Source: an uncultured Verrucomicrobiae bacterium
Lineage (GTDB): Bacteria; Verrucomicrobiota; Verrucomicrobiia; Chthoniobacterales; UBA10450
Direction: 5' to 3'
Length of the DNA stretch: 64,000 nucleotides
Assembly (NCBI GenBank): GCA_963726745.1
Contig: CAVSDR010000006.1
Span: 160,001-224,000, forward strand
Both the position numbers and the translations under genes were made by a program. This document shows, piece by piece, positions 1 to 64,000 of the stretch (the stretch's first letter is position 1; each line of letters starts with the position of its first letter). A model generated the notes under the pieces. It was not told the DNA's origin, ran no database searches, and was given only the letters and a program-made list of their open reading frames with translations.

Positions 1-107
1 TGGAGCGGCTCGAGCTGGAGGACGGTGGCAAATTTCTCCGTCTTCCGAAGTTTGTTGCCGATGATGTACGCCGCGATTTTGGCCGTCAGCGCGAGAGGAA
101 ATCTCAT
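1..107 (-). CDS. hpnH: N-terminus (partial) of a radical SAM protein, HpnH-like hopanoid adenosyl-hopene transferase
   Basis: Manual translation from ATG at 107 gives MRFPLALTAKIAAYIIGNKLRKTEKFATVLQLEPL, resembling the HpnH N-terminus (VLxLEPL just before the CxxxCxxC motif). Runs off the window edge. Confidence 0.6.
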   Translation of the reverse strand, partial: MRFPLALTAKIAAYIIGNKLRKTEKFATVLQLEPL

Positions 108-201
108 AGAGGCGAGGATAGTAACAATCGCACCCCTCGTGTCAACCGGGCCAGCCATCGAGTGAACGACCGTTCACTGCCGCAGCCACGATTTTCCTGC
201 G

Positions 202-572
202 ATGGAAAATTCCCAAAAAGTCGTCGTCCTCGGCGCTTCGCCAAAGCCGGATCGCTACGCCTATAAAGCGATGAAAATGCTGGCTGACCACGGACATCAG
301 GCGATCCCGGTGAACCCCGCCTTCGACGAAATCCTCGGGCAACCGTGCCACCGCAGCATTGGCGAAGTCGAGGGCCCGATCGACACGGTCACGATGTATC
401 TCGGGAAGCAGCGCTCCGATCCATTAGCCGACGAGATCGTGGCGGCAAGCCGCGCCGGATCATCATGAATCCGGGCGCGGAGAACGAGGACCTCGCGACG
501 AAAGCGCGCGCCGCCGGGATTGAAGTCGAGGAAGCGTGCACCTTGGTGCTTTTGCAGACGGGCCAATTCTGA
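202..572 (+). CDS. CoA-binding protein (YccU-like), frameshifted near 447
   Basis: VVVLGASPKPDRYAY...IPVNP in ORF 202..468 continues as KPRRIIMNPGAEN...EACTLV in ORF 345..572. Confidence 0.85.
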
Positions 573-579
573 CTTCCGC

Positions 580-1158
580 CTAGGCCGTCCATCCGCGCCG
601 GATCAGGCTCACGGCAATCGCGGCCAGCAAGAGCGCTATTAGTTTCGAAACGCCGTTCAAGCCCTGGCGGCCCATCAGCGCCTCCACGCGGCGCGCATAG
701 TGGAAACCTATTTTCACCAGCGCCAGGTTCACCACCAGGGAACCGATGGTGTAAATCACCCCCACGGTATCCACCAGGATCAGCAAGGCCGTGAGCAACG
801 CTGGTCCGGCGATCAGCGGCATCCCCAGCGGCACGATCCCAAACTCCGCGTCCTCGCTTTTTTCTTTCCCCTCACCGCCGATCAATTCACGCGTGGCCAG
901 CGCCAGCAAAATCAGTCCACCCGCGACTTGAAAATCGGCCACGGAAATCCCGAGCGCCTGAAAGATGAATTTGCCGAGAAAGATGAAGCCGATCGCCACG
1001 CCAAAGCCGGCGAGAATGCCGAGCGTGCCCTGTTTTTGACGAAGCTCGCGCCCCGCGTTCGGCGCCAGTCCCATGAAGATCGCGATCAAGCCGATCGGAT
1101 CGATCGCCACAAACAGCGGGATGAAGGCGAGGAGCGCTTTCTCGAAAAAGGCCTGCAT
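580..1158 (-). CDS. MarC family integral membrane protein
   Basis: FIPLFVAIDPIG, FQVAGGLILL, IVPLGMPLIAGPA motifs; about six hydrophobic segments. Confidence 0.9.
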   Translation of the reverse strand: MQAFFEKALLAFIPLFVAIDPIGLIAIFMGLAPNAGRELRQKQGTLGILAGFGVAIGFIFLGKFIFQALGISVADFQVAGGLILLALATRELIGGEGKEKSEDAEFGIVPLGMPLIAGPALLTALLILVDTVGVIYTIGSLVVNLALVKIGFHYARRVEALMGRQGLNGVSKLIALLLAAIAVSLIRRGWTA

Positions 1159-1224
1159 CCCGCAGGTCTAACGCGTGATCGATCCCGCTACAAACAAACG
1201 CGCCGCGAACTCCGATTCCGCAGT

Positions 1225-2904
1225 ATGAGGATCTTTCCTGCGCTTTGTGCCGTCGTCGCCCTTGCCCTGCCGCTCCGCGCCGCCGAGGACGCGGCCAAAG
1301 TGCCGCCTAAAGCGGCGCTCGAATCGATCAACGCCGATGACCTCATGCGGCACATCAAGGTGCTCGCCTCGGATGAATTCGAAGGCCGCGCGCCGGGCTC
1401 GAAAGGCGAGGAACTCTCGATCAAATACATCGCCGAACAGTTCAAGAATCTCGGGCTCGCGCCGGGCAATCCCGACGGCACCTACCTCCAGGAAGTCCCG
1501 CTCGCGGGCATCCAGACCCACCCCGAGGCGCACTTCGCGGTGAAGGGCGAGACGATCGCGCTGCAATATCCCGACGACTACGTCGCCTCCTCCGCGCGCC
1601 TCGTTTCCGACGTGAAAATCCAGGATTCCGAGATCGTCTTCGTCGGCTACGGCATCGTCGCGCCGGAGTTTGGCTGGGACGATTACAAGGGCGTCGATGT
1701 GAAGGGCAAAACCATTCTCATGCTGATCAACGATCCGCCGATCCCGCTGGCTAACGACCCGTCGCAGCTCGACCCGAAGATGTTTGGCGGGCGGGCCATG
1801 ACCTACTACGGCCGCTGGACCTACAAATATGAAATCGCGGCCGAGAAAGGCGCCGCGGCCGCGATCATCATTCACGAAACCGAACCAGCGGCCTATCCCT
1901 ACTCCGTCGTCCGGACCAGCTGGTCGAAGGAGAATTTTGAAATCGATCGGCCGAACAAAAACATGGACCAGGTCGAGGTGCGCTCGTGGATCACGCTCGA
2001 CATTGCCAAGAAATTGCTCGCCGCTGCCGGGCAGGATTTCGACGCGCTCAAGAAGGCGGCCGTGAGCAAGGACTTCAAGCCGGTGACGCTCCCTGCGACC
2101 GCGACCTTTGCGCTCCAACAAGACGTGCGCGCCTTCAAGTCGCACAATGTCGTCGGCAAACTCGAAGGCAGCGACGCGAAGCTGAAAGACGAGTGGATCG
2201 TCTACAGCGCACACTGGGATCACCTCGGAAAACACGCCGACCTCGAGGGCGACCAGATCTTCAACGGCGCGGTCGATAACGCCTCGGGCGTGGCCGCCGT
2301 GATCGAATTAGCCAGCGCTTTCAAGCACCTGCCGCAACCGCCGAAGCGCTCTGTCCTTTTCATGGCCACGACCGCGGAGGAAGCCGGTTTGCTTGGGGCG
2401 AAATTCTACGCCGAGAACCCGCTCTACCCGCTCGCGAAAACGCTCGCCGATATCAACATCGACAGCATGAACGTCTGGGGTAAAGCGAGCGACGTGGAGG
2501 ACACCAGCTTCGGTTTCTCCACCCTCAGCGACCAACTCGCAGCCGCGGCCAAGCGCCAGGGCCGCACCGCCGCGCCTCCCGGCCGTCCCGAGAAAGGGAG
2601 CATCTATCGCGCGGATAATTTCGAGTTTTCGAAGGGCGGCGTGCCCGTGCTTTACACCGGAAAAAACGTTCACCTGCTCTCGCGCGGGAAAAGCGACAAG
2701 CTCCGCTCCGATGAGTTCGACCTGAAGGATTACCACCAGGTGACCGACCAGGTGAATGCCGATTGGGATTTGAGCGGCGCCGCGCAGGACGTGCAGCTTC
2801 TCTTCGAAGTCGGCTACGAAGTGGCTAACGGCGCGCAATGGCCCGAGTGGAAACCAGGCAACGAATTCAAGGCGAAGCGCGACGCCATGCTCGGCAAGAA
2901 ATAG
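1225..2904 (+). CDS. M28 family metallopeptidase with PA domain, signal peptide
   Basis: Start MRIFPALCAVV (ATG 1225); LASDEFEGRAPG, VFVGYG, SAHWDHLG, GAVDNASG, TAEEAGLLG, YHQVTD. Confidence 0.92.
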   Translation: MRIFPALCAVVALALPLRAAEDAAKVPPKAALESINADDLMRHIKVLASDEFEGRAPGSKGEELSIKYIAEQFKNLGLAPGNPDGTYLQEVPLAGIQTHPEAHFAVKGETIALQYPDDYVASSARLVSDVKIQDSEIVFVGYGIVAPEFGWDDYKGVDVKGKTILMLINDPPIPLANDPSQLDPKMFGGRAMTYYGRWTYKYEIAAEKGAAAAIIIHETEPAAYPYSVVRTSWSKENFEIDRPNKNMDQVEVRSWITLDIAKKLLAAAGQDFDALKKAAVSKDFKPVTLPATATFALQQDVRAFKSHNVVGKLEGSDAKLKDEWIVYSAHWDHLGKHADLEGDQIFNGAVDNASGVAAVIELASAFKHLPQPPKRSVLFMATTAEEAGLLGAKFYAENPLYPLAKTLADINIDSMNVWGKASDVEDTSFGFSTLSDQLAAAAKRQGRTAAPPGRPEKGSIYRADNFEFSKGGVPVLYTGKNVHLLSRGKSDKLRSDEFDLKDYHQVTDQVNADWDLSGAAQDVQLLFEVGYEVANGAQWPEWKPGNEFKAKRDAMLGKK

Positions 2905-2917
2905 CCGGCAACTTCAC

Positions 2918-3442
2918 ATGGATGTTTCGCTGCTCATCGGCGCGCTTCTCGGCGCGGTCGTGCTCTTCTTCGGGCGGAAACTTTTTTGGCTCTTCGTGGC
3001 CGCGGTCGGCTTCGCCGTGGGCGTGGAACTCGCGCCGCATCTGCTGCAACAACCGACGCCGCTCCTCCAGCTCACGATCGCGCTCGTGCTCGGTTTTGTC
3101 GGCGCGCTCCTCGCAGTTCTCTTGCAAAAATTAGCCGTCGGCGTGGTCGGCTTTCTCGCGGGCGGACGGCTCGCGCTCGCGCTGGCGGCGACTTTTTTCG
3201 TCCATGCCGCCGGCTATTACTGGCTCATCTTTCTCCTCGGCGGAGTGCTCGGCGCGGTCCTGCTGCTTTTCCTTTTCGATTGGGCGTTGATCGTCTTGAG
3301 CGCTTTCATCGGCGCGCACCTGATCGTGCACGCCATTCCGCTCCCGACCACCGGCGCCGCCATCCTCCTGATCGTGCTGGCTGTTTTTGGCATCGTGGTG
3401 CAAGCCACTTCTTTGCGGCGCGGCCGCGTAGTCGCGGATTGA
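2918..3442 (+). CDS. DUF4203-like integral membrane protein
   Basis: Very hydrophobic 174 aa; FFGRKLFW and LSAFIGA patterns. Confidence 0.7.
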   Translation: MDVSLLIGALLGAVVLFFGRKLFWLFVAAVGFAVGVELAPHLLQQPTPLLQLTIALVLGFVGALLAVLLQKLAVGVVGFLAGGRLALALAATFFVHAAGYYWLIFLLGGVLGAVLLLFLFDWALIVLSAFIGAHLIVHAIPLPTTGAAILLIVLAVFGIVVQATSLRRGRVVAD

Positions 3443-3476
3443 CCGCCATGGCCCGGCATTAGCTCCCTCCGGGGAC

Positions 3477-3689
3477 ATGCCTGGGTTCAGCAGCGCCAGC
3501 CTGGTCGCGCAATTTCTCTTCGGGTCGATCGGCTTCGTGGCTTTCGTCTATGGGAAACGCCAGAGCGTCTGGCGCCCGATGTTCCTCGGGCTCGCGCTCA
3601 TGGCTTACCCTTATTTCTTCGAATCCGCCGCGCTCCTTTACGGCCTCGGGCTGGCGTTGACCGCGGCGCTCTTTGTCTTCCGCGAGTAA
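3477..3689 (+). CDS. Small conserved membrane protein
   Basis: 70 aa with hydrophobic helices; FGSIGFVAFVYGKRQ and LMAYPYF. Confidence 0.7.
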   Translation: MPGFSSASLVAQFLFGSIGFVAFVYGKRQSVWRPMFLGLALMAYPYFFESAALLYGLGLALTAALFVFRE

Positions 3690-3707
3690 ACATGCTACTT
3701 CGGCTGC

Positions 3708-4442
3708 ATGGGTCGCCAATGGCTGCATGCAAAACGCGAAGTCGCCGGTCTCAAGAAAGGCCAGGTCACCGGTAAGCTGGTGAAGGAAATTTCTGTGGCC
3801 GCGAAGCTCGGCGGCGCGGACCCAAACTCGAACGCGCGCCTTTTTGCCGCTGTGGAAAAAGCGCGCCGCGCGAGCGTTTCGCGTGATGTCATCGAGCGCG
3901 CGATCAAGAAAGGCGCGGGCATCGGCGGCGAGAAGATGGAGCTGGAGCACGTCGTCTTCGAGGGCTATGCGCCGCACAAGGTGCCGATCGTGGTGGAAGT
4001 TTTAACCGACAACAACAACCGCACCGCGCCCGAGATTCGCGTCCTCTTCAAAAAAGGCGGCCAGCTTGGCACGCCGGGGTCGAACAAGTTCCTCTTCGAT
4101 CACGTGGGCTTGGTGGAAGCCCACCACGCCGATGCCGCGGCCGACATCGAAGGCGCGGCGATCGAGGCCGGCGCGCAAAACGTGGAGCCGCTGGCGCATG
4201 CGCAGAACGACGACATCCCGGAAGGCACCGCGGGCGCACGCTTCATCACCGAGCGCACCGACCTGCACACGGTCTCGCAGTGGCTCGCGGCCAACGGCTG
4301 GACCGTGGTCACGAGCGAGCTCGGCTATACCGCGAAGACTTCGGTCGACTTGAGCGAGACCGAGCGCGAGGAGACCGGGCATTTCCTCCAGACACTGGAG
4401 GACCATGATGACGTCCACCGCGTCTGGGCGGCCTTGAAATAG
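3708..4442 (+). CDS. yebC: YebC/PmpR family protein
   Basis: KLVKEISVAAKLGGADPNSNARL, FEGYAP, LTDNNNRT, LEDHDDVHRVW. Confidence 0.95.
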   Translation: MGRQWLHAKREVAGLKKGQVTGKLVKEISVAAKLGGADPNSNARLFAAVEKARRASVSRDVIERAIKKGAGIGGEKMELEHVVFEGYAPHKVPIVVEVLTDNNNRTAPEIRVLFKKGGQLGTPGSNKFLFDHVGLVEAHHADAAADIEGAAIEAGAQNVEPLAHAQNDDIPEGTAGARFITERTDLHTVSQWLAANGWTVVTSELGYTAKTSVDLSETEREETGHFLQTLEDHDDVHRVWAALK

Positions 4443-4453
4443 CCGACCGCCTC

Positions 4454-5602
4454 ATGTCCCCCGAGCCGCTCACGCAGTGCGAGAATTGCGGCGCCCCCCT
4501 CGCCGGGGAATTTTGCGCGCAGTGCGGCCAGCAGGCGATCGATTACCGCCGCTCGCTCGTGCACATCCTCGCGGATGCGGCCGATTCTTTCTTCAATTGG
4601 GACGCGAAGTTCTTCCGCTCGATCGGCGTGCTCCTCGCGAAGCCGTGGCGCCTAACGAATGATTTCAACGCCGGCCGCCGTGCGCGTTACGTCCACCCGC
4701 TGCGGCTTTATCTGCTCGCGAGCATCAGCTTTTTTCTCATCGTCCGCGCCTTCACTTCCAATGGCACCGTCCCGATCGAGATCGGCGCGGGGGACCGCGC
4801 GGAATTAGCCAGCCAGTTGGAAAAATTCACCGGCCCGGAGTCGCCCCTCAACCCAGAAGCCCGCGCGCGCGTCGAAGTGCTTCGCGAGAAAATCAGCCGC
4901 AGCGACGGCCAGGTAACGGTCGATGAACGGCGCGAAATCAAGGCCGCGGTTCGGGAAGTGATGAAGTCGACCATCCGGCAAAGCTGGAGCTCGAATGAGC
5001 GCGCGAAGATCCGGCAAACGGTCGACAACCTCCCGGTTGCGGAAGCGCCGCCCGCGCCCGGCGACCCGGCGACGCCGCCGGGCGAGAAGAAGAAGATTCA
5101 CTTCAGCTGGGGCGGCGGCGGCGGCGAGGCCACGCCATTCCAGAAATGGATGGAGGAGCGGATCAAATCGAAAGTGGGCGAAGACGGCACCAAGGTGACG
5201 CTCTTTCTCGATACCCTCCGCAGCAACATTCCCACGATGATGCTTTTTTGCATCCCGGCCTTCGCCCTCATCCTGAAGGTGCTCTACCTCGGGAGCGGCC
5301 GTTTTTACATCGAGCACCTGGTCTACGCGCTGCACATCCACAGCTTCCTCTTTCTCGGCGTGGGCGTGATCCTGCTCCTGGTCGCGGCCCTCGATCGCCT
5401 GCTCCCGGCGTTCAGTGGTCTCGCTATCGGCCTGCTCACGCTCGCGCTCACGGCGCAGGTCTTCCTTTCCATCGCCCGCGTCTACCGCCAGCGCTGGTTC
5501 GTCAGCCTGTTGAAGTTCAGCTTCGGCGGCGTGGCTTATCTCGTCGTGCTCTCGTTAGCCATCGCGCTCACGGGCTTCGTGACCCTGCTCCTGCCGGCTT
5601 AA
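4454..5602 (+). CDS. DUF3667 domain membrane protein
   Basis: N-terminal CENCG...FCAQCGQ zinc ribbon; GRRARYVHPLRLYL; YIEHLVYALHIHSF; C-terminal TM helices. Confidence 0.85.
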   Translation: MSPEPLTQCENCGAPLAGEFCAQCGQQAIDYRRSLVHILADAADSFFNWDAKFFRSIGVLLAKPWRLTNDFNAGRRARYVHPLRLYLLASISFFLIVRAFTSNGTVPIEIGAGDRAELASQLEKFTGPESPLNPEARARVEVLREKISRSDGQVTVDERREIKAAVREVMKSTIRQSWSSNERAKIRQTVDNLPVAEAPPAPGDPATPPGEKKKIHFSWGGGGGEATPFQKWMEERIKSKVGEDGTKVTLFLDTLRSNIPTMMLFCIPAFALILKVLYLGSGRFYIEHLVYALHIHSFLFLGVGVILLLVAALDRLLPAFSGLAIGLLTLALTAQVFLSIARVYRQRWFVSLLKFSFGGVAYLVVLSLAIALTGFVTLLLPA

Positions 5603-8332
5603 ATCGCGAGCAGTTCGCGCGCTTTCGCCAGGGCTTCACCCAGGCGCGCGGCCTCTTTGCCCGCGCCGCGCGCCGAGTCCGGGCGCCCACCGCCCTTGCC
5701 GCCGATGAGCGGCGCGATCTGCTGGATGATTTCATTGGCCCGCACCTTCGCGGTCAATTCTTTCGGCACCGTGGCGACCAGGTCCACGCGGCCTTCGCTT
5801 GCGCCCGCGAGCACCACCGGCACGCCCAGTTTCGCCTTCAAAATGTCGGCTACTTGCTGGAGCAAGGCGCCATCCGCCTGCGCGATCTGCGCGACCACGA
5901 AGGCCGCGCCGGCATGCGTCGCGGCCAGCTCGTCGGCTAATTTCGCCGCCTGTCCGCGCATCTCCGCCTCGGCCGCTTTGGCGTGCTGTTTCTCCCATTC
6001 GAGCACTTCCGCCTCCAGCTTCCCGAGCTGCGCCGCGCGCGTCTCGATCGAGGCCACATCGGAAGGCGACGCGAGCGGCGGTAGCTCCGGCTTCTTTTTA
6101 GCCAGCAACTTGAATCGCTCGTCCTGCCGCTGCGCTTCACTTCCGGCCCAGCGCGCCACCTCTTCGCCCGCGACCGCCTCAATTCGCCGGATGCCGGCCG
6201 CGATCGCCGCTTCGCTCACGATCTTGAAGCCGCCGATGTCGCCGGTGTCGCGCACGTGCGTGCCGCCGCAGAGTTCCATCGAGTAACCGTTCAACTCGTT
6301 AGGCGCACCGCCGATTTGGACCACGCGCACGACGTCGCCGTATTTGTCGCCGAAGAATTGCTGGATCTCGGCGCGCCCCTTCGCCTCCGCGTAAGGAATC
6401 TCGGTCCAGGAAACCGGCGCCTTCTCGGCAATGCGCTCGTTCACCAGCTTCTCGACCGCGCGCACCTGCTCTTTCGTGAGCGCTGCGCTCGAGAAATCGA
6501 AGGTCAATTTCTCCGGGCCGACGTAGCTCCCCTTCTGGACCGCCTCGCGGCTCACGATTTCGTGCAGCGCCCAGTGCAAGAGATGCGTCACCGTGTGATG
6601 CCGCTGGATGGCCGCGCGGCGCGCCGCGTCGATTCGCACGGTCACATGCTCGCCTACCGCCGGCGCTTCCTCGCCTTCGAGAAGATGCACAAAGGTGTTC
6701 CCGATCTTGCGCGTGTCGGTGATCTGGAAACGTGCGGCCGCCAGCCTCGAGCATCCCGCGATCGCCCACTTGCCCGCCCATCTCCGCGTAGCAGACAGAG
6801 TTGTTTAAAACCACCGCCGCGCGGCCCTTCACCGTCGTCACTTCCACGACGTCGGCCCCGGTGTGATCGAGTTCGTAGCCGAGGAAATGCGTCGCCCCCC
6901 GCGTGTCGCTCTCCGCGAGTTCGATGGTGGTTTTCTTCTGCGCCTTGCGCGCCCGCGCGCGCTGCTCCTCCATCAATTTTTCGAAACCCTCGGTGTCCAC
7001 CGCGAGCCCGCGCTCACGGGCCATCAACTCCGTGAGGTCGAGTGGAAAACCCTGCTCGTCATAGAGCCGAAACGCGAACTCGCCGCTTATTTTGCCGACG
7101 CTCTTCCCGAGTTCCGATTCAAAGAGCGCGATGCCTTTATCGAGCGTGCGGTTGAAGGCTTCCTCCTCGCGCTTGATCGCCTCCTCGACGACTTGCTGTT
7201 TCGTCTTCAACTCAGGAAACACACCACTCATCGAACGCACCAGGACGTCGACTAACTTCGAGAAAAACGGCTCGTGAAAGCCGAGCGTGCGGCCGTAGCG
7301 GACCGCGCGACGCAGGATGCGGCGGAGGACGTAGCCGCGGCCTTCGTTGCTCGGCTGGATGCCGTCGGCAATCGCGAAACTGAGCGTGCGGATGTGGTCG
7401 GCGATCACGCGGAAAGCGACGTCTATTTTCTCCTGCTCGTTTTCGCCGGTGCTGCCGGCGGGCGGAAGGGTGCTCGCGTATCTTTTGCCGCTGAGCTTCT
7501 CGATCTCATCGAAGATCGGGCGGAAGACATCGGTCTCGTAATTCGAGATCGTGCCGCTGAAGTCGGTGAAATTTTTCGTCCCCTGGATGATCGAGGCTGC
7601 GCGCTCAAAGCCCATCCCGGTATCGACGTGGCGCGCCGGCAGCGGGACGAAAGAGCCGTCTGGGTTCGCGTTGAACTGGATGAAAACGAGATTCCAGATC
7701 TCGATGCAGCGCGGATCACCCGCGTTGACCAGCGTGCCCCGGGTGTCGCCGCGCGGCGTGAGGTCGACGTGTAATTCGGAACACGGACCACATGGGCCGG
7801 TGTCGCCCATCATCCAAAAGTTGTCCTTCTTGTTCCCGTTGACGATTTGGACTGCGGGATCGAGCCCGGCCGCGGTGAAAAGACGCGCCCAATGATCGTG
7901 CGCTTCCTGGTCGAACTCGCTCGGGTCGCCCGGGCCGGGCTGGTAAACCGTGGCGTAGAGCCGCGCGGGCGGCAGACCCCAGCGCTCCACGACCAATTCC
8001 CAAGCCCATTCGATTGCCTCCTTTTTGAAGTAATCACCGAAGCTCCAGTTTCCGAGCATCTCGAAAAAGGTGTGGTGATAAGTGTCGAGCCCGACGTCGT
8101 CGAGGTCGTTATGCTTGCCGCCGGCACGAATGCATTTTTGCGTGTCCGCGGTGCGCGCGGGGCTCCAGGTTGCCGTCTGTTGGCCGAGGAAAATCGGCAC
8201 GAACTGGTTCATCCCCGCGTTGGTAAACAGCAGGTTGGGCGAGTCCGGCAGGAGCGAGGAGGAAGGCACGATGGTGTGCTTTTTCTCGCGGAAGAAATCG
8301 AGGAAGCTCTGGCGAATCTCGGCGCTGGTCAT
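5599..8332 (-). CDS. alaS: Alanine--tRNA ligase, frameshifted near 6728
   Basis: MTSAEIRQSFLDFF, FTNAGMNQF, HHTFFEMLGNWSFGDYFK in ORF 6299..8332; editing HTVTHLLH/ELCGGTH and C-Ala GGKGGGRP in ORF 5599..6690. Removing one base at ACG-TTT-CCAG joins them. Confidence 0.97.
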
Positions 8333-8344
8333 GACGCGCGCACG

Positions 8345-11237
8345 TTACCGCAGTCGTGCGGCGGGTAAAGCGCGCCCCTGCAGCTCGACGTGGTAAAAGC
8401 GCGACCCGCGCGCCAGCGCGCCCGGATCGACAAAGGAAAGCGTCAGCTCAAAAGCACCCGCGGTGAAGAATCCGCCGGGCGCATCCTGCCACCCGCCGTC
8501 GGGCCGCGCACTGGTGCGGACGGCGTAGCTCTGGCCAGGCACAGCATTCCAAGTGAAGATGAAGTCGCTGCCGGCGCGCGCGCCCTGCGCGGTGAAATCC
8601 AGCGCTGGGTCGAGGCGATCGAAGAGACCGTCGGCGTTGCGGTCGACGATCGCCGGAATCTGCAGGACGAGAAATTCGCCGGGATCAAGGTTGCCATCGC
8701 CATTGCCGGCGGGACACTGCGCCACGAGCGCGCCGCCATCGGCGGTGACATAGGCGGCCGAGGCGAGGTAGATCGTCTGCGGCACGGCGCCGAAAGCGCT
8801 GACTAAATCGAGCACGCCTTCGAGTTGCCCGCCGTTGCTGGCGGCTTTTGCAAGCAGGCTGCCGGCGGGCGCGTTGAACCAGCCGGCATAAGCGTTTGCG
8901 CTCTCACCCGCGAGGAAGGGCTTTCCTGCCGCCACCGCGATGGCGCCCGCCTTGGCCCACGGCGTGGGGTTCGACGCGGTGCTCAGGAGTTGATCGCTCA
9001 CAAAAAGAAAGTGATCGCTCGTTCCGCCGCTGTTCGAGCCGGGCGACCAGGTGGCCACGTAAAGCTGCGTCCCACGCACCGCCGCGTAGATGGTCATGCC
9101 GCTGCTCGCGACCAAATAGCCGGCGGCATCCGCAGCTCCATCCATGACGAATGGAAGCGGCGTGGCGCCGGGTGTCGGGCTCGGCGTCGGCGTCGGGCGT
9201 TGGTGTCGGCGACGGGCCCCCGTTCGGAGCTACGTAGACGTGCTGGATGGGCGAATTGACCGTGTTCCCCTTCGCGTCCGTCGCGCTGACGTAATAGTCG
9301 ACGTAGGTGTCGGAAAGTCCGGTGACCTTGCGGTAATAGTAGTCGGCGACGAATTGTGGCGGATTGCCGTAGGCTTGCACTCCGGCGACCGGCGGAACAA
9401 TCCGCTGCGTCATCGGCAACGTCTGCCAGACGCCGGTCTCCGCACCGCCGGCGTAGGTTTTGAACTGGTCCTCGGACGGCGGCTGGCCCGGGCCGTTGGC
9501 GCGAAATTTAAGCGACACATTCTGCACCCCGCTGGCGTCATAAACGTAGGTCCAAACCCAGAAGTCGGTGTTCGCCGGGGTGGTCTGTTGATAGCTGTAT
9601 TGCGCCCCGTAATTCTTCGCGCCCGGGTTCCACGGATGGCGCTGGGGAATGAAAACGGTCGGCGGCGTTTGATCGTTGGTGAGATTGTTGAGCGTGGCGC
9701 TGAGCAGGCGCTGCGCGTTGTTTTGCGCAATCACCGGGCGCCAGCCTTCGTCATCGTGCACTCCGTAGTAGACGAAACCGCTGTCTAATCCTCCGAGGTA
9801 ATAGTGCCACGCCAGCTCGACGTTGTTCGGCGTCGCGCCGAAGCTGCCAGGATCGCGCACTTGGTCGATTCGCGGAAGCACGCCGGCGATCTGTTGCGCG
9901 GTTTTGACCCGGTTTTCCGTCGCGGTGATGACGCGCCAGACGTCAGCCTTGTCGCTGGTGCCCACGCTCGGGTCGACCAGATTCACGCTCCCCGGCTTGT
10001 GACTCGGCGGCCAGTGCCAGTTGATGAAAATGGGCGACCCCATGTCGCCATCGGCGTAGACCCAGCCGCCATCTTCGACATGCGCGATGTCATTTGGATC
10101 GGGCGGAAACTCGGCCAGGAATTGCTCGATCGTGGTCGGCTCATAGCCGCGGCTGTTCGCCTGGCTCGCAAAATTTCCGACCCATTCCTGGTAGTAGGAA
10201 TAGCCGCCGCTCCAGGCATTGTCGCCATCGTGCGCCAGCAGGACTAACGAGGGCTTGGCCGGTTGATTGCGCGCGTTCAAGGCGTTGAGCAATCCCAGGT
10301 CCCACGAGCTGTAGCTATCCTTCCAACCAAGCGCCTGGTCGCTCGGCACCACGATAATTTTTGATTCCGCGCCGGTCGCGGGATCGACGTACCGCGCCTG
10401 GTGCACCTGGAAGGAATGCGGCATCGCCGCGCTGGGCGAGCAGCCTCGATCGATCGTGAGGCGTTGGTAATTTCCCGCGCCCTGCGCTGGATTGAGCTGG
10501 TCCGCCTTGTTCGGCAAATCACAGTTCTCGCCGCCCGAGCCGATGACCAGCGGGAAGTCGACGCAAGCGCGCGCGAGATGATTGTTCGCGATGATGGCCC
10601 ACTCGATCCCGACTTTTTTCAAAATGGGAATGATCCGCTCGGAGAAGGCCGTCTCGGTGGGGAAGTAGCCGCGCGAAATGGGATCGCCCCAGAGCAATTG
10701 CATCTGCCGCTGGTGGATTCGCAGTTCCATCTCCAGGGTCGCATCACTCAAGAGCGGAGCCAGCGCGTGGTGGTAGGTAAAGTTCGTCAGGTCCATCCGT
10801 GGCTTCCCGCCGGTGGTGGTCCAGGCCTTGGCCTCGCGGTTCGGTTGATACCAGCTGGCCGCGTAGCCGATCTGTCCCGCGGCCCCGAGGCTTTGCACAT
10901 TTTCCATGAGCGCGCCGGAGTAGTTCACCTGCGCGCCGGAGTTGCGAAATTGCCCCAGGCCCGCAAGCGCATCCCGCGGCCGGCCCTGGTAGGCCGCGCG
11001 TCGATCGTCGACGTCGAAGACCTGGCCGCGCACCTGCTCCAGCGGGTGCGCGCGGCCGGCATCCTGCAATCGGATCGTGTCCCAGGCGTTCTCGTAATGC
11101 TCGGAGCCGGCACGCTTCTCCGGCCAATAGATCGGCTGGTGCAAATGCCAGAGCCACGAGGTGTGAATGCCGGTATTCTGCGCCGTGGCGGTCGCCGCGA
11201 AAAGAAGCAGCAAGATGAGCGAGCGCGGCAACGTCAT
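8345..11237 (-). CDS. Secreted glycoside hydrolase family 57 protein with Pro/Thr linker and C-terminal domains, frameshifted near 9197
   Basis: Signal peptide; WHLHQP, YFPTETAF and LAHDGDN match GH57 conserved regions; the PTPTP linker joins ORF 8904..11243 to ORF 8345..9145. Confidence 0.8.
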
Positions 11238-11323
11238 AAGCAAGTGCGGCGCAGTCTGCGAGCGCCCGCGCCGGGCCGCGAGCTAAAAGGCGTCCGCCCG
11301 CGCGCTGCCGGCGAAACTTCGGC

Positions 11324-11980
11324 ATGGACAAAGTCTGCGCGATCGTCGGATTCGGGCCGGGCAACGGAATGGCGCTGGCGCGCGCTTTCGGGGCGGAAGG
11401 TCACCGGCTGGCCTTGCTTTCCCGCAGCCGGGCGAAACACGCGGCCAGCCTGCAGGCGCTCGAAGCGGAGAACTTGTCGGCTAATTTTTTCGAGACGAAC
11501 GCGGCCGATCCGGAGTCGTTAGGCAGCGCTTTCGAGGCGGTCCGCGCCGAGGTAGGCGCTCCCTCCGTGCTGATCTACAACGCCTTCGCGATGCGTCTCG
11601 GCCAACCGTCGAAACTGCGGCCGGAAGACCTGATCGAAGACCTGCGCACGAACGTGGGCGGCGCGCTGGCGGCCACGCACGCGGTGCTGCCGGCCATGCG
11701 CGCTGCCGGCAGGGGGAAGATTTTCTTCACCGGCGGGGGCTTTGCGCTCGAGCCGTTGCCGCAAGTTTCGTCGGTCGGGATCGGGAAGGCGGCGCTGCGG
11801 AATCTGGCGCTCGCGCTGGCAAAGGAGCTCGCCCCGGAAGGCATTCACGTGGGAACGGTCACGATCCACGGAATGGTGAAGGCCGGCACGCATTTCGCGC
11901 CGGAGAAAATCGCGCAATCGTTCCTGGAGCTTTACCGCGATGCGCCCGGCGGCTTCCGCCGCGAACTCGATTACAAATAG
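11324..11980 (+). CDS. Short-chain dehydrogenase/reductase
   Basis: IVGFGPGNG Rossmann motif, LIYNA, GKAALRNL, GIHVGTVTI. Confidence 0.9.
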   Translation: MDKVCAIVGFGPGNGMALARAFGAEGHRLALLSRSRAKHAASLQALEAENLSANFFETNAADPESLGSAFEAVRAEVGAPSVLIYNAFAMRLGQPSKLRPEDLIEDLRTNVGGALAATHAVLPAMRAAGRGKIFFTGGGFALEPLPQVSSVGIGKAALRNLALALAKELAPEGIHVGTVTIHGMVKAGTHFAPEKIAQSFLELYRDAPGGFRRELDYK

Positions 11981-12003
11981 CCGGCGCTTTCGCCTAACGA
12001 GCG

Positions 12004-13045
12004 CTACGACTTCTTGTCTTCGTCGAGCTTCGCCTTGACCGCGGTCTCGATCTCTTCGTAGAGCGCAGGGTCGTTCTTCAGCACTTCCTTGGCGGCATCG
12101 CGCCCTTGCGCGAGCTGGGCGCCCTTGTAGCTCAGCCAGGAGCCGCGCTTTTCCACGATCTGCTTCTCGAGCGCGAGGTCGAGGAGCGAGCCGGTGGTGG
12201 AGATGCCCTCGTTATACATGATGTCGAACTCGGCCTCGGTGAAAGGCGGCGCAACCTTGTTCTTGACCACTTTCACGCGGGTGCGGTTGCCGGTAACCAC
12301 GCCATCGGTCTGCTTGATCGCGCCGATGCGGCGGATGTCGAGCCGGACGCTGGCGTAAAACTTGAGCGCTTTGCCGCCGGGCGTGGTCTCGGGATTGCCA
12401 AACATGACGCCGATCTTCTCGCGGATTTGGTTGGTGAAAATACAGCAGGTGCGCGCCTTCGAGATGAGCGAGGTGAGCTTGCGCATCGCGGCGCTCATGA
12501 GCCGCGCCTGCGCACCTACAGTGCTGTCGCCGATCTCGCCCTTCGAGTTCCTGCTTCGTGACCAGGGCGGCCACGGAATCGAGCACGATGACGTCGAGCG
12601 CGTTGGAGCGCACGAGCGTTTCCACGATGCGAAGTGCTTCCTCGCCGGAGCTCGGCTGCGAGACCAGCAAGTCATCCATGTCGACGCCTAAACGGCGGGC
12701 GTATTGCGGATCGAGTGCGTGCTCAACATCGATGAAAGCGGCGAGCCCGCCGCGCTTCTGCGCCTGGGCGATGACCGTGAGCGTGAGGGTGGTTTTGCCG
12801 GAGGATTCCGGGCCGTAGACCTCGACCACGCGGCCGCGCGGGAAGCCGCCCACGCCGAGGGCGCGGTCGATCAAAATATTACCCGTCGGGATGACGTCGA
12901 TATCCGCGATTTGCGCATCGCCCAAACGCATAATCGCGCCGTCGCCGTAGTCTTTCGCGATCTGCTGAAGCGCGAGATCGAGGTTCTTATTGCGGGCAGC
13001 GACGATCTTGTCTTCGCTGGTTTTTTCTTCGGTTTTGCTGGCCAT
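12004..13045 (-). CDS. recA: Recombinase A, frameshifted near 12540
   Basis: [56 protein letters not shown]. One extra G in GAAGGGCGAG splits it. Confidence 0.98.
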
Positions 13046-13093
13046 AAGGGAAGGGCCCTTACCTACGTCAGTTCCACCGCAGCCGCCAAGAAT

Positions 13094-13133
13094 AAAGACG
13101 GAAAGAGGCCGCAACCTCGCGGCTGCGGCCCCC
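13094..13133 (-). terminator. Intrinsic terminator after the hsp20 pair
   Basis: Minus strand GGGGCCGCAGCC-GCGA-GGTTGCGGCCTC followed by TTTCCGTCTTT. Confidence 0.7.
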
Positions 13134-13159
13134 CCCTTCCCTCTATCGATCGAAACGCT

Positions 13160-13543
13160 TTACGAGACGGTGATCTTGCGCGGCTTCACCTGCTCCGCTT
13201 TCGGGAGCGAAAGCGTGAGCACGCCCTGTTCGATGCGGGCGCTGATCTTGCTGGAATCGATCGAAGGATCGAGCTCGAAGCTGCGCCGGAAGTTTTCCCG
13301 GCGAGACTCGCGGTGCAGGATCGTCCCCTGCACGCTGGGCAGGGAACGTCGCCCGACAATCGTGAGCTCGTTATTCTCGACCCACATTTCCAGGCCTTCC
13401 TTGCTCACCCCGGGCATCTCCACCTCCAGGGTATAGCCGTCCTCGCTCTCGAGCACGGTTGCCGCGGGCGCGATCCACTGCTCGTTAGACCGCGAGCCGT
13501 TGGCGCGGTTTTCTTTGTTTTCTTCGCGAACCATTGTGTCCAT
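13160..13543 (-). CDS. Hsp20/alpha-crystallin small heat-shock protein
   Basis: EMPGVSKE, FRRSFEL, ARIEQGVLTLSLPKAE, RKITV. Confidence 0.95.
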   Translation of the reverse strand: MDTMVREENKENRANGSRSNEQWIAPAATVLESEDGYTLEVEMPGVSKEGLEMWVENNELTIVGRRSLPSVQGTILHRESRRENFRRSFELDPSIDSSKISARIEQGVLTLSLPKAEQVKPRKITVS

Positions 13544-13570
13544 TTTCCTTCTTCCTTTCGTGATTGCTCG

Positions 13571-14038
13571 TTAGTCGACGTTGACCTGAATCTGCTTCGG
13601 CTTCGCTTCCTCGGCCTTGGGCAGCGTGACCGTGAGGATGCCGTCCTTGTAATTCGCCTGCACGCGGTTCGAATCGACGCGCGTGGGGAGCGCGATGCTG
13701 CGGCGGAATTTGCCGACGAAACGTTCGCTGCGGGAGGTTTTGCCGCCTTGCGCCGCGCCGTCGTCTTTCCGCTCGCCGCTGATCACAAGCATACCGTTGT
13801 GCAGCGAGAGTTCGATGTCCTCCTTGCGCAGGCCAGGGAGCTCGACCAAAGCGATGACGTCGTCGTTCGTCTGGTAGAGATCGAGCGCCGGCGTCCAGCC
13901 GTTGAACAGCTGTGCCTGCGGCGTCGGGCCGCTCCAGTTGCCGTCAAAGAGATGGTTGATTTCGTCGCGCAAGGTCGACCAGCGGTCGAGCGAGCGCCAC
14001 GCCGAGAGATCGGGAGTTTGGTAACGAATGATGCTCAT
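13571..14038 (-). CDS. Hsp20/alpha-crystallin small heat-shock protein
   Basis: Start MSIIRYQ after GAAAGGAAAA; PALDLY, ELPGL, ERFVGKFRRSIALP, ANYKDGILTVTLPK. Confidence 0.95.
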   Translation of the reverse strand: MSIIRYQTPDLSAWRSLDRWSTLRDEINHLFDGNWSGPTPQAQLFNGWTPALDLYQTNDDVIALVELPGLRKEDIELSLHNGMLVISGERKDDGAAQGGKTSRSERFVGKFRRSIALPTRVDSNRVQANYKDGILTVTLPKAEEAKPKQIQVNVD

Positions 14039-14075
14039 AGATTTTCCTTTCGTTGGAAGTTTCGAAACCTGATTT

Positions 14076-14091
14076 AGCCAGCAGAATGCCA
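14076..14091 (-). promoter_or_regulatory. Putative sigma54 (-24/-12) promoter of the hsp20 operon
   Basis: Minus strand TGGCATTCTGCTGGCT has GG-N10-GC spacing, about 38 bp upstream of the ATG. Confidence 0.6.
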
Positions 14092-14223
14092 GCGAAAGTG
14101 GCACCCAGAAATCCATCGCTAAGCCGTTGAAATTGAGTCAGCCTATAAGACCTCAGCGATTTGGCTACTGCCGCCTGGACGTGTCGCGATGTCACGCTTC
14201 TCCTGCGCGGAATCCAGCAGACT

Positions 14224-14240
14224 TGTGCCAGCGTTGCACA
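14224..14240. promoter_or_regulatory. Putative enhancer-binding-protein site
   Basis: Inverted repeat TGTGC-N7-GCACA (TGT-N11-ACA) about 135-150 bp upstream of the sigma54-type element. Confidence 0.35.
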
Positions 14241-14286
14241 GCTGTCGCTTGTTGCGGATCGGCGCAAAAAGAGAAGGGTGCCGGTA

Positions 14287-14976
14287 ATGAAGTTTCTCCT
14301 CACGAACGACGATGGCATCGATGCCGCGGGAATCGAGGCGTTGCATCGCGCAGTCGAGCCGTTTGGTGAAGCGGTCATCGTGGCACCGGCCGGGCCGCAG
14401 TCTGGTGTAAGTCATCGGGTGACCTGGCAGGAAGGGGTAAGGATCGAGCCGCGCGGTCCGCGACGTTTCGCCGTCCATGGAACGCCGGCGGATTGTGTGC
14501 GCCTGGGTTTGCGGCATCTCCTGCCGGACGCGGATTGGATCCTGAGCGGGATCAATCACGGCTCGAACCTTGGCGCGGACATGCACTACTCCGGGACCGT
14601 GGCTGCCGTGCGCGAGGCCGTGCTCCATGGCTGGCCCGGCATTGCTTTCTCACAATATCACGAGCCACAAGGCGACTTCGATTGGGACCGCGCCACCCGC
14701 TGGCTGGGACCGCTCCTCCAGGACTTGTTAGACCGGCCCCGAGAGCGTGGTTCGTTTTACAACGTCAACCTGCCGGCGCGTCCGGCCGACGCCGACGAGC
14801 CGGAGGTGGTCTGGTGTCCGCTCGATCCGGCGCCGCTTCCCCTCAACTATCGTCACGAAGAGGCGAGCGACCTCTATTTTGCCGGCGACTATCACGCGCG
14901 GCCGCGCACGCCCGGCGCTGATGTGGACGTCTGTTTCGGCGGGCGGATTGCACTGACCCAGATCCGACTGCTCTAG
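14287..14976 (+). CDS. surE: 5'/3'-nucleotidase SurE
   Basis: MKFLLTNDDGI, VAPAGPQSGVS, GTPADCV, SGINHGSNLG, YSGTVAA. Confidence 0.95.
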   Translation: MKFLLTNDDGIDAAGIEALHRAVEPFGEAVIVAPAGPQSGVSHRVTWQEGVRIEPRGPRRFAVHGTPADCVRLGLRHLLPDADWILSGINHGSNLGADMHYSGTVAAVREAVLHGWPGIAFSQYHEPQGDFDWDRATRWLGPLLQDLLDRPRERGSFYNVNLPARPADADEPEVVWCPLDPAPLPLNYRHEEASDLYFAGDYHARPRTPGADVDVCFGGRIALTQIRLL

Positions 14977-16283
14977 GCGGCCGATATCGGCTGATCGGTC
15001 GGCTCGCTGGCGGCGTCGATAAACGGCGCAAAGACGTCGAGGGAACGCGTGGGAATGGTGGCGGTCACGCAGGTTTCTTCCCCCTCGAACGTGGCCTCGT
15101 GCACCGTTCCCTCACGGTGCAAACGCGCGAGCAAATCAGCGCGTGCCGCCGGCAGGCGCAACCCGAGCGTCATCGTCCCGCGAGCCACGAAATCGGAGAT
15201 GCGGCTGACTAATTCCTCCATCCCCGCATCCGTCTGCACGGAAACGAAAACCGCGTCGCGAAAATGCCGGCGAAGGGCGGCCAATTCCTCCGGCTGGCTG
15301 ACTTTGTCGATCTTGTTGAAAACCACCAGCATCTGCTTGGTATCAGCGCCGAGATTAGCCAGCACCTTCATGGTGGTGTTGTAAAATTCCATCACCTCCG
15401 GCTGCGAAGCATCGAGCACGTGGATCAGGAAATCGGAGAGCGCGGCTTCCTCGAGCGTGGCATTGAAAGCTTCCACCAGTTGATGCGGGAGATTGCGCAC
15501 AAAGCCAACGGTGTCGGTGAGGAGGAGGGGCTGTTTGTTAGGCAGCGCGATCTTGCGCGTGGTCGTGTCGAGGGTGGCGAAAAGTTTGTCCTCCACGAAG
15601 ACCTCCGCGCCAGTGAGGCGGCGCAAGAGGGAGGATTTGCCGACGTTGGTGTAGCCGACGATCGCGGCGTTCGGCACCGGGGCGCGCTTGCGATCCTTTC
15701 GCTGGGTCGCGCGGGCGCTGCGCACAGTCTCGAGCTCGCGCTTTAGGCGGTCGATTTGCAGCCGGATCTTGCGCTTGTCCTGCTCCAGCTGGCTCTCGCC
15801 TTCGCCCTTTGCGCCGATGCCGCCACCCTGCTGCCCGAGGTGGCTCCAGGCTCTCGTTAGGCGCGGAAGCGAATACTGCATGCGCGCGAGGTCCACCTGG
15901 ATGCGCGCTTCCCGCGTTTGCGCGCGGGCGCCGAAAATATCAAGAATGATTTCCTGGCGATCGGCCACGGTCAGGCCGGAGAGCTCTTCCCAATTCCGTT
16001 GCTGCGAGGCGCTGAGTTCATTGTCAAAAACGAGCACGTCGCACTCGAGCTTCCGCGCATGGTCCACGATCTCCTGCGCCTTGCCCGAGCCGATGAGGTA
16101 GCGCGCATGATTTTCCCGGTGCGAAATGAGCAGGCGATCGATGATCGGAATGCCGAGCGTCTCCACCAACTCCGCCAATTCCTCGAGCAAACTCTGCGCT
16201 TCCGCCTTCTTCGCCGGGTCAATGTAGGCGCCGATGAGCAAGGCGCGCTCGGTCATCTTATCCTTCTGCTTGATCTCAAACAT
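14973..16283 (-). CDS. hflX: Ribosome-splitting GTPase HflX
   Basis: ILDIFGARAQTREA, GEGESQLEQD, VGYTNVGKSS, LFATLDTTTR, DTVGF, NKID; start MFEIKQK at 16283. Confidence 0.96.
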   Translation of the reverse strand: MFEIKQKDKMTERALLIGAYIDPAKKAEAQSLLEELAELVETLGIPIIDRLLISHRENHARYLIGSGKAQEIVDHARKLECDVLVFDNELSASQQRNWEELSGLTVADRQEIILDIFGARAQTREARIQVDLARMQYSLPRLTRAWSHLGQQGGGIGAKGEGESQLEQDKRKIRLQIDRLKRELETVRSARATQRKDRKRAPVPNAAIVGYTNVGKSSLLRRLTGAEVFVEDKLFATLDTTTRKIALPNKQPLLLTDTVGFVRNLPHQLVEAFNATLEEAALSDFLIHVLDASQPEVMEFYNTTMKVLANLGADTKQMLVVFNKIDKVSQPEELAALRRHFRDAVFVSVQTDAGMEELVSRISDFVARGTMTLGLRLPAARADLLARLHREGTVHEATFEGEETCVTATIPTRSLDVFAPFIDAASEPTDQPISAA

Positions 16284-16404
16284 TCCGCGACGAATATAGC
16301 CGCCGCGCAAGGGTTGGCGCGTCGAAAAACAGACGACAACTTCGCCGTCCCGTTCCGAGAACGGTGGCGGCAAAAAGATTCCGAAAAAAGTTTCGAAATC
16401 TTGT

Positions 16405-16432
16405 TTGACGGATTCGACGGACCTCCTATCTT
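16405..16432 (+). promoter_or_regulatory. Sigma70-type rRNA promoter
   Basis: TTGACG-N16-TATCTT preceded by an A/T-rich UP-like tract; 16-bp spacers are typical of rrn promoters. Confidence 0.7.
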
Positions 16433-16561
16433 GCTCGTCCCGCAACACTGCGGCCTCGGAAGTTCCGAGGTGTTCTTCGCCTCCTGGCTCACTGCGAGCT
16501 GGCTGCTTGATTTCGATCAAATGGCCGCTATGCGGATGAACTGGCGGGTGTGAAGGGCGGT

Positions 16562-16573
16562 TGATCTTTGACA
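16562..16573 (+). promoter_or_regulatory. rrn antitermination boxA
   Basis: TGATCTTTGACA versus consensus TGCTCTTTAACA in the 16S leader. Confidence 0.65.
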
Positions 16574-16844
16574 GTGCAATTCTGGATTTCGTCATCACGA
16601 CGAAAGGAAATCCAGAAGGTAGAAGTCAGCGAAAATTGAATTGTGCGTTATTCGTTAAGTTTTCTTTGAACTAAAATTTCGCCAGTTCGCAAGAACTGGT
16701 GATCTTATTTGAAAAAGATCGGACGAACACCGGCTCTCATCCACGGATGAAAGTCGGTTTAGAATGGTCAGATTCACGTTGGTGCTTTAGCGAGCACCGA
16801 CACAAACTTTGTCCGGGATCAGCAATGATCCTCGGCTCCAAATT

Positions 16845-18414
<1,570 letters not shown>

Positions 18415-18577
18415 ATTCGTCACCACTTCGGTGGTGGTTGAATAGGTCGACGGCTAACCCTTCTTCTCTTCGGAGAGGGAGACATGCCGTTAAGACCTCG
18501 ACAAGGAAACGCGTTGAGGCCAAGGATGACCGACGGATAGCGCACAATTCAGTTTTTGTTTGCCTGCTGATTTAGAG

Positions 18578-18617
18578 AAAATGCCGAGCACGGCGACGTG
18601 TTCGGCATTTTTGTTTT
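18578..18617 (+). terminator. Intrinsic terminator directly after the 16S precursor
   Basis: AAAATGCCGAGCAC-GGCGAC-GTGTTCGGCATTTT followed by TGTTTT. Confidence 0.8.
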
Positions 18618-18638
18618 CCAGCGAAGTCTCCCGGCCTC

Positions 18639-18666
18639 TTGCATTCAATCCGGAGACGCCTAGACT
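18639..18666 (+). promoter_or_regulatory. Putative dedicated promoter of tRNA-Ala
   Basis: TTGCAT-N16-TAGACT, 11 bp upstream of the tRNA. Confidence 0.55.
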
Positions 18667-18677
18667 CCGCAGACTTC

Positions 18678-18750
18678 GGGGGCATAGCTCAGTTGGTAGA
18701 GCGCCAGCTTTGCAAGCTGGATGTCAGGGGTTCGAATCCCCTTGCCTCCA
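18678..18750 (+). tRNA. tRNA-Ala(TGC)
   Basis: GGGGGCA...TAGCTCAGTTGGTAGAGC, anticodon arm CCAGC-TTTGCAA-GCTGG, GGTTCGAATCC, TGCCTCCA; CCA not encoded. Confidence 0.97.
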
Positions 18751-18782
18751 TTTCCCTCCGCCTGGAGGTAGAATTTAGCCAG

Positions 18783-18953
18783 CTACTTCTGCTCGTCCGG
18801 CCGCACGACGAAGCCTTCCGGCGGGATCGATAGCGGCGGCTCGTTCGAGAAAAGCCCACGGCTTCCACCCTGGCAATCTTTTCGCGGCGCGAGGTCGCGC
18901 AGTTCGATAGGGGCCTGGCCGGCTACTGGCTGCTCATCAGGGAGTTGCTTCAT
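18783..18953 (-). CDS. Small peptide (56 aa) with LRDLAPRKDCQGG motif, possible double-glycine leader precursor
   Basis: MKQLPDEQPVAGQAPIELRDLAPRKDCQGGSRGLFSNEPPLSIPPEGFVVRPDEQK lies between the two tRNAs; coding status not certain. Confidence 0.45.
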   Translation of the reverse strand: MKQLPDEQPVAGQAPIELRDLAPRKDCQGGSRGLFSNEPPLSIPPEGFVVRPDEQK

Positions 18954-19131
18954 TTTTGAAAACGACGACTCCTTCGACACGGAAACAGTGCTCACGTCAA
19001 CACTTCTTCGGCTTTCCCTCCGGAAACGGATGCAAAATCTGCGCGCGCCGCACGATTTCGCATTGCGCCAGAACGTGCGCGTGCTAAATGCATAATCCCT
19101 CGCCGGTCCTCTCAGAGGGCTGGTAAATTTT

Positions 19132-19205
19132 GGGCCTGTAGCTCAGTTGGTTAGAGCATGCGCTTGATAAGCGCAGGGTCACTGGTTCGAGCCCAGTCAG
19201 GCCCA
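19132..19205 (+). tRNA. tRNA-Ile(GAT)
   Basis: GGGCCTG...TAGCTCAGTTGGTTAGAGC, anticodon arm TGCGC-TTGATAA-GCGCA, GGTTCGAGCCC, CAGGCCCA. Confidence 0.97.
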
Positions 19206-19667
19206 CTTCCCGATCGCACTTGTCTCAGCGGCGCGCTGCCGCATGCAGATCCAGTAGGCTAAAATTCCCACCGCCGCACCCGCGCAATCCAGGAGCACAT
19301 CGCGCGGCGAAGCCGTGCGCGAGCTCACAAAACTCTGGTGCCACTCGTCCGACGCCGCATACATCGCCGCGGCCGACCAGGCGCCGATCGCGTGCAACCA
19401 AACGATTCTCCGCTGCCTGCGTAATGCCCGCAGGAGTAAAAGCGCGAGGATGGCATACTCGGTCACGTGCCCGGCCTTGCGCACAAGGAACTGCACCAGC
19501 AGAATCGCCTCCAACGAAATGTGCGGATTGAGCCAATGGAGAAACGGCACGATGAAACGCGACGTCTGCGCAGCCGAGCCGAGATCGGTCGAGGCGCTGA
19601 AAATAAGCAACATCCAGGCAAGCACGGGCATCCATGCATGGACGAGCGGAGGTAGCTTTCTCTTCAC
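19197..19667 (-). CDS. VanZ family protein
   Basis: WMLLIFSAS, VRKAGHVTEYAIL, YAASDEWHQSFVSSRTASPRDVLLD. Confidence 0.9.
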   Translation of the reverse strand: MKRKLPPLVHAWMPVLAWMLLIFSASTDLGSAAQTSRFIVPFLHWLNPHISLEAILLVQFLVRKAGHVTEYAILALLLLRALRRQRRIVWLHAIGAWSAAAMYAASDEWHQSFVSSRTASPRDVLLDCAGAAVGILAYWICMRQRAAETSAIGKWA

Positions 19668-19726
19668 GACGCCCGCACTCTAGAAATGCCAGGCTCACTT
19701 CACAATCCGCCGTCCGCCGTTCGCTC

Positions 19727-20683
19727 ATGTCTTTAGCCGACAACCTCACTCAGCCGCTTTCGTTCACGCCGATCTTTCAGGAACGCGTCTGGGGCGGTCG
19801 CCGTCTGGAGAGCCTCTTCGGCAAAGCGCTGCCGCCCGCGGCGAAAATTGGCGAGTCGTGGGAGATCGTGGACCGCGCGGAGGCGCAAAGCGTGGTCGCC
19901 CGTGGCGCGCTGGCCGGGCGGACCCTGCACGAACTGTGGACCGAGCAACGCGCGGAGATTTTCGGCGAGATCGCACCGAGCGATCGCTTCCCGCTCCTGA
20001 TCAAGCTCCTCGACGCTCAGGACGTGCTTTCGCTTCAGGTCCATCCTCCGGCGGACGTCGCCGAAGACCTCGGCGGCGAGCCAAAGACCGAATGCTGGTA
20101 CATCGCCGACGCCGCCCCGGGAGCCGAGCTCTTCGTCGGGCTCCGCCGCGGGGCGACGCGCGCGCGGGTTGAGCAGGCTCTGCATACCGGCGGCTTGGAG
20201 CAGCAGGTCCACCGCGTGGCCGCGCGCGCGGGCGACACCATGTTTCTGCCCAGCGGTCGCATGCACGCGATTGGCGCCGGCTATGTGATTTTCGAGATTC
20301 AACAGAATAGCGACACCACTTACCGCATCTACGATTGGGATCGCGTGGATGAAAACGGCGTCGGCCGGAAATTGCACGTTGAGGAATCCTTGCGCTCGAT
20401 CGACTTCGACGACTTCGAGCCCGGGCTGGCCCAGCCCGCAGGCGAAACTCTCGTGCGCGATCCGCTTTTCCGGATCGATAAGTGGGAACTGACCGCCCCG
20501 CGCGCGGTTTCGCCGCGCGGAACTTTCGCCATTCTCGGCGGCTTAGCCGGCAAGTTCACCTGCGCTGGCGCGGCCGCGGGCCCCGGCGAGTTTCTCCTCG
20601 TGCCCGCCGCGCTTGCCGAGCGTGAGCTTCGCCCCTTGGCAGCGGATACCTCGCTCCTGCGGATCACCCTCGATCCGCCCTAA
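19727..20683 (+). CDS. manA: Class I mannose-6-phosphate isomerase
   Basis: RVWGG, IGESWE, FPLLIKLLDA, LSLQVHP, KTECWY, HAIG, EIQQNSDTTYRIYDW. Confidence 0.92.
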   Translation: MSLADNLTQPLSFTPIFQERVWGGRRLESLFGKALPPAAKIGESWEIVDRAEAQSVVARGALAGRTLHELWTEQRAEIFGEIAPSDRFPLLIKLLDAQDVLSLQVHPPADVAEDLGGEPKTECWYIADAAPGAELFVGLRRGATRARVEQALHTGGLEQQVHRVAARAGDTMFLPSGRMHAIGAGYVIFEIQQNSDTTYRIYDWDRVDENGVGRKLHVEESLRSIDFDDFEPGLAQPAGETLVRDPLFRIDKWELTAPRAVSPRGTFAILGGLAGKFTCAGAAAGPGEFLLVPAALAERELRPLAADTSLLRITLDPP

Positions 20684-20693
20684 CGAGTCGTTT

Positions 20694-21155
20694 TCAGGCG
20701 TGCGTCCCGCTCAACTCCGGCCCTGGCCAGCCGCGGCGCAGCTCCTCGACGTCGTCGATTCGCCAGGCGTTCTCCTCATGCGTCAGGCTGTAGAGGAACG
20801 AGCGCGTGGCGCCATTCGCGTGCACGATGAAAACCTGCACGATCGCGTTGCTCCCGCGCACTTTCACTTGGCCAAACTCCACCCGCGAGCCCCGGACTAC
20901 ATCGGGATAACGCTGTCGCACCATCTTTTCGAATTGCACCACAGTGAAGCGCTGCTGGACGCCGGTGGCCGCCTGCTGATACGCCGCCTGGAAATCGGCC
21001 GTGCGAAAAGCTGTGAGCTGCTGATTCACGATCGCGAAGAGCTCGCGCGGCGCGGGCGCGGTCACCTGCTCGCGAACTCGCTGAGTAATCACGAAGCCCG
21101 CCCCGCAGATGAGGAACATAAACAGAAGCACCGCCGCCTTGATCGAGTGTCTCAT
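20694..21155 (-). CDS. DUF4864-like protein
   Basis: N-terminal TM; QQLTAFRTADFQAAY, FEKMVRQRYP, WRIDDV. Confidence 0.75.
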   Translation of the reverse strand: MRHSIKAAVLLFMFLICGAGFVITQRVREQVTAPAPRELFAIVNQQLTAFRTADFQAAYQQAATGVQQRFTVVQFEKMVRQRYPDVVRGSRVEFGQVKVRGSNAIVQVFIVHANGATRSFLYSLTHEENAWRIDDVEELRRGWPGPELSGTHA

Positions 21156-21182
21156 CCGCGAAAGCCGATCCTAGCAGGGACG

Positions 21183-21491
21183 TCAAGCCGCCGCGCCGCC
21201 CAGCCGTCGGAGGTATTGATAGGAATAAATTCCCGTCTCGTGGCCATCGGCCCAGCGCGGCAAGAGCGCATATCCGCCGACAAAATTCCACGCGCGCAAT
21301 TCGAAGCTCCGTGCGTTGTAGGTCACCTCCGGCCGCAGGACATGCCCGAGCACATCCGGCTCGCCGCCACAGGCCGCGCAGGGACAGGCGCGCCGGAGCA
21401 CTTCCAGCGCGATATAAGACTCCGTGCCGTCGCTCCAGCTCAGGGCCATCTCCTGGCCGATTAACTGCACGTCTTTGACCTCGAGACGCAT
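21183..21491 (-). CDS. DUF971 (GBBH N-terminal-like) protein
   Basis: WSDG, LRRACPCAAC, VGGYAL, WADGHETGIYSYQYL. Confidence 0.9.
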   Translation of the reverse strand: MRLEVKDVQLIGQEMALSWSDGTESYIALEVLRRACPCAACGGEPDVLGHVLRPEVTYNARSFELRAWNFVGGYALLPRWADGHETGIYSYQYLRRLGGAAA

Positions 21492-21494
21492 GGC

Positions 21495-22175
21495 CTAACG
21501 ATCTCCGAAAATCGCCGTGCCTACGCGCACCAGCGTGGCCCCTTCCTCGATCGCGACCGCGAAGTCGTTGCTCATCCCCATGGAGAGCTGCGGCAATTTG
21601 ACGGCAAATTCACTTTCCAAGGCGTCGCGCAGCTCCCGGAGCATGATGAAGAAGGAGCGGGAATCCTCCGGCTCGGCCGAGAATGGCGGGATGCACATCA
21701 GCCCCTCGATGTTCAGCCGGCCGAGCGCGAGCAGCGTTTCCATCTCGCGGCGCAGTTGCTCGGGCGCGAACCCGATCTTGCTCCCCTCGCCGGCCACATT
21801 CACCTCCAGGAAAACGCGCGGCCGCAACCCCTCCTCCGCCGCGATCCGGTCGACGTCCTCGGCCAGGCCTAACGAGTCGACGCTGTGGAAAAGCTCGAAG
21901 AGCGGGAGCGCGTGGCGAATCTTGTTCTTTTGCAGGTGCCCGATGAAATGCCAGCGCACCGCGGAGGGAAGCAGCGGGATTTTGCTGCGCGCCTCCTGCA
22001 CCCGGCTCTCGCCAAAAATCGCCTGCCCGGCATCGAAAGCTGCGCGCACTTTCTCGGCCTCCTGCTTTTTCGAGACCGCGACCAGCTCCACTTCCGTAGC
22101 CGCGCGGCCCGCCGTGGCCAAAGCGTCGGCTATTTCCGCGCGCACCTGCTCGAGCTTGTCGGAGATCGAATCCAT
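21495..22175 (-). CDS. yggS: PLP homeostasis protein YggS
   Basis: [50 protein letters not shown]. Confidence 0.95.
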
Positions 22176-22272
22176 CGCCCTGAGCTTTTGCCTGCTTGCC
22201 CCCAGACGCAACAATTCCGTCAAGCGGTCACGCGGACCACTGACGGAATTGCGCCGAAAACAGGAGTGAGTC

Positions 22273-22590
22273 CTAAGCTTTTTCGCCCTTGGATTTGCAG
22301 GCCGATTTCCAGGAGCTGAACTGCGCGGGCGAGAGCACGTCCTTCGCGCCGGCTTCCATCTTGGCCATGCTTTCCTTGGTGCAGCCGCTCTTGTCGCACT
22401 CGGCCGCGAGCGTTTCCATCTTCGCCTTTTGCTCGGCGGTCAGGTCCATCTTCGCAAAGGTTTCCAGGCAGGCGCCCTTGGTCATCTTCTTGTCACCCAT
22501 CGAGGCGCAGCAGGCTTTGTCACCAGCGAACGAAGTCGAAGCCGCCATGAGGCCTGCGGCCACGAACGCTAACAGAGAGAATTTCTTCAT
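22273..22590 (-). CDS. Small secreted Cys/Met-rich protein with Spy/CpxP-like LTxxQ motifs
   Basis: Signal peptide MKKFSLL...SFA; LTAEQK and LSPAQF; six Cys. Confidence 0.65.
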   Translation of the reverse strand: MKKFSLLAFVAAGLMAASTSFAGDKACCASMGDKKMTKGACLETFAKMDLTAEQKAKMETLAAECDKSGCTKESMAKMEAGAKDVLSPAQFSSWKSACKSKGEKA

Positions 22591-22624
22591 AGTCCTCTTC
22601 AGACAGCGATTGCGCCCGGTTTGT

Positions 22625-25204
<2,580 letters not shown>

Positions 25205-25304
25205 ATGAGTTCCTCTTAAAGGACTATCGCACCCGCCCCGGCGTTCAACTGCATCGGCCCCCGCATTGCGGCGCGTAGCCTCCGCGAGTATCAGTCCTGA
25301 CCCC

Positions 25305-26580
25305 GTGGAAAACGCCGAGCTACCCTTCCGCCAACGCGCCCTCGAGCTCCTGCGTCCGGGAGCGTTCCGCCGTTACATCATCGGGTCGGCAATTTCTGAT
25401 ACCGGCACCTGGATGCAGGTGATGGCGCAGGCCTGGGTCATGAGCACGCTGACCGATCGCGCGCTCCTCCTCGGGATGGTCAACTTCGCGGCCGGCATCC
25501 CGACGCTCGCGCTCACGATGGTCGGCGGCTCGGTGGCCGATCGCTACGACAAGCGCAAGATCCTGATCATCGCGCAGGTCGCGCAGATGATCTTTGCCAT
25601 CACTCTCGGCACGCTTGTGCTCTGGAATGTGATCCAAGTCTGGCACGTGGTTGTGCTCGCGGCGCTCCTCGGCGTCTGCATCGCCTTCGAAATGCCGGCT
25701 ATTTCCGCGCTCGTGCCCGAGCTGGTGCAACGCGAGCAGATCGCGACCGCGATCGCGCTCGATCGCTCGGTCTTTCACGGCTCGCGCCTGGTCGGGCCTT
25801 CGGTGGCCGGCATGCTTGTCGGCTGGGTCGGCGCGGCGGTGGCTTTTTTTGCGAACGCGGCCTCGTTCCTCGCGCTCATGATCGCGCTGTTTACTTTGCC
25901 GGCGCGCCGCCTTGGCACCCCGGAGGAGGAAGAGCAGCGCAAGAGCGGCTTCAAGGAAGGGCTCAAGTATGTGCGGCACGATCGCACCATCCTTTGCATG
26001 ATCGGGCTGATCGCCTTGACCACGATCTTCATCTTTCCCTTTCTCTCGGTGATGCTGCCGCTCTACGTGCGCAATATTCTGCATCTTGGGCCCGGACCGG
26101 ATGGGGCTGCTCATGGCCATCTCCGGGAGCGGCTCGCTCGTCGGTTCGCTTGGCCTCCTGAGCGTGGCCCGTTCGCATCGCTTCCGCTTCATGACAGTGG
26201 CCGCGGTCATCGCCGCCTGCGCGCTCTTCGCGATGTCGCAATTGAGTAACTTCGCGCTCACCGCCGCGGCCATGGGCATTCTGGCGGTCGCGCTTTCGCT
26301 CAACTTCGGGCTCGCCGGCACGATCGTGCAGGAACGCGCTCCGAGCCATCTGCGCGGGCGCATCTCCGCGGTCTTCGGCTTGAGCTTCTTTGGCCTGATG
26401 CCGATCGCCGGCCTGCTCACGACCAGCCTGTCGGACGCGGTCGGCATGCGGACCGCGCTGTTCGCTTCCTCGATTTGCTTCGGCCTGGGTGCGCTCGTGG
26501 TGATGAACCTGGCCGGGCGCACGATCGAGGCCCGCCCGGTGGCCCCGGTCGCGGAGCCGGAGCCGGCCACCGTAGCCTAA
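25305..26580 (+). CDS. MFS transporter (DHA3/H+ antiporter-like), frameshifted near 26092
   Basis: [30 protein letters not shown]; continues in ORF 26086..26580 with [12 protein letters not shown]. Confidence 0.88.
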
Positions 26581-26586
26581 CGAGCG

Positions 26587-27501
26587 ATGATCTCCTTCTC
26601 GACCTGCTGGAATTCCAGCCGCCACAAAGCAGGCGACGAGATGTTGCGCGAGATCAAGGGCGAGCTCGGCTTCACCCACATCGAGCTCGGCCACGGCACC
26701 CGCATTTCGCTCATGCCCGGTATCCAAAAAATGTTCGAGGCCGGCGAGGTCACCTTCAGCAGCCTGCACAATTTTTGCCCGCTCCCGGTCGAGGTGATGC
26801 ATGCCTCGCCCGATTGCTACAAGTTCTCCGCTCCGCGCCAGGCGGAGCGCGACCGCGCGGTCAAGCAAACGCTGCAGACGATCGATTTCGCCGAGCGCCT
26901 GGGCGCCCCCTTTGTGGTCCTCCATTGCGGCGAGGTGCCGATGAACCCGATCACCGACGAGCTCCTCGCCTTGGCAAAGAAAGGCCAGCTCCTTTCCCGC
27001 GAATACGTGCGCCAGAAGATCGCCGCGGTGAAGAAACGCGAGGAGCGCGCGCCCTGGCATCTCGACCGGGTGCGCGAATGTCTTAAGCCGATCGTGGAAC
27101 ACGCGGCCGCCAAAGGTATCCGCCTCGGAATTGAAGGCCGGCGCGGCTACGAGGAGATGCCTAACGAGCGCGAGCTTCCGCTCTTACTCGACGAACTGAA
27201 CTCACCCGCGGCGGGGTATTGGCATGACTTTGGGCACATTCAGATCAAGGAGAACCTCGGCTTTCTCAATCACGAGGAATGGCTGCGGCTGATCGGCCCG
27301 CGCGCCTTCGGCTGCCACCTCCAGGACGTCGTCTGGCCGGGGCAGGACCATCAACCGCCATTTGCCGGGCACGTCGATCTCCTTAAGCTGGTCCCGCTTC
27401 TGCCGGCGGATTGCCTGTTTGTTTGGGAACTCAGCCCGCGCAAGACCGTCCCCGAGATCCTCCGCTCGGTTGAGATTTGGAAGCAGCATTTTGCCGCATG
27501 A
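26587..27501 (+). CDS. Sugar phosphate isomerase/epimerase (xylose-isomerase-like TIM barrel)
   Basis: IELGH, SLHNFCP, VVLHCG, LGIE, WHDFGH, HLQD, DHQPP, WE metal ligands. Confidence 0.85.
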   Translation: MISFSTCWNSSRHKAGDEMLREIKGELGFTHIELGHGTRISLMPGIQKMFEAGEVTFSSLHNFCPLPVEVMHASPDCYKFSAPRQAERDRAVKQTLQTIDFAERLGAPFVVLHCGEVPMNPITDELLALAKKGQLLSREYVRQKIAAVKKREERAPWHLDRVRECLKPIVEHAAAKGIRLGIEGRRGYEEMPNERELPLLLDELNSPAAGYWHDFGHIQIKENLGFLNHEEWLRLIGPRAFGCHLQDVVWPGQDHQPPFAGHVDLLKLVPLLPADCLFVWELSPRKTVPEILRSVEIWKQHFAA

Positions 27502-28553
27502 AAAAAGTCCTGCTCACCAGCCTCCAGATCGCGATCACGATTGCGCTGCTCTACTTCGTCTTTCGCGATCCCGAGAAGCGCGCGCAAATGGGGACCGCGC
27601 TCCGGCTGGCAAACTATTGGTGGATCCTGCTCGGCATTGGCTGCTACGCGCTCGTGGAAGTGGCGGCGGCGATTCGCTGGCAGGTGCTCCTGCGCGTGCA
27701 GGGGATTCGCTTGAGCAATCTCCGCGTCGGCGGGCTTTTCCTCATCGGGATGTTTTACAACCAGTTCATGCCCGGCGGCACCGGTGGCGACATCATCAAG
27801 AGCTACCTCCTGCTCAAGGAAACGCCGGATAAAAAAGCCGGCGCGCTCCTCGCGGTGCTTTTCGATCGGCTGATCGGTTTGGTCGCGCTCATCACCATTA
27901 CCGGCGTGCTCATCTCGCTGCGCTACAAGTATCTCGCGCAACTCCCGGACACGCGCCGCCTGCTTTACCTGCTCCTCGCGATTCTCGGCAGCTCCATCCT
28001 CGGCCTCGCGACCACCTTCGTGATCAGCGGCTTCAATCTCTTCCGCTGGCTCCCACAACGCCTGCCAGGACGCGAGAAGTTGATCGAGGTCTCGCAGGCC
28101 TACCATCTCTACGCCCATCATTGGCGCGCGACCCTCGTCGGCTTCAGCATGTCGCTGGTCGCGCACCTGGCGACCTTCGCCACTTTTCTCTGCGTGGCCT
28201 ACGCGCTCCATGCGATGGACCAGCGGACAACTCCCCCCTCGCCCGTGCCGGTGCTCGATTTCTTCGCGATCATGCCGATCGAGCGCACGATCTCTTCGTT
28301 GCCGATCAGCTTTGGCGGCGCTGGCTGGCGCGAGATCGTGCTCCAAATCCTCCTGCATGGTCTCGCCGGGGTGCGCGAAGGCGTGGCCAATCTCATCGGC
28401 TCGCTCAGTTTCCTGATCATCCTCATTTGCTCGCTCCCGGGCGGATTGGTTTACTTCTTCTACCGTCCGAGTGGCGCGGCCGGCCATGTGAAGATGCGCG
28501 AAATGCACGAGGCCGTGGCCACGGTGCAGCATCGGCAATTCGGTGAAGATTGA
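27498..28553 (+). CDS. Lysylphosphatidylglycerol synthase TM / flippase-like (YbhN/AglD-type) protein
   Basis: RWQVLL, FYNQFMPGGTGGDIIK, DRLIG, LPISFGGAGWRE. Confidence 0.88.
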   Translation: MKKVLLTSLQIAITIALLYFVFRDPEKRAQMGTALRLANYWWILLGIGCYALVEVAAAIRWQVLLRVQGIRLSNLRVGGLFLIGMFYNQFMPGGTGGDIIKSYLLLKETPDKKAGALLAVLFDRLIGLVALITITGVLISLRYKYLAQLPDTRRLLYLLLAILGSSILGLATTFVISGFNLFRWLPQRLPGREKLIEVSQAYHLYAHHWRATLVGFSMSLVAHLATFATFLCVAYALHAMDQRTTPPSPVPVLDFFAIMPIERTISSLPISFGGAGWREIVLQILLHGLAGVREGVANLIGSLSFLIILICSLPGGLVYFFYRPSGAAGHVKMREMHEAVATVQHRQFGED

Positions 28554-29265
28554 GAGAAAAAGGAGCCGCGCCCGGCGGCCATTTGTCGCGGCCACGTTTG
28601 CCATGACCGCAGACGGCAAGATCACCACCCGCACCTATGCGCCGGTGGATTTCACTTCGCGCGAAGACAAGCAGCATCTTCTCCGGCAGCGCGCCCTGGC
28701 CGACGCGGTCATCGTCGGCCACAGCACGCTCAAGGCGGACAACGTCCGCCTCGGCCTGCCGAAGGGCGAACTGCGCGAGCAGCGGCTGGCTCGTGGGCAA
28801 ACCGAGGCGCCGCTGCGCGTAATCGTTTCCAACGAAGGCCGGATCGATCCCGAACTGAAAATCTTCCAGTCCACCATCTCGCCGATTGTCGTTTTCTCGA
28901 CCACCCGCATGCCGCGGCGCACGCAGAAAATCCTGCGCGAGAAAGCCACCCTGCACCTGAGCGACACCGGCGCGGTCGACCTCGCCTGGATGCTCCAGCA
29001 GCTCCGGCGGGAATACCGGGTGAAGCAGGTCGCCTGCGAAGGCGGCGCGGCGCTCTTCCGCTCCATGCTCGAGCTCGACCTGGTCGATCAGCTCAATCTC
29101 ACCATCGCGCCCATCCTTTTCGGCGGGCAAGGCGCCCCCACCCTCACCGGGACGAGCGCAGCCTTCCTCCCGGCGAGCGTTCGCGCCAAACTCACCGGGA
29201 TGCGCGTGCTCGGCGAAGAATGTTTTCTCACCTATCGGATCAAGCATCCCCAAAGGGCTGCCTAA
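28543..29265 (+). CDS. RibD C-terminal / DHFR-like reductase
   Basis: RPFV..FAMTADGKI, RALADAVIVGHST, CEGGAALF, DQLNLTIAPILFGG. Confidence 0.88.
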   Translation: MKIERKRSRARRPFVAATFAMTADGKITTRTYAPVDFTSREDKQHLLRQRALADAVIVGHSTLKADNVRLGLPKGELREQRLARGQTEAPLRVIVSNEGRIDPELKIFQSTISPIVVFSTTRMPRRTQKILREKATLHLSDTGAVDLAWMLQQLRREYRVKQVACEGGAALFRSMLELDLVDQLNLTIAPILFGGQGAPTLTGTSAAFLPASVRAKLTGMRVLGEECFLTYRIKHPQRAA

Positions 29266-29268
29266 CGA

Positions 29269-29709
29269 ATGCACACCGGCAACTCCATCATCATGCACGC
29301 GCCGCGGATGCGGATCTTCGAGACCGCGGCCAATCTCGAGCTTTGGCCGGAAATCCTGCCGCATTACCGTTACATCACGTATCTCGAGCGTGGCCCGGAG
29401 CGTAACCTTGTCGTGATGGCCGCGACCCGCTCAGGCATTCCGATCAAGTGGACCTCGGAACAGATCATCGACCGCGAGCGGGTCGAGGTGCGCTTCCATC
29501 ATTTGAAAGCCTTCACCAAGGGGATGGATGTCGTCTGGACCTTTAAGGAAACGCCGGCCGGCGTGCTGGTGGAGATTGTGCACGACCTGGAGTTTCGCGT
29601 GCCCGCGCTCGCGCCGGTGGCGGATCAAATCGTCGGCAATTTCTTCATTCATTATGTCGCCAGCCAAACCTTGCGACACATGAAGGCGCACCTGGAGGCA
29701 CAAAACTAG
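29269..29709 (+). CDS. SRPBCC polyketide cyclase/aromatase-like protein
   Basis: IFETAANLELWPEILPHY, IKWTS, GMDVVWTF, C-terminal helix TLRHMKAHLE. Confidence 0.85.
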   Translation: MHTGNSIIMHAPRMRIFETAANLELWPEILPHYRYITYLERGPERNLVVMAATRSGIPIKWTSEQIIDRERVEVRFHHLKAFTKGMDVVWTFKETPAGVLVEIVHDLEFRVPALAPVADQIVGNFFIHYVASQTLRHMKAHLEAQN

Positions 29710-30948
29710 ATGCGTCGCGCGGTCATCACCGGCCTCGGCCCGATCACCTGCATCGGCACCGGACGGGAAAACTTCTGGCGTGGTCTGCGGGCGCAGCAGA
29801 GCGGGATCACGCGCATCTCCACCTTCGACACGACCGCGTTTCACGCGCATTGCGGCGGTGAGATTCGCGACTGGGTTCCCGAAGACCATTTCCCGCCGCA
29901 TCGCCTGAAGCGGCTCGATCGCTATGCGCAATTCTCCGTCGCTTCCGCGCAGATGGCGCTGGAAGACGCCGGCTATTCCTGGTCGCGCGAGACCCCGCAG
30001 GATCGCGTGGGCGTGAGCTTCGGCACCGCCCTCGGCGGCATCGCGGGCGCGGAGTATCAGCACGCGCATTTCCTCAAGAAAGGGACGCGCGGGGTGAACC
30101 AGACGCTTGCGCTCCAAGTCTTCGGCGGCTCGGCGCACTCGAACATCGCGATCGAGTTCGGCTTCCGCGGCGTCGGCACCACGAACTCGAATAGTTGCGC
30201 CAGCGGCACAGTCGCGGTCGGCGAAGCGCTGCGATACATCCGCGATGATTTTGCCGACGTGATCGTGGCCGGCGGCGCTGAAGCTCCGCTCAGTCCGCTC
30301 ACGTTTGGCGCCTTCGCGATCATCAAAACGATGAGCCAAACGACCGGCGATCCTGCCCTGGCCTGCCGGCCCTTTGATCTCGCGCGCGACGGTTTTGTCA
30401 TGGGCGAAGGCGCAGCCTCGCTCGTGATCGAGGAGCTGGAGCATGCGCGCGCACGCGGCGCGCACATCTACGCGGAAGTGCTCGGCTATAGCTTGAACAA
30501 CGACGCCTTCCACATGACCACGCCCCTGCCCACGGGCGATTCCTGCAAGCGCGCGATGCGCCACGCGCTCGCGGATGCGCGGCTCGCGCCGGAGCAGATC
30601 GATTACGTGAACGCGCACGCCAGTTCCACGCAGATGAACGATGCCACCGAGACGGCGGCCTTGAAGGAAGTCTTCGGCGAGCACGCGCAGCGCTTACTCG
30701 TTAGCGGGACAAAGGCGTATACCGCGCATCCGTTGGGCGCGACCGGCGCGATCGAAGCCGCGCTGTGCGCGCTCGCCCTCGAGCACCAATGGGTCCCGCC
30801 GACTTTGAACCGCACGCAGCCCGACCCCGTCTGCGATCTCGACGTCGTCCCGCACGAAGGTCGCGAGGCGAAATTAGACTACGTCTTGAGCAACTCCTTC
30901 GGCTTCGGTGGAATCAACTCCTGCGTGATTCTCGGTCGGATGAAGTAG
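29710..30948 (+). CDS. Beta-ketoacyl-ACP synthase (FabF/KS-alpha-like)
   Basis: RRAVITGLG, catalytic NSCASG, YVNAHASST, KAYTAHPLGA, SNSFGFGG. Confidence 0.92.
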   Translation: MRRAVITGLGPITCIGTGRENFWRGLRAQQSGITRISTFDTTAFHAHCGGEIRDWVPEDHFPPHRLKRLDRYAQFSVASAQMALEDAGYSWSRETPQDRVGVSFGTALGGIAGAEYQHAHFLKKGTRGVNQTLALQVFGGSAHSNIAIEFGFRGVGTTNSNSCASGTVAVGEALRYIRDDFADVIVAGGAEAPLSPLTFGAFAIIKTMSQTTGDPALACRPFDLARDGFVMGEGAASLVIEELEHARARGAHIYAEVLGYSLNNDAFHMTTPLPTGDSCKRAMRHALADARLAPEQIDYVNAHASSTQMNDATETAALKEVFGEHAQRLLVSGTKAYTAHPLGATGAIEAALCALALEHQWVPPTLNRTQPDPVCDLDVVPHEGREAKLDYVLSNSFGFGGINSCVILGRMK

Positions 30949-30952
30949 CTGG

Positions 30953-31780
30953 CTAAATTTGCGCCGTGCTGCGCAATTCCTCCGGGGTGCGCCCGGCGGC
31001 GCGCAGCGCCCGCAAGCTCAAGGCAGCATCGCGTTTCGCCAGGCGGCGGCCGTTCGCATCCGTCACCAGCGGAGTGTGGAAGAAGACCGGCGCGGGCAGT
31101 TCCAGGGCGCGATAGAGGAGCAACTGCCGGAAAGTCGAGGTGAGCAAGTCTGCGCCGCGCACCACTTCGGTGATCCGCATCTCCGCATCGTCGACCACGA
31201 CCGCGAGCTGATAGGCAGCGAGATCATCGCGCCGCCAGACCAGGAAATCGCCAAAGTCCCGACCGGCGACCGCGCATTGCAGTCCGAAGTTGCCGTCTAA
31301 AAACTCCGAGGCCATTCCGTCCGGCACCCGAAAGCGCCAATTCACCGGACCTTGAGCCGTCGTTTGCCCGCGACAGGTCCCGGGATAAAGCGGCTCGTCG
31401 TTCTCGTGGTGCGGCGCGCCGATGGCTTGCTCGACATCGCGCCGCGAGCAAGTGCAGGGGTAAACGAAGCCGCCCGCGCGCAGCTTCGCCAGCGCCGCGC
31501 GGTAAAACCCTGCGCGCTCGCTTTGCCGGAACGGCCCCTCGTCCCACCGGAGCCCAAACCAGTGCAAATCCTCCAGGCAAGCCGCGCGAAATTCCTCGCG
31601 GCAACGCGCCGTGTCCAGGTCTTCGATCCGCAAGACCAGCATGCCGCCGGCCGCGCGCGCCCGTTCCTGCGCCCGCCAAAAAGTGAGCGCGTGCCCGAGG
31701 TGCAGGAAACCGGTGGGCGACGGCGCCAGCCGCCCGCGGTAGCCGTTTCCAGAGATTAGCTTTTGGATTTTGGATTCCAT
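30953..31780 (-). CDS. gluQ: Glutamyl-Q tRNA(Asp) synthetase
   Basis: YRGRLAPSPTGFLHLG, LRIEDLD, YPCTCSR, YQLAVVVDD, RLAKR; no anticodon-binding domain. Confidence 0.93.
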   Translation of the reverse strand: MESKIQKLISGNGYRGRLAPSPTGFLHLGHALTFWRAQERARAAGGMLVLRIEDLDTARCREEFRAACLEDLHWFGLRWDEGPFRQSERAGFYRAALAKLRAGGFVYPCTCSRRDVEQAIGAPHHENDEPLYPGTCRGQTTAQGPVNWRFRVPDGMASEFLDGNFGLQCAVAGRDFGDFLVWRRDDLAAYQLAVVVDDAEMRITEVVRGADLLTSTFRQLLLYRALELPAPVFFHTPLVTDANGRRLAKRDAALSLRALRAAGRTPEELRSTAQI

Positions 31781-31847
31781 CTCGGTAGCGTCCCCGCGTT
31801 CCCGGTCCTTTCTTCAATCCAAAATCGCAATTCGAAAAATCGAAAAT
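31761..31847. repeat. Inverted arrangement of degenerate 7-mer tandem repeats (TTTTGGA / AATCnAA type)
   Basis: TTTTGGATTTTGGATT at 31761-31776 and AATCCAAAATCGCAATTCGAAAAATCGAAAAT at 31816-31847, between divergent genes. Confidence 0.7.
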
Positions 31848-32529
31848 GCCTAAGCGCCTCCTTCTTTGGGACATTGATTCCACTCTCATCACCACCGGCG
31901 GCGCCGGCGAAAAAGCGCTCCGGCGCGTCATCCAGAATCTCTTTCGCGTGCCCGATGACCTGCGCGACATCGAGATCGCCGGGCGCACCGACGTCAACAT
32001 CGCGCGCAACATCCTGCTGAAATACGACCTCGAGCCCACGCCGATCGCGGTCGACGCCTTCCTCGAGGAATACCTCGACGCGCTCGAGGAATTACTCCCG
32101 CAAACCGAGGGGCGCGTCCTCCCGGGCGTGCGCGAAATCCTCGATCACCTCCAGCCAAATCCCGAGCGCGTCCTCGGTCTCCTCACGGGCAATCTCCGCC
32201 GCGGCGCCGAGTTGAAGCTGCGGCACTACGGCCTCTGGGATTACTTCGAGTTCGGCGCCTTTGCCGACGATCACCATGACCGAAACGCCCTCGGTGCCTT
32301 CGCCCGCCGACGCGCCGCCGAGAAACATGGACACGACTTCGCAGTCGCCCGGATCGACGTGATCGGCGACACCGGGCACGACATTGCCTGCGGCAAAATC
32401 TTCGGCGCCCGCACCGTCGCCGTGGCCACCGGCAGCTGGACGCGCGCGCAGCTCACGGCGAAGGAGCCAGACTTCCTCTTTGACGATTTCGCCCAGTTCG
32501 AGCAGGCCCTGGCCACGCTCGAATGGTGA
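31846..32529 (+). CDS. HAD-superfamily hydrolase (phosphoglycolate phosphatase-like)
   Basis: LLWDIDSTL, GRTD, LLTGN, IGDTGHDIACG. Confidence 0.9.
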   Translation: MPKRLLLWDIDSTLITTGGAGEKALRRVIQNLFRVPDDLRDIEIAGRTDVNIARNILLKYDLEPTPIAVDAFLEEYLDALEELLPQTEGRVLPGVREILDHLQPNPERVLGLLTGNLRRGAELKLRHYGLWDYFEFGAFADDHHDRNALGAFARRRAAEKHGHDFAVARIDVIGDTGHDIACGKIFGARTVAVATGSWTRAQLTAKEPDFLFDDFAQFEQALATLEW

Positions 32530-32572
32530 GGCGATTGACGGCGAGACGGAGAATGACATCTTCCCCGAGACC

Positions 32573-32899
32573 ATGGCCAATTCCCCGATCGACCGCCCGA
32601 ACGTCCTCCCGCTGGAAGGCGAAATCGATCTGCACGTTTCCCCGCGCATCGCCGCCTCGTTAGGCGCGATGGTCGCGCAAAAGCCGGCGCAGCTCGTGGT
32701 CGATCTCACCCAGGTGAGCTACATCGACAGCTCCGGGCTCGCGGTCTTGATCGAGGCGATGCAGAACGTGGCCGGCTACGGTGGGAAGTTTGCCCTCGCC
32801 GGCCTGCAGGAAAGCGTGCGCCCGATCTTCGAAATCGCGCGGCTCGACCAGGTCTTCCGGATTTATCCGGACGTCGACTCCGCGCTCGCGGCTGCCTGA
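32573..32899 (+). CDS. STAS-domain anti-sigma factor antagonist
   Basis: LEGEIDL, VDLTQVSYIDSSGL, FEIARLDQVF. Confidence 0.93.
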   Translation: MANSPIDRPNVLPLEGEIDLHVSPRIAASLGAMVAQKPAQLVVDLTQVSYIDSSGLAVLIEAMQNVAGYGGKFALAGLQESVRPIFEIARLDQVFRIYPDVDSALAAA

Positions 32900-33978
32900 A
32901 GCAGGATTGCGAGCGTCTCCTCGACGTTCCGCTCGATCGGAAACTGCGCGGCCCGCTCGAGGATCTTCGGCCGCGCCGCCGCCCGCCGTGCAGGTTCGCG
33001 CCAATGCTCGATCGCGGCCGCGACCGCCTCGCTATCGTTCTCCGGCAGCACGCTCCCGTGCACGCCATCCTCGATCACTTCCGCAAAGCCGTTCGCCGTC
33101 GTCGTGATCACCGGCAGCCCGCTGGCTAAAGCTTCCAGGCAGGCGTTGGAAAACGGATCGTAAAGCGTCGGCAAAACAAAAAGATCGGCCGCGGCGTAGA
33201 GCGCCGGCACATCGTCGACTTCGTCCAGGAATTGCACCCCGGGCCCGGCATACTTGGCCGCATCCCCTCGCCCCGCGACCAGCAGACGCAACGTCTTGTC
33301 GGCTAATTTCCCCAGCGCCTCGACCGCCTGCCGCAGGCCTTTGCGCTCCCAGCCGGAGCCGACGAAGAGCAGCGCCACTTCCTCCTCCCCTAAATTTAGC
33401 CGGCGCCTGGTCGCCGCGCGGCTTTCGCTCGTTAGGCGAAAACGCTCCAGCGGCACGCCGTTGTAGACCACCTCGATCCGCTCCGCGGGATAACCGGAAG
33501 CTTCGACGATTTCCTCCCGCACCATCGCCGAGTTTGCGATCACGCGGCCCGCGCCGCCGCGGGCGAAAAGTGATTCCTCCAGGCGCAGGACGTCGCCGTG
33601 TTTCCCCCGGTTCAAGGCCATGCTCGCGCGCGTGAGCCAGCCGCCGGCGCGTGCCCGCCGCTCCAGCCAGCTCCGGTGCAAGCCATCGCCCGCGCGGAAG
33701 ACATCGCACTTCCAGACGCGTTCGAGGCTCATGACCACGTCGCATTCCAACCGCATCCGCAAGAGCGTTGCCTGGTCGGCAAACTCCACCGGGCTCCGCC
33801 CGCGCAGGCGCTCGATCGGGCCGCAGGACCACTCGTTAGCCGGCCACTCCGCGCCGGTCACGAGCACAGCTTCGTGCCCCCGCGCCACCAGGCCCGCACC
33901 CAGCCGCTTCAGGTAAGCTTCGGCCCCGCCGCTGCGCGAGTAACCACGGCGCAGAAAAGCGATCTTGAGGGCATCCAT
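32863..33978 (-). CDS. GT4 glycosyltransferase (WaaG-like LPS core)
   Basis: GGAEAY, ANSAMV, LFVGSGWERKG, PTLYDPFSNACLEALASGLPVITT. Confidence 0.9.
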   Translation of the reverse strand: MDALKIAFLRRGYSRSGGAEAYLKRLGAGLVARGHEAVLVTGAEWPANEWSCGPIERLRGRSPVEFADQATLLRMRLECDVVMSLERVWKCDVFRAGDGLHRSWLERRARAGGWLTRASMALNRGKHGDVLRLEESLFARGGAGRVIANSAMVREEIVEASGYPAERIEVVYNGVPLERFRLTSESRAATRRRLNLGEEEVALLFVGSGWERKGLRQAVEALGKLADKTLRLLVAGRGDAAKYAGPGVQFLDEVDDVPALYAAADLFVLPTLYDPFSNACLEALASGLPVITTTANGFAEVIEDGVHGSVLPENDSEAVAAAIEHWREPARRAAARPKILERAAQFPIERNVEETLAILLQAAASAESTSG

Positions 33979-34032
33979 GAAGGCGAGAGCGTGGCTTTAC
34001 TTGGCCGCAATCGCCACAATACTTGCAAGGCC

Positions 34033-35235
34033 ATGCCCGGTGAAACCTTAAACGCGCCGCTGCCGGAAAACGCCGCGCCCGCGTCCTCCGCGCTTCCGCG
34101 GAACATGCTCTATTCGATCTTCGCGCGCATTGGCGGCTCAGGCCTGGACACGGATGCCTTCGAGGCCTTGCGTGCTTCGCATCGCGGGGGTTTTCTCGGG
34201 CGCGCGGTGGCTTACGATAACCGGCAAACGGAGATCCCGGCGAAGCTGATCTACTCGCTCCGCTGGCATCCGGTGCGACTGATCTCCTTCATCGAGCGCC
34301 CCTATTACTACGGTGCGAAAAAGAAGTATCTCGACTGGGTCGCCGCCCGGCAGCTCGAGACCGGACGCTACGATCTTTTCCACAGTTGGTCGGGCGATTG
34401 CCTGCAATCTCTGCGCGTGGCCAAGCGGCGCGGCATCCCCTCGTTAGTCGAAATTCCCACCTGGCACCGCGACCGCGGCAAGACTGGCCCGCGCCCGGCG
34501 GCCACCCCCGCGGGGAAGAAGCCGTGGAAGAAACGGCTCCTGCTCGAGCGCGAGCGTTTCATCGAGGAATACGACCTCGCCGACCTGCTCGTGGTCCTTT
34601 CGGAAAAAGCCGCCGAGACCTTCCGCGTGCAAGGCTTCCCCGAGAGCAAACTTTACTACCTCCCGCGCGGGGTGGACGTCGACCGTTTCCGTCCCGGCGT
34701 GCGGCCGCCGGTCTTTCGCGCGGTTTTTTCCGGCGCGCTGATCGAGCGCAAAGGCATCCATCATTTGCTCGAGGCCTGGCATCGCCTCGACCTGAAGAAC
34801 GCCGAGCTTTGGCTGGTCGGCTCGGTGCATGCGGAAGCCAAGCCGCACCTCGAAAAGTTTCACCGCGACAACATCCGCGTGGTCGGCTTCGCGAAGAATC
34901 CCGAGGAATATCTCAGCCAAAGCACGGTGCACGTTTTCCCTTCGACCTGCGAAGGGAGCGCGAAAGTGACCTACGAAGCCGCGGCCTGCGGATTGCCGCA
35001 AATCACCACGCGCGAAGCGGGCGATGTGGTTGTCGATGGCGTGCAGGGTTTGATCGTGCCGCCTAATAACGTCGACCGCCTGGCGGAAGCGATAAAGCAC
35101 CTCTACGACCACCCGGAAATCGTCGAGCGCATGAGCGTGGCCGCGCGCGAGCGGGTGGTGCAAAACTTCACCTGGGATCACTTCCGCACGCGTCTCCTCA
35201 TCGGCTACCAGCGCGCGATGGCGATGAAGCGCTAG
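34033..35235 (+). CDS. GT4 glycosyltransferase
   Basis: RGVDVDRF, ERKGIHHLLEAW, FPSTCEGSAKVTYEAAACGLP. Confidence 0.9.
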   Translation: MPGETLNAPLPENAAPASSALPRNMLYSIFARIGGSGLDTDAFEALRASHRGGFLGRAVAYDNRQTEIPAKLIYSLRWHPVRLISFIERPYYYGAKKKYLDWVAARQLETGRYDLFHSWSGDCLQSLRVAKRRGIPSLVEIPTWHRDRGKTGPRPAATPAGKKPWKKRLLLERERFIEEYDLADLLVVLSEKAAETFRVQGFPESKLYYLPRGVDVDRFRPGVRPPVFRAVFSGALIERKGIHHLLEAWHRLDLKNAELWLVGSVHAEAKPHLEKFHRDNIRVVGFAKNPEEYLSQSTVHVFPSTCEGSAKVTYEAAACGLPQITTREAGDVVVDGVQGLIVPPNNVDRLAEAIKHLYDHPEIVERMSVAARERVVQNFTWDHFRTRLLIGYQRAMAMKR

Positions 35236-35247
35236 CCTCATCGCGGC

Positions 35248-36264
35248 GTGGAAATTCTCCTCCTGCAACTCAAGCGCATCGGCGACTTGATCCTGACCAC
35301 GCCCGCGATCGCGGCGCTCCGCGCGCAGCATCCGAAGGCGCGCATCTCGCTGGTTGTGGCCAGCGACACGCGGCCGCTGCTTCCGGCGATCGAAGGCGTT
35401 GACGAGGTTTTTGTTGCGCGCAAAAAAATCAGCGATGCGGCGAACTGGTTCACGGTCGCGCGGCGGCGTTACGATTACTGCTTCGACTTCACGCGGAACG
35501 ATCGCTCGGCCTTCCTCACCGTGCTTTCCGGCGCGACCAATCGCGTGACCGCGGATCACCCGCGCCTGCGCGCGAAGCTGCGCTCGCTCTCCTATAATGT
35601 GCTCGTCGATCTCGATGTCGGGCGGATGCACACGATCGATTACCACCTCGGCCTGCTCCAGCCGCTCGGGATTCGCGACGCCTCGACCGCGCTCCATTTG
35701 CGCCTGCCGGCGGAAGCGATCGCAGAAGCCGAGGCCGCGCTCGCGGCGCATAAAATAGCCGGCAACTTCGTGCTCCTGCATCCCGGCTCGGCGCGGGCGG
35801 AGAAGTTCTGGGAAGCGGAGCGCTGGGCAGAAATCATCGCCTGGGCCAACGCGCAAAAATTAGCCTGCATTCTCAGCGGCAGTCCGGCAGCGCTGGAGCA
35901 AGGCCACCTCCAGGCGATCGCCGCGCGCGCAACCGAACCCTTCGTTAGCCTGGCGGGAAAGCTGAGCCTGCTCGGCCTCGCGGCCTTGATCGCGCGCGCC
36001 CGCCTCCTGGTCACGGTCGACAGCGCGCCGATGCATTTCGCCGCCGCCAGCGGGACGCCGCAGGTGGTTTTGTTCGGCCCAACGAATCCAACACACTGGC
36101 ATCCACGCGGCACGCCGGCGCTGGTTTTGCAGGCCGGACACGACGCGCCCACGACGGTTTTCCGCCCGAAGGAGAAGGGCGCGCCGATGAACCTCATCTC
36201 GACGGCTCAGGTCATCGATGCTATGGAAGCGCTGCTGGCGGCGCCGCCCGTCGCGCCTTTATGA
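35248..36264 (+). CDS. GT9 LPS heptosyltransferase
   Basis: LKRIGDLILTTP, LHPGS..EKFW, VDSAPMHFAAA, VVLFGPT. Confidence 0.92.
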   Translation: MEILLLQLKRIGDLILTTPAIAALRAQHPKARISLVVASDTRPLLPAIEGVDEVFVARKKISDAANWFTVARRRYDYCFDFTRNDRSAFLTVLSGATNRVTADHPRLRAKLRSLSYNVLVDLDVGRMHTIDYHLGLLQPLGIRDASTALHLRLPAEAIAEAEAALAAHKIAGNFVLLHPGSARAEKFWEAERWAEIIAWANAQKLACILSGSPAALEQGHLQAIAARATEPFVSLAGKLSLLGLAALIARARLLVTVDSAPMHFAAASGTPQVVLFGPTNPTHWHPRGTPALVLQAGHDAPTTVFRPKEKGAPMNLISTAQVIDAMEALLAAPPVAPL

Positions 36265-38148
36265 GCGGAGCCAACGCACCCAAAATCAAGCGCTCCATCT
36301 GGGAGACGATCAAGGCCGGCTCGGGTCCATACCGCCGCCTCTTCCAATATGTGAAGCCCTACAAGTGGCGCTTCATCATCGGGCTCTTCTTCGGTTTCCT
36401 TTACGGCGCGATCAACGGCGTCCTCCCGATCGTTCTCGGCAAGGTCATGGCCTTCGTCTTTCACGGTGGACCGATGAACACCCAGGCGCTTCTGCAAAAT
36501 CGCGACGCGCTCGCGACCGGGCCGAAGATCGACTCGCTGCTCACGCTTTGCCTTGCGATTCCCGCGGTCATGATGGCCCGCAGCGCCTGCTCCTTCGCGA
36601 ACAGCTACTACATGGCCTGGGTGAGCAACAAAGTGCTGACTGATATCCGCACGCAGCTTTTCCAGAAAATCCTCAGCCACTCGATGGATTACTTCAACAA
36701 GGCGCGTTCCGGCTTCCTGATGTCGCGAATCACGAACGACACCCGCATGATGCAGATGGCGCTTTCGTCCATCAGCAGCGACCTCTTTAAGCAACCGGTC
36801 GCGATCGTCAGCGGTGTGGCCGTTTTGCTTTATCTCGACTGGCGTTTCACCCTGGTCACGCTGGTGCTTTTCCCGGTCTGCATCATCCCGATCAGCATTT
36901 ACGGACGGCGCGCCCGCCGCGCGGCCAAGAACGAGCAGGAAGACATGGGCCAAATGGTCGTGACCATGCAGGAAACCTTCGCCGGCATCCGCGTGATCAA
37001 GTCGTTCGCGCGGGAAGATTACCAGGACCGGATTTTCCGCCGGAGCAACAAGCTGCAATTTGATAATGCCATCCGCATCGTTCGCGCGATGGAGTCCGTC
37101 GGTCCTTTGGTGGAAACGATCGCCGCGCTCGGCGTCGGCATGGCTTTGCTCTACGTTTACTTTAGCGGGGTGAGCGCGGCGAAATTCCTCGCGCTCAACG
37201 CCGGCATTTTCCTGCTCTACGAGCCAATCAAAACGCTCAGCCGCATCCAGGTGGTGATGGAGCGCTCGATCCAGGCGACCACCGGCATCTTCGACATTCT
37301 CGACAGCCAGCCTTCCGTGGTCGACGCGCCCGAGCGCGGTGGCGCTACCGCCTTCGCGCGGGCACATTGCGCTGGAGAACGTGACCTTCCAATACGCCGG
37401 CGGGAACACGAACGCGGTCGAGAACATCTCGCTCGTGATCGAGACCGGAAAAACCTATGCGCTCGTGGGCGCGAGCGGCGCCGGCAAGAGCACCATTCTT
37501 TCGCTCCTGCTGCGACTCTACGATCCGACCGCCGGCCGCATCCGGATCGATGGGAACGATCTCCGCGAAGTGACCCAGCGTTCGCTCCGTGAACAGATCG
37601 GGCTGGTCACGCAGGAGACCTTCCTGTTTCACGACACCATCTTCAACAACATCAAATTCGGCCGGCTCGATGCGACCAAGGACGAAGTCTACGCCGCCGC
37701 GCAGGCCGCGTTCGCGCACGACTTCGTGATGGCGCAGCCGCAGGGCTACGAGACCATCGTGGGCGACAAAGGCTGTCTTCTTTCCGGTGGCCAGCAGCAG
37801 CGCCTCGCGATCGCGCGCGCCCTGCTTAAGAACGCGCCCATTCTCCTGCTCGACGAAGCTACGTCCGCGCTCGATTCCGAGTCGGAAAAGCAAATCCAGA
37901 TCGCGCTCGAGAATCTTTCCGCGGGCCGCACCGTGATCGCGATCGCGCACCGCCTCTCGACCATTTTGTCGGCTGACCAGATCGTGGTCATGGAAAGTGG
38001 TCACATCAAGGAAGTGGGCACGCATCGGCAGTTGATGGATCAATCCGGCTATTACCGGCGCCTCTACGATATGCAGTTCCTCCACGGCCAGGGCGAGCTC
38101 GAAACGCCCGCGCCGGACGCGCCCTTCCTGGTCGAAGCGCTGACCTAG
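36261..38148 (+). CDS. msbA: MsbA-like ABC exporter, frameshifted near 37335
   Basis: TM domain (MSRITND) in ORF 36261..37592; NBD (GASGAGKST, LSGGQQQR, LLDEATSALD) in ORF 37339..38148; LPS gene context. Confidence 0.85.
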
Positions 38149-38158
38149 CCGCCACGCC

Positions 38159-38983
38159 ATGCAACGCCGGCACATCAAGTGGTTCCCGATCGCCGCGGCG
38201 CTGCTGATTTTCGCCTGGCAATACTTCGGCTCGGAAAAATTCGTTAATCCTGAGACCGGCCGCGCAAGCCACGTGGGGATGTCCACCGAACAGGAAGCCG
38301 CGCTGGGAATGCAGACCTATCGGCAGGTGATTGCGCAGGCGCAGCCGATCACTTCCGGCAGTGATTACGAGACGGTGAAACGCGTCGCCGGCCGCCTGGC
38401 CACGGCCACCGGTGCCGCCGGGAACAAATTCGACTGGCAGGTCTCGTTGATTCGCGACAGCCAGCAAAATGCCTTCTGTCTGCCGGGAGGAAAGATTGTC
38501 GTCTACACCGGCATTCTCCCAGTGACCGCGAATGAGGCCGGCCTGGCGACGGTCATGGGCCACGAGATGGCGCACGCGATTTCCCGCCATGGCGCCCAGC
38601 GCGTCCTCCAGCAAAATCTTACCCAGACCGCGATGGCGGGCGTGGCCGCCTCGCTTTCCGACATGGATTACGACCGGCAACGCGCGGTCATGGGCGCGCT
38701 CGGCGCCGGCGCGCGCTTCGGCGTGCTCATGCCTTTCAGTCGCAAGCACGAGACGGAAGCGGACGAGATCGGCCTGCACTACATGGCGCGGGCGGGTTAC
38801 GACCCGCAGGAGGCGATTCGCTTTTGGACACGCATGGAACGAGCCGGGGGCGCGCAGCCGCCGGAGTTCATGTCCACGCACCCATCGCATGGGACGCGCG
38901 TAGCCCAGCTCGAGGCCGAGCTCCCGAAGGCGCTCGAGGAATACCGCCACATCCTGCCGGCTAACGAGTCAGCACAGCGTTAA
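38159..38983 (+). CDS. M48 family metallopeptidase
   Basis: NAFCLPGGKI, HEMAH, ETEADEIG, FMSTHP. Confidence 0.93.
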   Translation: MQRRHIKWFPIAAALLIFAWQYFGSEKFVNPETGRASHVGMSTEQEAALGMQTYRQVIAQAQPITSGSDYETVKRVAGRLATATGAAGNKFDWQVSLIRDSQQNAFCLPGGKIVVYTGILPVTANEAGLATVMGHEMAHAISRHGAQRVLQQNLTQTAMAGVAASLSDMDYDRQRAVMGALGAGARFGVLMPFSRKHETEADEIGLHYMARAGYDPQEAIRFWTRMERAGGAQPPEFMSTHPSHGTRVAQLEAELPKALEEYRHILPANESAQR

Positions 38984-39507
38984 ACGCGGCCAGCCGCGCG
39001 GCGTGGTCCGCGTCGCTGAGCACCGCCTCGAGCGCCGAGCTCCGCGGAATGAGCCGGCAACTTCACCCACGAGCGGCAGCCGCCGTAAGCCGGTAGCTCC
39101 GGCAGAATCCAGGGCGCAGCCAACCGGAACACGCGCACGAAAGCGACGTGAATCCCCGGCGCCTCATCATACTCAAAACGCTCGCGCACCACCTCGCTCC
39201 GGAGGACATGGAAAGGCTCCAGCGCCGCCGCCGTTTCCCACGAAGTGACCACCGCGGTGCGCTCAATCCGCGCGCAGAACTCCAGCCGCACCTCCCCTTC
39301 CCGCCGTTCCGGGATGAAGTGGTCGGCTAATTTTGTCCGCTCCGCCTGCTCGTGGAAAAAAGTCGGGAAAAGCAAGAACTCCGGGTGCCGGAAAGCAAAA
39401 CCGTCGCGCCCCTCCGCGATCCCGCCTTTGCGCAGCAGAATCGTCTGTGCGCCGCGGCCGAGCGCGGCGCAGACGATGGCCCATTCCTTGAAACCGACGC
39501 TTTCCAT
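38961..39507 (-). CDS. DUF1802 family protein, probable frameshift near 39035
   Basis: FKEWAIVC..LGRGAQTILLRKGGI, FPTFFH, YGGCRSWV; the shifted frame gives LEAVLSDADHAARL and a stop at 38961. Confidence 0.85.
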
Positions 39508-39536
39508 TTCTCGCGCGCGAAACTAGCCTTCCGGCG

Positions 39537-40262
39537 ATGCCGTTCAACATCGACCTGCACACGCACACCTTCTTCTCCGGTGACGGCGTTTCGAGCCCCG
39601 AGGAGAACATCGCCTCCGCTCGCGCCAAGGGTTTGCATGGTCTCGCGGTGACCGATCACAACACCTCCGATGCGGTCGCCTACCTGCTCGACAAGGGCCT
39701 CATGCGCGAGGATGGCCTGCCGGTCGACGGCTTTCTCGTCATCCCCGGCCAGGAGGTGACCACGCGCGAAGGCCACCTGCTTTGCATCGGCGCGACGCTG
39801 CCCGACTTGAAAGGCACGCCCGCGCGCGACGTCTGCGAAATGATCCACGAACGCGGCGGCCTCGCGATCCCCCCGCATCCCTACGATCTCTTCCGCGCCG
39901 GCATTCGCTATCAAACGCTCGAGACTCTGCCGATCGATGCGCTCGAGGTTTTCAACGCCGCGACCACGCTCCGGCGTTACAACAACTTCGCCTTCGAGTA
40001 TGCCCAGGCTCGCGGCCTGCCGATGACCGCCGCGAGCGACGCCCACCACGCCGACGCCCTTGGCACTGCCTACACCATCCTGAACACCGAAGACTTCAGC
40101 GTAAAAGGCCTCCTCGCGCAGATTTTGAAGAGCAACGAGTTGAACCAGCACTACCTCACCCCGCGCGACAGCGTCCGGAAGACCTGGAACAACTGGATGC
40201 GCCTCCGCCGCAAGAAAAAGCTCCCGGAATCCGCCGCCAAGTTCGAGCACCTGGCGCACTGA
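39537..40262 (+). CDS. PHP domain phosphoesterase
   Basis: DLHTHT, AVTDHN, GQEV, HLL, PHP, SDAH. Confidence 0.9.
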   Translation: MPFNIDLHTHTFFSGDGVSSPEENIASARAKGLHGLAVTDHNTSDAVAYLLDKGLMREDGLPVDGFLVIPGQEVTTREGHLLCIGATLPDLKGTPARDVCEMIHERGGLAIPPHPYDLFRAGIRYQTLETLPIDALEVFNAATTLRRYNNFAFEYAQARGLPMTAASDAHHADALGTAYTILNTEDFSVKGLLAQILKSNELNQHYLTPRDSVRKTWNNWMRLRRKKKLPESAAKFEHLAH

Positions 40263-40271
40263 AGTTGCCGG

Positions 40272-42371
40272 CTATTCCAGCAGGCGGGCCAGTTCCGCGG
40301 GCTTCGTCACCGGCGCTTTGCAGGTGAAGTTTTCGCAGACGTAAATCGCCGGCTGGCCGTCCACCGGTTTCATGGCCTGGACCGCTTCGTCGTTCCCATC
40401 TGCGGCGTGGAGGAGAATCTTATGCGGGAGAAAATGGCGATGCACTTCCTGTAGCAACGCCTGCGCGTTTTCCGTTTTCGTCTCCCCCGCGAGCACGATC
40501 TGGCGCGGCTTGCCTAACGAGTAATCGAGCGCGACCAGCATCTGCGGCAGCGCCGTGGGCACACGAGTCAAAGTGCCGGCAAAAGCCGCGATGGTTTTCC
40601 CGGCTCGCTCCCGCAACGCCGGGTCGTCGCGCATTTGCGCGAGGCGCAGGAGATTAAGCGCCGCGACGGAACTGGCGGCCGGCTCGGCGCCGTCGTTGTC
40701 CTCCTTCAGCCGCAGGAGAATGCTCGCGTCTTGCCCGGTAACGCTAAAATAGCCGCCCTCCTTTTCGTCGAAAAAGAGCCGGTCCTGCGTCGCCTGCAGC
40801 TCGAGCGCCAGCCGCAGCCAGGCGCCCTCAAACGAGGCCTCGTAAAGATCGAGCAAGCCCTGGATGGCAAAAGCGTAGTCGTCGGCAAATCCTTCCACCG
40901 CGCTCCGGCCTTCGCGGTAATTCCGCACCAGCTTTTTCGTCTTCGGCTCGTAGAGATGCTCGCGCAGACACTCGGCCGCGCGCGTCGCCGCTGTCAGGTA
41001 GTCCGCGTCGCCCAGGACCTGCGCCGCGCGCGCAAAGGCGGAGATCATGAGCCCGTTCCAGGCGGTGATGATTTTGTCGTCGAGATGCGGCCGCGGCCGT
41101 TTCGCGCGCAGTTCGAGCAGTCGCGCGCGCGCCGCCGCAGCTTGTCGGCTATTTCCTCTTTCGCTTTGTCGAAGCGCTTGCGCCGTCTCGCCTAACGAGT
41201 GACGCTGGATGAGGATATTTTTCCCGGTGAACTCGCCGTGCGGATCGGAACCCGCAGGCGCGTTCCCATCGGCTTCCACGCCGTAGTGGAAGTTGAAGAT
41301 GCTGGCTGTTTCCCCGAGCGCCTGGTCGATCTCCGCCTGCGTCCAGACGTAGAACGCACCCTCGGCGTGCTCCGGTTTTCCGTGCGCGATCACGCTGTCG
41401 GCATCCTCCGCGGAGAAGAAGCCGCCCTCCGGCGCGAGCAAGTCGCGGCGGACGTAATCGAGCACGTCGCGCGCGGTCGCCTCGAATTCCGGCGCACGCG
41501 TGATCTGGAACGCGTCGAGGTAGGCGCTGGCCAGTTGCGCCTGGTCGTAGAGCATTTTTTCGAAGTGCGGCACGTGCCAGTAGGTATCGACCGAGTAGCG
41601 CGCAAAACCGCCGCCGAGGTGATCGTGCATTCCGCCCGCGGCCATTTTCCGCAGGGTGAAAAGCGCCATCTCGAGGGCGTGTTTCCCCTCGGTGCTCTGC
41701 CGGTCGCGCGCGTAAACGCGCAGGAGAAAGTTGAGCATCACCGGCCGGGGAAATTTCGGTGCGCTCCCGAAGCCGCCTTCGTGCGCATCGTAGCTCCGCG
41801 CGATCTGCCCGTAGGCCGCATGCAGCGGCGCGGCGCTTAATTTCTCCCGCTCCTGCTCGCTCGCGCTGGAGGCTTCGCGCAAGGCCGCGACGATCCGCGT
41901 CCCCTGCTCCTCGATCTTCGCCCGGTCGTTCTTCCACGCGTCGGCGATCCGGTGAAGCACGTCCTTGAAGCCCGGCTGGCCGTAGCGGCTTTCCGGCGGA
42001 AAATAGGTGCCGCCGACAAACGGCTTCAGCTCCGGGGTGAGCCAGACACTCATCGGCCAGCCGCCGTGGCCGGTGGTCGCCTGCACGAAAGTCATGTAAA
42101 CGCGGTCGACATCCGGCCGCTCCTCGCGGTCGACTTTCACGTTCACGAACTCGCGGTTCATGATCTCCGCGACGGCTGGGTCCTCGAAAGACTCGTGCGC
42201 CATCACGTGGCACCAATGGCAGGTCGAGTAGCCCACGGAGAGAAAGATCGGTTTGTTCTCCGTGCGCGCTTTCTCGAAGGCTTCCTCGCCCCACGGAAAC
42301 CAGTCGACCGGGTTCTCGGCATGCTGCAGGAGGTAAGGAGATTTTTCGTGGGCCAGGCGGTTCTTTGGCAT
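40272..42371 (-). CDS. Thioredoxin-domain protein (YyaL/DUF255, SSP411-like)
   Basis: [49 protein letters not shown]; probable compensating indels near 41135-41180. Confidence 0.93.
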
Positions 42372-42378
42372 CGAGGGG

Positions 42379-42462
42379 AAAGTTCGAGCGTCGAACGCAG
42401 ATCGTCGAACGCGGAATTTCCCGATGTGGTCATTCGACGGGCGACGTTCGACGTTCGACCTT
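42379..42462. repeat. Imperfect inverted repeat built from 7-mer units (TCGAACG / TCGACGT)
   Basis: Left arm AAAGTTCGAGCGTCGAACGCAGATCGTCGAAC; right arm ATTCGACGGGCGACGTTCGACGTTCGACCTTT; between divergent genes. Confidence 0.7.
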
Positions 42463-42471
42463 TCCGGCTTG

Positions 42472-43200
42472 ATGACCCTCGCGCTCCTCCTGGCCGGCAT
42501 CCTCGTGGTCGCGTTTCTCTATTCCTCCGTCGGCCACGCGGGCGCTTCCGGCTACATCGCGGTCATGACCCTGGCCGGTCTCACGGCTACGACCATTCGC
42601 CCGACCGCGCTCCTCCTGAACATTCTCGTGGCCTGCATCGGCTCCTACCAATTCTGGCGCGCGGGGCATTTCTCCTGGCCGCTCTTTTGGCCATTCGCGC
42701 TTCTCTCGGTGCCGCTGGCGTATCTGGGCGGCTCGCTGCACGTCGCGACCTGGATCTTGAAGCCGCTCCTCGGCGGCGTGCTGCTCTTCTCGGCGGCGCG
42801 GCTTTTCTTTCGCACCGGCGATCCCGCGGAAACGATGCCGCCCTCGCGGCCGGTCGCGACAGCGGTGGGCGCGGGCATCGGTTTCCTCTCCGGCCTCACC
42901 GGGACGGGCGGCGGGATTTTTCTCACACCGCTCCTGCTCTTCGCGCGCTGGACTTACCTGAAACGCGCAGCCGCGATCTCGGTGGTTTTTATTTTAGTGA
43001 ACTCGACCGCTGGTCTCGCTGGCTATCTCTCGAGTGGGCAGCCGATGCCGCGGCTCGCCTGGACCTTGGCGCCTGCGGCCGTCGTCGCCGGCGCGCTCGG
43101 CTCCTATCTCGGCAGCCGGCGCTTCCCGGTGCGCACGATTTCGTTGCTGCTGGCGAGCGTGCTCGTGATCGCGGGGTTCAAGCTCATCTTTACGCGCTGA
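42472..43200 (+). CDS. Sulfite exporter TauE/SafE family protein
   Basis: [36 protein letters not shown]. Confidence 0.9.
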
Positions 43201-43666
43201 GCTCCTGGCGCGGCGCGGTCTCGGGCGACCAGGGATTGCGGGTGAACTCCGAGTCAATAATCGCCTGCGCCGTTGCATGGAGCAGCGCGAGCAAGCCCGC
43301 GACGTCGAACTCGTGCCGACGCGGCGCGAAGGGCGCGAGATTTTTTTCCGCCAAATGAAAGAGCCGCACCGCCGGCCCGAGCCGCCGGCCATGGACGCGA
43401 TGCGCGGGAAATTCGAAGTGCTTCTGCAAATGCACAAACCCGCCCGCGGCCTGGATCAACCCCTTGAAATAGCCGGCATCTTCACCCGTGGTCCCGAGCC
43501 AGAGATGCTCCAGGACGTCGTGCGCCTCGTAGTATTTTTGCTCGTTCCAGCAATGGAAAAACCCGCGGTAGCACGGGTGCTGCGCGATGCTCCCGACGCC
43601 GCCGCCGGGCGCCATCGCGCGCTCGAGCTCGGCCACGAAACGCGAAATCCTCTCGCCTTTGTTCAT
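43190..43666 (-). CDS. DUF309 domain protein
   Basis: WNEQKYYEAHDVLEHLW, KGLIQAAGGFVH. Confidence 0.9.
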   Translation of the reverse strand: MNKGERISRFVAELERAMAPGGGVGSIAQHPCYRGFFHCWNEQKYYEAHDVLEHLWLGTTGEDAGYFKGLIQAAGGFVHLQKHFEFPAHRVHGRRLGPAVRLFHLAEKNLAPFAPRRHEFDVAGLLALLHATAQAIIDSEFTRNPWSPETAPRQELSA

Positions 43667-43758
43667 CGCGGACGTAGTTTGAACTGGTCTGAGATGAGGG
43701 GCAAACCAGCGCGCGCAAACCTTCCGCGCGAGAGCTGTGTCCGGTGTCCGCGCGCGGC

Positions 43759-45057
43759 ATGACCGCGCTCCTGTCGCTCTCGCTCCTCATCGGCGCGCTC
43801 ATCTTTCTCTCGGCCCTCTTTTCCGGGCTGGAGACCGCGCTCTTCGCGCTTCGGCCCCACCAGCTCCGCCGCCTGGAGGACCAGCATCCGTCGTTGCAGA
43901 ATTTCATCCGCGGCTTCCGCGAGCATCCGCGCCGCGTCCTCAACGTCCTCCTGCTGGCCGACATCGTGGTCAACATCCCGCTGATTGTTCTCTGCGCCTT
44001 CCTCCTCTGGGAAGGACCGCTGGAGAACGCCCATGTCCCGCAGTGGCTCGTGGCCCTCTCGATCTTTGCCGTCATCGTGCTGGTCTGCGACCTCATCCCA
44101 AAGCTGCTCGCGGCCTCGGCTCCCTATCGTTTATCCGCTGTCGGCGTCTTCACCTTGCGCGCGGTCATGCCGTTGCTCGACCGCGTGGGCCGCGGGCTCG
44201 AGCGGGCCAGCGAAGCGCTCGTCCGGCGGGTGACGCCTGGCCAGACCGGCATCCGCCCGCGGATGAGCGACGAGGAATTGGAGACGCTCGTGGAGATGGG
44301 CGAAGAAGCCGGGACGCTGCACGAGGCCGAGGGCGAGATGATCCAGGAGATCATCAAATTAGGCGACAAGACGGTGAAGGATTGCCTCACGCCGCGGGTC
44401 GACACCTTCGCGTTACCCGACGATCTCTCCAACGAGGAGGCGCTCGCGCTTTTGAAGACGAAACGCTTCCGCCGCGTGCCGGTCTACGCGGACACGCCCG
44501 ACCAAATCGTCGGCATCCTCGACGTGAAGCGTTTCCTGCTCGACCCGGCCTCGCCCTACACCGAGCTGCTCGATGCCCCTTCGTTCGTGCACGAAACCAT
44601 GTCCGCGATGGAGCTGCTCCGGAGCTTCCTCCATCGGCCGCAGGGCCTGGCGATCGTGGTCGACGAATTCGGCGGCACCGAGGGGATCATCACCACCGCC
44701 GATATCGTCGAGGAAATCATCAGCGACGCCGCGCCGCTCGGGCAGGCCGAGCTTTACATCGAGCCGCTGGCCGATGGCCGCCTGCTGGTGAGCGGAAACG
44801 CGCGCCTTGACGATCTCGCAGAGCATCTCGGTTTCGAGCTGGAAGCGGACGGCATCGACACCATTGGCGGCCTGGTCTTTAACCGCCTCGGCTACCTGCC
44901 GCCGAACGGCACCGCGGTGGAATGGCCGCGCCTTTCCGTAACCGTGCGCCGCACCGGGCGGAAGCGAATCGAGGAATTGCTCCTGGAGAAAACGGCGTCC
45001 CTCATCCCTGGAGACGGCGTGGAGCATGGGCCGGCGGAAACGGAGGCCGCGCCATGA
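43759..45057 (+). CDS. CNNM/hemolysin-family protein (DUF21-CBS-CorC)
   Basis: FSGLETALFAL, DLIPK, LTPRVD, RVPVY, VVDEFGGTEGIIT, DTIGG. Confidence 0.92.
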   Translation: MTALLSLSLLIGALIFLSALFSGLETALFALRPHQLRRLEDQHPSLQNFIRGFREHPRRVLNVLLLADIVVNIPLIVLCAFLLWEGPLENAHVPQWLVALSIFAVIVLVCDLIPKLLAASAPYRLSAVGVFTLRAVMPLLDRVGRGLERASEALVRRVTPGQTGIRPRMSDEELETLVEMGEEAGTLHEAEGEMIQEIIKLGDKTVKDCLTPRVDTFALPDDLSNEEALALLKTKRFRRVPVYADTPDQIVGILDVKRFLLDPASPYTELLDAPSFVHETMSAMELLRSFLHRPQGLAIVVDEFGGTEGIITTADIVEEIISDAAPLGQAELYIEPLADGRLLVSGNARLDDLAEHLGFELEADGIDTIGGLVFNRLGYLPPNGTAVEWPRLSVTVRRTGRKRIEELLLEKTASLIPGDGVEHGPAETEAAP

Positions 45058-46001
45058 CCTGGCTGGCGATCCTCGGCCTGGGCGCGCTCTCCTTTCTCTT
45101 CGCGGGCATCGAGGCCGGCTTGCTCTCGTTAGACCCAGTCCGCCTGCGGCATCATGCGAAAGGCGGCGCGCCCGGCGCGCGCCGGCTCGCGCGGCTGCAC
45201 GAGCGGCCCGCGCGCTTGCTCGTGACCGTGCTCCTGCTCACGAACGTAGTCGACATCGCCGCCCTCCTGCTGGCCACGCGCGCACTCGTGGAGAGCTTTG
45301 GTCTTGCTGGCTATTTTCTCGCCGCCGGCGCGGCCATCCCGATCTATCTCTTCTTCCTCGCGGTCCTGCCAAAGACGCTTTTCCGCCGGCTCCCGCTCCG
45401 CGCGCTCGCCGCACTCGGTGGTCTGCTCGAGAGCGCCACGCTCCTGCTCCTCCCGGTGATCGTGGTGGGCGAATGGCTCGGCCGCCAGGTCCTCCCGCGG
45501 CGCGCTCGCTCGGAAGGCATGCGCCTTTTCGCCGCGCGCGAGGAATTGAAACAGGTCGCGGTGCAAAGCGAGCGCGAAGGCGGCCTGACTGCGGCCGAGC
45601 GCGCGATGATCCACAACGTGGTCGACTTCCGGAACGTCCGCGTGCGCGACGTGATGGAACCGCTCGCGCAAAGCGTCACCATCCGCCCGCAGACTTCGCC
45701 GCAGCAGCTCTTCGAACTCAGCCGCACCTCCGGGCGCGATCGTTTCGCCGTGCTCGACGACCGCGGCGCGGCCGTAGGCCTGGTCAACGTCTTCGACTTG
45801 CTCCTGGACAGCGCGCCCGCCTCCCTCCCGCGCCATCTCCGCCGCATCCTTACCGTCGAGGAAGACGAGCCCGCCTATCGTCTCATTCGCCGGCTGCGCG
45901 CCGCGCGCGCCGGGCTCGCGGCGGTCGTCGATCGCGAGCGCCGGGTCATCGGCATCGCGACCACGGAGGAATTGATCCGGCGCCTGGTCCAGAGCGCGTA
46001 G
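45054..46001 (+). CDS. CNNM (DUF21-CBS) protein
   Basis: FAGIEAGLLSL, VLPK, REEL, MIHNVVDF..VRDVM, CBS pair. Confidence 0.88.
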   Translation: MTWLAILGLGALSFLFAGIEAGLLSLDPVRLRHHAKGGAPGARRLARLHERPARLLVTVLLLTNVVDIAALLLATRALVESFGLAGYFLAAGAAIPIYLFFLAVLPKTLFRRLPLRALAALGGLLESATLLLLPVIVVGEWLGRQVLPRRARSEGMRLFAAREELKQVAVQSEREGGLTAAERAMIHNVVDFRNVRVRDVMEPLAQSVTIRPQTSPQQLFELSRTSGRDRFAVLDDRGAAVGLVNVFDLLLDSAPASLPRHLRRILTVEEDEPAYRLIRRLRAARAGLAAVVDRERRVIGIATTEELIRRLVQSA

Positions 46002-46002
46002 G

Positions 46003-46497
46003 CTATTCCACGCTCGCCTCGGCCAGGTGGGCGATCCCCTCGCCCGTCAGGCGGTAGACGGTCCACTCGTCCATCGGTTTCGCGCCGAGCTTTTGGTAGA
46101 AGCCAATCGCCGGCTCGTTCCAATCGAGCACCGACCACTCCATCCGCCCGCAGCCGCGCGCGCGCGCAATCTGCGCCAGCCTAACGAGTAATCGCCGCCC
46201 GTAGCCGTGGCCCCGCTTTTCCGGCCGCACGAAAAGGTCCTCCAGGTAAAGCCCCGGGCGCCCCAGCCAGGTGGAGAAGTTGAAAAAATAGACGGCAAAA
46301 CCAGCCGCCACTTCCTCCTCGAGCGCGAGCAAGACCTCCGCCGCCGGGCGCGCGCCGAAGAGCACCGCGCGCAGTTGTTCCTCGTCCGCGACCACGTCCT
46401 GCGGGGCGCGTTCGTACTCCGCGAGGTCGCGGATGAGCTGCAAAATCGTCGGCACATCGGCCACCGTGGCCGGGCGAATGGTGAAGCGTGGCGGCAT
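46003..46497 (-). CDS. GNAT N-acetyltransferase (SSAT/diamine acetyltransferase-like)
   Basis: IRDLAEYE, FSTWLGRPGLYLEDLFV, RGHGYG, WSVLDWNEPAIGFY. Confidence 0.92.
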   Translation of the reverse strand: MPPRFTIRPATVADVPTILQLIRDLAEYERAPQDVVADEEQLRAVLFGARPAAEVLLALEEEVAAGFAVYFFNFSTWLGRPGLYLEDLFVRPEKRGHGYGRRLLVRLAQIARARGCGRMEWSVLDWNEPAIGFYQKLGAKPMDEWTVYRLTGEGIAHLAEASVE

Positions 46498-46581
46498 GCG
46501 CCGACGCTACCATCGTCTTGACAAACCCGCAGCCTCCAGCCAATCGAGAAGCAGCGCTTTGCAGCCCGCGCTTCCGGAATT

Positions 46582-47151
46582 ATGAAGACCCCTTCTCTCG
46601 CGCGTTTGCTCCTTTGCGCCAGCCTCCTCCTCGCCGGCCGCGCGCCCGCGCAACCACCACCGCCGGGGGAAGAGGCCACGCCCGCGCCGGAGCGCCGCAC
46701 GACCGCGAAGGTGGCCGATTACCAGAAGCTGCTGCCAGTTTTGCCGGAGCCCCCGGAGGGCTGGAAGGCGGATGACGCCGAGGGCTCGACCGAGGATTTG
46801 GGCGAATCGCAAATCTCCAGTGCGCATCGCGATTACACCAAGGGCGAGATCGGCGACGCGCCGACCACCTCGATCAGCATCCTCGATTCCGTGACCAGCC
46901 CGGAGTATGTCGAGGCCACCACCGCCGGTTGGAAGCTGAACGAAACCACCGCCGAGGGTTTCACCAAGTCGCTCAGCATCGACGGCTATCCCGGCTTCGA
47001 GACCTTCGAAAATGACGAGAAACACGGCACCCTTTGGCTGCTCGTGGCGAAACGCTATTTCCTCCAGATCGAGACCATGGGCCAGGACGCGGCCGCGCTC
47101 GAGGAATGGCTCAAGCGCGTCGACTTGAAGAAGCTCGCGGAGATCAAGTAA
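46582..47151 (+). CDS. Exported hypothetical protein
   Basis: Signal peptide; acidic soluble domain ending VDLKKLAEIK; coding-like codon usage. Confidence 0.7.
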   Translation: MKTPSLARLLLCASLLLAGRAPAQPPPPGEEATPAPERRTTAKVADYQKLLPVLPEPPEGWKADDAEGSTEDLGESQISSAHRDYTKGEIGDAPTTSISILDSVTSPEYVEATTAGWKLNETTAEGFTKSLSIDGYPGFETFENDEKHGTLWLLVAKRYFLQIETMGQDAAALEEWLKRVDLKKLAEIK

Positions 47152-47170
47152 CGGCCGCTAAGCTGCGTTC

Positions 47171-48181
47171 GTGCTGCGCGCGTTTTCCTGCGGCCTCTTC
47201 CTCGCCGCCAGCCTCGAGGCGCACGCCGGGCTCGCGCCGGACGCGCGCTACGTCGGCGCAGTCGGCTGCAAATCCTCCAGTTGCCACGGCGGCGTGGGCG
47301 AGAAGAACGGACAATATCTCACTTGGGTGCGAGAGGATTTCCACGCGCGCGCCTTCGCTCCGCTGACGAACGCTCGCTCCGCGCGAATCGCGGAAACGCT
47401 CGGCCTCGCGAACCCGGCGGAAAGCCCACGCTGCACCATCTGCCACTCGCCGCTGGCGGCGGCGGCGCCCGCTCGCCTGCGCAAAAGCGCGGACCCGCGC
47501 GAAGGCGTCTCCTGCGAGAGCTGCCACGGCGCCGCCGGCCACTGGTGGCGCGGGCACACGCGCACCGACTGGACCTACGCCACGCGCGTGGGCGCCGGGA
47601 TGCGCGACCTCCGCAGCGTCTACGTGCGCGCAAATACCTGCGTCGCCTGCCACCAGAATTTAGACAGCGAGATCGCCGCCGCCGGCCATCCGGAGTTGTG
47701 CTTCGAACTCGACCGCCAATCGACCGAGGAACCGAAGCACTGGCGCGACCCCGAAGGGAGCGGCCCGCGCCTTTGGCTCACCGGCCAGGCGGTCGCGCTC
47801 CGCGAGCTGAGCTGGCGCCTAACGAGTGCTGCCGACGGCCCTACTGAAGCACAAGCCGCTGCCTTGCGCTGGCTCCTCGCGGAAGTGACCGCGGCCGATC
47901 CCGCGCTCCCGCGGATCGACCCGGCCGCGCCGCCCGCGCAAGCCCAGCAGCAGGCCGACTCCCTCGCGCGCGCCGCCGCCGCCGCGCGCCTGCCCAATGT
48001 GGCGGCAATTAGACAGCGCCTTCTCCGCCTCGCGCCGGCCGATTTCCGCCAAGCCGAGCGCCTGGTCCTCGCGCTCGAAGCCCTCGGCGGCGCCTCGCCG
48101 GAGTTGCGCGCGGCGCTCCGCGCGCGCGAAGCCTTCGAGCCTGCGGCCTTCGCGGAACACCTGCGGAAACTCGCGCCCTAG
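47171..48181 (+). CDS. Multiheme c-type cytochrome (c554-like)
   Basis: Signal peptide; CKSSSCH (CX4CH), CTICH, CESCH, CVACH; AAGHP. Confidence 0.85.
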   Translation: MLRAFSCGLFLAASLEAHAGLAPDARYVGAVGCKSSSCHGGVGEKNGQYLTWVREDFHARAFAPLTNARSARIAETLGLANPAESPRCTICHSPLAAAAPARLRKSADPREGVSCESCHGAAGHWWRGHTRTDWTYATRVGAGMRDLRSVYVRANTCVACHQNLDSEIAAAGHPELCFELDRQSTEEPKHWRDPEGSGPRLWLTGQAVALRELSWRLTSAADGPTEAQAAALRWLLAEVTAADPALPRIDPAAPPAQAQQQADSLARAAAAARLPNVAAIRQRLLRLAPADFRQAERLVLALEALGGASPELRAALRAREAFEPAAFAEHLRKLAP

Positions 48182-48233
48182 CGCAATTGCGGCTTTCGCA
48201 TCCGCGGCCCGCCACGTTAGCTTTTTCCCCTCG

Positions 48234-49382
48234 ATGCCCGACGCCGCTTCCTCGCCTTCGCCTTACACCCGCGCCAACCCCTTCCCCGGAAAGATGCGCG
48301 TCAATCGCCGCCTCAACCCCGATTCCTCCAAGGACACCCGGCATTTTGAGATCGATCTCACCGGCTGGGGGCTCGGCTACGAGGTCGGCGATTCCATGGC
48401 CATCTATCCCTCGAACGATCCCGCGCTGGTCGAGGAATTTCTCCACGCGCTCCACGCCACCGGCGACGAAGTTGTCCCCGGCACCCGCACCGCAGAGCTG
48501 CCGTTGCGCGAGGCGTTGCTCCGCGAATACAGCATCACCGCGGTCACGCCGAAATTGCTCAAGGGCATCGCCGAGCGCGCCACCGCTGCGCCTTTGCTCA
48601 AAGAATTGCTCGAGCCGGAACGCAAAGCTGACCTGCAGACTTACCTCTTCGGCATGGAGGTGATCGATTTCCTCCTGCAACATCCCTCGATCCACTTCAC
48701 GCCCGCGGAGTTGGTCGCGCTCCTCTCGAAATTGCAGCCGCGACTTTACTCGATTTCCTCCAGCTTGAAGGCCTTCCCGGAGCAAGTGCACCTGACCGTG
48801 GACGTGGTCCGCTACGAGAGCCACGGCCGCCAGCGGAAGGGCGTGTGCTCCTCGTTCCTGGCCGAGCGCGCGGACGATGCGCCTGTGCCCGTTTTCCCAA
48901 ATGCCTCGAAGTTTCGCCTCCCGGAGAATCCCGACACGCCGATCATCATGGTCGGCCCGGGCACCGGGATCGCGCCCTTCCGCGCCTTCCTCCAGGAGCG
49001 CAAGGCCACCGGCGCGCGCGGGAAATCGTGGCTTTTCTTCGGCTCGCAAAAAGAGCGGTGCGACTACTTCTACAAGGACGAATTCGATCAACTCCGCGCA
49101 GAAGGTTTCCTCCACCGGATCGACTGCGCCTTCTCGCGCGACCAGGAGCACAAGGTCTACGTGCAACACCGCATGCTCGAGAACGCCGCCGCGCTTTGGC
49201 AGTGGCTCGATGCCGAGGGCGCGCACTTTTACGTCTGCGGCGACGCCAAGCGCATGGCCAAGGACGTGGACGCGGCCCTCCAGCAGATCATCCAAAAGGA
49301 AGGCCGGAAAGATGCCGAAGAAGCCGCCGCCTATGTCGAGCAACTCAAGAAAGAGAAACGCTACAAGCGCGACGTCTACTGA
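48234..49382 (+). CDS. CysJ-like FAD/NADPH reductase lacking the flavodoxin domain
   Basis: KDTRHFEIDL, PRLYSISSS, GVCSSFL, MVGPGTGIAPFR, YVCGDAKRMAKDV, RYKRDVY; only 382 aa. Confidence 0.88.
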   Translation: MPDAASSPSPYTRANPFPGKMRVNRRLNPDSSKDTRHFEIDLTGWGLGYEVGDSMAIYPSNDPALVEEFLHALHATGDEVVPGTRTAELPLREALLREYSITAVTPKLLKGIAERATAAPLLKELLEPERKADLQTYLFGMEVIDFLLQHPSIHFTPAELVALLSKLQPRLYSISSSLKAFPEQVHLTVDVVRYESHGRQRKGVCSSFLAERADDAPVPVFPNASKFRLPENPDTPIIMVGPGTGIAPFRAFLQERKATGARGKSWLFFGSQKERCDYFYKDEFDQLRAEGFLHRIDCAFSRDQEHKVYVQHRMLENAAALWQWLDAEGAHFYVCGDAKRMAKDVDAALQQIIQKEGRKDAEEAAAYVEQLKKEKRYKRDVY

Positions 49383-51455
49383 TTGCGAGACTCGCGAGGC
49401 CAAGCAGCAGCGTCAGGCCGGCGATCGCACCGCCGAGGGTCACGGCGCGCGGGCGGTAGGTTAATTCCAGGCGGCCGCGAGAATTAGCCGGCAACTCGAC
49501 CACCGGCGCGAGCCCGTGCCAGGCGTTCACCGCCAGCGGCACGCCGTCGAAAGTTGCGCGGTAGCCGGGGAAATACGGCCGGGAAAAGATCACCCGCACC
49601 TGCTTGCCCGGTTCGGCGGCGATGATCTCGGCCACGACATGTTGCCGGCTATTTTCCAGGAGGCGGATTTCGGCGTTGGCGAAACTTTGGCCCGGCAGCG
49701 CCCGCACCGGTGCGAGCGCGCGGCGGCGATGAAAAACTTCTCCTTCGTCGCTCGCGAAGACGCGCTCCCATTCCTCCGAAGGCCCGATCGGAATCGCGAA
49801 GCCGCGTCCCGCGATCACGCCATCGATCCCGATCTCCGCGAGCAAGCCCTCCGGCCCGCCCTCCTCGAAAACGACTTCGCGCACGCGCGCGGGGTTAATC
49901 TGGCCGTGCGTGCCAAAGTCGAGCAGCCGCGCGATCCCGGCGGGGCCCACGGGGCTGTAGCCGTTGATCAGATGAACGCCGGCAAACAGCGCCGTACTCC
50001 CCGGCCGCACGACCGAGCCGAAGGGCATGCCCGTAGTGCCGGCCTGATACCAGGCTTGCGGCGCGGGGTAGAGACTGAGGTACAGGCGGTCGCGAGCGAG
50101 CGGCACGGGGGCGCGCAAAGTGTCGGCAAACCAGTAGCGCGCCACGGACGCATGCACGTCGAGTTGCAGGTAGGTCGCGAGCAGGGCCAAGAAAACAACC
50201 AGCGGCGTGATCCAGGCCGCAAGTTGCTGCCTAACGAGTGCTGACCCGGCCCACCAAAAGAGGCTCAAGCAGAGAAAAATAGCCGGCAGGATGGGCGCGG
50301 CGTGCGGCTGCAGCACCCAGGCGAGCGCGACGAAAAAGGTGCTCCACGCCCCGGGTTTCCCGCGGAGTTGCCCGCGCTGCCAGACCTCCGCCGCGAGGAG
50401 CAGCGAGCACGAGGTGGAAGAGCGGCAGCCAGCGAAAGCTGAAACGAAAAATGCCTGCGCTCGGGAGCATCGCGAGCGCGAGCACGGCGAGGAGCAAACC
50501 GAGTTCCCAGCGCCGGCGAAGTCGTCCGCTGAGAAGCGCTGCCAGCACGACCACCGCCGGCACCAATCCGCAGGCTAATTCCACCGCGGCGTGCGACGCG
50601 AGCGCGCCTTCGAATTGCCGCCAGAGGCACGGTCCACGAAGGCAGCACTAATCCAGGCAGGCCGGCGAGCGGCACAAGCCATTGGCGCGGCGGGAAAATT
50701 TCCACGGAACGCCGCGAACCTTCGGCATACGTCAGGAGCGAAAGCCAGGCGGGCGCAGAAAGGCCAAGCCCGAAAATCCAACCCACGCCCAGCCGCCAAC
50801 TTCTCCGCCAGTCCTGCAGCGCAAGCCACGCGGTCACGAGCCCGAGCATGATGATGGTGTAGGGAAAACCGGCGGCGATCAGCAGGTAAATAAAGGGCGC
50901 CGGCAGGAGAAAATGCGGCCAGCGCGCACCCGGCGGAAGCGCTTTCTCCATGGCCCACCAGGCCCATGGAAGCCAGGCGAACGCGGCGATCGCGGCAAAC
51001 CAATCGGTCGCGCCCCAGGCGATGTTCCAACCGTTGAGCGCCGCGACCAGGCCAACCATGAGCGCAAGTGGCTGGCTAATTTTTCGCCCCCTCGCGAGCA
51101 GGTAGCCGCCGGCTGCGAGGACCATCAAATGAACGATCGAGAGCGCGGCCGCCTGTTGTGAGAAAGAGAGAGTAAACTTCCAGATCGCGACGACCGCGAC
51201 GTTCACGAAAATCGAGAAGGTCCCGTATTGGAACTCACCCGCGAGATTCCCGCAGACCCACGAATACGGACTGAGGAGCGGCCAATGGCCTTCGCCCCAA
51301 CTGCGCGCGATGTCGGCAAAAACCGGCAGGATCGAAATCTGATAATCGTCGACCCAGAAAAAGTGCGGCTCGTGCCAGAGGAGCGCGCAGGAGAAGAGCA
51401 GCGTGAGCAGCGCCGCGGCACCCGCGCCTAACAAGTCGTCGCGCGCGCTTTTCAC
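49345..51455 (-). CDS. YfhO-like multi-TM membrane protein (putative GT-C), several frameshifts at 50300-50600
   Basis: Coding-like segments spread over ORFs 50265..51455, 50231..50584 and 49345..50316; early DD motif; C-terminal YFPGYRA..DG and LELTYRP followed by a TM. Confidence 0.65.
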
Positions 51456-51462
51456 GCCGGCG

Positions 51463-52407
51463 CTACAGCACGACTGGCATGCCTTCGGTCATGACCAGCA
51501 CCTGCTGGTCGATCCCGTGTTCGCGCGCGCAAGCCATCAGGCGCGCGGGCGGCTCGTCGAGCGGCTCGTAGCCGAGGCGGAAGCTGCCGTAGTGCATCGG
51601 CACGAGTTTCTTCGCGCCCAGTTCGGTGAAAGCCTTGACCGCTTCCTCGGGATTCATGTGCACCTCGCGGCCACTCGGCGGGTCGTAGGCGCCGATCGGC
51701 AGGAGTGCGATCTCGATGTCAAAACGCTTTCCGATTTCCTTGAAGCCTTCGAAGTAGGCGCTGTCGCCGCAATGAAAAATCGAGCGCCCTTCGGCCTCGA
51801 TGTGGAAGCCGCCGAAGCCGCGATGCGAATCGTGCAGGAGGCGCGCGCCCCAATGGTGGCAAGGCGTGAGAGTGACGCAGAGCGGGCCGAGCTCGATCCG
51901 CTGCCAGTGATCGAGCTCGTGCACGATGTTGAAGCCGAGATCGTGCACCAGATTGCCCACGCCGTAAGGCACGACGATCGGCTGATCGGCCGCGACTTTG
52001 CGCAGGGTGCGCCGGTCGAGGTGATCGAAATGCGCGTGGGTCACGAGGACGAAATCGATCTCCGGCAGGTGATAGATTTCAAAGCCGGGCCGCTTGAGGC
52101 GCTTGATCACCTTGAGCCACATCGACCAGATCGGATCCACCAGGACATTGACCTTCGAAGTCTGGATGAGGAACGAGGCATGCCCGATCCAGGTGATGCA
52201 GATTTCGCCTTCCTTGACCTTCGGGAACAAGGGCAGGCCGCCCTTCCCTTCCCGCTTGGTGAAGAGCGACGGGATCAGGACGCTGGTGAGGAAGTTTCGC
52301 TTGTGCCAGTCGGTCCCCGGCTTGAGCCCGACCTTGCGCGAGTAGACCGCCTCGCCGTTACCCGCGGCCTGAATGCGCTGGCTCTTTTTGGAAAACGGTA
52401 TCGGCAC
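51463..52407 (-). CDS. MBL-fold metallo-hydrolase (NAPE-PLD-like)
   Basis: ITWIGHASFL, VTHAHFDHLD, HHWG, HCGDS, LPIGAY, PMHYG; GTG start at 52407 inferred. Confidence 0.9.
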   Translation of the reverse strand: MPIPFSKKSQRIQAAGNGEAVYSRKVGLKPGTDWHKRNFLTSVLIPSLFTKREGKGGLPLFPKVKEGEICITWIGHASFLIQTSKVNVLVDPIWSMWLKVIKRLKRPGFEIYHLPEIDFVLVTHAHFDHLDRRTLRKVAADQPIVVPYGVGNLVHDLGFNIVHELDHWQRIELGPLCVTLTPCHHWGARLLHDSHRGFGGFHIEAEGRSIFHCGDSAYFEGFKEIGKRFDIEIALLPIGAYDPPSGREVHMNPEEAVKAFTELGAKKLVPMHYGSFRLGYEPLDEPPARLMACAREHGIDQQVLVMTEGMPVVL

Positions 52408-52445
52408 GGTCGGGCAACGTAGAAGGTCAGTCGTGGGACGCAACC

Positions 52446-53492
52446 CTACTGCCCGAGGACCCAGGCAAAGATCAAGGGGGCGCAAATGGTCGCATCGCTC
52501 TCGACCACGAACTTGGGCGTGGAAGCCGCCAGCTTGCCCCAAGTGATCTTTTCGTTCGGGACCGCGCCGGAGTAACTCCCGAAGCTGGTCGTCGAATCGC
52601 TGATTTGGCAGAAGTAACCCCACAGCGGCACGCCGGTGCGCTCGAGATCCTGGTGCAACATCGGGACCACGCAGATCGGGAAATCGCCCGCAATCCCGCC
52701 GCCGATCTGGAAGAAGCCGATCGAGCCCTCGCGATTGCGCAGGCGCTTGGCGTTCTTGGTATAAAACTCCGCCAGCCAGGTCATGTATTCGATCCCGGTG
52801 CGGACGGTGTGCACATTCTTCACGTCGCCACGAATGACCGCCGCGGCATACATATTCCCGAGGGTCGCGTCCTCCCAGCCGGGGACGACAATCGGCAGGT
52901 TCTTTTCGCAAGCCGCGATCATCCAGGAGTTCTTCGGATCGATCTGGTAGCTTTGCTTAAGCTTCCCGCTCCGCAGAATTTTATACATGAACTCATGCGG
53001 GAAATAATGTTCGCCCGCGCGATCCGCGGCCATCCACTCCGCCAGCACCGCTTTCTCAATCCGCCGCATCGCCTCCATCTCGGGGATGCAGGTATCGGTC
53101 ACGCGGTTCATATGCCGGGAAAGAAGCTCCTGCTCGTCGGCCGGCGTGAGTTCGCGGTAGTGCGGCACCCGCTCGTAATGATCGTGCGCGACCAGGTTGA
53201 AGATGTCCTCCTCGAGATTGGCGCCGGTGCAGACGATCAGGTGCACCTTGTCCTGCCGAATCATTTCCGCGAGGGAGATGCCAAGCTCGGCAGTCGACAT
53301 CGCGCCCGCGAGCGTCACCAGCATTTTGCCGCCGGCCGCGAGGTGGGTCTCGTAGCCCTTGGCCGCATCGAGCAAGGCGGCGGCATTAAAGTGCCGGTAG
53401 TTCCGCGCGATGAACTGCGAGACCGGACCTTTCTTGGCCGCGAGGTTGGCGTTGATTTCTTCCGGGCTGGCGGAGCGTCGTTTGGCTTTCAT
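52446..53492 (-). CDS. Deoxyhypusine synthase-like protein (possible homospermidine synthase)
   Basis: AGAMSTAELG, CTGANLEED, IGGGIAGDF, SYSGAVPNEKITWGK, ESDATI. Confidence 0.9.
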   Translation of the reverse strand: MKAKRRSASPEEINANLAAKKGPVSQFIARNYRHFNAAALLDAAKGYETHLAAGGKMLVTLAGAMSTAELGISLAEMIRQDKVHLIVCTGANLEEDIFNLVAHDHYERVPHYRELTPADEQELLSRHMNRVTDTCIPEMEAMRRIEKAVLAEWMAADRAGEHYFPHEFMYKILRSGKLKQSYQIDPKNSWMIAACEKNLPIVVPGWEDATLGNMYAAAVIRGDVKNVHTVRTGIEYMTWLAEFYTKNAKRLRNREGSIGFFQIGGGIAGDFPICVVPMLHQDLERTGVPLWGYFCQISDSTTSFGSYSGAVPNEKITWGKLAASTPKFVVESDATICAPLIFAWVLGQ

Positions 53493-54451
53493 GGCGTCGG
53501 CAAATTCGCGGCGGCAGGGTAAAGCCAGCGCATGTACTCGGCTACCCCGGCCTCGAGCGAATAGCTGGGCTCGTACTGCAGGGCGTCGCGCACCGCGGTC
53601 AGGTCGGCCTGGGTGAAATTCTGGTAATGCGCGTGCGGGTTCTCGATATACTCCGGCTCGAAGTTCGTCCCTAACGAGTGGTTCAGGATCTGCACGAGCT
53701 CGTTAAAAGAACGCGCCCGGCCGGAACCGAGATTGTAAATTCCGCTCTTGAGCGCATCGAAGCCGCGCAGGCAGCCTTGCACGATGTCCTGCACGTAAAC
53801 GAAATCCCGCTGCTGTTCGCCGTGCCGGAAGATGCGCGGCCGCTGCCCCGCGGTCATTTGCCGCGAGAGATGGTAAATCATGCTCGCAGGCACCCCTTTG
53901 TGCGCCTCGCGCGGCCCGTAGACATTGAAGAAGCGCAGCCCGACGATGACCCACTCCGGATTCTCCGCCGCGGCATGGCGGGCGATGTTATCCATGATCG
54001 CCTTCGAGAAGGCGTAGACGTTCGCGGGCGCGGCGCCGCTCTCTTCGTTGCTCGCCGTGGTCGCGTTACCGTAGGTCGCGGCGGAGGAAGCGTAGACCAC
54101 GCGCGTCTGGTGCGGGCGCGCGAAACGCAACAACCGCCGAAAGCTTTCGACGTTGTCGTGCGTTTGCACAAACTGGTCGTGCACCGTGGTGTCGGTGATC
54201 GAGGCCAGGTGGAAAATGCCGTCAAATTTCTCGTCGCCGAATTGCTCCTCCCAGTCCAACTGCGCGAGGTCGGCAGCGATGAAGTCGCCCCGGTAGCCGG
54301 CGAGATTCTTGAAGTCGCCCGAGCGGAAATCGTCGATCACCGTCAGCCGGCCCTTGGGATAATGCTCCTGCAGAGCGAGGACGAGATTCGAGCCGATAAA
54401 GCCGGCGCCGCCCGTGACGAGCAAGTGGAGAGGAGAAGCGGAAACTTTCAC
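53489..54451 (-). CDS. hldD: ADP-L-glycero-D-manno-heptose 6-epimerase
   Basis: VTGGAGFIGSN, YASSAATYG, NVYAFSK, LRFFNVYGPREAHKG, RDFVYV, YQNFTQAD. Confidence 0.88.
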   Translation of the reverse strand: MKVSASPLHLLVTGGAGFIGSNLVLALQEHYPKGRLTVIDDFRSGDFKNLAGYRGDFIAADLAQLDWEEQFGDEKFDGIFHLASITDTTVHDQFVQTHDNVESFRRLLRFARPHQTRVVYASSAATYGNATTASNEESGAAPANVYAFSKAIMDNIARHAAAENPEWVIVGLRFFNVYGPREAHKGVPASMIYHLSRQMTAGQRPRIFRHGEQQRDFVYVQDIVQGCLRGFDALKSGIYNLGSGRARSFNELVQILNHSLGTNFEPEYIENPHAHYQNFTQADLTAVRDALQYEPSYSLEAGVAEYMRWLYPAAANLPTP

Positions 54452-54499
54452 GAGGTTGGCGATAAATAAAGGTTGAGCCGCGAAGCGCAAGCCGCTACT

Positions 54500-54705
54500 T
54501 CTGCGCCGGTTCTTTGCGAGTTTCGATCAGTGGATCGGTGCGAGAAATCCCGTTTGAACCGGGAGCAGTCGCGCTGCTGTAACTGGATACGACTTCCCAC
54601 AGCCAATCGCCGGATTTTCCTCCGGCGGTGAAGGCGGGAAGAAGGTGCGCCTCGACTACTCGTTAGCCGAGGCCGGAAGCCAGGAGCCAGAACATTTGCC
54701 CGAGC
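54500..54705 (+). ncRNA. Cobalamin riboswitch (divergent)
   Basis: GAGAAATCCCGTTTGAACCGGGAGCAGTCGCGCTGCTGTAA, AGCCA...GGTGAAGG and a B12-box-like GAGCCAGAACATTTGCC, upstream of a BtuB-like gene. Boundaries approximate. Confidence 0.75.
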
Positions 54706-54835
54706 CCACCTCATTCGCCGGCGTGAGTGCGCCGCGCGAGAAAACTTCTTCGCAAAAAAGAAGATTGAGAGCAGTGGTTTGTCGCAGGGAAAATCTGCCG
54801 GCGTCCTCCGCTTCTCAGCAACTGGAGGCTACATC

Positions 54836-56704
54836 ATGTCGGCTAAATATTGGAATGCGTGCGTCTGCGCGCTGGGTTTGGTATTGGTGCGCGCGCTCGT
54901 CGCGCAGGAGGCAGTCACGGAAACGGCAGCATCGTGGTCAGCGCCACGCGGCTGCGCTTTCCGGAAACGGAAAGTCCCGCCAGCATCACCGTGCTCACAG
55001 ACGAGGAACTGGAGCAACAGCAGGTCCGGCGCGTGGCCGACGCCCTGCGCGAAGTGCCCGGCCTCACGATCGTGCAAACCGGCGCGCCCGGGCAGTTGAC
55101 CTCGCTCTTTACCCGCGGCCTGCGCAGCGAGCACACGCAGGTTTTGATCGACGGCATTCCGGTAAACCAGGGATTGCAGGGCGCGTTTAACTTTGCCGAT
55201 CTCACGCTCGACAACATCGAGCGCATCGAGGTGGTGCGCGGTCCGCAAAGCACGCTTTACGGTCCGCGCGCCCTCGCGGGCGCGGTCCAGCTTTTCACCC
55301 GCCAAGGGCGCGGCGCCCCGAGCGGCGCGCTCACTGCGGAGGCCGGCAGTTTCGGGAGCTTCCGCGAGAGCTTCGCCCTCCAGGGCGCATTCCAAAATGT
55401 CGACTATTCCGCGAGCGTGAGCCGCTTTGACACCGAGAACGAGCGCCCGAACAACCAGTATCGCCTGAGCAGCGGCGTGGCCAGCGTCGGCTGGTCGCCT
55501 AACGACCAGTTCCGCCTCGGGAGCCTGTTCCTCTACTCGTTAGCCGATACCGGCAACCCGGACTCGATTTTCCACCCGAAGCCGTTCGACAACTTCCTGA
55601 CCGAGCGCTGGCTCCTCGGGCCGCACCTCGATTTCCGCCCGGTCGAATGGTGGGAGCACAAGCTAATCGTGGCCTACGATCACGAGCGGCAGGTGAACGA
55701 CCCGAACGAGGACGGCTTCGTCGGTCCGACGCGCGCGCTCTTCACCCGCTTCACGGTCGATTACCAAAACAACGCGCGGATCACTTCGTGGCTCACGCTG
55801 ACCACGGGCGCGTTTTACAGCCGGGTGGAGGCCGGCCAGGAGCGGCCCTTCATTTCGCAGTTCTTCGGGCCGAATCCCACCTTCATCAGCGACCAGACCG
55901 AGCAGGCCTCCGGCTTCGCGCAGGTCACGCTCACGCCGCTCGCCGGCCTCACGCTCGTGGGCGGCGGCCGCTACGATCACTTCAACCAATTCGGCGACAT
56001 CTGGACCTACCGGGTGGCCGGGAGTTATCTCGTTAGGCAAACAGACAGCACCCTGCACGCGAGCCTCGCCACCGGCTTCAGCCCGCCAAGCAGCCAGGAC
56101 AAGATCTTCGGGAATAATTTCGGCGCTCGAACCGGAGCGGAACCGCGGCTGGGATGCGGGCCTGGAGCAGCGTTTCTGGAAGGGCCGGGTGCAACTCGGC
56201 GCGACCTTTTTCCACAATCGGCTCTCGAACGTGATCGGCTTCAACGGCCTCTTCGAGACACTCAATCTCGGCGCCGCGCGCACGCAGGGCGTGGAGGCGG
56301 AGCTGAAGCTACGCCCGCTGCCGGAGCTCGTCTTCACCGCGAGCTACACCTATCTCGAAGCGGAGAAAACTTCCGCCGCCGATATTAGCCAGCCCGTTGG
56401 CGCCCGCCTCCCGCGACGTCCGCGCCACGAAGGCTACGCTTCCGTGAATTACCTTTGGGGCGGCAAACTCCGCACGATCGCCGAGGCGCGCTTCGTGAAT
56501 GCGCGCGAGGAACTGAGCTTCGGCGGGCCGAATTTCGATCTCGAAGACTACGCCGTGGTCAATCTCGCCGCGGAGTATGCGCTCAATCCCCACCTCACGC
56601 TCTTCGGCCGGATCAACAACCTGGCCGATGAAAAATACGCCGAGGTCTACGGTTTCCCCGCGCTCGGCCGCGCGGCCTACGGCGGCGCGCGGATTTCATT
56701 TTAG
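54836..56704 (+). CDS. btuB: TonB-dependent receptor, BtuB-like, frameshifted near 54925 and 56125
   Basis: RBS GGAGG and signal peptide; TonB box IVVSATR; plug RGLRSEHTQVLIDG and IERIEVVRGPQSTLYG; C-terminal RINNLADEKY...GARISF. Confidence 0.85.
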
Positions 56705-56787
56705 CCGGCAACCTGGGGGCAAAAGTCGGCCGCTCGCCAGCCAGCGAAAGCCTGTGGTATTCTTCCACTGCGTCCTCGCATTTGCCC

Positions 56788-58254
56788 ATGCTTTTGAATC
56801 CTACTCTCCTCCTCGCCCTCGTCGGGCTGGCCGCGTTTGCGGCCGGCGTCGCCATCACCTGGATCCTGATGCGCCAGCAGCGCGCGCTCGCCGTGGGCGA
56901 GTGCGAGTCCGTGCTCACCCGCCAAATCGCCGAGCTTTCGCAGTCGCTGGCCGCGGCGCAGGAGAAGAATAGCCGGATTCCGGAGTTGGAACTCTCCGCG
57001 GCCGCGGCCACGCGCGAGCTGCAAGTCTTGCGCGACCAGCAATCGCGCTCGGCCACGCGGATGGCTTCGATGGAAACGCAGCTCACGCAGGAACGAAAGG
57101 CGACCGCGGAGAAGCTCGCGGTGCTGGACGAGGCGCAGGCGCGTTTTTCCGATGCCTTCAAGGCGCTCTCGGCCGAGGCCCTGCGGCACAACAACACTTC
57201 CTTCCTCGAGCTGGCCAAGAGCACGCTCGAAAAAACCCAGGAAGGCGCGCGCCATGATCTCGAAAAACGCCAGACCGCGATCGACTCGCTGGTCACGCCC
57301 ATGCGCGAGTCGCTCGACAAAGTAGACGCCAAGATCACCGAGCTGGAGAAAGCGCGCGCCAGCGCCTACGAAGGCCTGACCACGCAGGTGCGTTCGCTCG
57401 CGGAGACGCAGAATTATCTCCGCTCGGAGACGAGCAACCTGGTGCGCGCGCTCCGTTCCCCGATCGTGCGCGGGCGCTGGGGCGAAATTCAACTGCGCCG
57501 CGTGGTGGAATTAGCCGGCATGACCGAGCATTGCGACTTCATCGAGCAAACCACGGTGCACACCGAGGAGGGTCGGCTGCGCCCCGACCTCGTGGTTCGC
57601 CTGCCCGCGGGGAAGACCATCGTGGTCGACGCGAAGGCCTCGCTGAACGCTTACATGGAAGCGCTCGAGGCGGCGGATGACGAAGCGCGCATCGCCCGGC
57701 TGCAGCACCACGCGGTGCAAGTGCGCGGCCACATCGAGAAGCTCTCGCGCAAGGCTTACTGGGAGCAGTTTGAAAACGCGCCCGATTTTGTCGTTCTCTT
57801 CCTGCCCGGCGAAGTCTTCTTCTCCGCTGCGCTCGAGCGCGACCCGATGCTGATCGAGTTCGGCGCCGACCGGAAAATCATCCTGGCCACGCCCACGACT
57901 TTGATTGCGCTCCTGCGCGCGGTTTGCTTCGGCTGGCGCCAGGAAAAGATCGCGCAGAACGCGCGCGAGATCAGCCAACTAGGCAGCGAGCTCTACAAGC
58001 GTTTCGCCGATCTTTCCGGTCACGTGACCAAGCTCGGCAAAAGCCTGAGCCACTCGGTCGAGGCGTATAACAAAACCGTCGGCAATCTCGAAAGCCGCGT
58101 GCTCGTTTCTGCGCGCAAATTCAAGGAACTGGGCGCCGCGCCCATGGGGATGGAAATCGAGATCCTCCCGCAGGTGGAACAAATCGCGCGCGAGATGCAG
58201 GCGCCCGAACTGCTCCCGTTGCCGGAAAACGGCGAGAACGGCGCGCACACCTAG
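56788..58254 (+). CDS. rmuC: DNA recombination protein RmuC
   Basis: N-terminal TM, coiled coil, RGRWGEIQL, RPDLVVRLP, VDAK, FVVLFLPGE, ATPTTLIALL. Confidence 0.95.
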   Translation: MLLNPTLLLALVGLAAFAAGVAITWILMRQQRALAVGECESVLTRQIAELSQSLAAAQEKNSRIPELELSAAAATRELQVLRDQQSRSATRMASMETQLTQERKATAEKLAVLDEAQARFSDAFKALSAEALRHNNTSFLELAKSTLEKTQEGARHDLEKRQTAIDSLVTPMRESLDKVDAKITELEKARASAYEGLTTQVRSLAETQNYLRSETSNLVRALRSPIVRGRWGEIQLRRVVELAGMTEHCDFIEQTTVHTEEGRLRPDLVVRLPAGKTIVVDAKASLNAYMEALEAADDEARIARLQHHAVQVRGHIEKLSRKAYWEQFENAPDFVVLFLPGEVFFSAALERDPMLIEFGADRKIILATPTTLIALLRAVCFGWRQEKIAQNAREISQLGSELYKRFADLSGHVTKLGKSLSHSVEAYNKTVGNLESRVLVSARKFKELGAAPMGMEIEILPQVEQIAREMQAPELLPLPENGENGAHT

Positions 58255-58302
58255 ACCATTTTTTTGCGTTGTCTGGCGGCGGTGCGGGCCTAGCGTGATC
58301 TT

Positions 58303-59292
58303 ATGAGCGCAACCGCCGAACCCAAGGCCGCCGCGGGCTTGAACCAGCTCGAGCAACTCAAGAAATTCACCAAGGTCGTCGCCGACACGGGCGACTTCGA
58401 AACCATCCGCGAGTTCCGCCCGCAGGACGCGACGACCAATCCCAGCCTCATTTTTGCGGCCACGCAAAAGGAGGAATACGGCCACCTGCTGGAGAAAGTG
58501 CTGGCTGATCGCAAGCGCAGCGGCTTGAGCGGCGCGGCCCAGGTCGAGGACATCATCGACAACCTCCTGGTCAGCTTCGGCCAGCAGATCCTCGAGATCG
58601 TGCCCGGCCGCGTTTCCACCGAGACCGATGCGCGCCTCTCCTTCGATACCGAAGGCACGGTGCAAAAAGCCAAACAGCTCATCGCCCTTTACCAGGCGAA
58701 AGGCATCGGGCGCGAGAGAGTGCTGATTAAAATCGCCTCCACCTGGGAAGGCATTGCCGCCGCGGAGCGGCTTGAGAAAGAAGGCATCCACTGCAATCTC
58801 ACGCTCCTCTTTTCGCTCGTGCAGGCGGTCCGTTGCGCCGAGGCGCGGGTGCAATTGATCTCGCCGTTTGTTGGTCGCATCTATGATTGGTTCAAGGCCG
58901 CAAACAAGCGCGACTACACCGGCGCGGAAGATCCCGGTGTGCAGTCGGTCCAGGAGATTTACACCTACTACAAGAAGTTCGGCTACGAGACCGAGGTGAT
59001 GGGCGCGAGCTTCCGGAACGTCAGCCAAATCATCGAGCTGGCCGGCTGCGACCTGCTCACGATCAGCCCCGAGCTGCTCGCGAAACTGGCGGAGTCGCAC
59101 GAGAAAGTGGAGCGGAAGCTCGACCCGGAAAAGGCGAAGAGTGCGCCGATCGAGCGCCGCGAAGCGGACGAGAAAAAGTTTCGCTACCTCCTGAACGACG
59201 ACGCCATGGCGACCGAGAAAACGGCCGAGGGCATCCGCAAATTTGCCGCCGACATCGTGAAGCTGGAGAAATTCGTCGCCGCGAAGTTGTAG
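58303..59292 (+). CDS. tal: Transaldolase
   Basis: [49 protein letters not shown]. Confidence 0.97.
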
Positions 59293-59316
59293 GCTAATTT
59301 TTTCGGCGCGCGGCTC

Positions 59317-59811
59317 GTGTTCAATATCGTCCTGGTCGAGCCGGAGATCCCGCCGAACACGGGCAACATCGGCCGCCTTTGCCTGGCCACGCGCTCGGCT
59401 TTGCACCTGGTGCAGCCGCTCGGGTTTGCGATCGACGATCGCCAACTGCAGCGCGCGGGACTCGACTACTGGAAGGAGGTGGACGTGCGCCTTTGGCCTT
59501 CCCTGGCCGCGCTCCAGGCCGCGCAAGCTGCCGCGGCGCGCTATTTTTTCCTGACCACGAAGACGACGCGGGCCTACACCGCGGTGACTTTTCGCGCGGG
59601 CGATTTCCTGGTTTTCGGTCGCGAAACCAAAGGCTTGCCGGAGCCGCTGCTCGCGGCCCACCGCGAGCAACTTCTCACCATCCCGATGCACGGAACGCGC
59701 AGTCTCAACCTCGCCACTGCGGTCGCGATCGTGCTCTTCGAGGCCATGCGGCAGGTGAACTTGCCGGCTAATGAAAGAGGCATCGCAACCGGCGGGGCAG
59801 ACGAAGGTTGA
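59317..59811 (+). CDS. trmL: tRNA (cytidine(34)-2'-O)-methyltransferase
   Basis: EPEIPPNTGNIGR, RAGLDYW, FGRETKGLP, RSLNLA. Confidence 0.95.
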   Translation: MFNIVLVEPEIPPNTGNIGRLCLATRSALHLVQPLGFAIDDRQLQRAGLDYWKEVDVRLWPSLAALQAAQAAAARYFFLTTKTTRAYTAVTFRAGDFLVFGRETKGLPEPLLAAHREQLLTIPMHGTRSLNLATAVAIVLFEAMRQVNLPANERGIATGGADEG

Positions 59812-59845
59812 ATAAGTGGGGCGTCCCCACGGTCCAACTTAAACC

Positions 59846-60685
59846 ATGAAACGTTTTTCACTCCTACTCGTGCTCGCCGGCCTGGCCTTCACGCACACCG
59901 GCTTCGCCGAAGACGAAGCCAAGGCGCAGAAGCAAACCGGGAAGCATTTCCAGAACGCACTCGCGCGTGCTTCGCGCAACGCCGTGCGCCAGAATCAGCC
60001 GCGCGCCCAGCCAAACGTCCAGCGGCAGCAGAATGTTGCTCGCCAGAACGCGGCGCAACGGCAACTTAACAACGCCAACGTCCAGCGCGGGAGCAATCGC
60101 GTGGCCGTGCCGAATCGGGCCCGCGGCACGCGCGCCGACGGCGGCAATCGCGTTTACTCCGGCGGGCGGGTGAACTCCGGGAGCAATCTCGAATACGGCA
60201 CGCGCAACCGTGGCAACAACGACAACGCGCGCGTCTGGCGCGACCGGAACAACGAGAACCGCGCCGATCGCGTGGCGCGTTCCGGCAATTGGAATCGCGG
60301 CGATGGCCGCCGCTACAATCGCAGCTGGGATCGTCGCCGCCACGACCGCAGCTACTGGAGAAACAACTACACCCGCTTCACGATCTACGGTGGCGGCTAT
60401 TACTACTGGGATAGCGGCTACTGGTATCCCGCTTACGGCTACAGCCCGGCCTACAGCACCTACGCCTACGACGCGCCCATCTACGGCTACAACAACCTCG
60501 ATCCGCAGCAGGTGATGGCAAACGTGCAGAGCTCGCTGCAACAGCGCGGCTATAACGCCGGCGGCGTGGATGGGGTCTACGGTCCCCGCACCCGTCGCGC
60601 GATCCTCGCTTTCCAGCGCGACAATGGCCTCGACCCGACCGGTGTGGTCGATGCGGATACGCTCGGCGCTCTCGGCCTCGGCTAA
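59846..60685 (+). CDS. Secreted peptidoglycan-binding-domain protein with Arg/Asn/Gln-rich and Tyr/Trp-rich regions
   Basis: Signal peptide; C-terminal PG_binding_1 (VQSSLQQRGY..GGVDGVYGPRTRRAILAFQRDNGL..TG). Confidence 0.88.
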   Translation: MKRFSLLLVLAGLAFTHTGFAEDEAKAQKQTGKHFQNALARASRNAVRQNQPRAQPNVQRQQNVARQNAAQRQLNNANVQRGSNRVAVPNRARGTRADGGNRVYSGGRVNSGSNLEYGTRNRGNNDNARVWRDRNNENRADRVARSGNWNRGDGRRYNRSWDRRRHDRSYWRNNYTRFTIYGGGYYYWDSGYWYPAYGYSPAYSTYAYDAPIYGYNNLDPQQVMANVQSSLQQRGYNAGGVDGVYGPRTRRAILAFQRDNGLDPTGVVDADTLGALGLG

Positions 60686-60760
60686 CGACGCGGAGAAATT
60701 AGACAGCGCGCTGGCGTGCTCATTGCGCGCCAGCGCGTTTTCGCGTTCACTGTGCGCCAC

Positions 60761-61426
<666 letters not shown>

Positions 61427-61468
61427 AGCTTGCCGCAGCGCGGCGCTTCGCCCTACCCTCGCGGGCGG

Positions 61469-62959
61469 ATGAACCGCAAGCCGCAGGAACGCCGGGAACT
61501 GGCCAGCTCGTTAGGCCAACTCGACGCGACCATGATCGTCATCGGGTCGATGATCGGGTCGGGTATTTTCATCACCTCGGCGGAGTCCGCCCGGTTGGTC
61601 GGCGCGCCCGGCTGGCTCCTGCTCGCGTGGGCTCTCGCGGGCTTGCTCACGATCACCGGCGCGCTCTGCTGCGCGGAGCTCGCGGCGATGATGCCGCAGG
61701 CCGGCGGGCAATACGTCTTCCTGCGCGAGGCCTACAGCCCGCTCTTTGGTTTTCTTTTCGGCTGGGCGGTGTTGCTGGTCATCCAGACAGGCACGATTGC
61801 CGCGGTCGCGGTTGCCTTCGCCAAGTTTACCGGCGTGCTCTTCCCCGCGATCGCGGGCGATCACTACCTGGTCGCGCCGATCTCGCTCGGGCATTACGCC
61901 TTCAGCCTTTCGACCGAGCAGCTCGTGGCCGTGCTCATGATCTTGCTGCTGACCTGGAGCAACACCCGTGGGCTCGAACTCGGGAAACTGGTCCAGAACA
62001 GCTTCACCTTTGCGAAAACGGCGGCGCTCCTCGGGTTGATCGTCATTGGCCTCTCGTTAGGCTGGAATCCCGCGAGCGCGGCGCGCAGTGCGGCCTGGTG
62101 GAATTCGTCGGCTAATGGCTGGATCCCGCAAGTGGCCCAGCCCGGCCTCGCGGCCACCGGCGCCTTCGCGCTCGTGCTCTTGTTAGGCAAAGCGATGGTC
62201 GGCCCGCTCTTCGCGCAATCCGCCTGGAACAATGTCACCTTCACCGGCAGCGAGGTGCGCGATCCCGGCCGCACCCTGCCCCGCGCGCTCCTCATCGGCT
62301 GCGGCGTAGTCGTCGCCCTCTACCTGCTGGCCAACGTGGCCTACGTCGCCACGCTCCCGCTCGACGGCATCCAGCACGCGCCGCAGAACCGGGTCGCCGT
62401 CGCCGCCATGCATGCCGTTCTCGGCCCGGCCGGCACGATCTCGATGGCGCTGGCGATCATGATCTCCACCTTCGGATGCAACAACGGCCTCATCCTCGCC
62501 GGCGCGCGCGTCTCCTACGCGATGGCGCGCGACGGGCTCTTTTTCCGGAAAGTGGCGCAGCTCAATAGACAGCATGTTCCCGCCGCCGCACTGCTCATCC
62601 AAGGCGTCTGGGCAGCGCTCCTGACCCTGCCGCGCACGGTCACCACGGACGCGACTACCGGCGTCGTCGCCTATGGCAATGTCTACACGCAACTCCTGGA
62701 ATACATCGTTTCCGCCGACCTCTTCTTCTACGTCCTCATGGTCGGCGCGGTCATCGTGCTCCGCTGGAAGATGCCAGCCGCGCCTCGGCCCTATCGCACC
62801 TGGGGTTATCCGCTGGTCCCGCTGATTTACCTGGTGATCGCGCTCGCGCTCATCGTCGACCTGGTCTTCCTCGCCCCGACCACGTCCGGAATCGGCTTCC
62901 TGCTCGTGCTCACCGGAGTGCCGGTTTACTTCGCGTGGCGAAAAAATTCCCAAGCATGA
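61469..62959 (+). CDS. APC family amino acid permease
   Basis: GSMIGSGIF, AELAAMMPQAGGQY, EVRDPGRTLP, RPYRTWGYP. Confidence 0.93.
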   Translation: MNRKPQERRELASSLGQLDATMIVIGSMIGSGIFITSAESARLVGAPGWLLLAWALAGLLTITGALCCAELAAMMPQAGGQYVFLREAYSPLFGFLFGWAVLLVIQTGTIAAVAVAFAKFTGVLFPAIAGDHYLVAPISLGHYAFSLSTEQLVAVLMILLLTWSNTRGLELGKLVQNSFTFAKTAALLGLIVIGLSLGWNPASAARSAAWWNSSANGWIPQVAQPGLAATGAFALVLLLGKAMVGPLFAQSAWNNVTFTGSEVRDPGRTLPRALLIGCGVVVALYLLANVAYVATLPLDGIQHAPQNRVAVAAMHAVLGPAGTISMALAIMISTFGCNNGLILAGARVSYAMARDGLFFRKVAQLNRQHVPAAALLIQGVWAALLTLPRTVTTDATTGVVAYGNVYTQLLEYIVSADLFFYVLMVGAVIVLRWKMPAAPRPYRTWGYPLVPLIYLVIALALIVDLVFLAPTTSGIGFLLVLTGVPVYFAWRKNSQA

Positions 62960-63705
62960 ATCCGAAGACTTTTCCCTGCCTGGGCCTGCTCTTCCTTTTC
63001 GCCGCTTTCCCGCAGCCGGTGGGCGCAACGGAAGGCGCGTTTTATGATCAACGCGGCCAGCCCGGAAGCAACGCCGATGGTCGCTGGGAGAGCCTATGGA
63101 ACCGCGCCTTCGCGGAGGTGGACGAGCAGCGTTACGACCAGGCCATTCGCTCGTTAGACCTCGCCCTCGAATCGGGTCCGCCACCAAGTGCTCTGGCTGG
63201 CATTTATCTGCTGCGCGGGAACGCGCTCTTCCGCAAAGGCGAGCGCACCCGGGCGCGCGCCGACTACGAGCGGACGGTCCGTTTCCCCGTGAAGACGGCC
63301 GATGACTACGCCGTGCGCGCGGGCGCCTGGGAGAAGCTCGGCAATTTCCAATCTTCCGCAGCCGATTACGTACGCGCCTCCGCGCTCGCGCCCGATCGCT
63401 TTGAGGCGTTGAATCGGCTGGCTTGGTTTCGCGCAACCTGCCCGGAGGCCGCCTACCGTAATGGCCGCGAAGCGCTCGAACTCGCCAATAAAGCCTGCTC
63501 CTGGACGCACTGGCATAACGCGGACGTGATCGACACGCTGGCGGCGGCAGAAGCGGAGATAGGCGACTTCGAGCGCGCGGTGCTGCACGAAGAACAGGCG
63601 ATCAAGAAAACCGAACGCTCCCAGCGCCGCGCACTCGAGGAACGGCTCGCGCTTTACCGAGCGCGCAAACCTTTTCGCGACATCCCGAAGTCCCCGGCTG
63701 GCTGA
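62956..63705 (+). CDS. Secreted TPR-repeat protein
   Basis: Signal peptide; TPR helices; NRLAWFRATCP...DTLAAAEAEIGDF signature. Confidence 0.85.
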   Translation: MNPKTFPCLGLLFLFAAFPQPVGATEGAFYDQRGQPGSNADGRWESLWNRAFAEVDEQRYDQAIRSLDLALESGPPPSALAGIYLLRGNALFRKGERTRARADYERTVRFPVKTADDYAVRAGAWEKLGNFQSSAADYVRASALAPDRFEALNRLAWFRATCPEAAYRNGREALELANKACSWTHWHNADVIDTLAAAEAEIGDFERAVLHEEQAIKKTERSQRRALEERLALYRARKPFRDIPKSPAG

Positions 63706-64000
63706 GCGGTGGCACTGACGCCGCTCGGGGCGGTCAGGCGCAGGCGAAGGAAGCGGCGCGCCGCGGAATTAGCCGGCAGGATGTCGCGCACGGTCACGGT
63801 CTGAAGGCCAAAGACGGGCGCATTTTCCTGCACGCTCACGAGGTAAGTGGGATCGGCGGGATCGAGCGCGATCCATGGGCCCAGCGCCGCGTCGCCGGTC
63901 GCTTCCACGCGCGCGGTCACATCCGTGGCCCAGTTCGCGCGCACGAAACGCAGCGTGAGGTATTTCGTGCCCGCGAGGTCGAGAATTTGGGCGCGCGGCG
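63654..64000 (-). CDS. C-terminal part of a secreted protein with a verrucomicrobial C-terminal beta domain (partial)
   Basis: Open from the window edge: ...KYLTLRFVRANWATDVTARVEATGD...TVTVRD...RRFLRLRLT. Confidence 0.65.
   Translation of the reverse strand, partial: PRAQILDLAGTKYLTLRFVRANWATDVTARVEATGDAALGPWIALDPADPTYLVSVQENAPVFGLQTVTVRDILPANSAARRFLRLRLTAPSGVSATAQPAGDFGMSRKGLRAR

Follow-up and report, generated by a model that had tools for sequence, protein, structure and literature searches.

A family-wide dispersed word in 'Ca. Udaeobacter'-group Verrucomicrobiota matches the integron crossover core and resembles an uptake sequence

We report that a short word (word A, 9-mer TCGTTAGGC) is imposed at high density and with self-avoiding spacing on the chromosomes of one Chthoniobacterales family, and that the same sequence forms the crossover core at which integron att sites of this family recombine, an identity that is new here. 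We interpret word A as a putative uptake-sequence-like tag, spread by biased uptake and recombination; this reading is tentative (probability roughly 0.45) and was reached from sequence comparisons.

Word A in the window and the source genome

The window, by which we mean the whole 64-kb stretch of DNA analysed, contains 30 exact copies of the word A octamer (17 plus, 13 minus), compared with 0.99 ± 0.94 copies in 100 dinucleotide shuffles, none of which reached 30. A previous sequence-only reading had expected 1–2 copies by chance and had listed 29 copies; its coordinates were all exact, its total one short. Its near-universal extension to CTCGTTAGnC was recovered for 27/30 octamers. According to gene calls from our own hexamer model, 25 octamers lie inside genes, in several frames and both senses, two lie over a gene end and three outside. 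With eight further cores lacking the leading C, the window holds 38 TCGTTAG cores, 19 on each strand.

Features of the window (position, strand, context; tripeptides in brackets):
5551..5558, plus, word A octamer in gene 4454-5602 (S-L-A)
6295..6302, plus, word A, antisense in alaS (P-N-E)
10244..10251, minus, word A, sense in gene 8904-11237 (S-L-V)
11994..12001, minus, word A immediately after the recA stop, no called gene
13481..13488, plus, word A, antisense in an hsp20 gene (S-N-E)
13567..13574, plus, word A overlapping the stop of a second hsp20 gene
15853..15860, plus, word A, antisense in hflX (L-T-R)
20680..20687, minus, word A overlapping the stop of a manA-like gene
21869..21876, minus, word A, sense in a yggS-like gene (S-L-G)
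26577..26584, minus, word A, no called gene
27161..27168, minus, word A, antisense in gene 26641-27501 (P-N-E)
30697..30704, plus, word A, sense in fabF (L-V-S)
32656..32663, plus, word A (S-L-G), the copy missed earlier
33428..33435, plus, word A, antisense in a glycosyltransferase gene (L-T-S)
33832..33839, plus, word A, antisense in the same glycosyltransferase gene (A-N-E)
34440..34447, plus, word A, sense in a glycosyltransferase gene (S-L-V)
38961..38968, minus, word A, antisense in an M48 peptidase gene (A-N-E)
40514..40521, minus, word A, sense in gene 40272-42371 (S-L-G)
41192..41199, minus, word A, sense in gene 40272-42371 (S-L-G)
45125..45132, plus, word A, sense (S-L-D)
46181..46188, minus, word A, sense in a GNAT gene (L-V-R)
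47819..47826, minus, word A, antisense (L-T-S)
50231..50238, minus, word A, sense (L-V-R)
53671..53678, minus, word A, sense in a heptose epimerase gene (S-L-G)
54659..54666, plus, word A within a cobalamin riboswitch match (54501-54717)
55536..55543, plus, word A, sense in a TonB-dependent receptor gene (S-L-A)
56029..56036, plus, word A, sense in the same receptor gene (L-V-R)
61507..61514, plus, word A, sense in an amino-acid permease gene (S-L-G)
62053..62060, plus, word A, sense in the same permease gene (S-L-G)
63150..63157, plus, word A, sense (S-L-D)
1751..60688, eight extra TCGTTAG cores without the leading C: plus 11516, 35942; minus 1751, 4652, 21495, 29262, 55499, 60682
423..63778, both strands, word B, 29 copies of WTTAGNCRRCR with a conserved T four bases further; plus-strand starts 423, 2307, 6097, 14073, 15354, 19732, 33395, 44358, 47659, 48008, 49483, 56700, 57510, 60698, 63768; minus-strand starts 1301, 5931, 8797, 9779, 11475, 23653, 24993, 31291, 33120, 33297, 35057, 54837, 59762, 62106
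16845..18404, plus, 16S rRNA gene, free of word A as had been stated; exact match to 'Ca. Udaeobacter' primer UDBAC_F at 17341, and to UDBAC_R at 17493 with one mismatch

A longer word, with the 7-mer core TCGTTAG and the 9-mer TCGTTAGGC, includes the octamer as one of its registers; the 9-mer, as read from its sequence, has no self-complementarity. The 3.41-Mb source genome (G000) carries 2,025 copies of the core and 1,312 of the 9-mer (631 plus, 681 minus), the latter being the top-ranked 9-mer under both order-2 and order-3 Markov models. The consensus is sharp, with 1,312 perfect copies versus 478 single changes across the seven core positions, and the two bases following TTAG are GC in 1,312 copies, CC in 240, GG in 134, TC in 123, AC in 80 and AT in 7. 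Coding DNA holds 1,045 octamers, whereas 20 within-gene synonymous shuffles gave 47 ± 6; for the 9-mer the corresponding figures are 971 and 22.6 (43-fold), so that the enrichment survives the codon-aware null and the constraint acts on DNA rather than protein, as the sequence-only reading had proposed. Base-calling error, which would have undone that reading, is excluded because the word occurs in relatives, including contig L155, whose name is that of a short-read assembler and which has 11 9-mer copies in 21 kb. Beyond what had been noted before are the longer word, its family-wide occurrence, the att-core identity, independent companion words and the sharing with Gemmatimonadaceae.

The source assembly comprises seven contigs and carries frameshifts, with recA, alaS and msbA split. 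Since origin and terminus are not placeable on it, polarity was judged from 50-kb bins and from pair orientation: the bins contain no sustained strand switch and the two orientations are equal. Word A is non-polar, unlike Chi or KOPS, which upholds the earlier argument from strand balance.

Distribution, upkeep and spacing

Word A marks a single Chthoniobacterales family within the 'Ca. Udaeobacter' 16S group, exceeding 50/Mb in 108/134 genomes, and does not rise above background in the 159 genomes from elsewhere in the phylum; its earlier description as a lineage-specific signal is thus confirmed. Density within the family runs from 4 to 1,355 per Mb, a 340-fold range (9-mer: 0.39/kb in G000, maximum 1.36/kb in G089), and the word is lost in family genome G063. 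In Gemmatimonadaceae, CGTTAGGC was confirmed (one contig checked), the core word being common to both lineages. 'Ca. Udaeobacter' is described as among the most abundant soil bacteria, and as still little explored, in the text drawn on from PMC7343977.

Copies arise via substitution, as 9/180 sites lie near a gap versus 30/915 random positions, and amino acids at the sites match outgroup orthologues at 0.41, compared with 0.60 in the flanks. The encoded tripeptides are raised accordingly in the proteome (PNE 2.6x, SLG 1.6x), and the word, which runs counter to the usual codon preference, has a share of 23% among TTA codons and 12% among TAG stops. Coding depletion is slight (538 vs 641/Mb) and divergent promoter gaps are not avoided (0.66/kb), while density drops to 0.38/kb in the most conserved genes and to 0.34/kb in codon-atypical genes (vs 0.51-0.64/kb), and the word is sparser in polysaccharide islands. 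Word A is created by single-base changes wherever tolerated, in any frame or orientation. Existing copies are actively maintained: 170/253 sites are kept in position between congeneric genomes, against 17-48% for random 7-mers. Across genera, sites are not retained (31/171 vs 15% background). Inverted terminator pairs are absent (6/2,018 gaps below 20 bp), as is any 3-150-kb periodicity on the two largest contigs, the 10-90-kb range included; top spectral power (7.6 and 5.6) did not reach the 95% limits from gap shuffles (9.4 and 9.7) in a test simpler than that of the HIP1 paper.

Self-avoidance of word A reaches about 200-400 bp whichever the orientation, with 59 same-strand and 51 opposite-strand pairs at 12-200 bp where 114 are expected for each. 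A second copy within about 300-400 bp contributes little. The rule fails in places at 12-50 bp (word C in G066, 1.5x; word A in G089, 1.4x). Two additional words occur in the family, B patchily and C as a clade word, with at most two such words per genome; each is spaced independently, and different words sharing a genome are counted separately. In genus g50, word C was kept in place at 12/32 sites versus 12% for random 9-mers. In a toy model tuned by hand, in which 400-bp fragments pass two serial filters, self ratios came out at 0.33-0.71 and cross ratios at 1.14-1.25, near the observed data; the model is compatible with any mechanism of 400-bp range, and a 3-kb range did not fit.

Candidate readers and rival explanations

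In the proposed mechanism, the natural-transformation pathway (type IV pilus, periplasm, ComEC, DprA) would include a reader with sequence specificity that favours short DNA fragments with at least one word copy; subsequent homologous recombination would spread new copies and restore decayed ones (molecular drive), and copy number would scale with a lineage's amount of transformation. Additional filters would serve words B and C, and those for A and B may act one after the other. We detected comEC in 67/69 genomes and dprA in 5/5, and G000 encodes PilA, minor pilins and PilT-like ATPases; competence genes are equally common outside the family and hence not sufficient for word A. Densities above 300/Mb occur in 24/41 well-assembled genomes with a nuclease-ComEA gene and in 0/26 without, or by genus in 5/16 versus 0/15 (Fisher p 0.043), with a genus-level rank test not significant (p 0.13). 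The G000 nuclease-ComEA gene is divided between two contigs, and the gene was not found in genus g31, where the word is sharp, nor in g50. None of the candidate readers ComP, ComZ-like pilins, AddAB and IntI tracks word A. The ComP family (PF16732) stayed below cut-off in 5/5 genomes; ComZ-like PilX paralogues were not found in G089, G065, G145, G024, G013 and G066 and are present in word-less G063, which also carries orthologues of the shared pilins (incomplete sampling). The sequence-only reading had guessed at an uptake, nucleoid or methylation signal and suggested a gene screen: the statistics fit an uptake sequence best and the orphan methyltransferase is indeed present family-wide, but the receptor (ComP included), binding-protein and methylation links were not found.

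Integron core sites follow the consensus GTTRRRY. In this family, attI and attC sites both have CTCG|TTAG as the core at which crossover takes place, with the attI pattern present at 11/14 intI loci and the 7-mer in 16/16 att sites of the G000 cassette array. These account for only 16/2,025 core copies in G000, about 99% being lone half-sites in genes; attC/attI architecture (inverse core plus hairpin or partner box) is restricted to the 16 sites of the array and a single isolated attI-like site. The identity suggests that the reader's preference may have been seeded by integron-cassette ends in environmental DNA. Array endings are GC 7, AT 7, AC 1 and GT 1, and TTAGAT (7/16 att sites, zero dispersed copies) is confined genome-wide to seven cases within the array, which counts against a reader tuned to cassette ends. 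An extended proposal, which we consider unlikely, is that soil bacteria from two phyla, this family and Gemmatimonadaceae, share a putative receptor for the conserved cassette end, evolved twice or transferred, that would steer transformation towards cassette DNA and drive the word through the chromosomes of both as a by-product.

It is distinctly doubtful that the reader is instead the integron integrase or another tyrosine-recombinase-type protein, for which the word would be a half-site biasing the recombination of incoming or repaired DNA in its favour or serving a non-recombining role. The att-core identity, the recurrence of the core word in Gemmatimonadaceae and the resemblance of word B to attI upstream boxes (shared ATTAG.C) all fit this proposal. 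However, intI does not follow the word: it was detected in 45/63 family genomes and 11/16 outgroups, was not found in G089, G024 and G077, is only a remnant in G000 and is intact in G063, where 19/24 core matches sit in the cassette array; in outgroup G028 the attC ends are identical, yet the word is not dispersed. Furthermore, rigidity of the word is greatest over TCG, in the overlap that tyrosine recombinases do not read base by base; dispersed sites lack an inverted partner (upstream inverse core in 104/2,025 vs 117 in the control), the excess of 7-bp-spaced box pairs (7 vs about 2) is not significant after correction, and word C is not an att core. In favour of the integrase as reader, word B also has CRRC at +6..+9, where attG hotspots, according to the text drawn on from bioRxiv 10.1101/2022.09.11.507474, have CRGM. 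The same source describes IntI inserting cassettes into many genomic attG sites, which together with the att-core sequence and the frameshifts in the assembly could speak for footprints that abortive integrase recombination copied out of att sites (a mutational bias without reader) or for a sequencing artefact. We disfavour both as highly improbable: dispersed endings differ from the att pool, indels are not associated with sites, the word recurs in many independent assemblies, and self-avoidance with positional conservation demands a keeping force.

An intracellular sequence-specific protein (nucleoid-bridging, compacting or SMC-related) that needs a site every few hundred bases, maintained by selection in very large populations and with paralogues reading B and C, strikes us as somewhat unlikely. 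It would accommodate the orientation-blind self-avoidance, the independence of different words, the positional conservation within genera and the persistence of the word in genera without detected ComEA, and HIP1 has been argued to act in this way (PMC5861425, in the text drawn on). Against it stand the lack of cross-genus retention and of periodicity, the tolerance of divergent promoter gaps and the absence of a candidate protein from our findings; the 340-fold density range inside one family and the loss in G063 are better fitted by drive than by an essential structural site. By analogy with HIP1/DmtC, the word may alternatively be linked to an orphan beta-class DNA methyltransferase of the family, full or partial methylation marking self DNA for uptake or repair, which we regard as very unlikely. 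This single-copy gene (G000 C3:981251-982042, SPPY motif; closest solved structures at E 7.5e-20) is present in 55/55 genomes of the family, in most of them with 67-77% identity, and in 1/16 outgroups, there partial; it adjoins housekeeping genes with no nuclease partner seen, and HIP1 raises transformation in a way that depends on methylation, according to the text drawn on from PMC13756078. Any family marker gene would show the same distribution, however, and the enzyme is intact, with conserved blocks unchanged, in G063 and low-density genomes, cannot explain B, C or the density range, and has a rival target in CCNGG, mildly enriched family-wide including G063. The 20 homologue clusters consulted, just two of which bore any organism name, included no Gemmatimonadaceae name.

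Significance and comparison with known systems

To our knowledge, uptake sequences have been proven in two families of host-associated Proteobacteria. If the uptake-tag reading is true, sequence-selective gene exchange shapes dominant soil genomes, and the integron-core identity links two gene-transfer routes and offers a reason for distant lineages to share one word; a two-phylum receptor would make this an uptake 'dialect' across phyla, with B and C as stackable lineage-specific filters. The family provides natural controls without counterpart in DUS, USS or HIP1 (the density range, the loss, patchy B and clade C), so the reader is searchable by gene-trait matching. Irrespective of mechanism, the words can serve binning as genus-level signatures.

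The DUS of Neisseriaceae (GCCGTCTGAA) and the USS of Pasteurellaceae (AAGTGCGGT / ACAAGCGGT) reach 0.80-0.89/kb, often form inverted pairs in terminators and are under-represented in coding DNA, as described in the text drawn on from PMC2817400 and PMC7811141. Like them, word A is a non-palindromic 9-10-mer at 0.4-1.4 per kb, equal in both orientations, more even than random, of point-mutation origin and inflating tripeptides, and it is thinly spread in highly conserved genes, rRNA and foreign DNA. Its genomes carry comEC, dprA and pilin genes, with ComEA split in G000 and not found in several word-bearing genera. Unlike them, it is unrelated in sequence, lacks terminator dyad pairs, is hardly coding-depleted, belongs to a system in which one genome can hold as many as two words with independent spacing, comes with no ComP, equals an integron core and is shared with a family of another phylum. 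HIP1 of cyanobacteria (GCGATCGC), whose function is debated between chromosome structure and uptake in the text drawn on from PMC5861425 and PMC13756078, is similarly hyper-abundant, position-conserved, imposed on coding DNA and accompanied by a conserved orphan methyltransferase; word A differs in having neither a palindrome nor the 10-90-kb periodicity. With integron attI and attC sites, word A shares the CTCG|TTAG crossover (family and outgroup G028), whereas its copies mostly lack a hairpin or partner box, prefer GC after the core and are not tracked by intI. Chi (RecBCD/AddAB) and KOPS likewise are not palindromes, are over-represented and show enrichment in the core genome, but word A avoids opposite-strand neighbours as strongly as same-strand ones, and AddAB, not found in word-rich G065 and G043, is present in G063 and outgroups.

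Form and range of word A

The octamer CTCGTTAG, word A in its first-described form, occurs 30 times in the window (17 copies on the forward strand and 13 on the reverse) against 0.99 in dinucleotide shuffles; the sequence-only reading had listed 29, all but one of the true total. The window sits on contig C6 of the genome that carries it (G000; 3.41 Mb, 7 contigs, about 64% G+C), where the TCGTTAG core is present in 2,025 copies. The dominant form TCGTTAGGC accounts for 1,312 copies (631 forward, 681 reverse) and is the top 9-mer of G000 against both order-2 and order-3 Markov models. Some genera favour the C with which the octamer begins (62% in G000); genera g41 and g42 do not.

By our own gene calls, coding copies exceeded within-gene synonymous shuffles 22-fold for the octamer and 43-fold for the 9-mer, compared with 2-fold for a reversed control word, and word A occupies all five open frames. 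The proposed enrichment over a codon-aware null was thus found, as was a constraint on DNA rather than protein, and two synonymous-shuffle nulls rule out a protein-level cause. Word A contains 23% of the TTA codons, 23% of the CTA codons and 125 of the 1,080 TAG stops of G000, in which PNE and SLG take third and fourth place among the tripeptides used to excess. The density of word A is 538 per Mb in coding and 641 per Mb in intergenic DNA, and is lower in the most conserved genes, in polysaccharide islands and in genes of atypical codon use.

We take the word-bearing family to be GTDB UBA10450. Counts of the 9-mer cover 24 congeners, 16 genomes of the order's other families and 150 genomes from 36 genera of the family, with 13 to 4,336 copies per genome inside the family and 1 to 19 outside. 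Densities lay above 50 per Mb in 108 and above 300 per Mb in 32 of 134 tabulated family genomes, a table that omits the unpublished G001 and G046 and genomes without a ComEA test. Several genome tallies include the unpublished G001, G008, G042, G046, G053 and G169; word B in genus g22 (G046) is the sole result resting on one of them. The form CGTTAGGC was found 0–48 times per genome in 159 non-family genomes across the phylum versus 1,346 times in G000, bearing out the suggested lineage specificity, and no other 4–6-mer strongly marks the family. Where the family's counts are lowest, cassette arrays may supply most of the copies, as they do in G063. In a quick, unfinished, single-gene ComEC tree, the family grouped together (97%) with G063 nested on a long branch, which suggests that this genome lost word A.

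A two-copy scan returned at least 117 metagenome loci, including family-like contigs. Among the matches listed, 28 G+C-rich contigs of at least 2.5 kb (144 kb; picked by G+C, length and the word not always following T) carried, besides the selecting pairs, a further 96 copies (52 on one strand, 44 on the other), against 10 of the control word; their consensus is CGTTAGGC, with no T preference before the word. L467, with 12 copies in 7.3 kb, is one such contig, and the closest named relatives of a gene on it are Gemmatimonadaceae (88–91%); ten proteins from other contigs matched no named organism, and the Gemmatimonadaceae link is confirmed on this one contig. Phage mimicry finds no support, on a weak test: 64 viral loci of unassigned host, chosen by two-copy patterns with a gap in the depleted range, carried at most 4 copies of the 9-mers.

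Several observations concern the host genome itself. Against the 'Ca. Udaeobacter' primers of PMC7343977, the 16S gene of G000 shows 0 and 1 mismatches. The word-rich neighbours with names (L155, L156) are labelled 'Chthoniobacterales bacterium'. Within the window, the 16S gene is followed by tRNA-Ala and tRNA-Ile and then by protein genes (16845–19205), with no 23S match in the window; the rRNA operon here is unlinked. The genes alaS (5599–8332), recA (12004–13114) and msbA (36261–38148) are each split between frames, most likely by indel errors of assembly, and the end of contig C6 is repeated on contig C1. A cobalamin riboswitch match upstream of a TonB-dependent receptor gene contains one copy of word A (54659). 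Two tetramers are strongly under-represented across the whole of G000, GTAC at 0.16 and CTAG at 0.28 of expectation. Locus L067 encodes a Ras-family small GTPase of 169 residues (426–932; Pfam Ras E 1e-33), adjoining an OmpA-domain gene.

Origin and spacing of the copies

In codon alignments to orthologues, gaps lay close to 9 of 180 sites and 30 of 915 random positions in word-rich relatives (one locus from the unpublished G001), and to 7 of 98 sites and 38 of 576 random positions in outgroups. Since sites are no closer to gaps than random positions, word A arises by substitution; residues match the outgroups at 0.41 in sites versus 0.60 beside them. Six congeneric pairs at 74–88% nucleotide identity, three of which share genomes, kept 170 of 253 site observations in place (sites counted from both sides), compared with 17–48% for random 7-mers and 10–43% for other TTA/TAA words. 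When G000 is set against word-rich relatives, most of them from other genera, only 31 of 171 sites are kept, near the 15% background. The orthologue comparison, which the sequence-only reading had advised, therefore gives positions kept within genera and not across them: position matters in the short term, density in the long term.

Word A also avoids itself. At 12–200 bp we counted 59 pairs in the same orientation and 51 in opposite orientation, where 114 would be expected for either, and the pair ratio rose from 0.37 to 0.96 at 300–400 bp. The avoidance persisted under within-gene position shuffling (0.30–0.75), and four codon-driven control words, at small counts, gave no consistent dip. 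Strand polarity was absent in 50-kb bins of G000; together with pair orientation, this rules out polar signals of the Chi or KOPS type, as had been argued from the strand split. We found neither terminator pairing (6 of 2,018 gaps below 20 bp) nor, in G000, a long-range period.

The family carries two further words. Word B (WTTAGNCRRCR with a T four bases further along) reaches 1,268 copies in G000, with 407 in G011, 313 in G015 and 251 in G046; among the other 76 genomes, almost all have it at a level no higher than that of its reversed control. Word C (AAGATCGACA) has 2,673–4,653 copies in genus g42, 2,607 in G045 and about 520–1,590 in ten more genera, with 22 in G000 and 0–19 in 7 outgroups. 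Depletion was measured for B–B pairs (0.39–0.72 up to 300 bp) and for C–C pairs (0.43–0.51 at 50–200 bp, but 1.5 at 12–50 bp). A–B and A–C pairs showed none, with a slight excess under 100–150 bp; the within-gene A–B ratio was 1.2–1.26 versus 0.89–0.94 for a rare-codon control. That each word avoids itself but not the others points to a separate proposed reader, or recognising factor, per word.

Other candidate words were set aside. A long palindromic form of word B is a single site. Word C resembles the attC inner box over 7 bases, a likeness that is lost in genomes rich in word C and is a weak lead. A fourth word in G059 (L048) is an inverted-repeat element, and words in other Verrucomicrobiota loci are either codon-driven or tandem, the latter as short AT- or purine-rich units (L208, L161, L160); these repeats are not dispersed words. 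Separately, g31 loci L385–L392 and loci of G142 share an abundant, probably REP-like repeat containing GGGATGAC.

Candidate readers

The competence screen proposed in the sequence-only reading recovered comEC, dprA, several PilA genes, three minor-pilin clusters and PilT-like ATPases in G000. The features considered here and below are as follows.

L105:3578-6130 and L106:6422-8933, paralogous minor-pilin clusters of three genes each, ending in a PilX-like DUF7305 protein
L075:1498-2571 (G066), and C4:17240-17889 with C2:230130 (G000, split), nuclease-ComEA
L107:16251-17039, and C3:981251 (G000), orphan beta-class DNA methyltransferase, usually beside a thiG-like gene
C6:736573-745281 (G000), integron array made up of an attI-like head and 15 attC sites; the assembly contains no intact integrase
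C4:149608 (G000), second, lone attI-like site

None of ComP, ComZ-like pilins, AddAB and IntI tracks word A. ComP gave no receptor, nor did two PilX paralogues, which we liken to ComZ and which Pfam places in DUF7305. The DUF7305 pilin clusters are unevenly distributed in the family, some genomes having several copies, and pilin presence or absence in 9 genomes (5 sampled in part) gave no receptor candidate. AddAB, apparently absent from G063 in a first panel, is present there by protein query; the Pfam search is unreliable near threshold and missed the copy in G000 itself.

By our reading of its sequence, ComEA is a thermonuclease-like domain fused to a helix-hairpin-helix domain, predicted to be secreted, and could cut incoming DNA into short pieces. 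The fusion occurs also in other families of the order and has been lost in whole genera, such as g31. Two counts in the family gave ComEA in 36 of 55 and 50 of 80 genomes; of 16 outgroups, 10 have it. High word density accompanied ComEA in 29 of 79 genomes versus 2 of 49 without it, both in assemblies of more than 200 contigs, and at genus level in 5 of 16 versus 0 of 15 (p 0.043), a rank test giving p 0.13; related genomes are not independent in these tests. Word A or C is retained in four near-complete genomes that have no ComEA match. In g31 word A remains sharp, with 25 perfect copies and 30 single changes in 180 kb (outgroups: 0 and 25 in 250 kb), and its sites kept without ComEA were 0 of 1 in g31, 4 of 8 in g44 and 2 of 6 in g50 (few sites; pairs g27, g22, g49 and g32 left out). 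According to PMC7811196, comEA loss in Legionella lowers transformation about 100-fold while it still occurs; a lower density without ComEA accordingly fits uptake and is no proof of it.

Mechanisms weighed

Copies are clustered in the outgroup G028, and in G000 all 16 att sites of the array carry the TCGTTAG core, 15 of them as the exact octamer. At 11 of 14 family intI loci the attI ends in CTCG|TTAG, the crossover core of the family, and 19 of 24 core matches in G063 lie on one strand, adjoining intI. Dispersed copies of word A are neither att sites nor copies of these: they have no inverse core beside them and never end in TTAGAT, an ending present at 7 of the 16 att sites. Copying from att sites, or an artefact, is extremely improbable. 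An integrase-type reader is distinctly unlikely, since intI does not track density among family genomes and G000 retains a remnant only. A methylation link would fit the family border of the orphan methyltransferase (55 of 55 family genomes versus 1 of 16 outgroups), the one family-wide gene from the methyltransferase screen that had been suggested, but the gene is unchanged in G063, and we hold this reading to be very unlikely; Type I and IIG methyltransferases vary from genome to genome.

The force that keeps word A acts on DNA, is orientation-blind, saturates within 300–400 bp, is separate for each word and spans a 340-fold range among lineages. A chromatin protein reading the word is, in our estimate, on the unlikely side as its source. 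Our tentative preference, at a probability of roughly 45%, is that word A spread by biased uptake: short fragments would be taken up with a bias toward the word and would then enter by homologous recombination. A toy model of 400-bp fragments passing through serial filters, its parameters set by hand, reproduces self-avoidance as well as a slight cross-attraction. As natural transformation feeds cassettes to chromosomal integrons (PMC12614218), a receptor seeded by cassette ends is plausible; the absence of TTAGAT among dispersed copies argues against a finely tuned one.

Among the papers listed from the open-access literature, none gave an earlier description of word A in this lineage or of a genome-wide att-core word; new here are its family-wide presence, natural loss, spacing rule and stacked words. 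With no ComP, and known here from sequence statistics, word A is not assignable to the DUS/USS systems. It differs from them in being hardly depleted in coding DNA (538 versus 641 per Mb) and in forming no terminator pairs, and is like them in every other sequence statistic tested.
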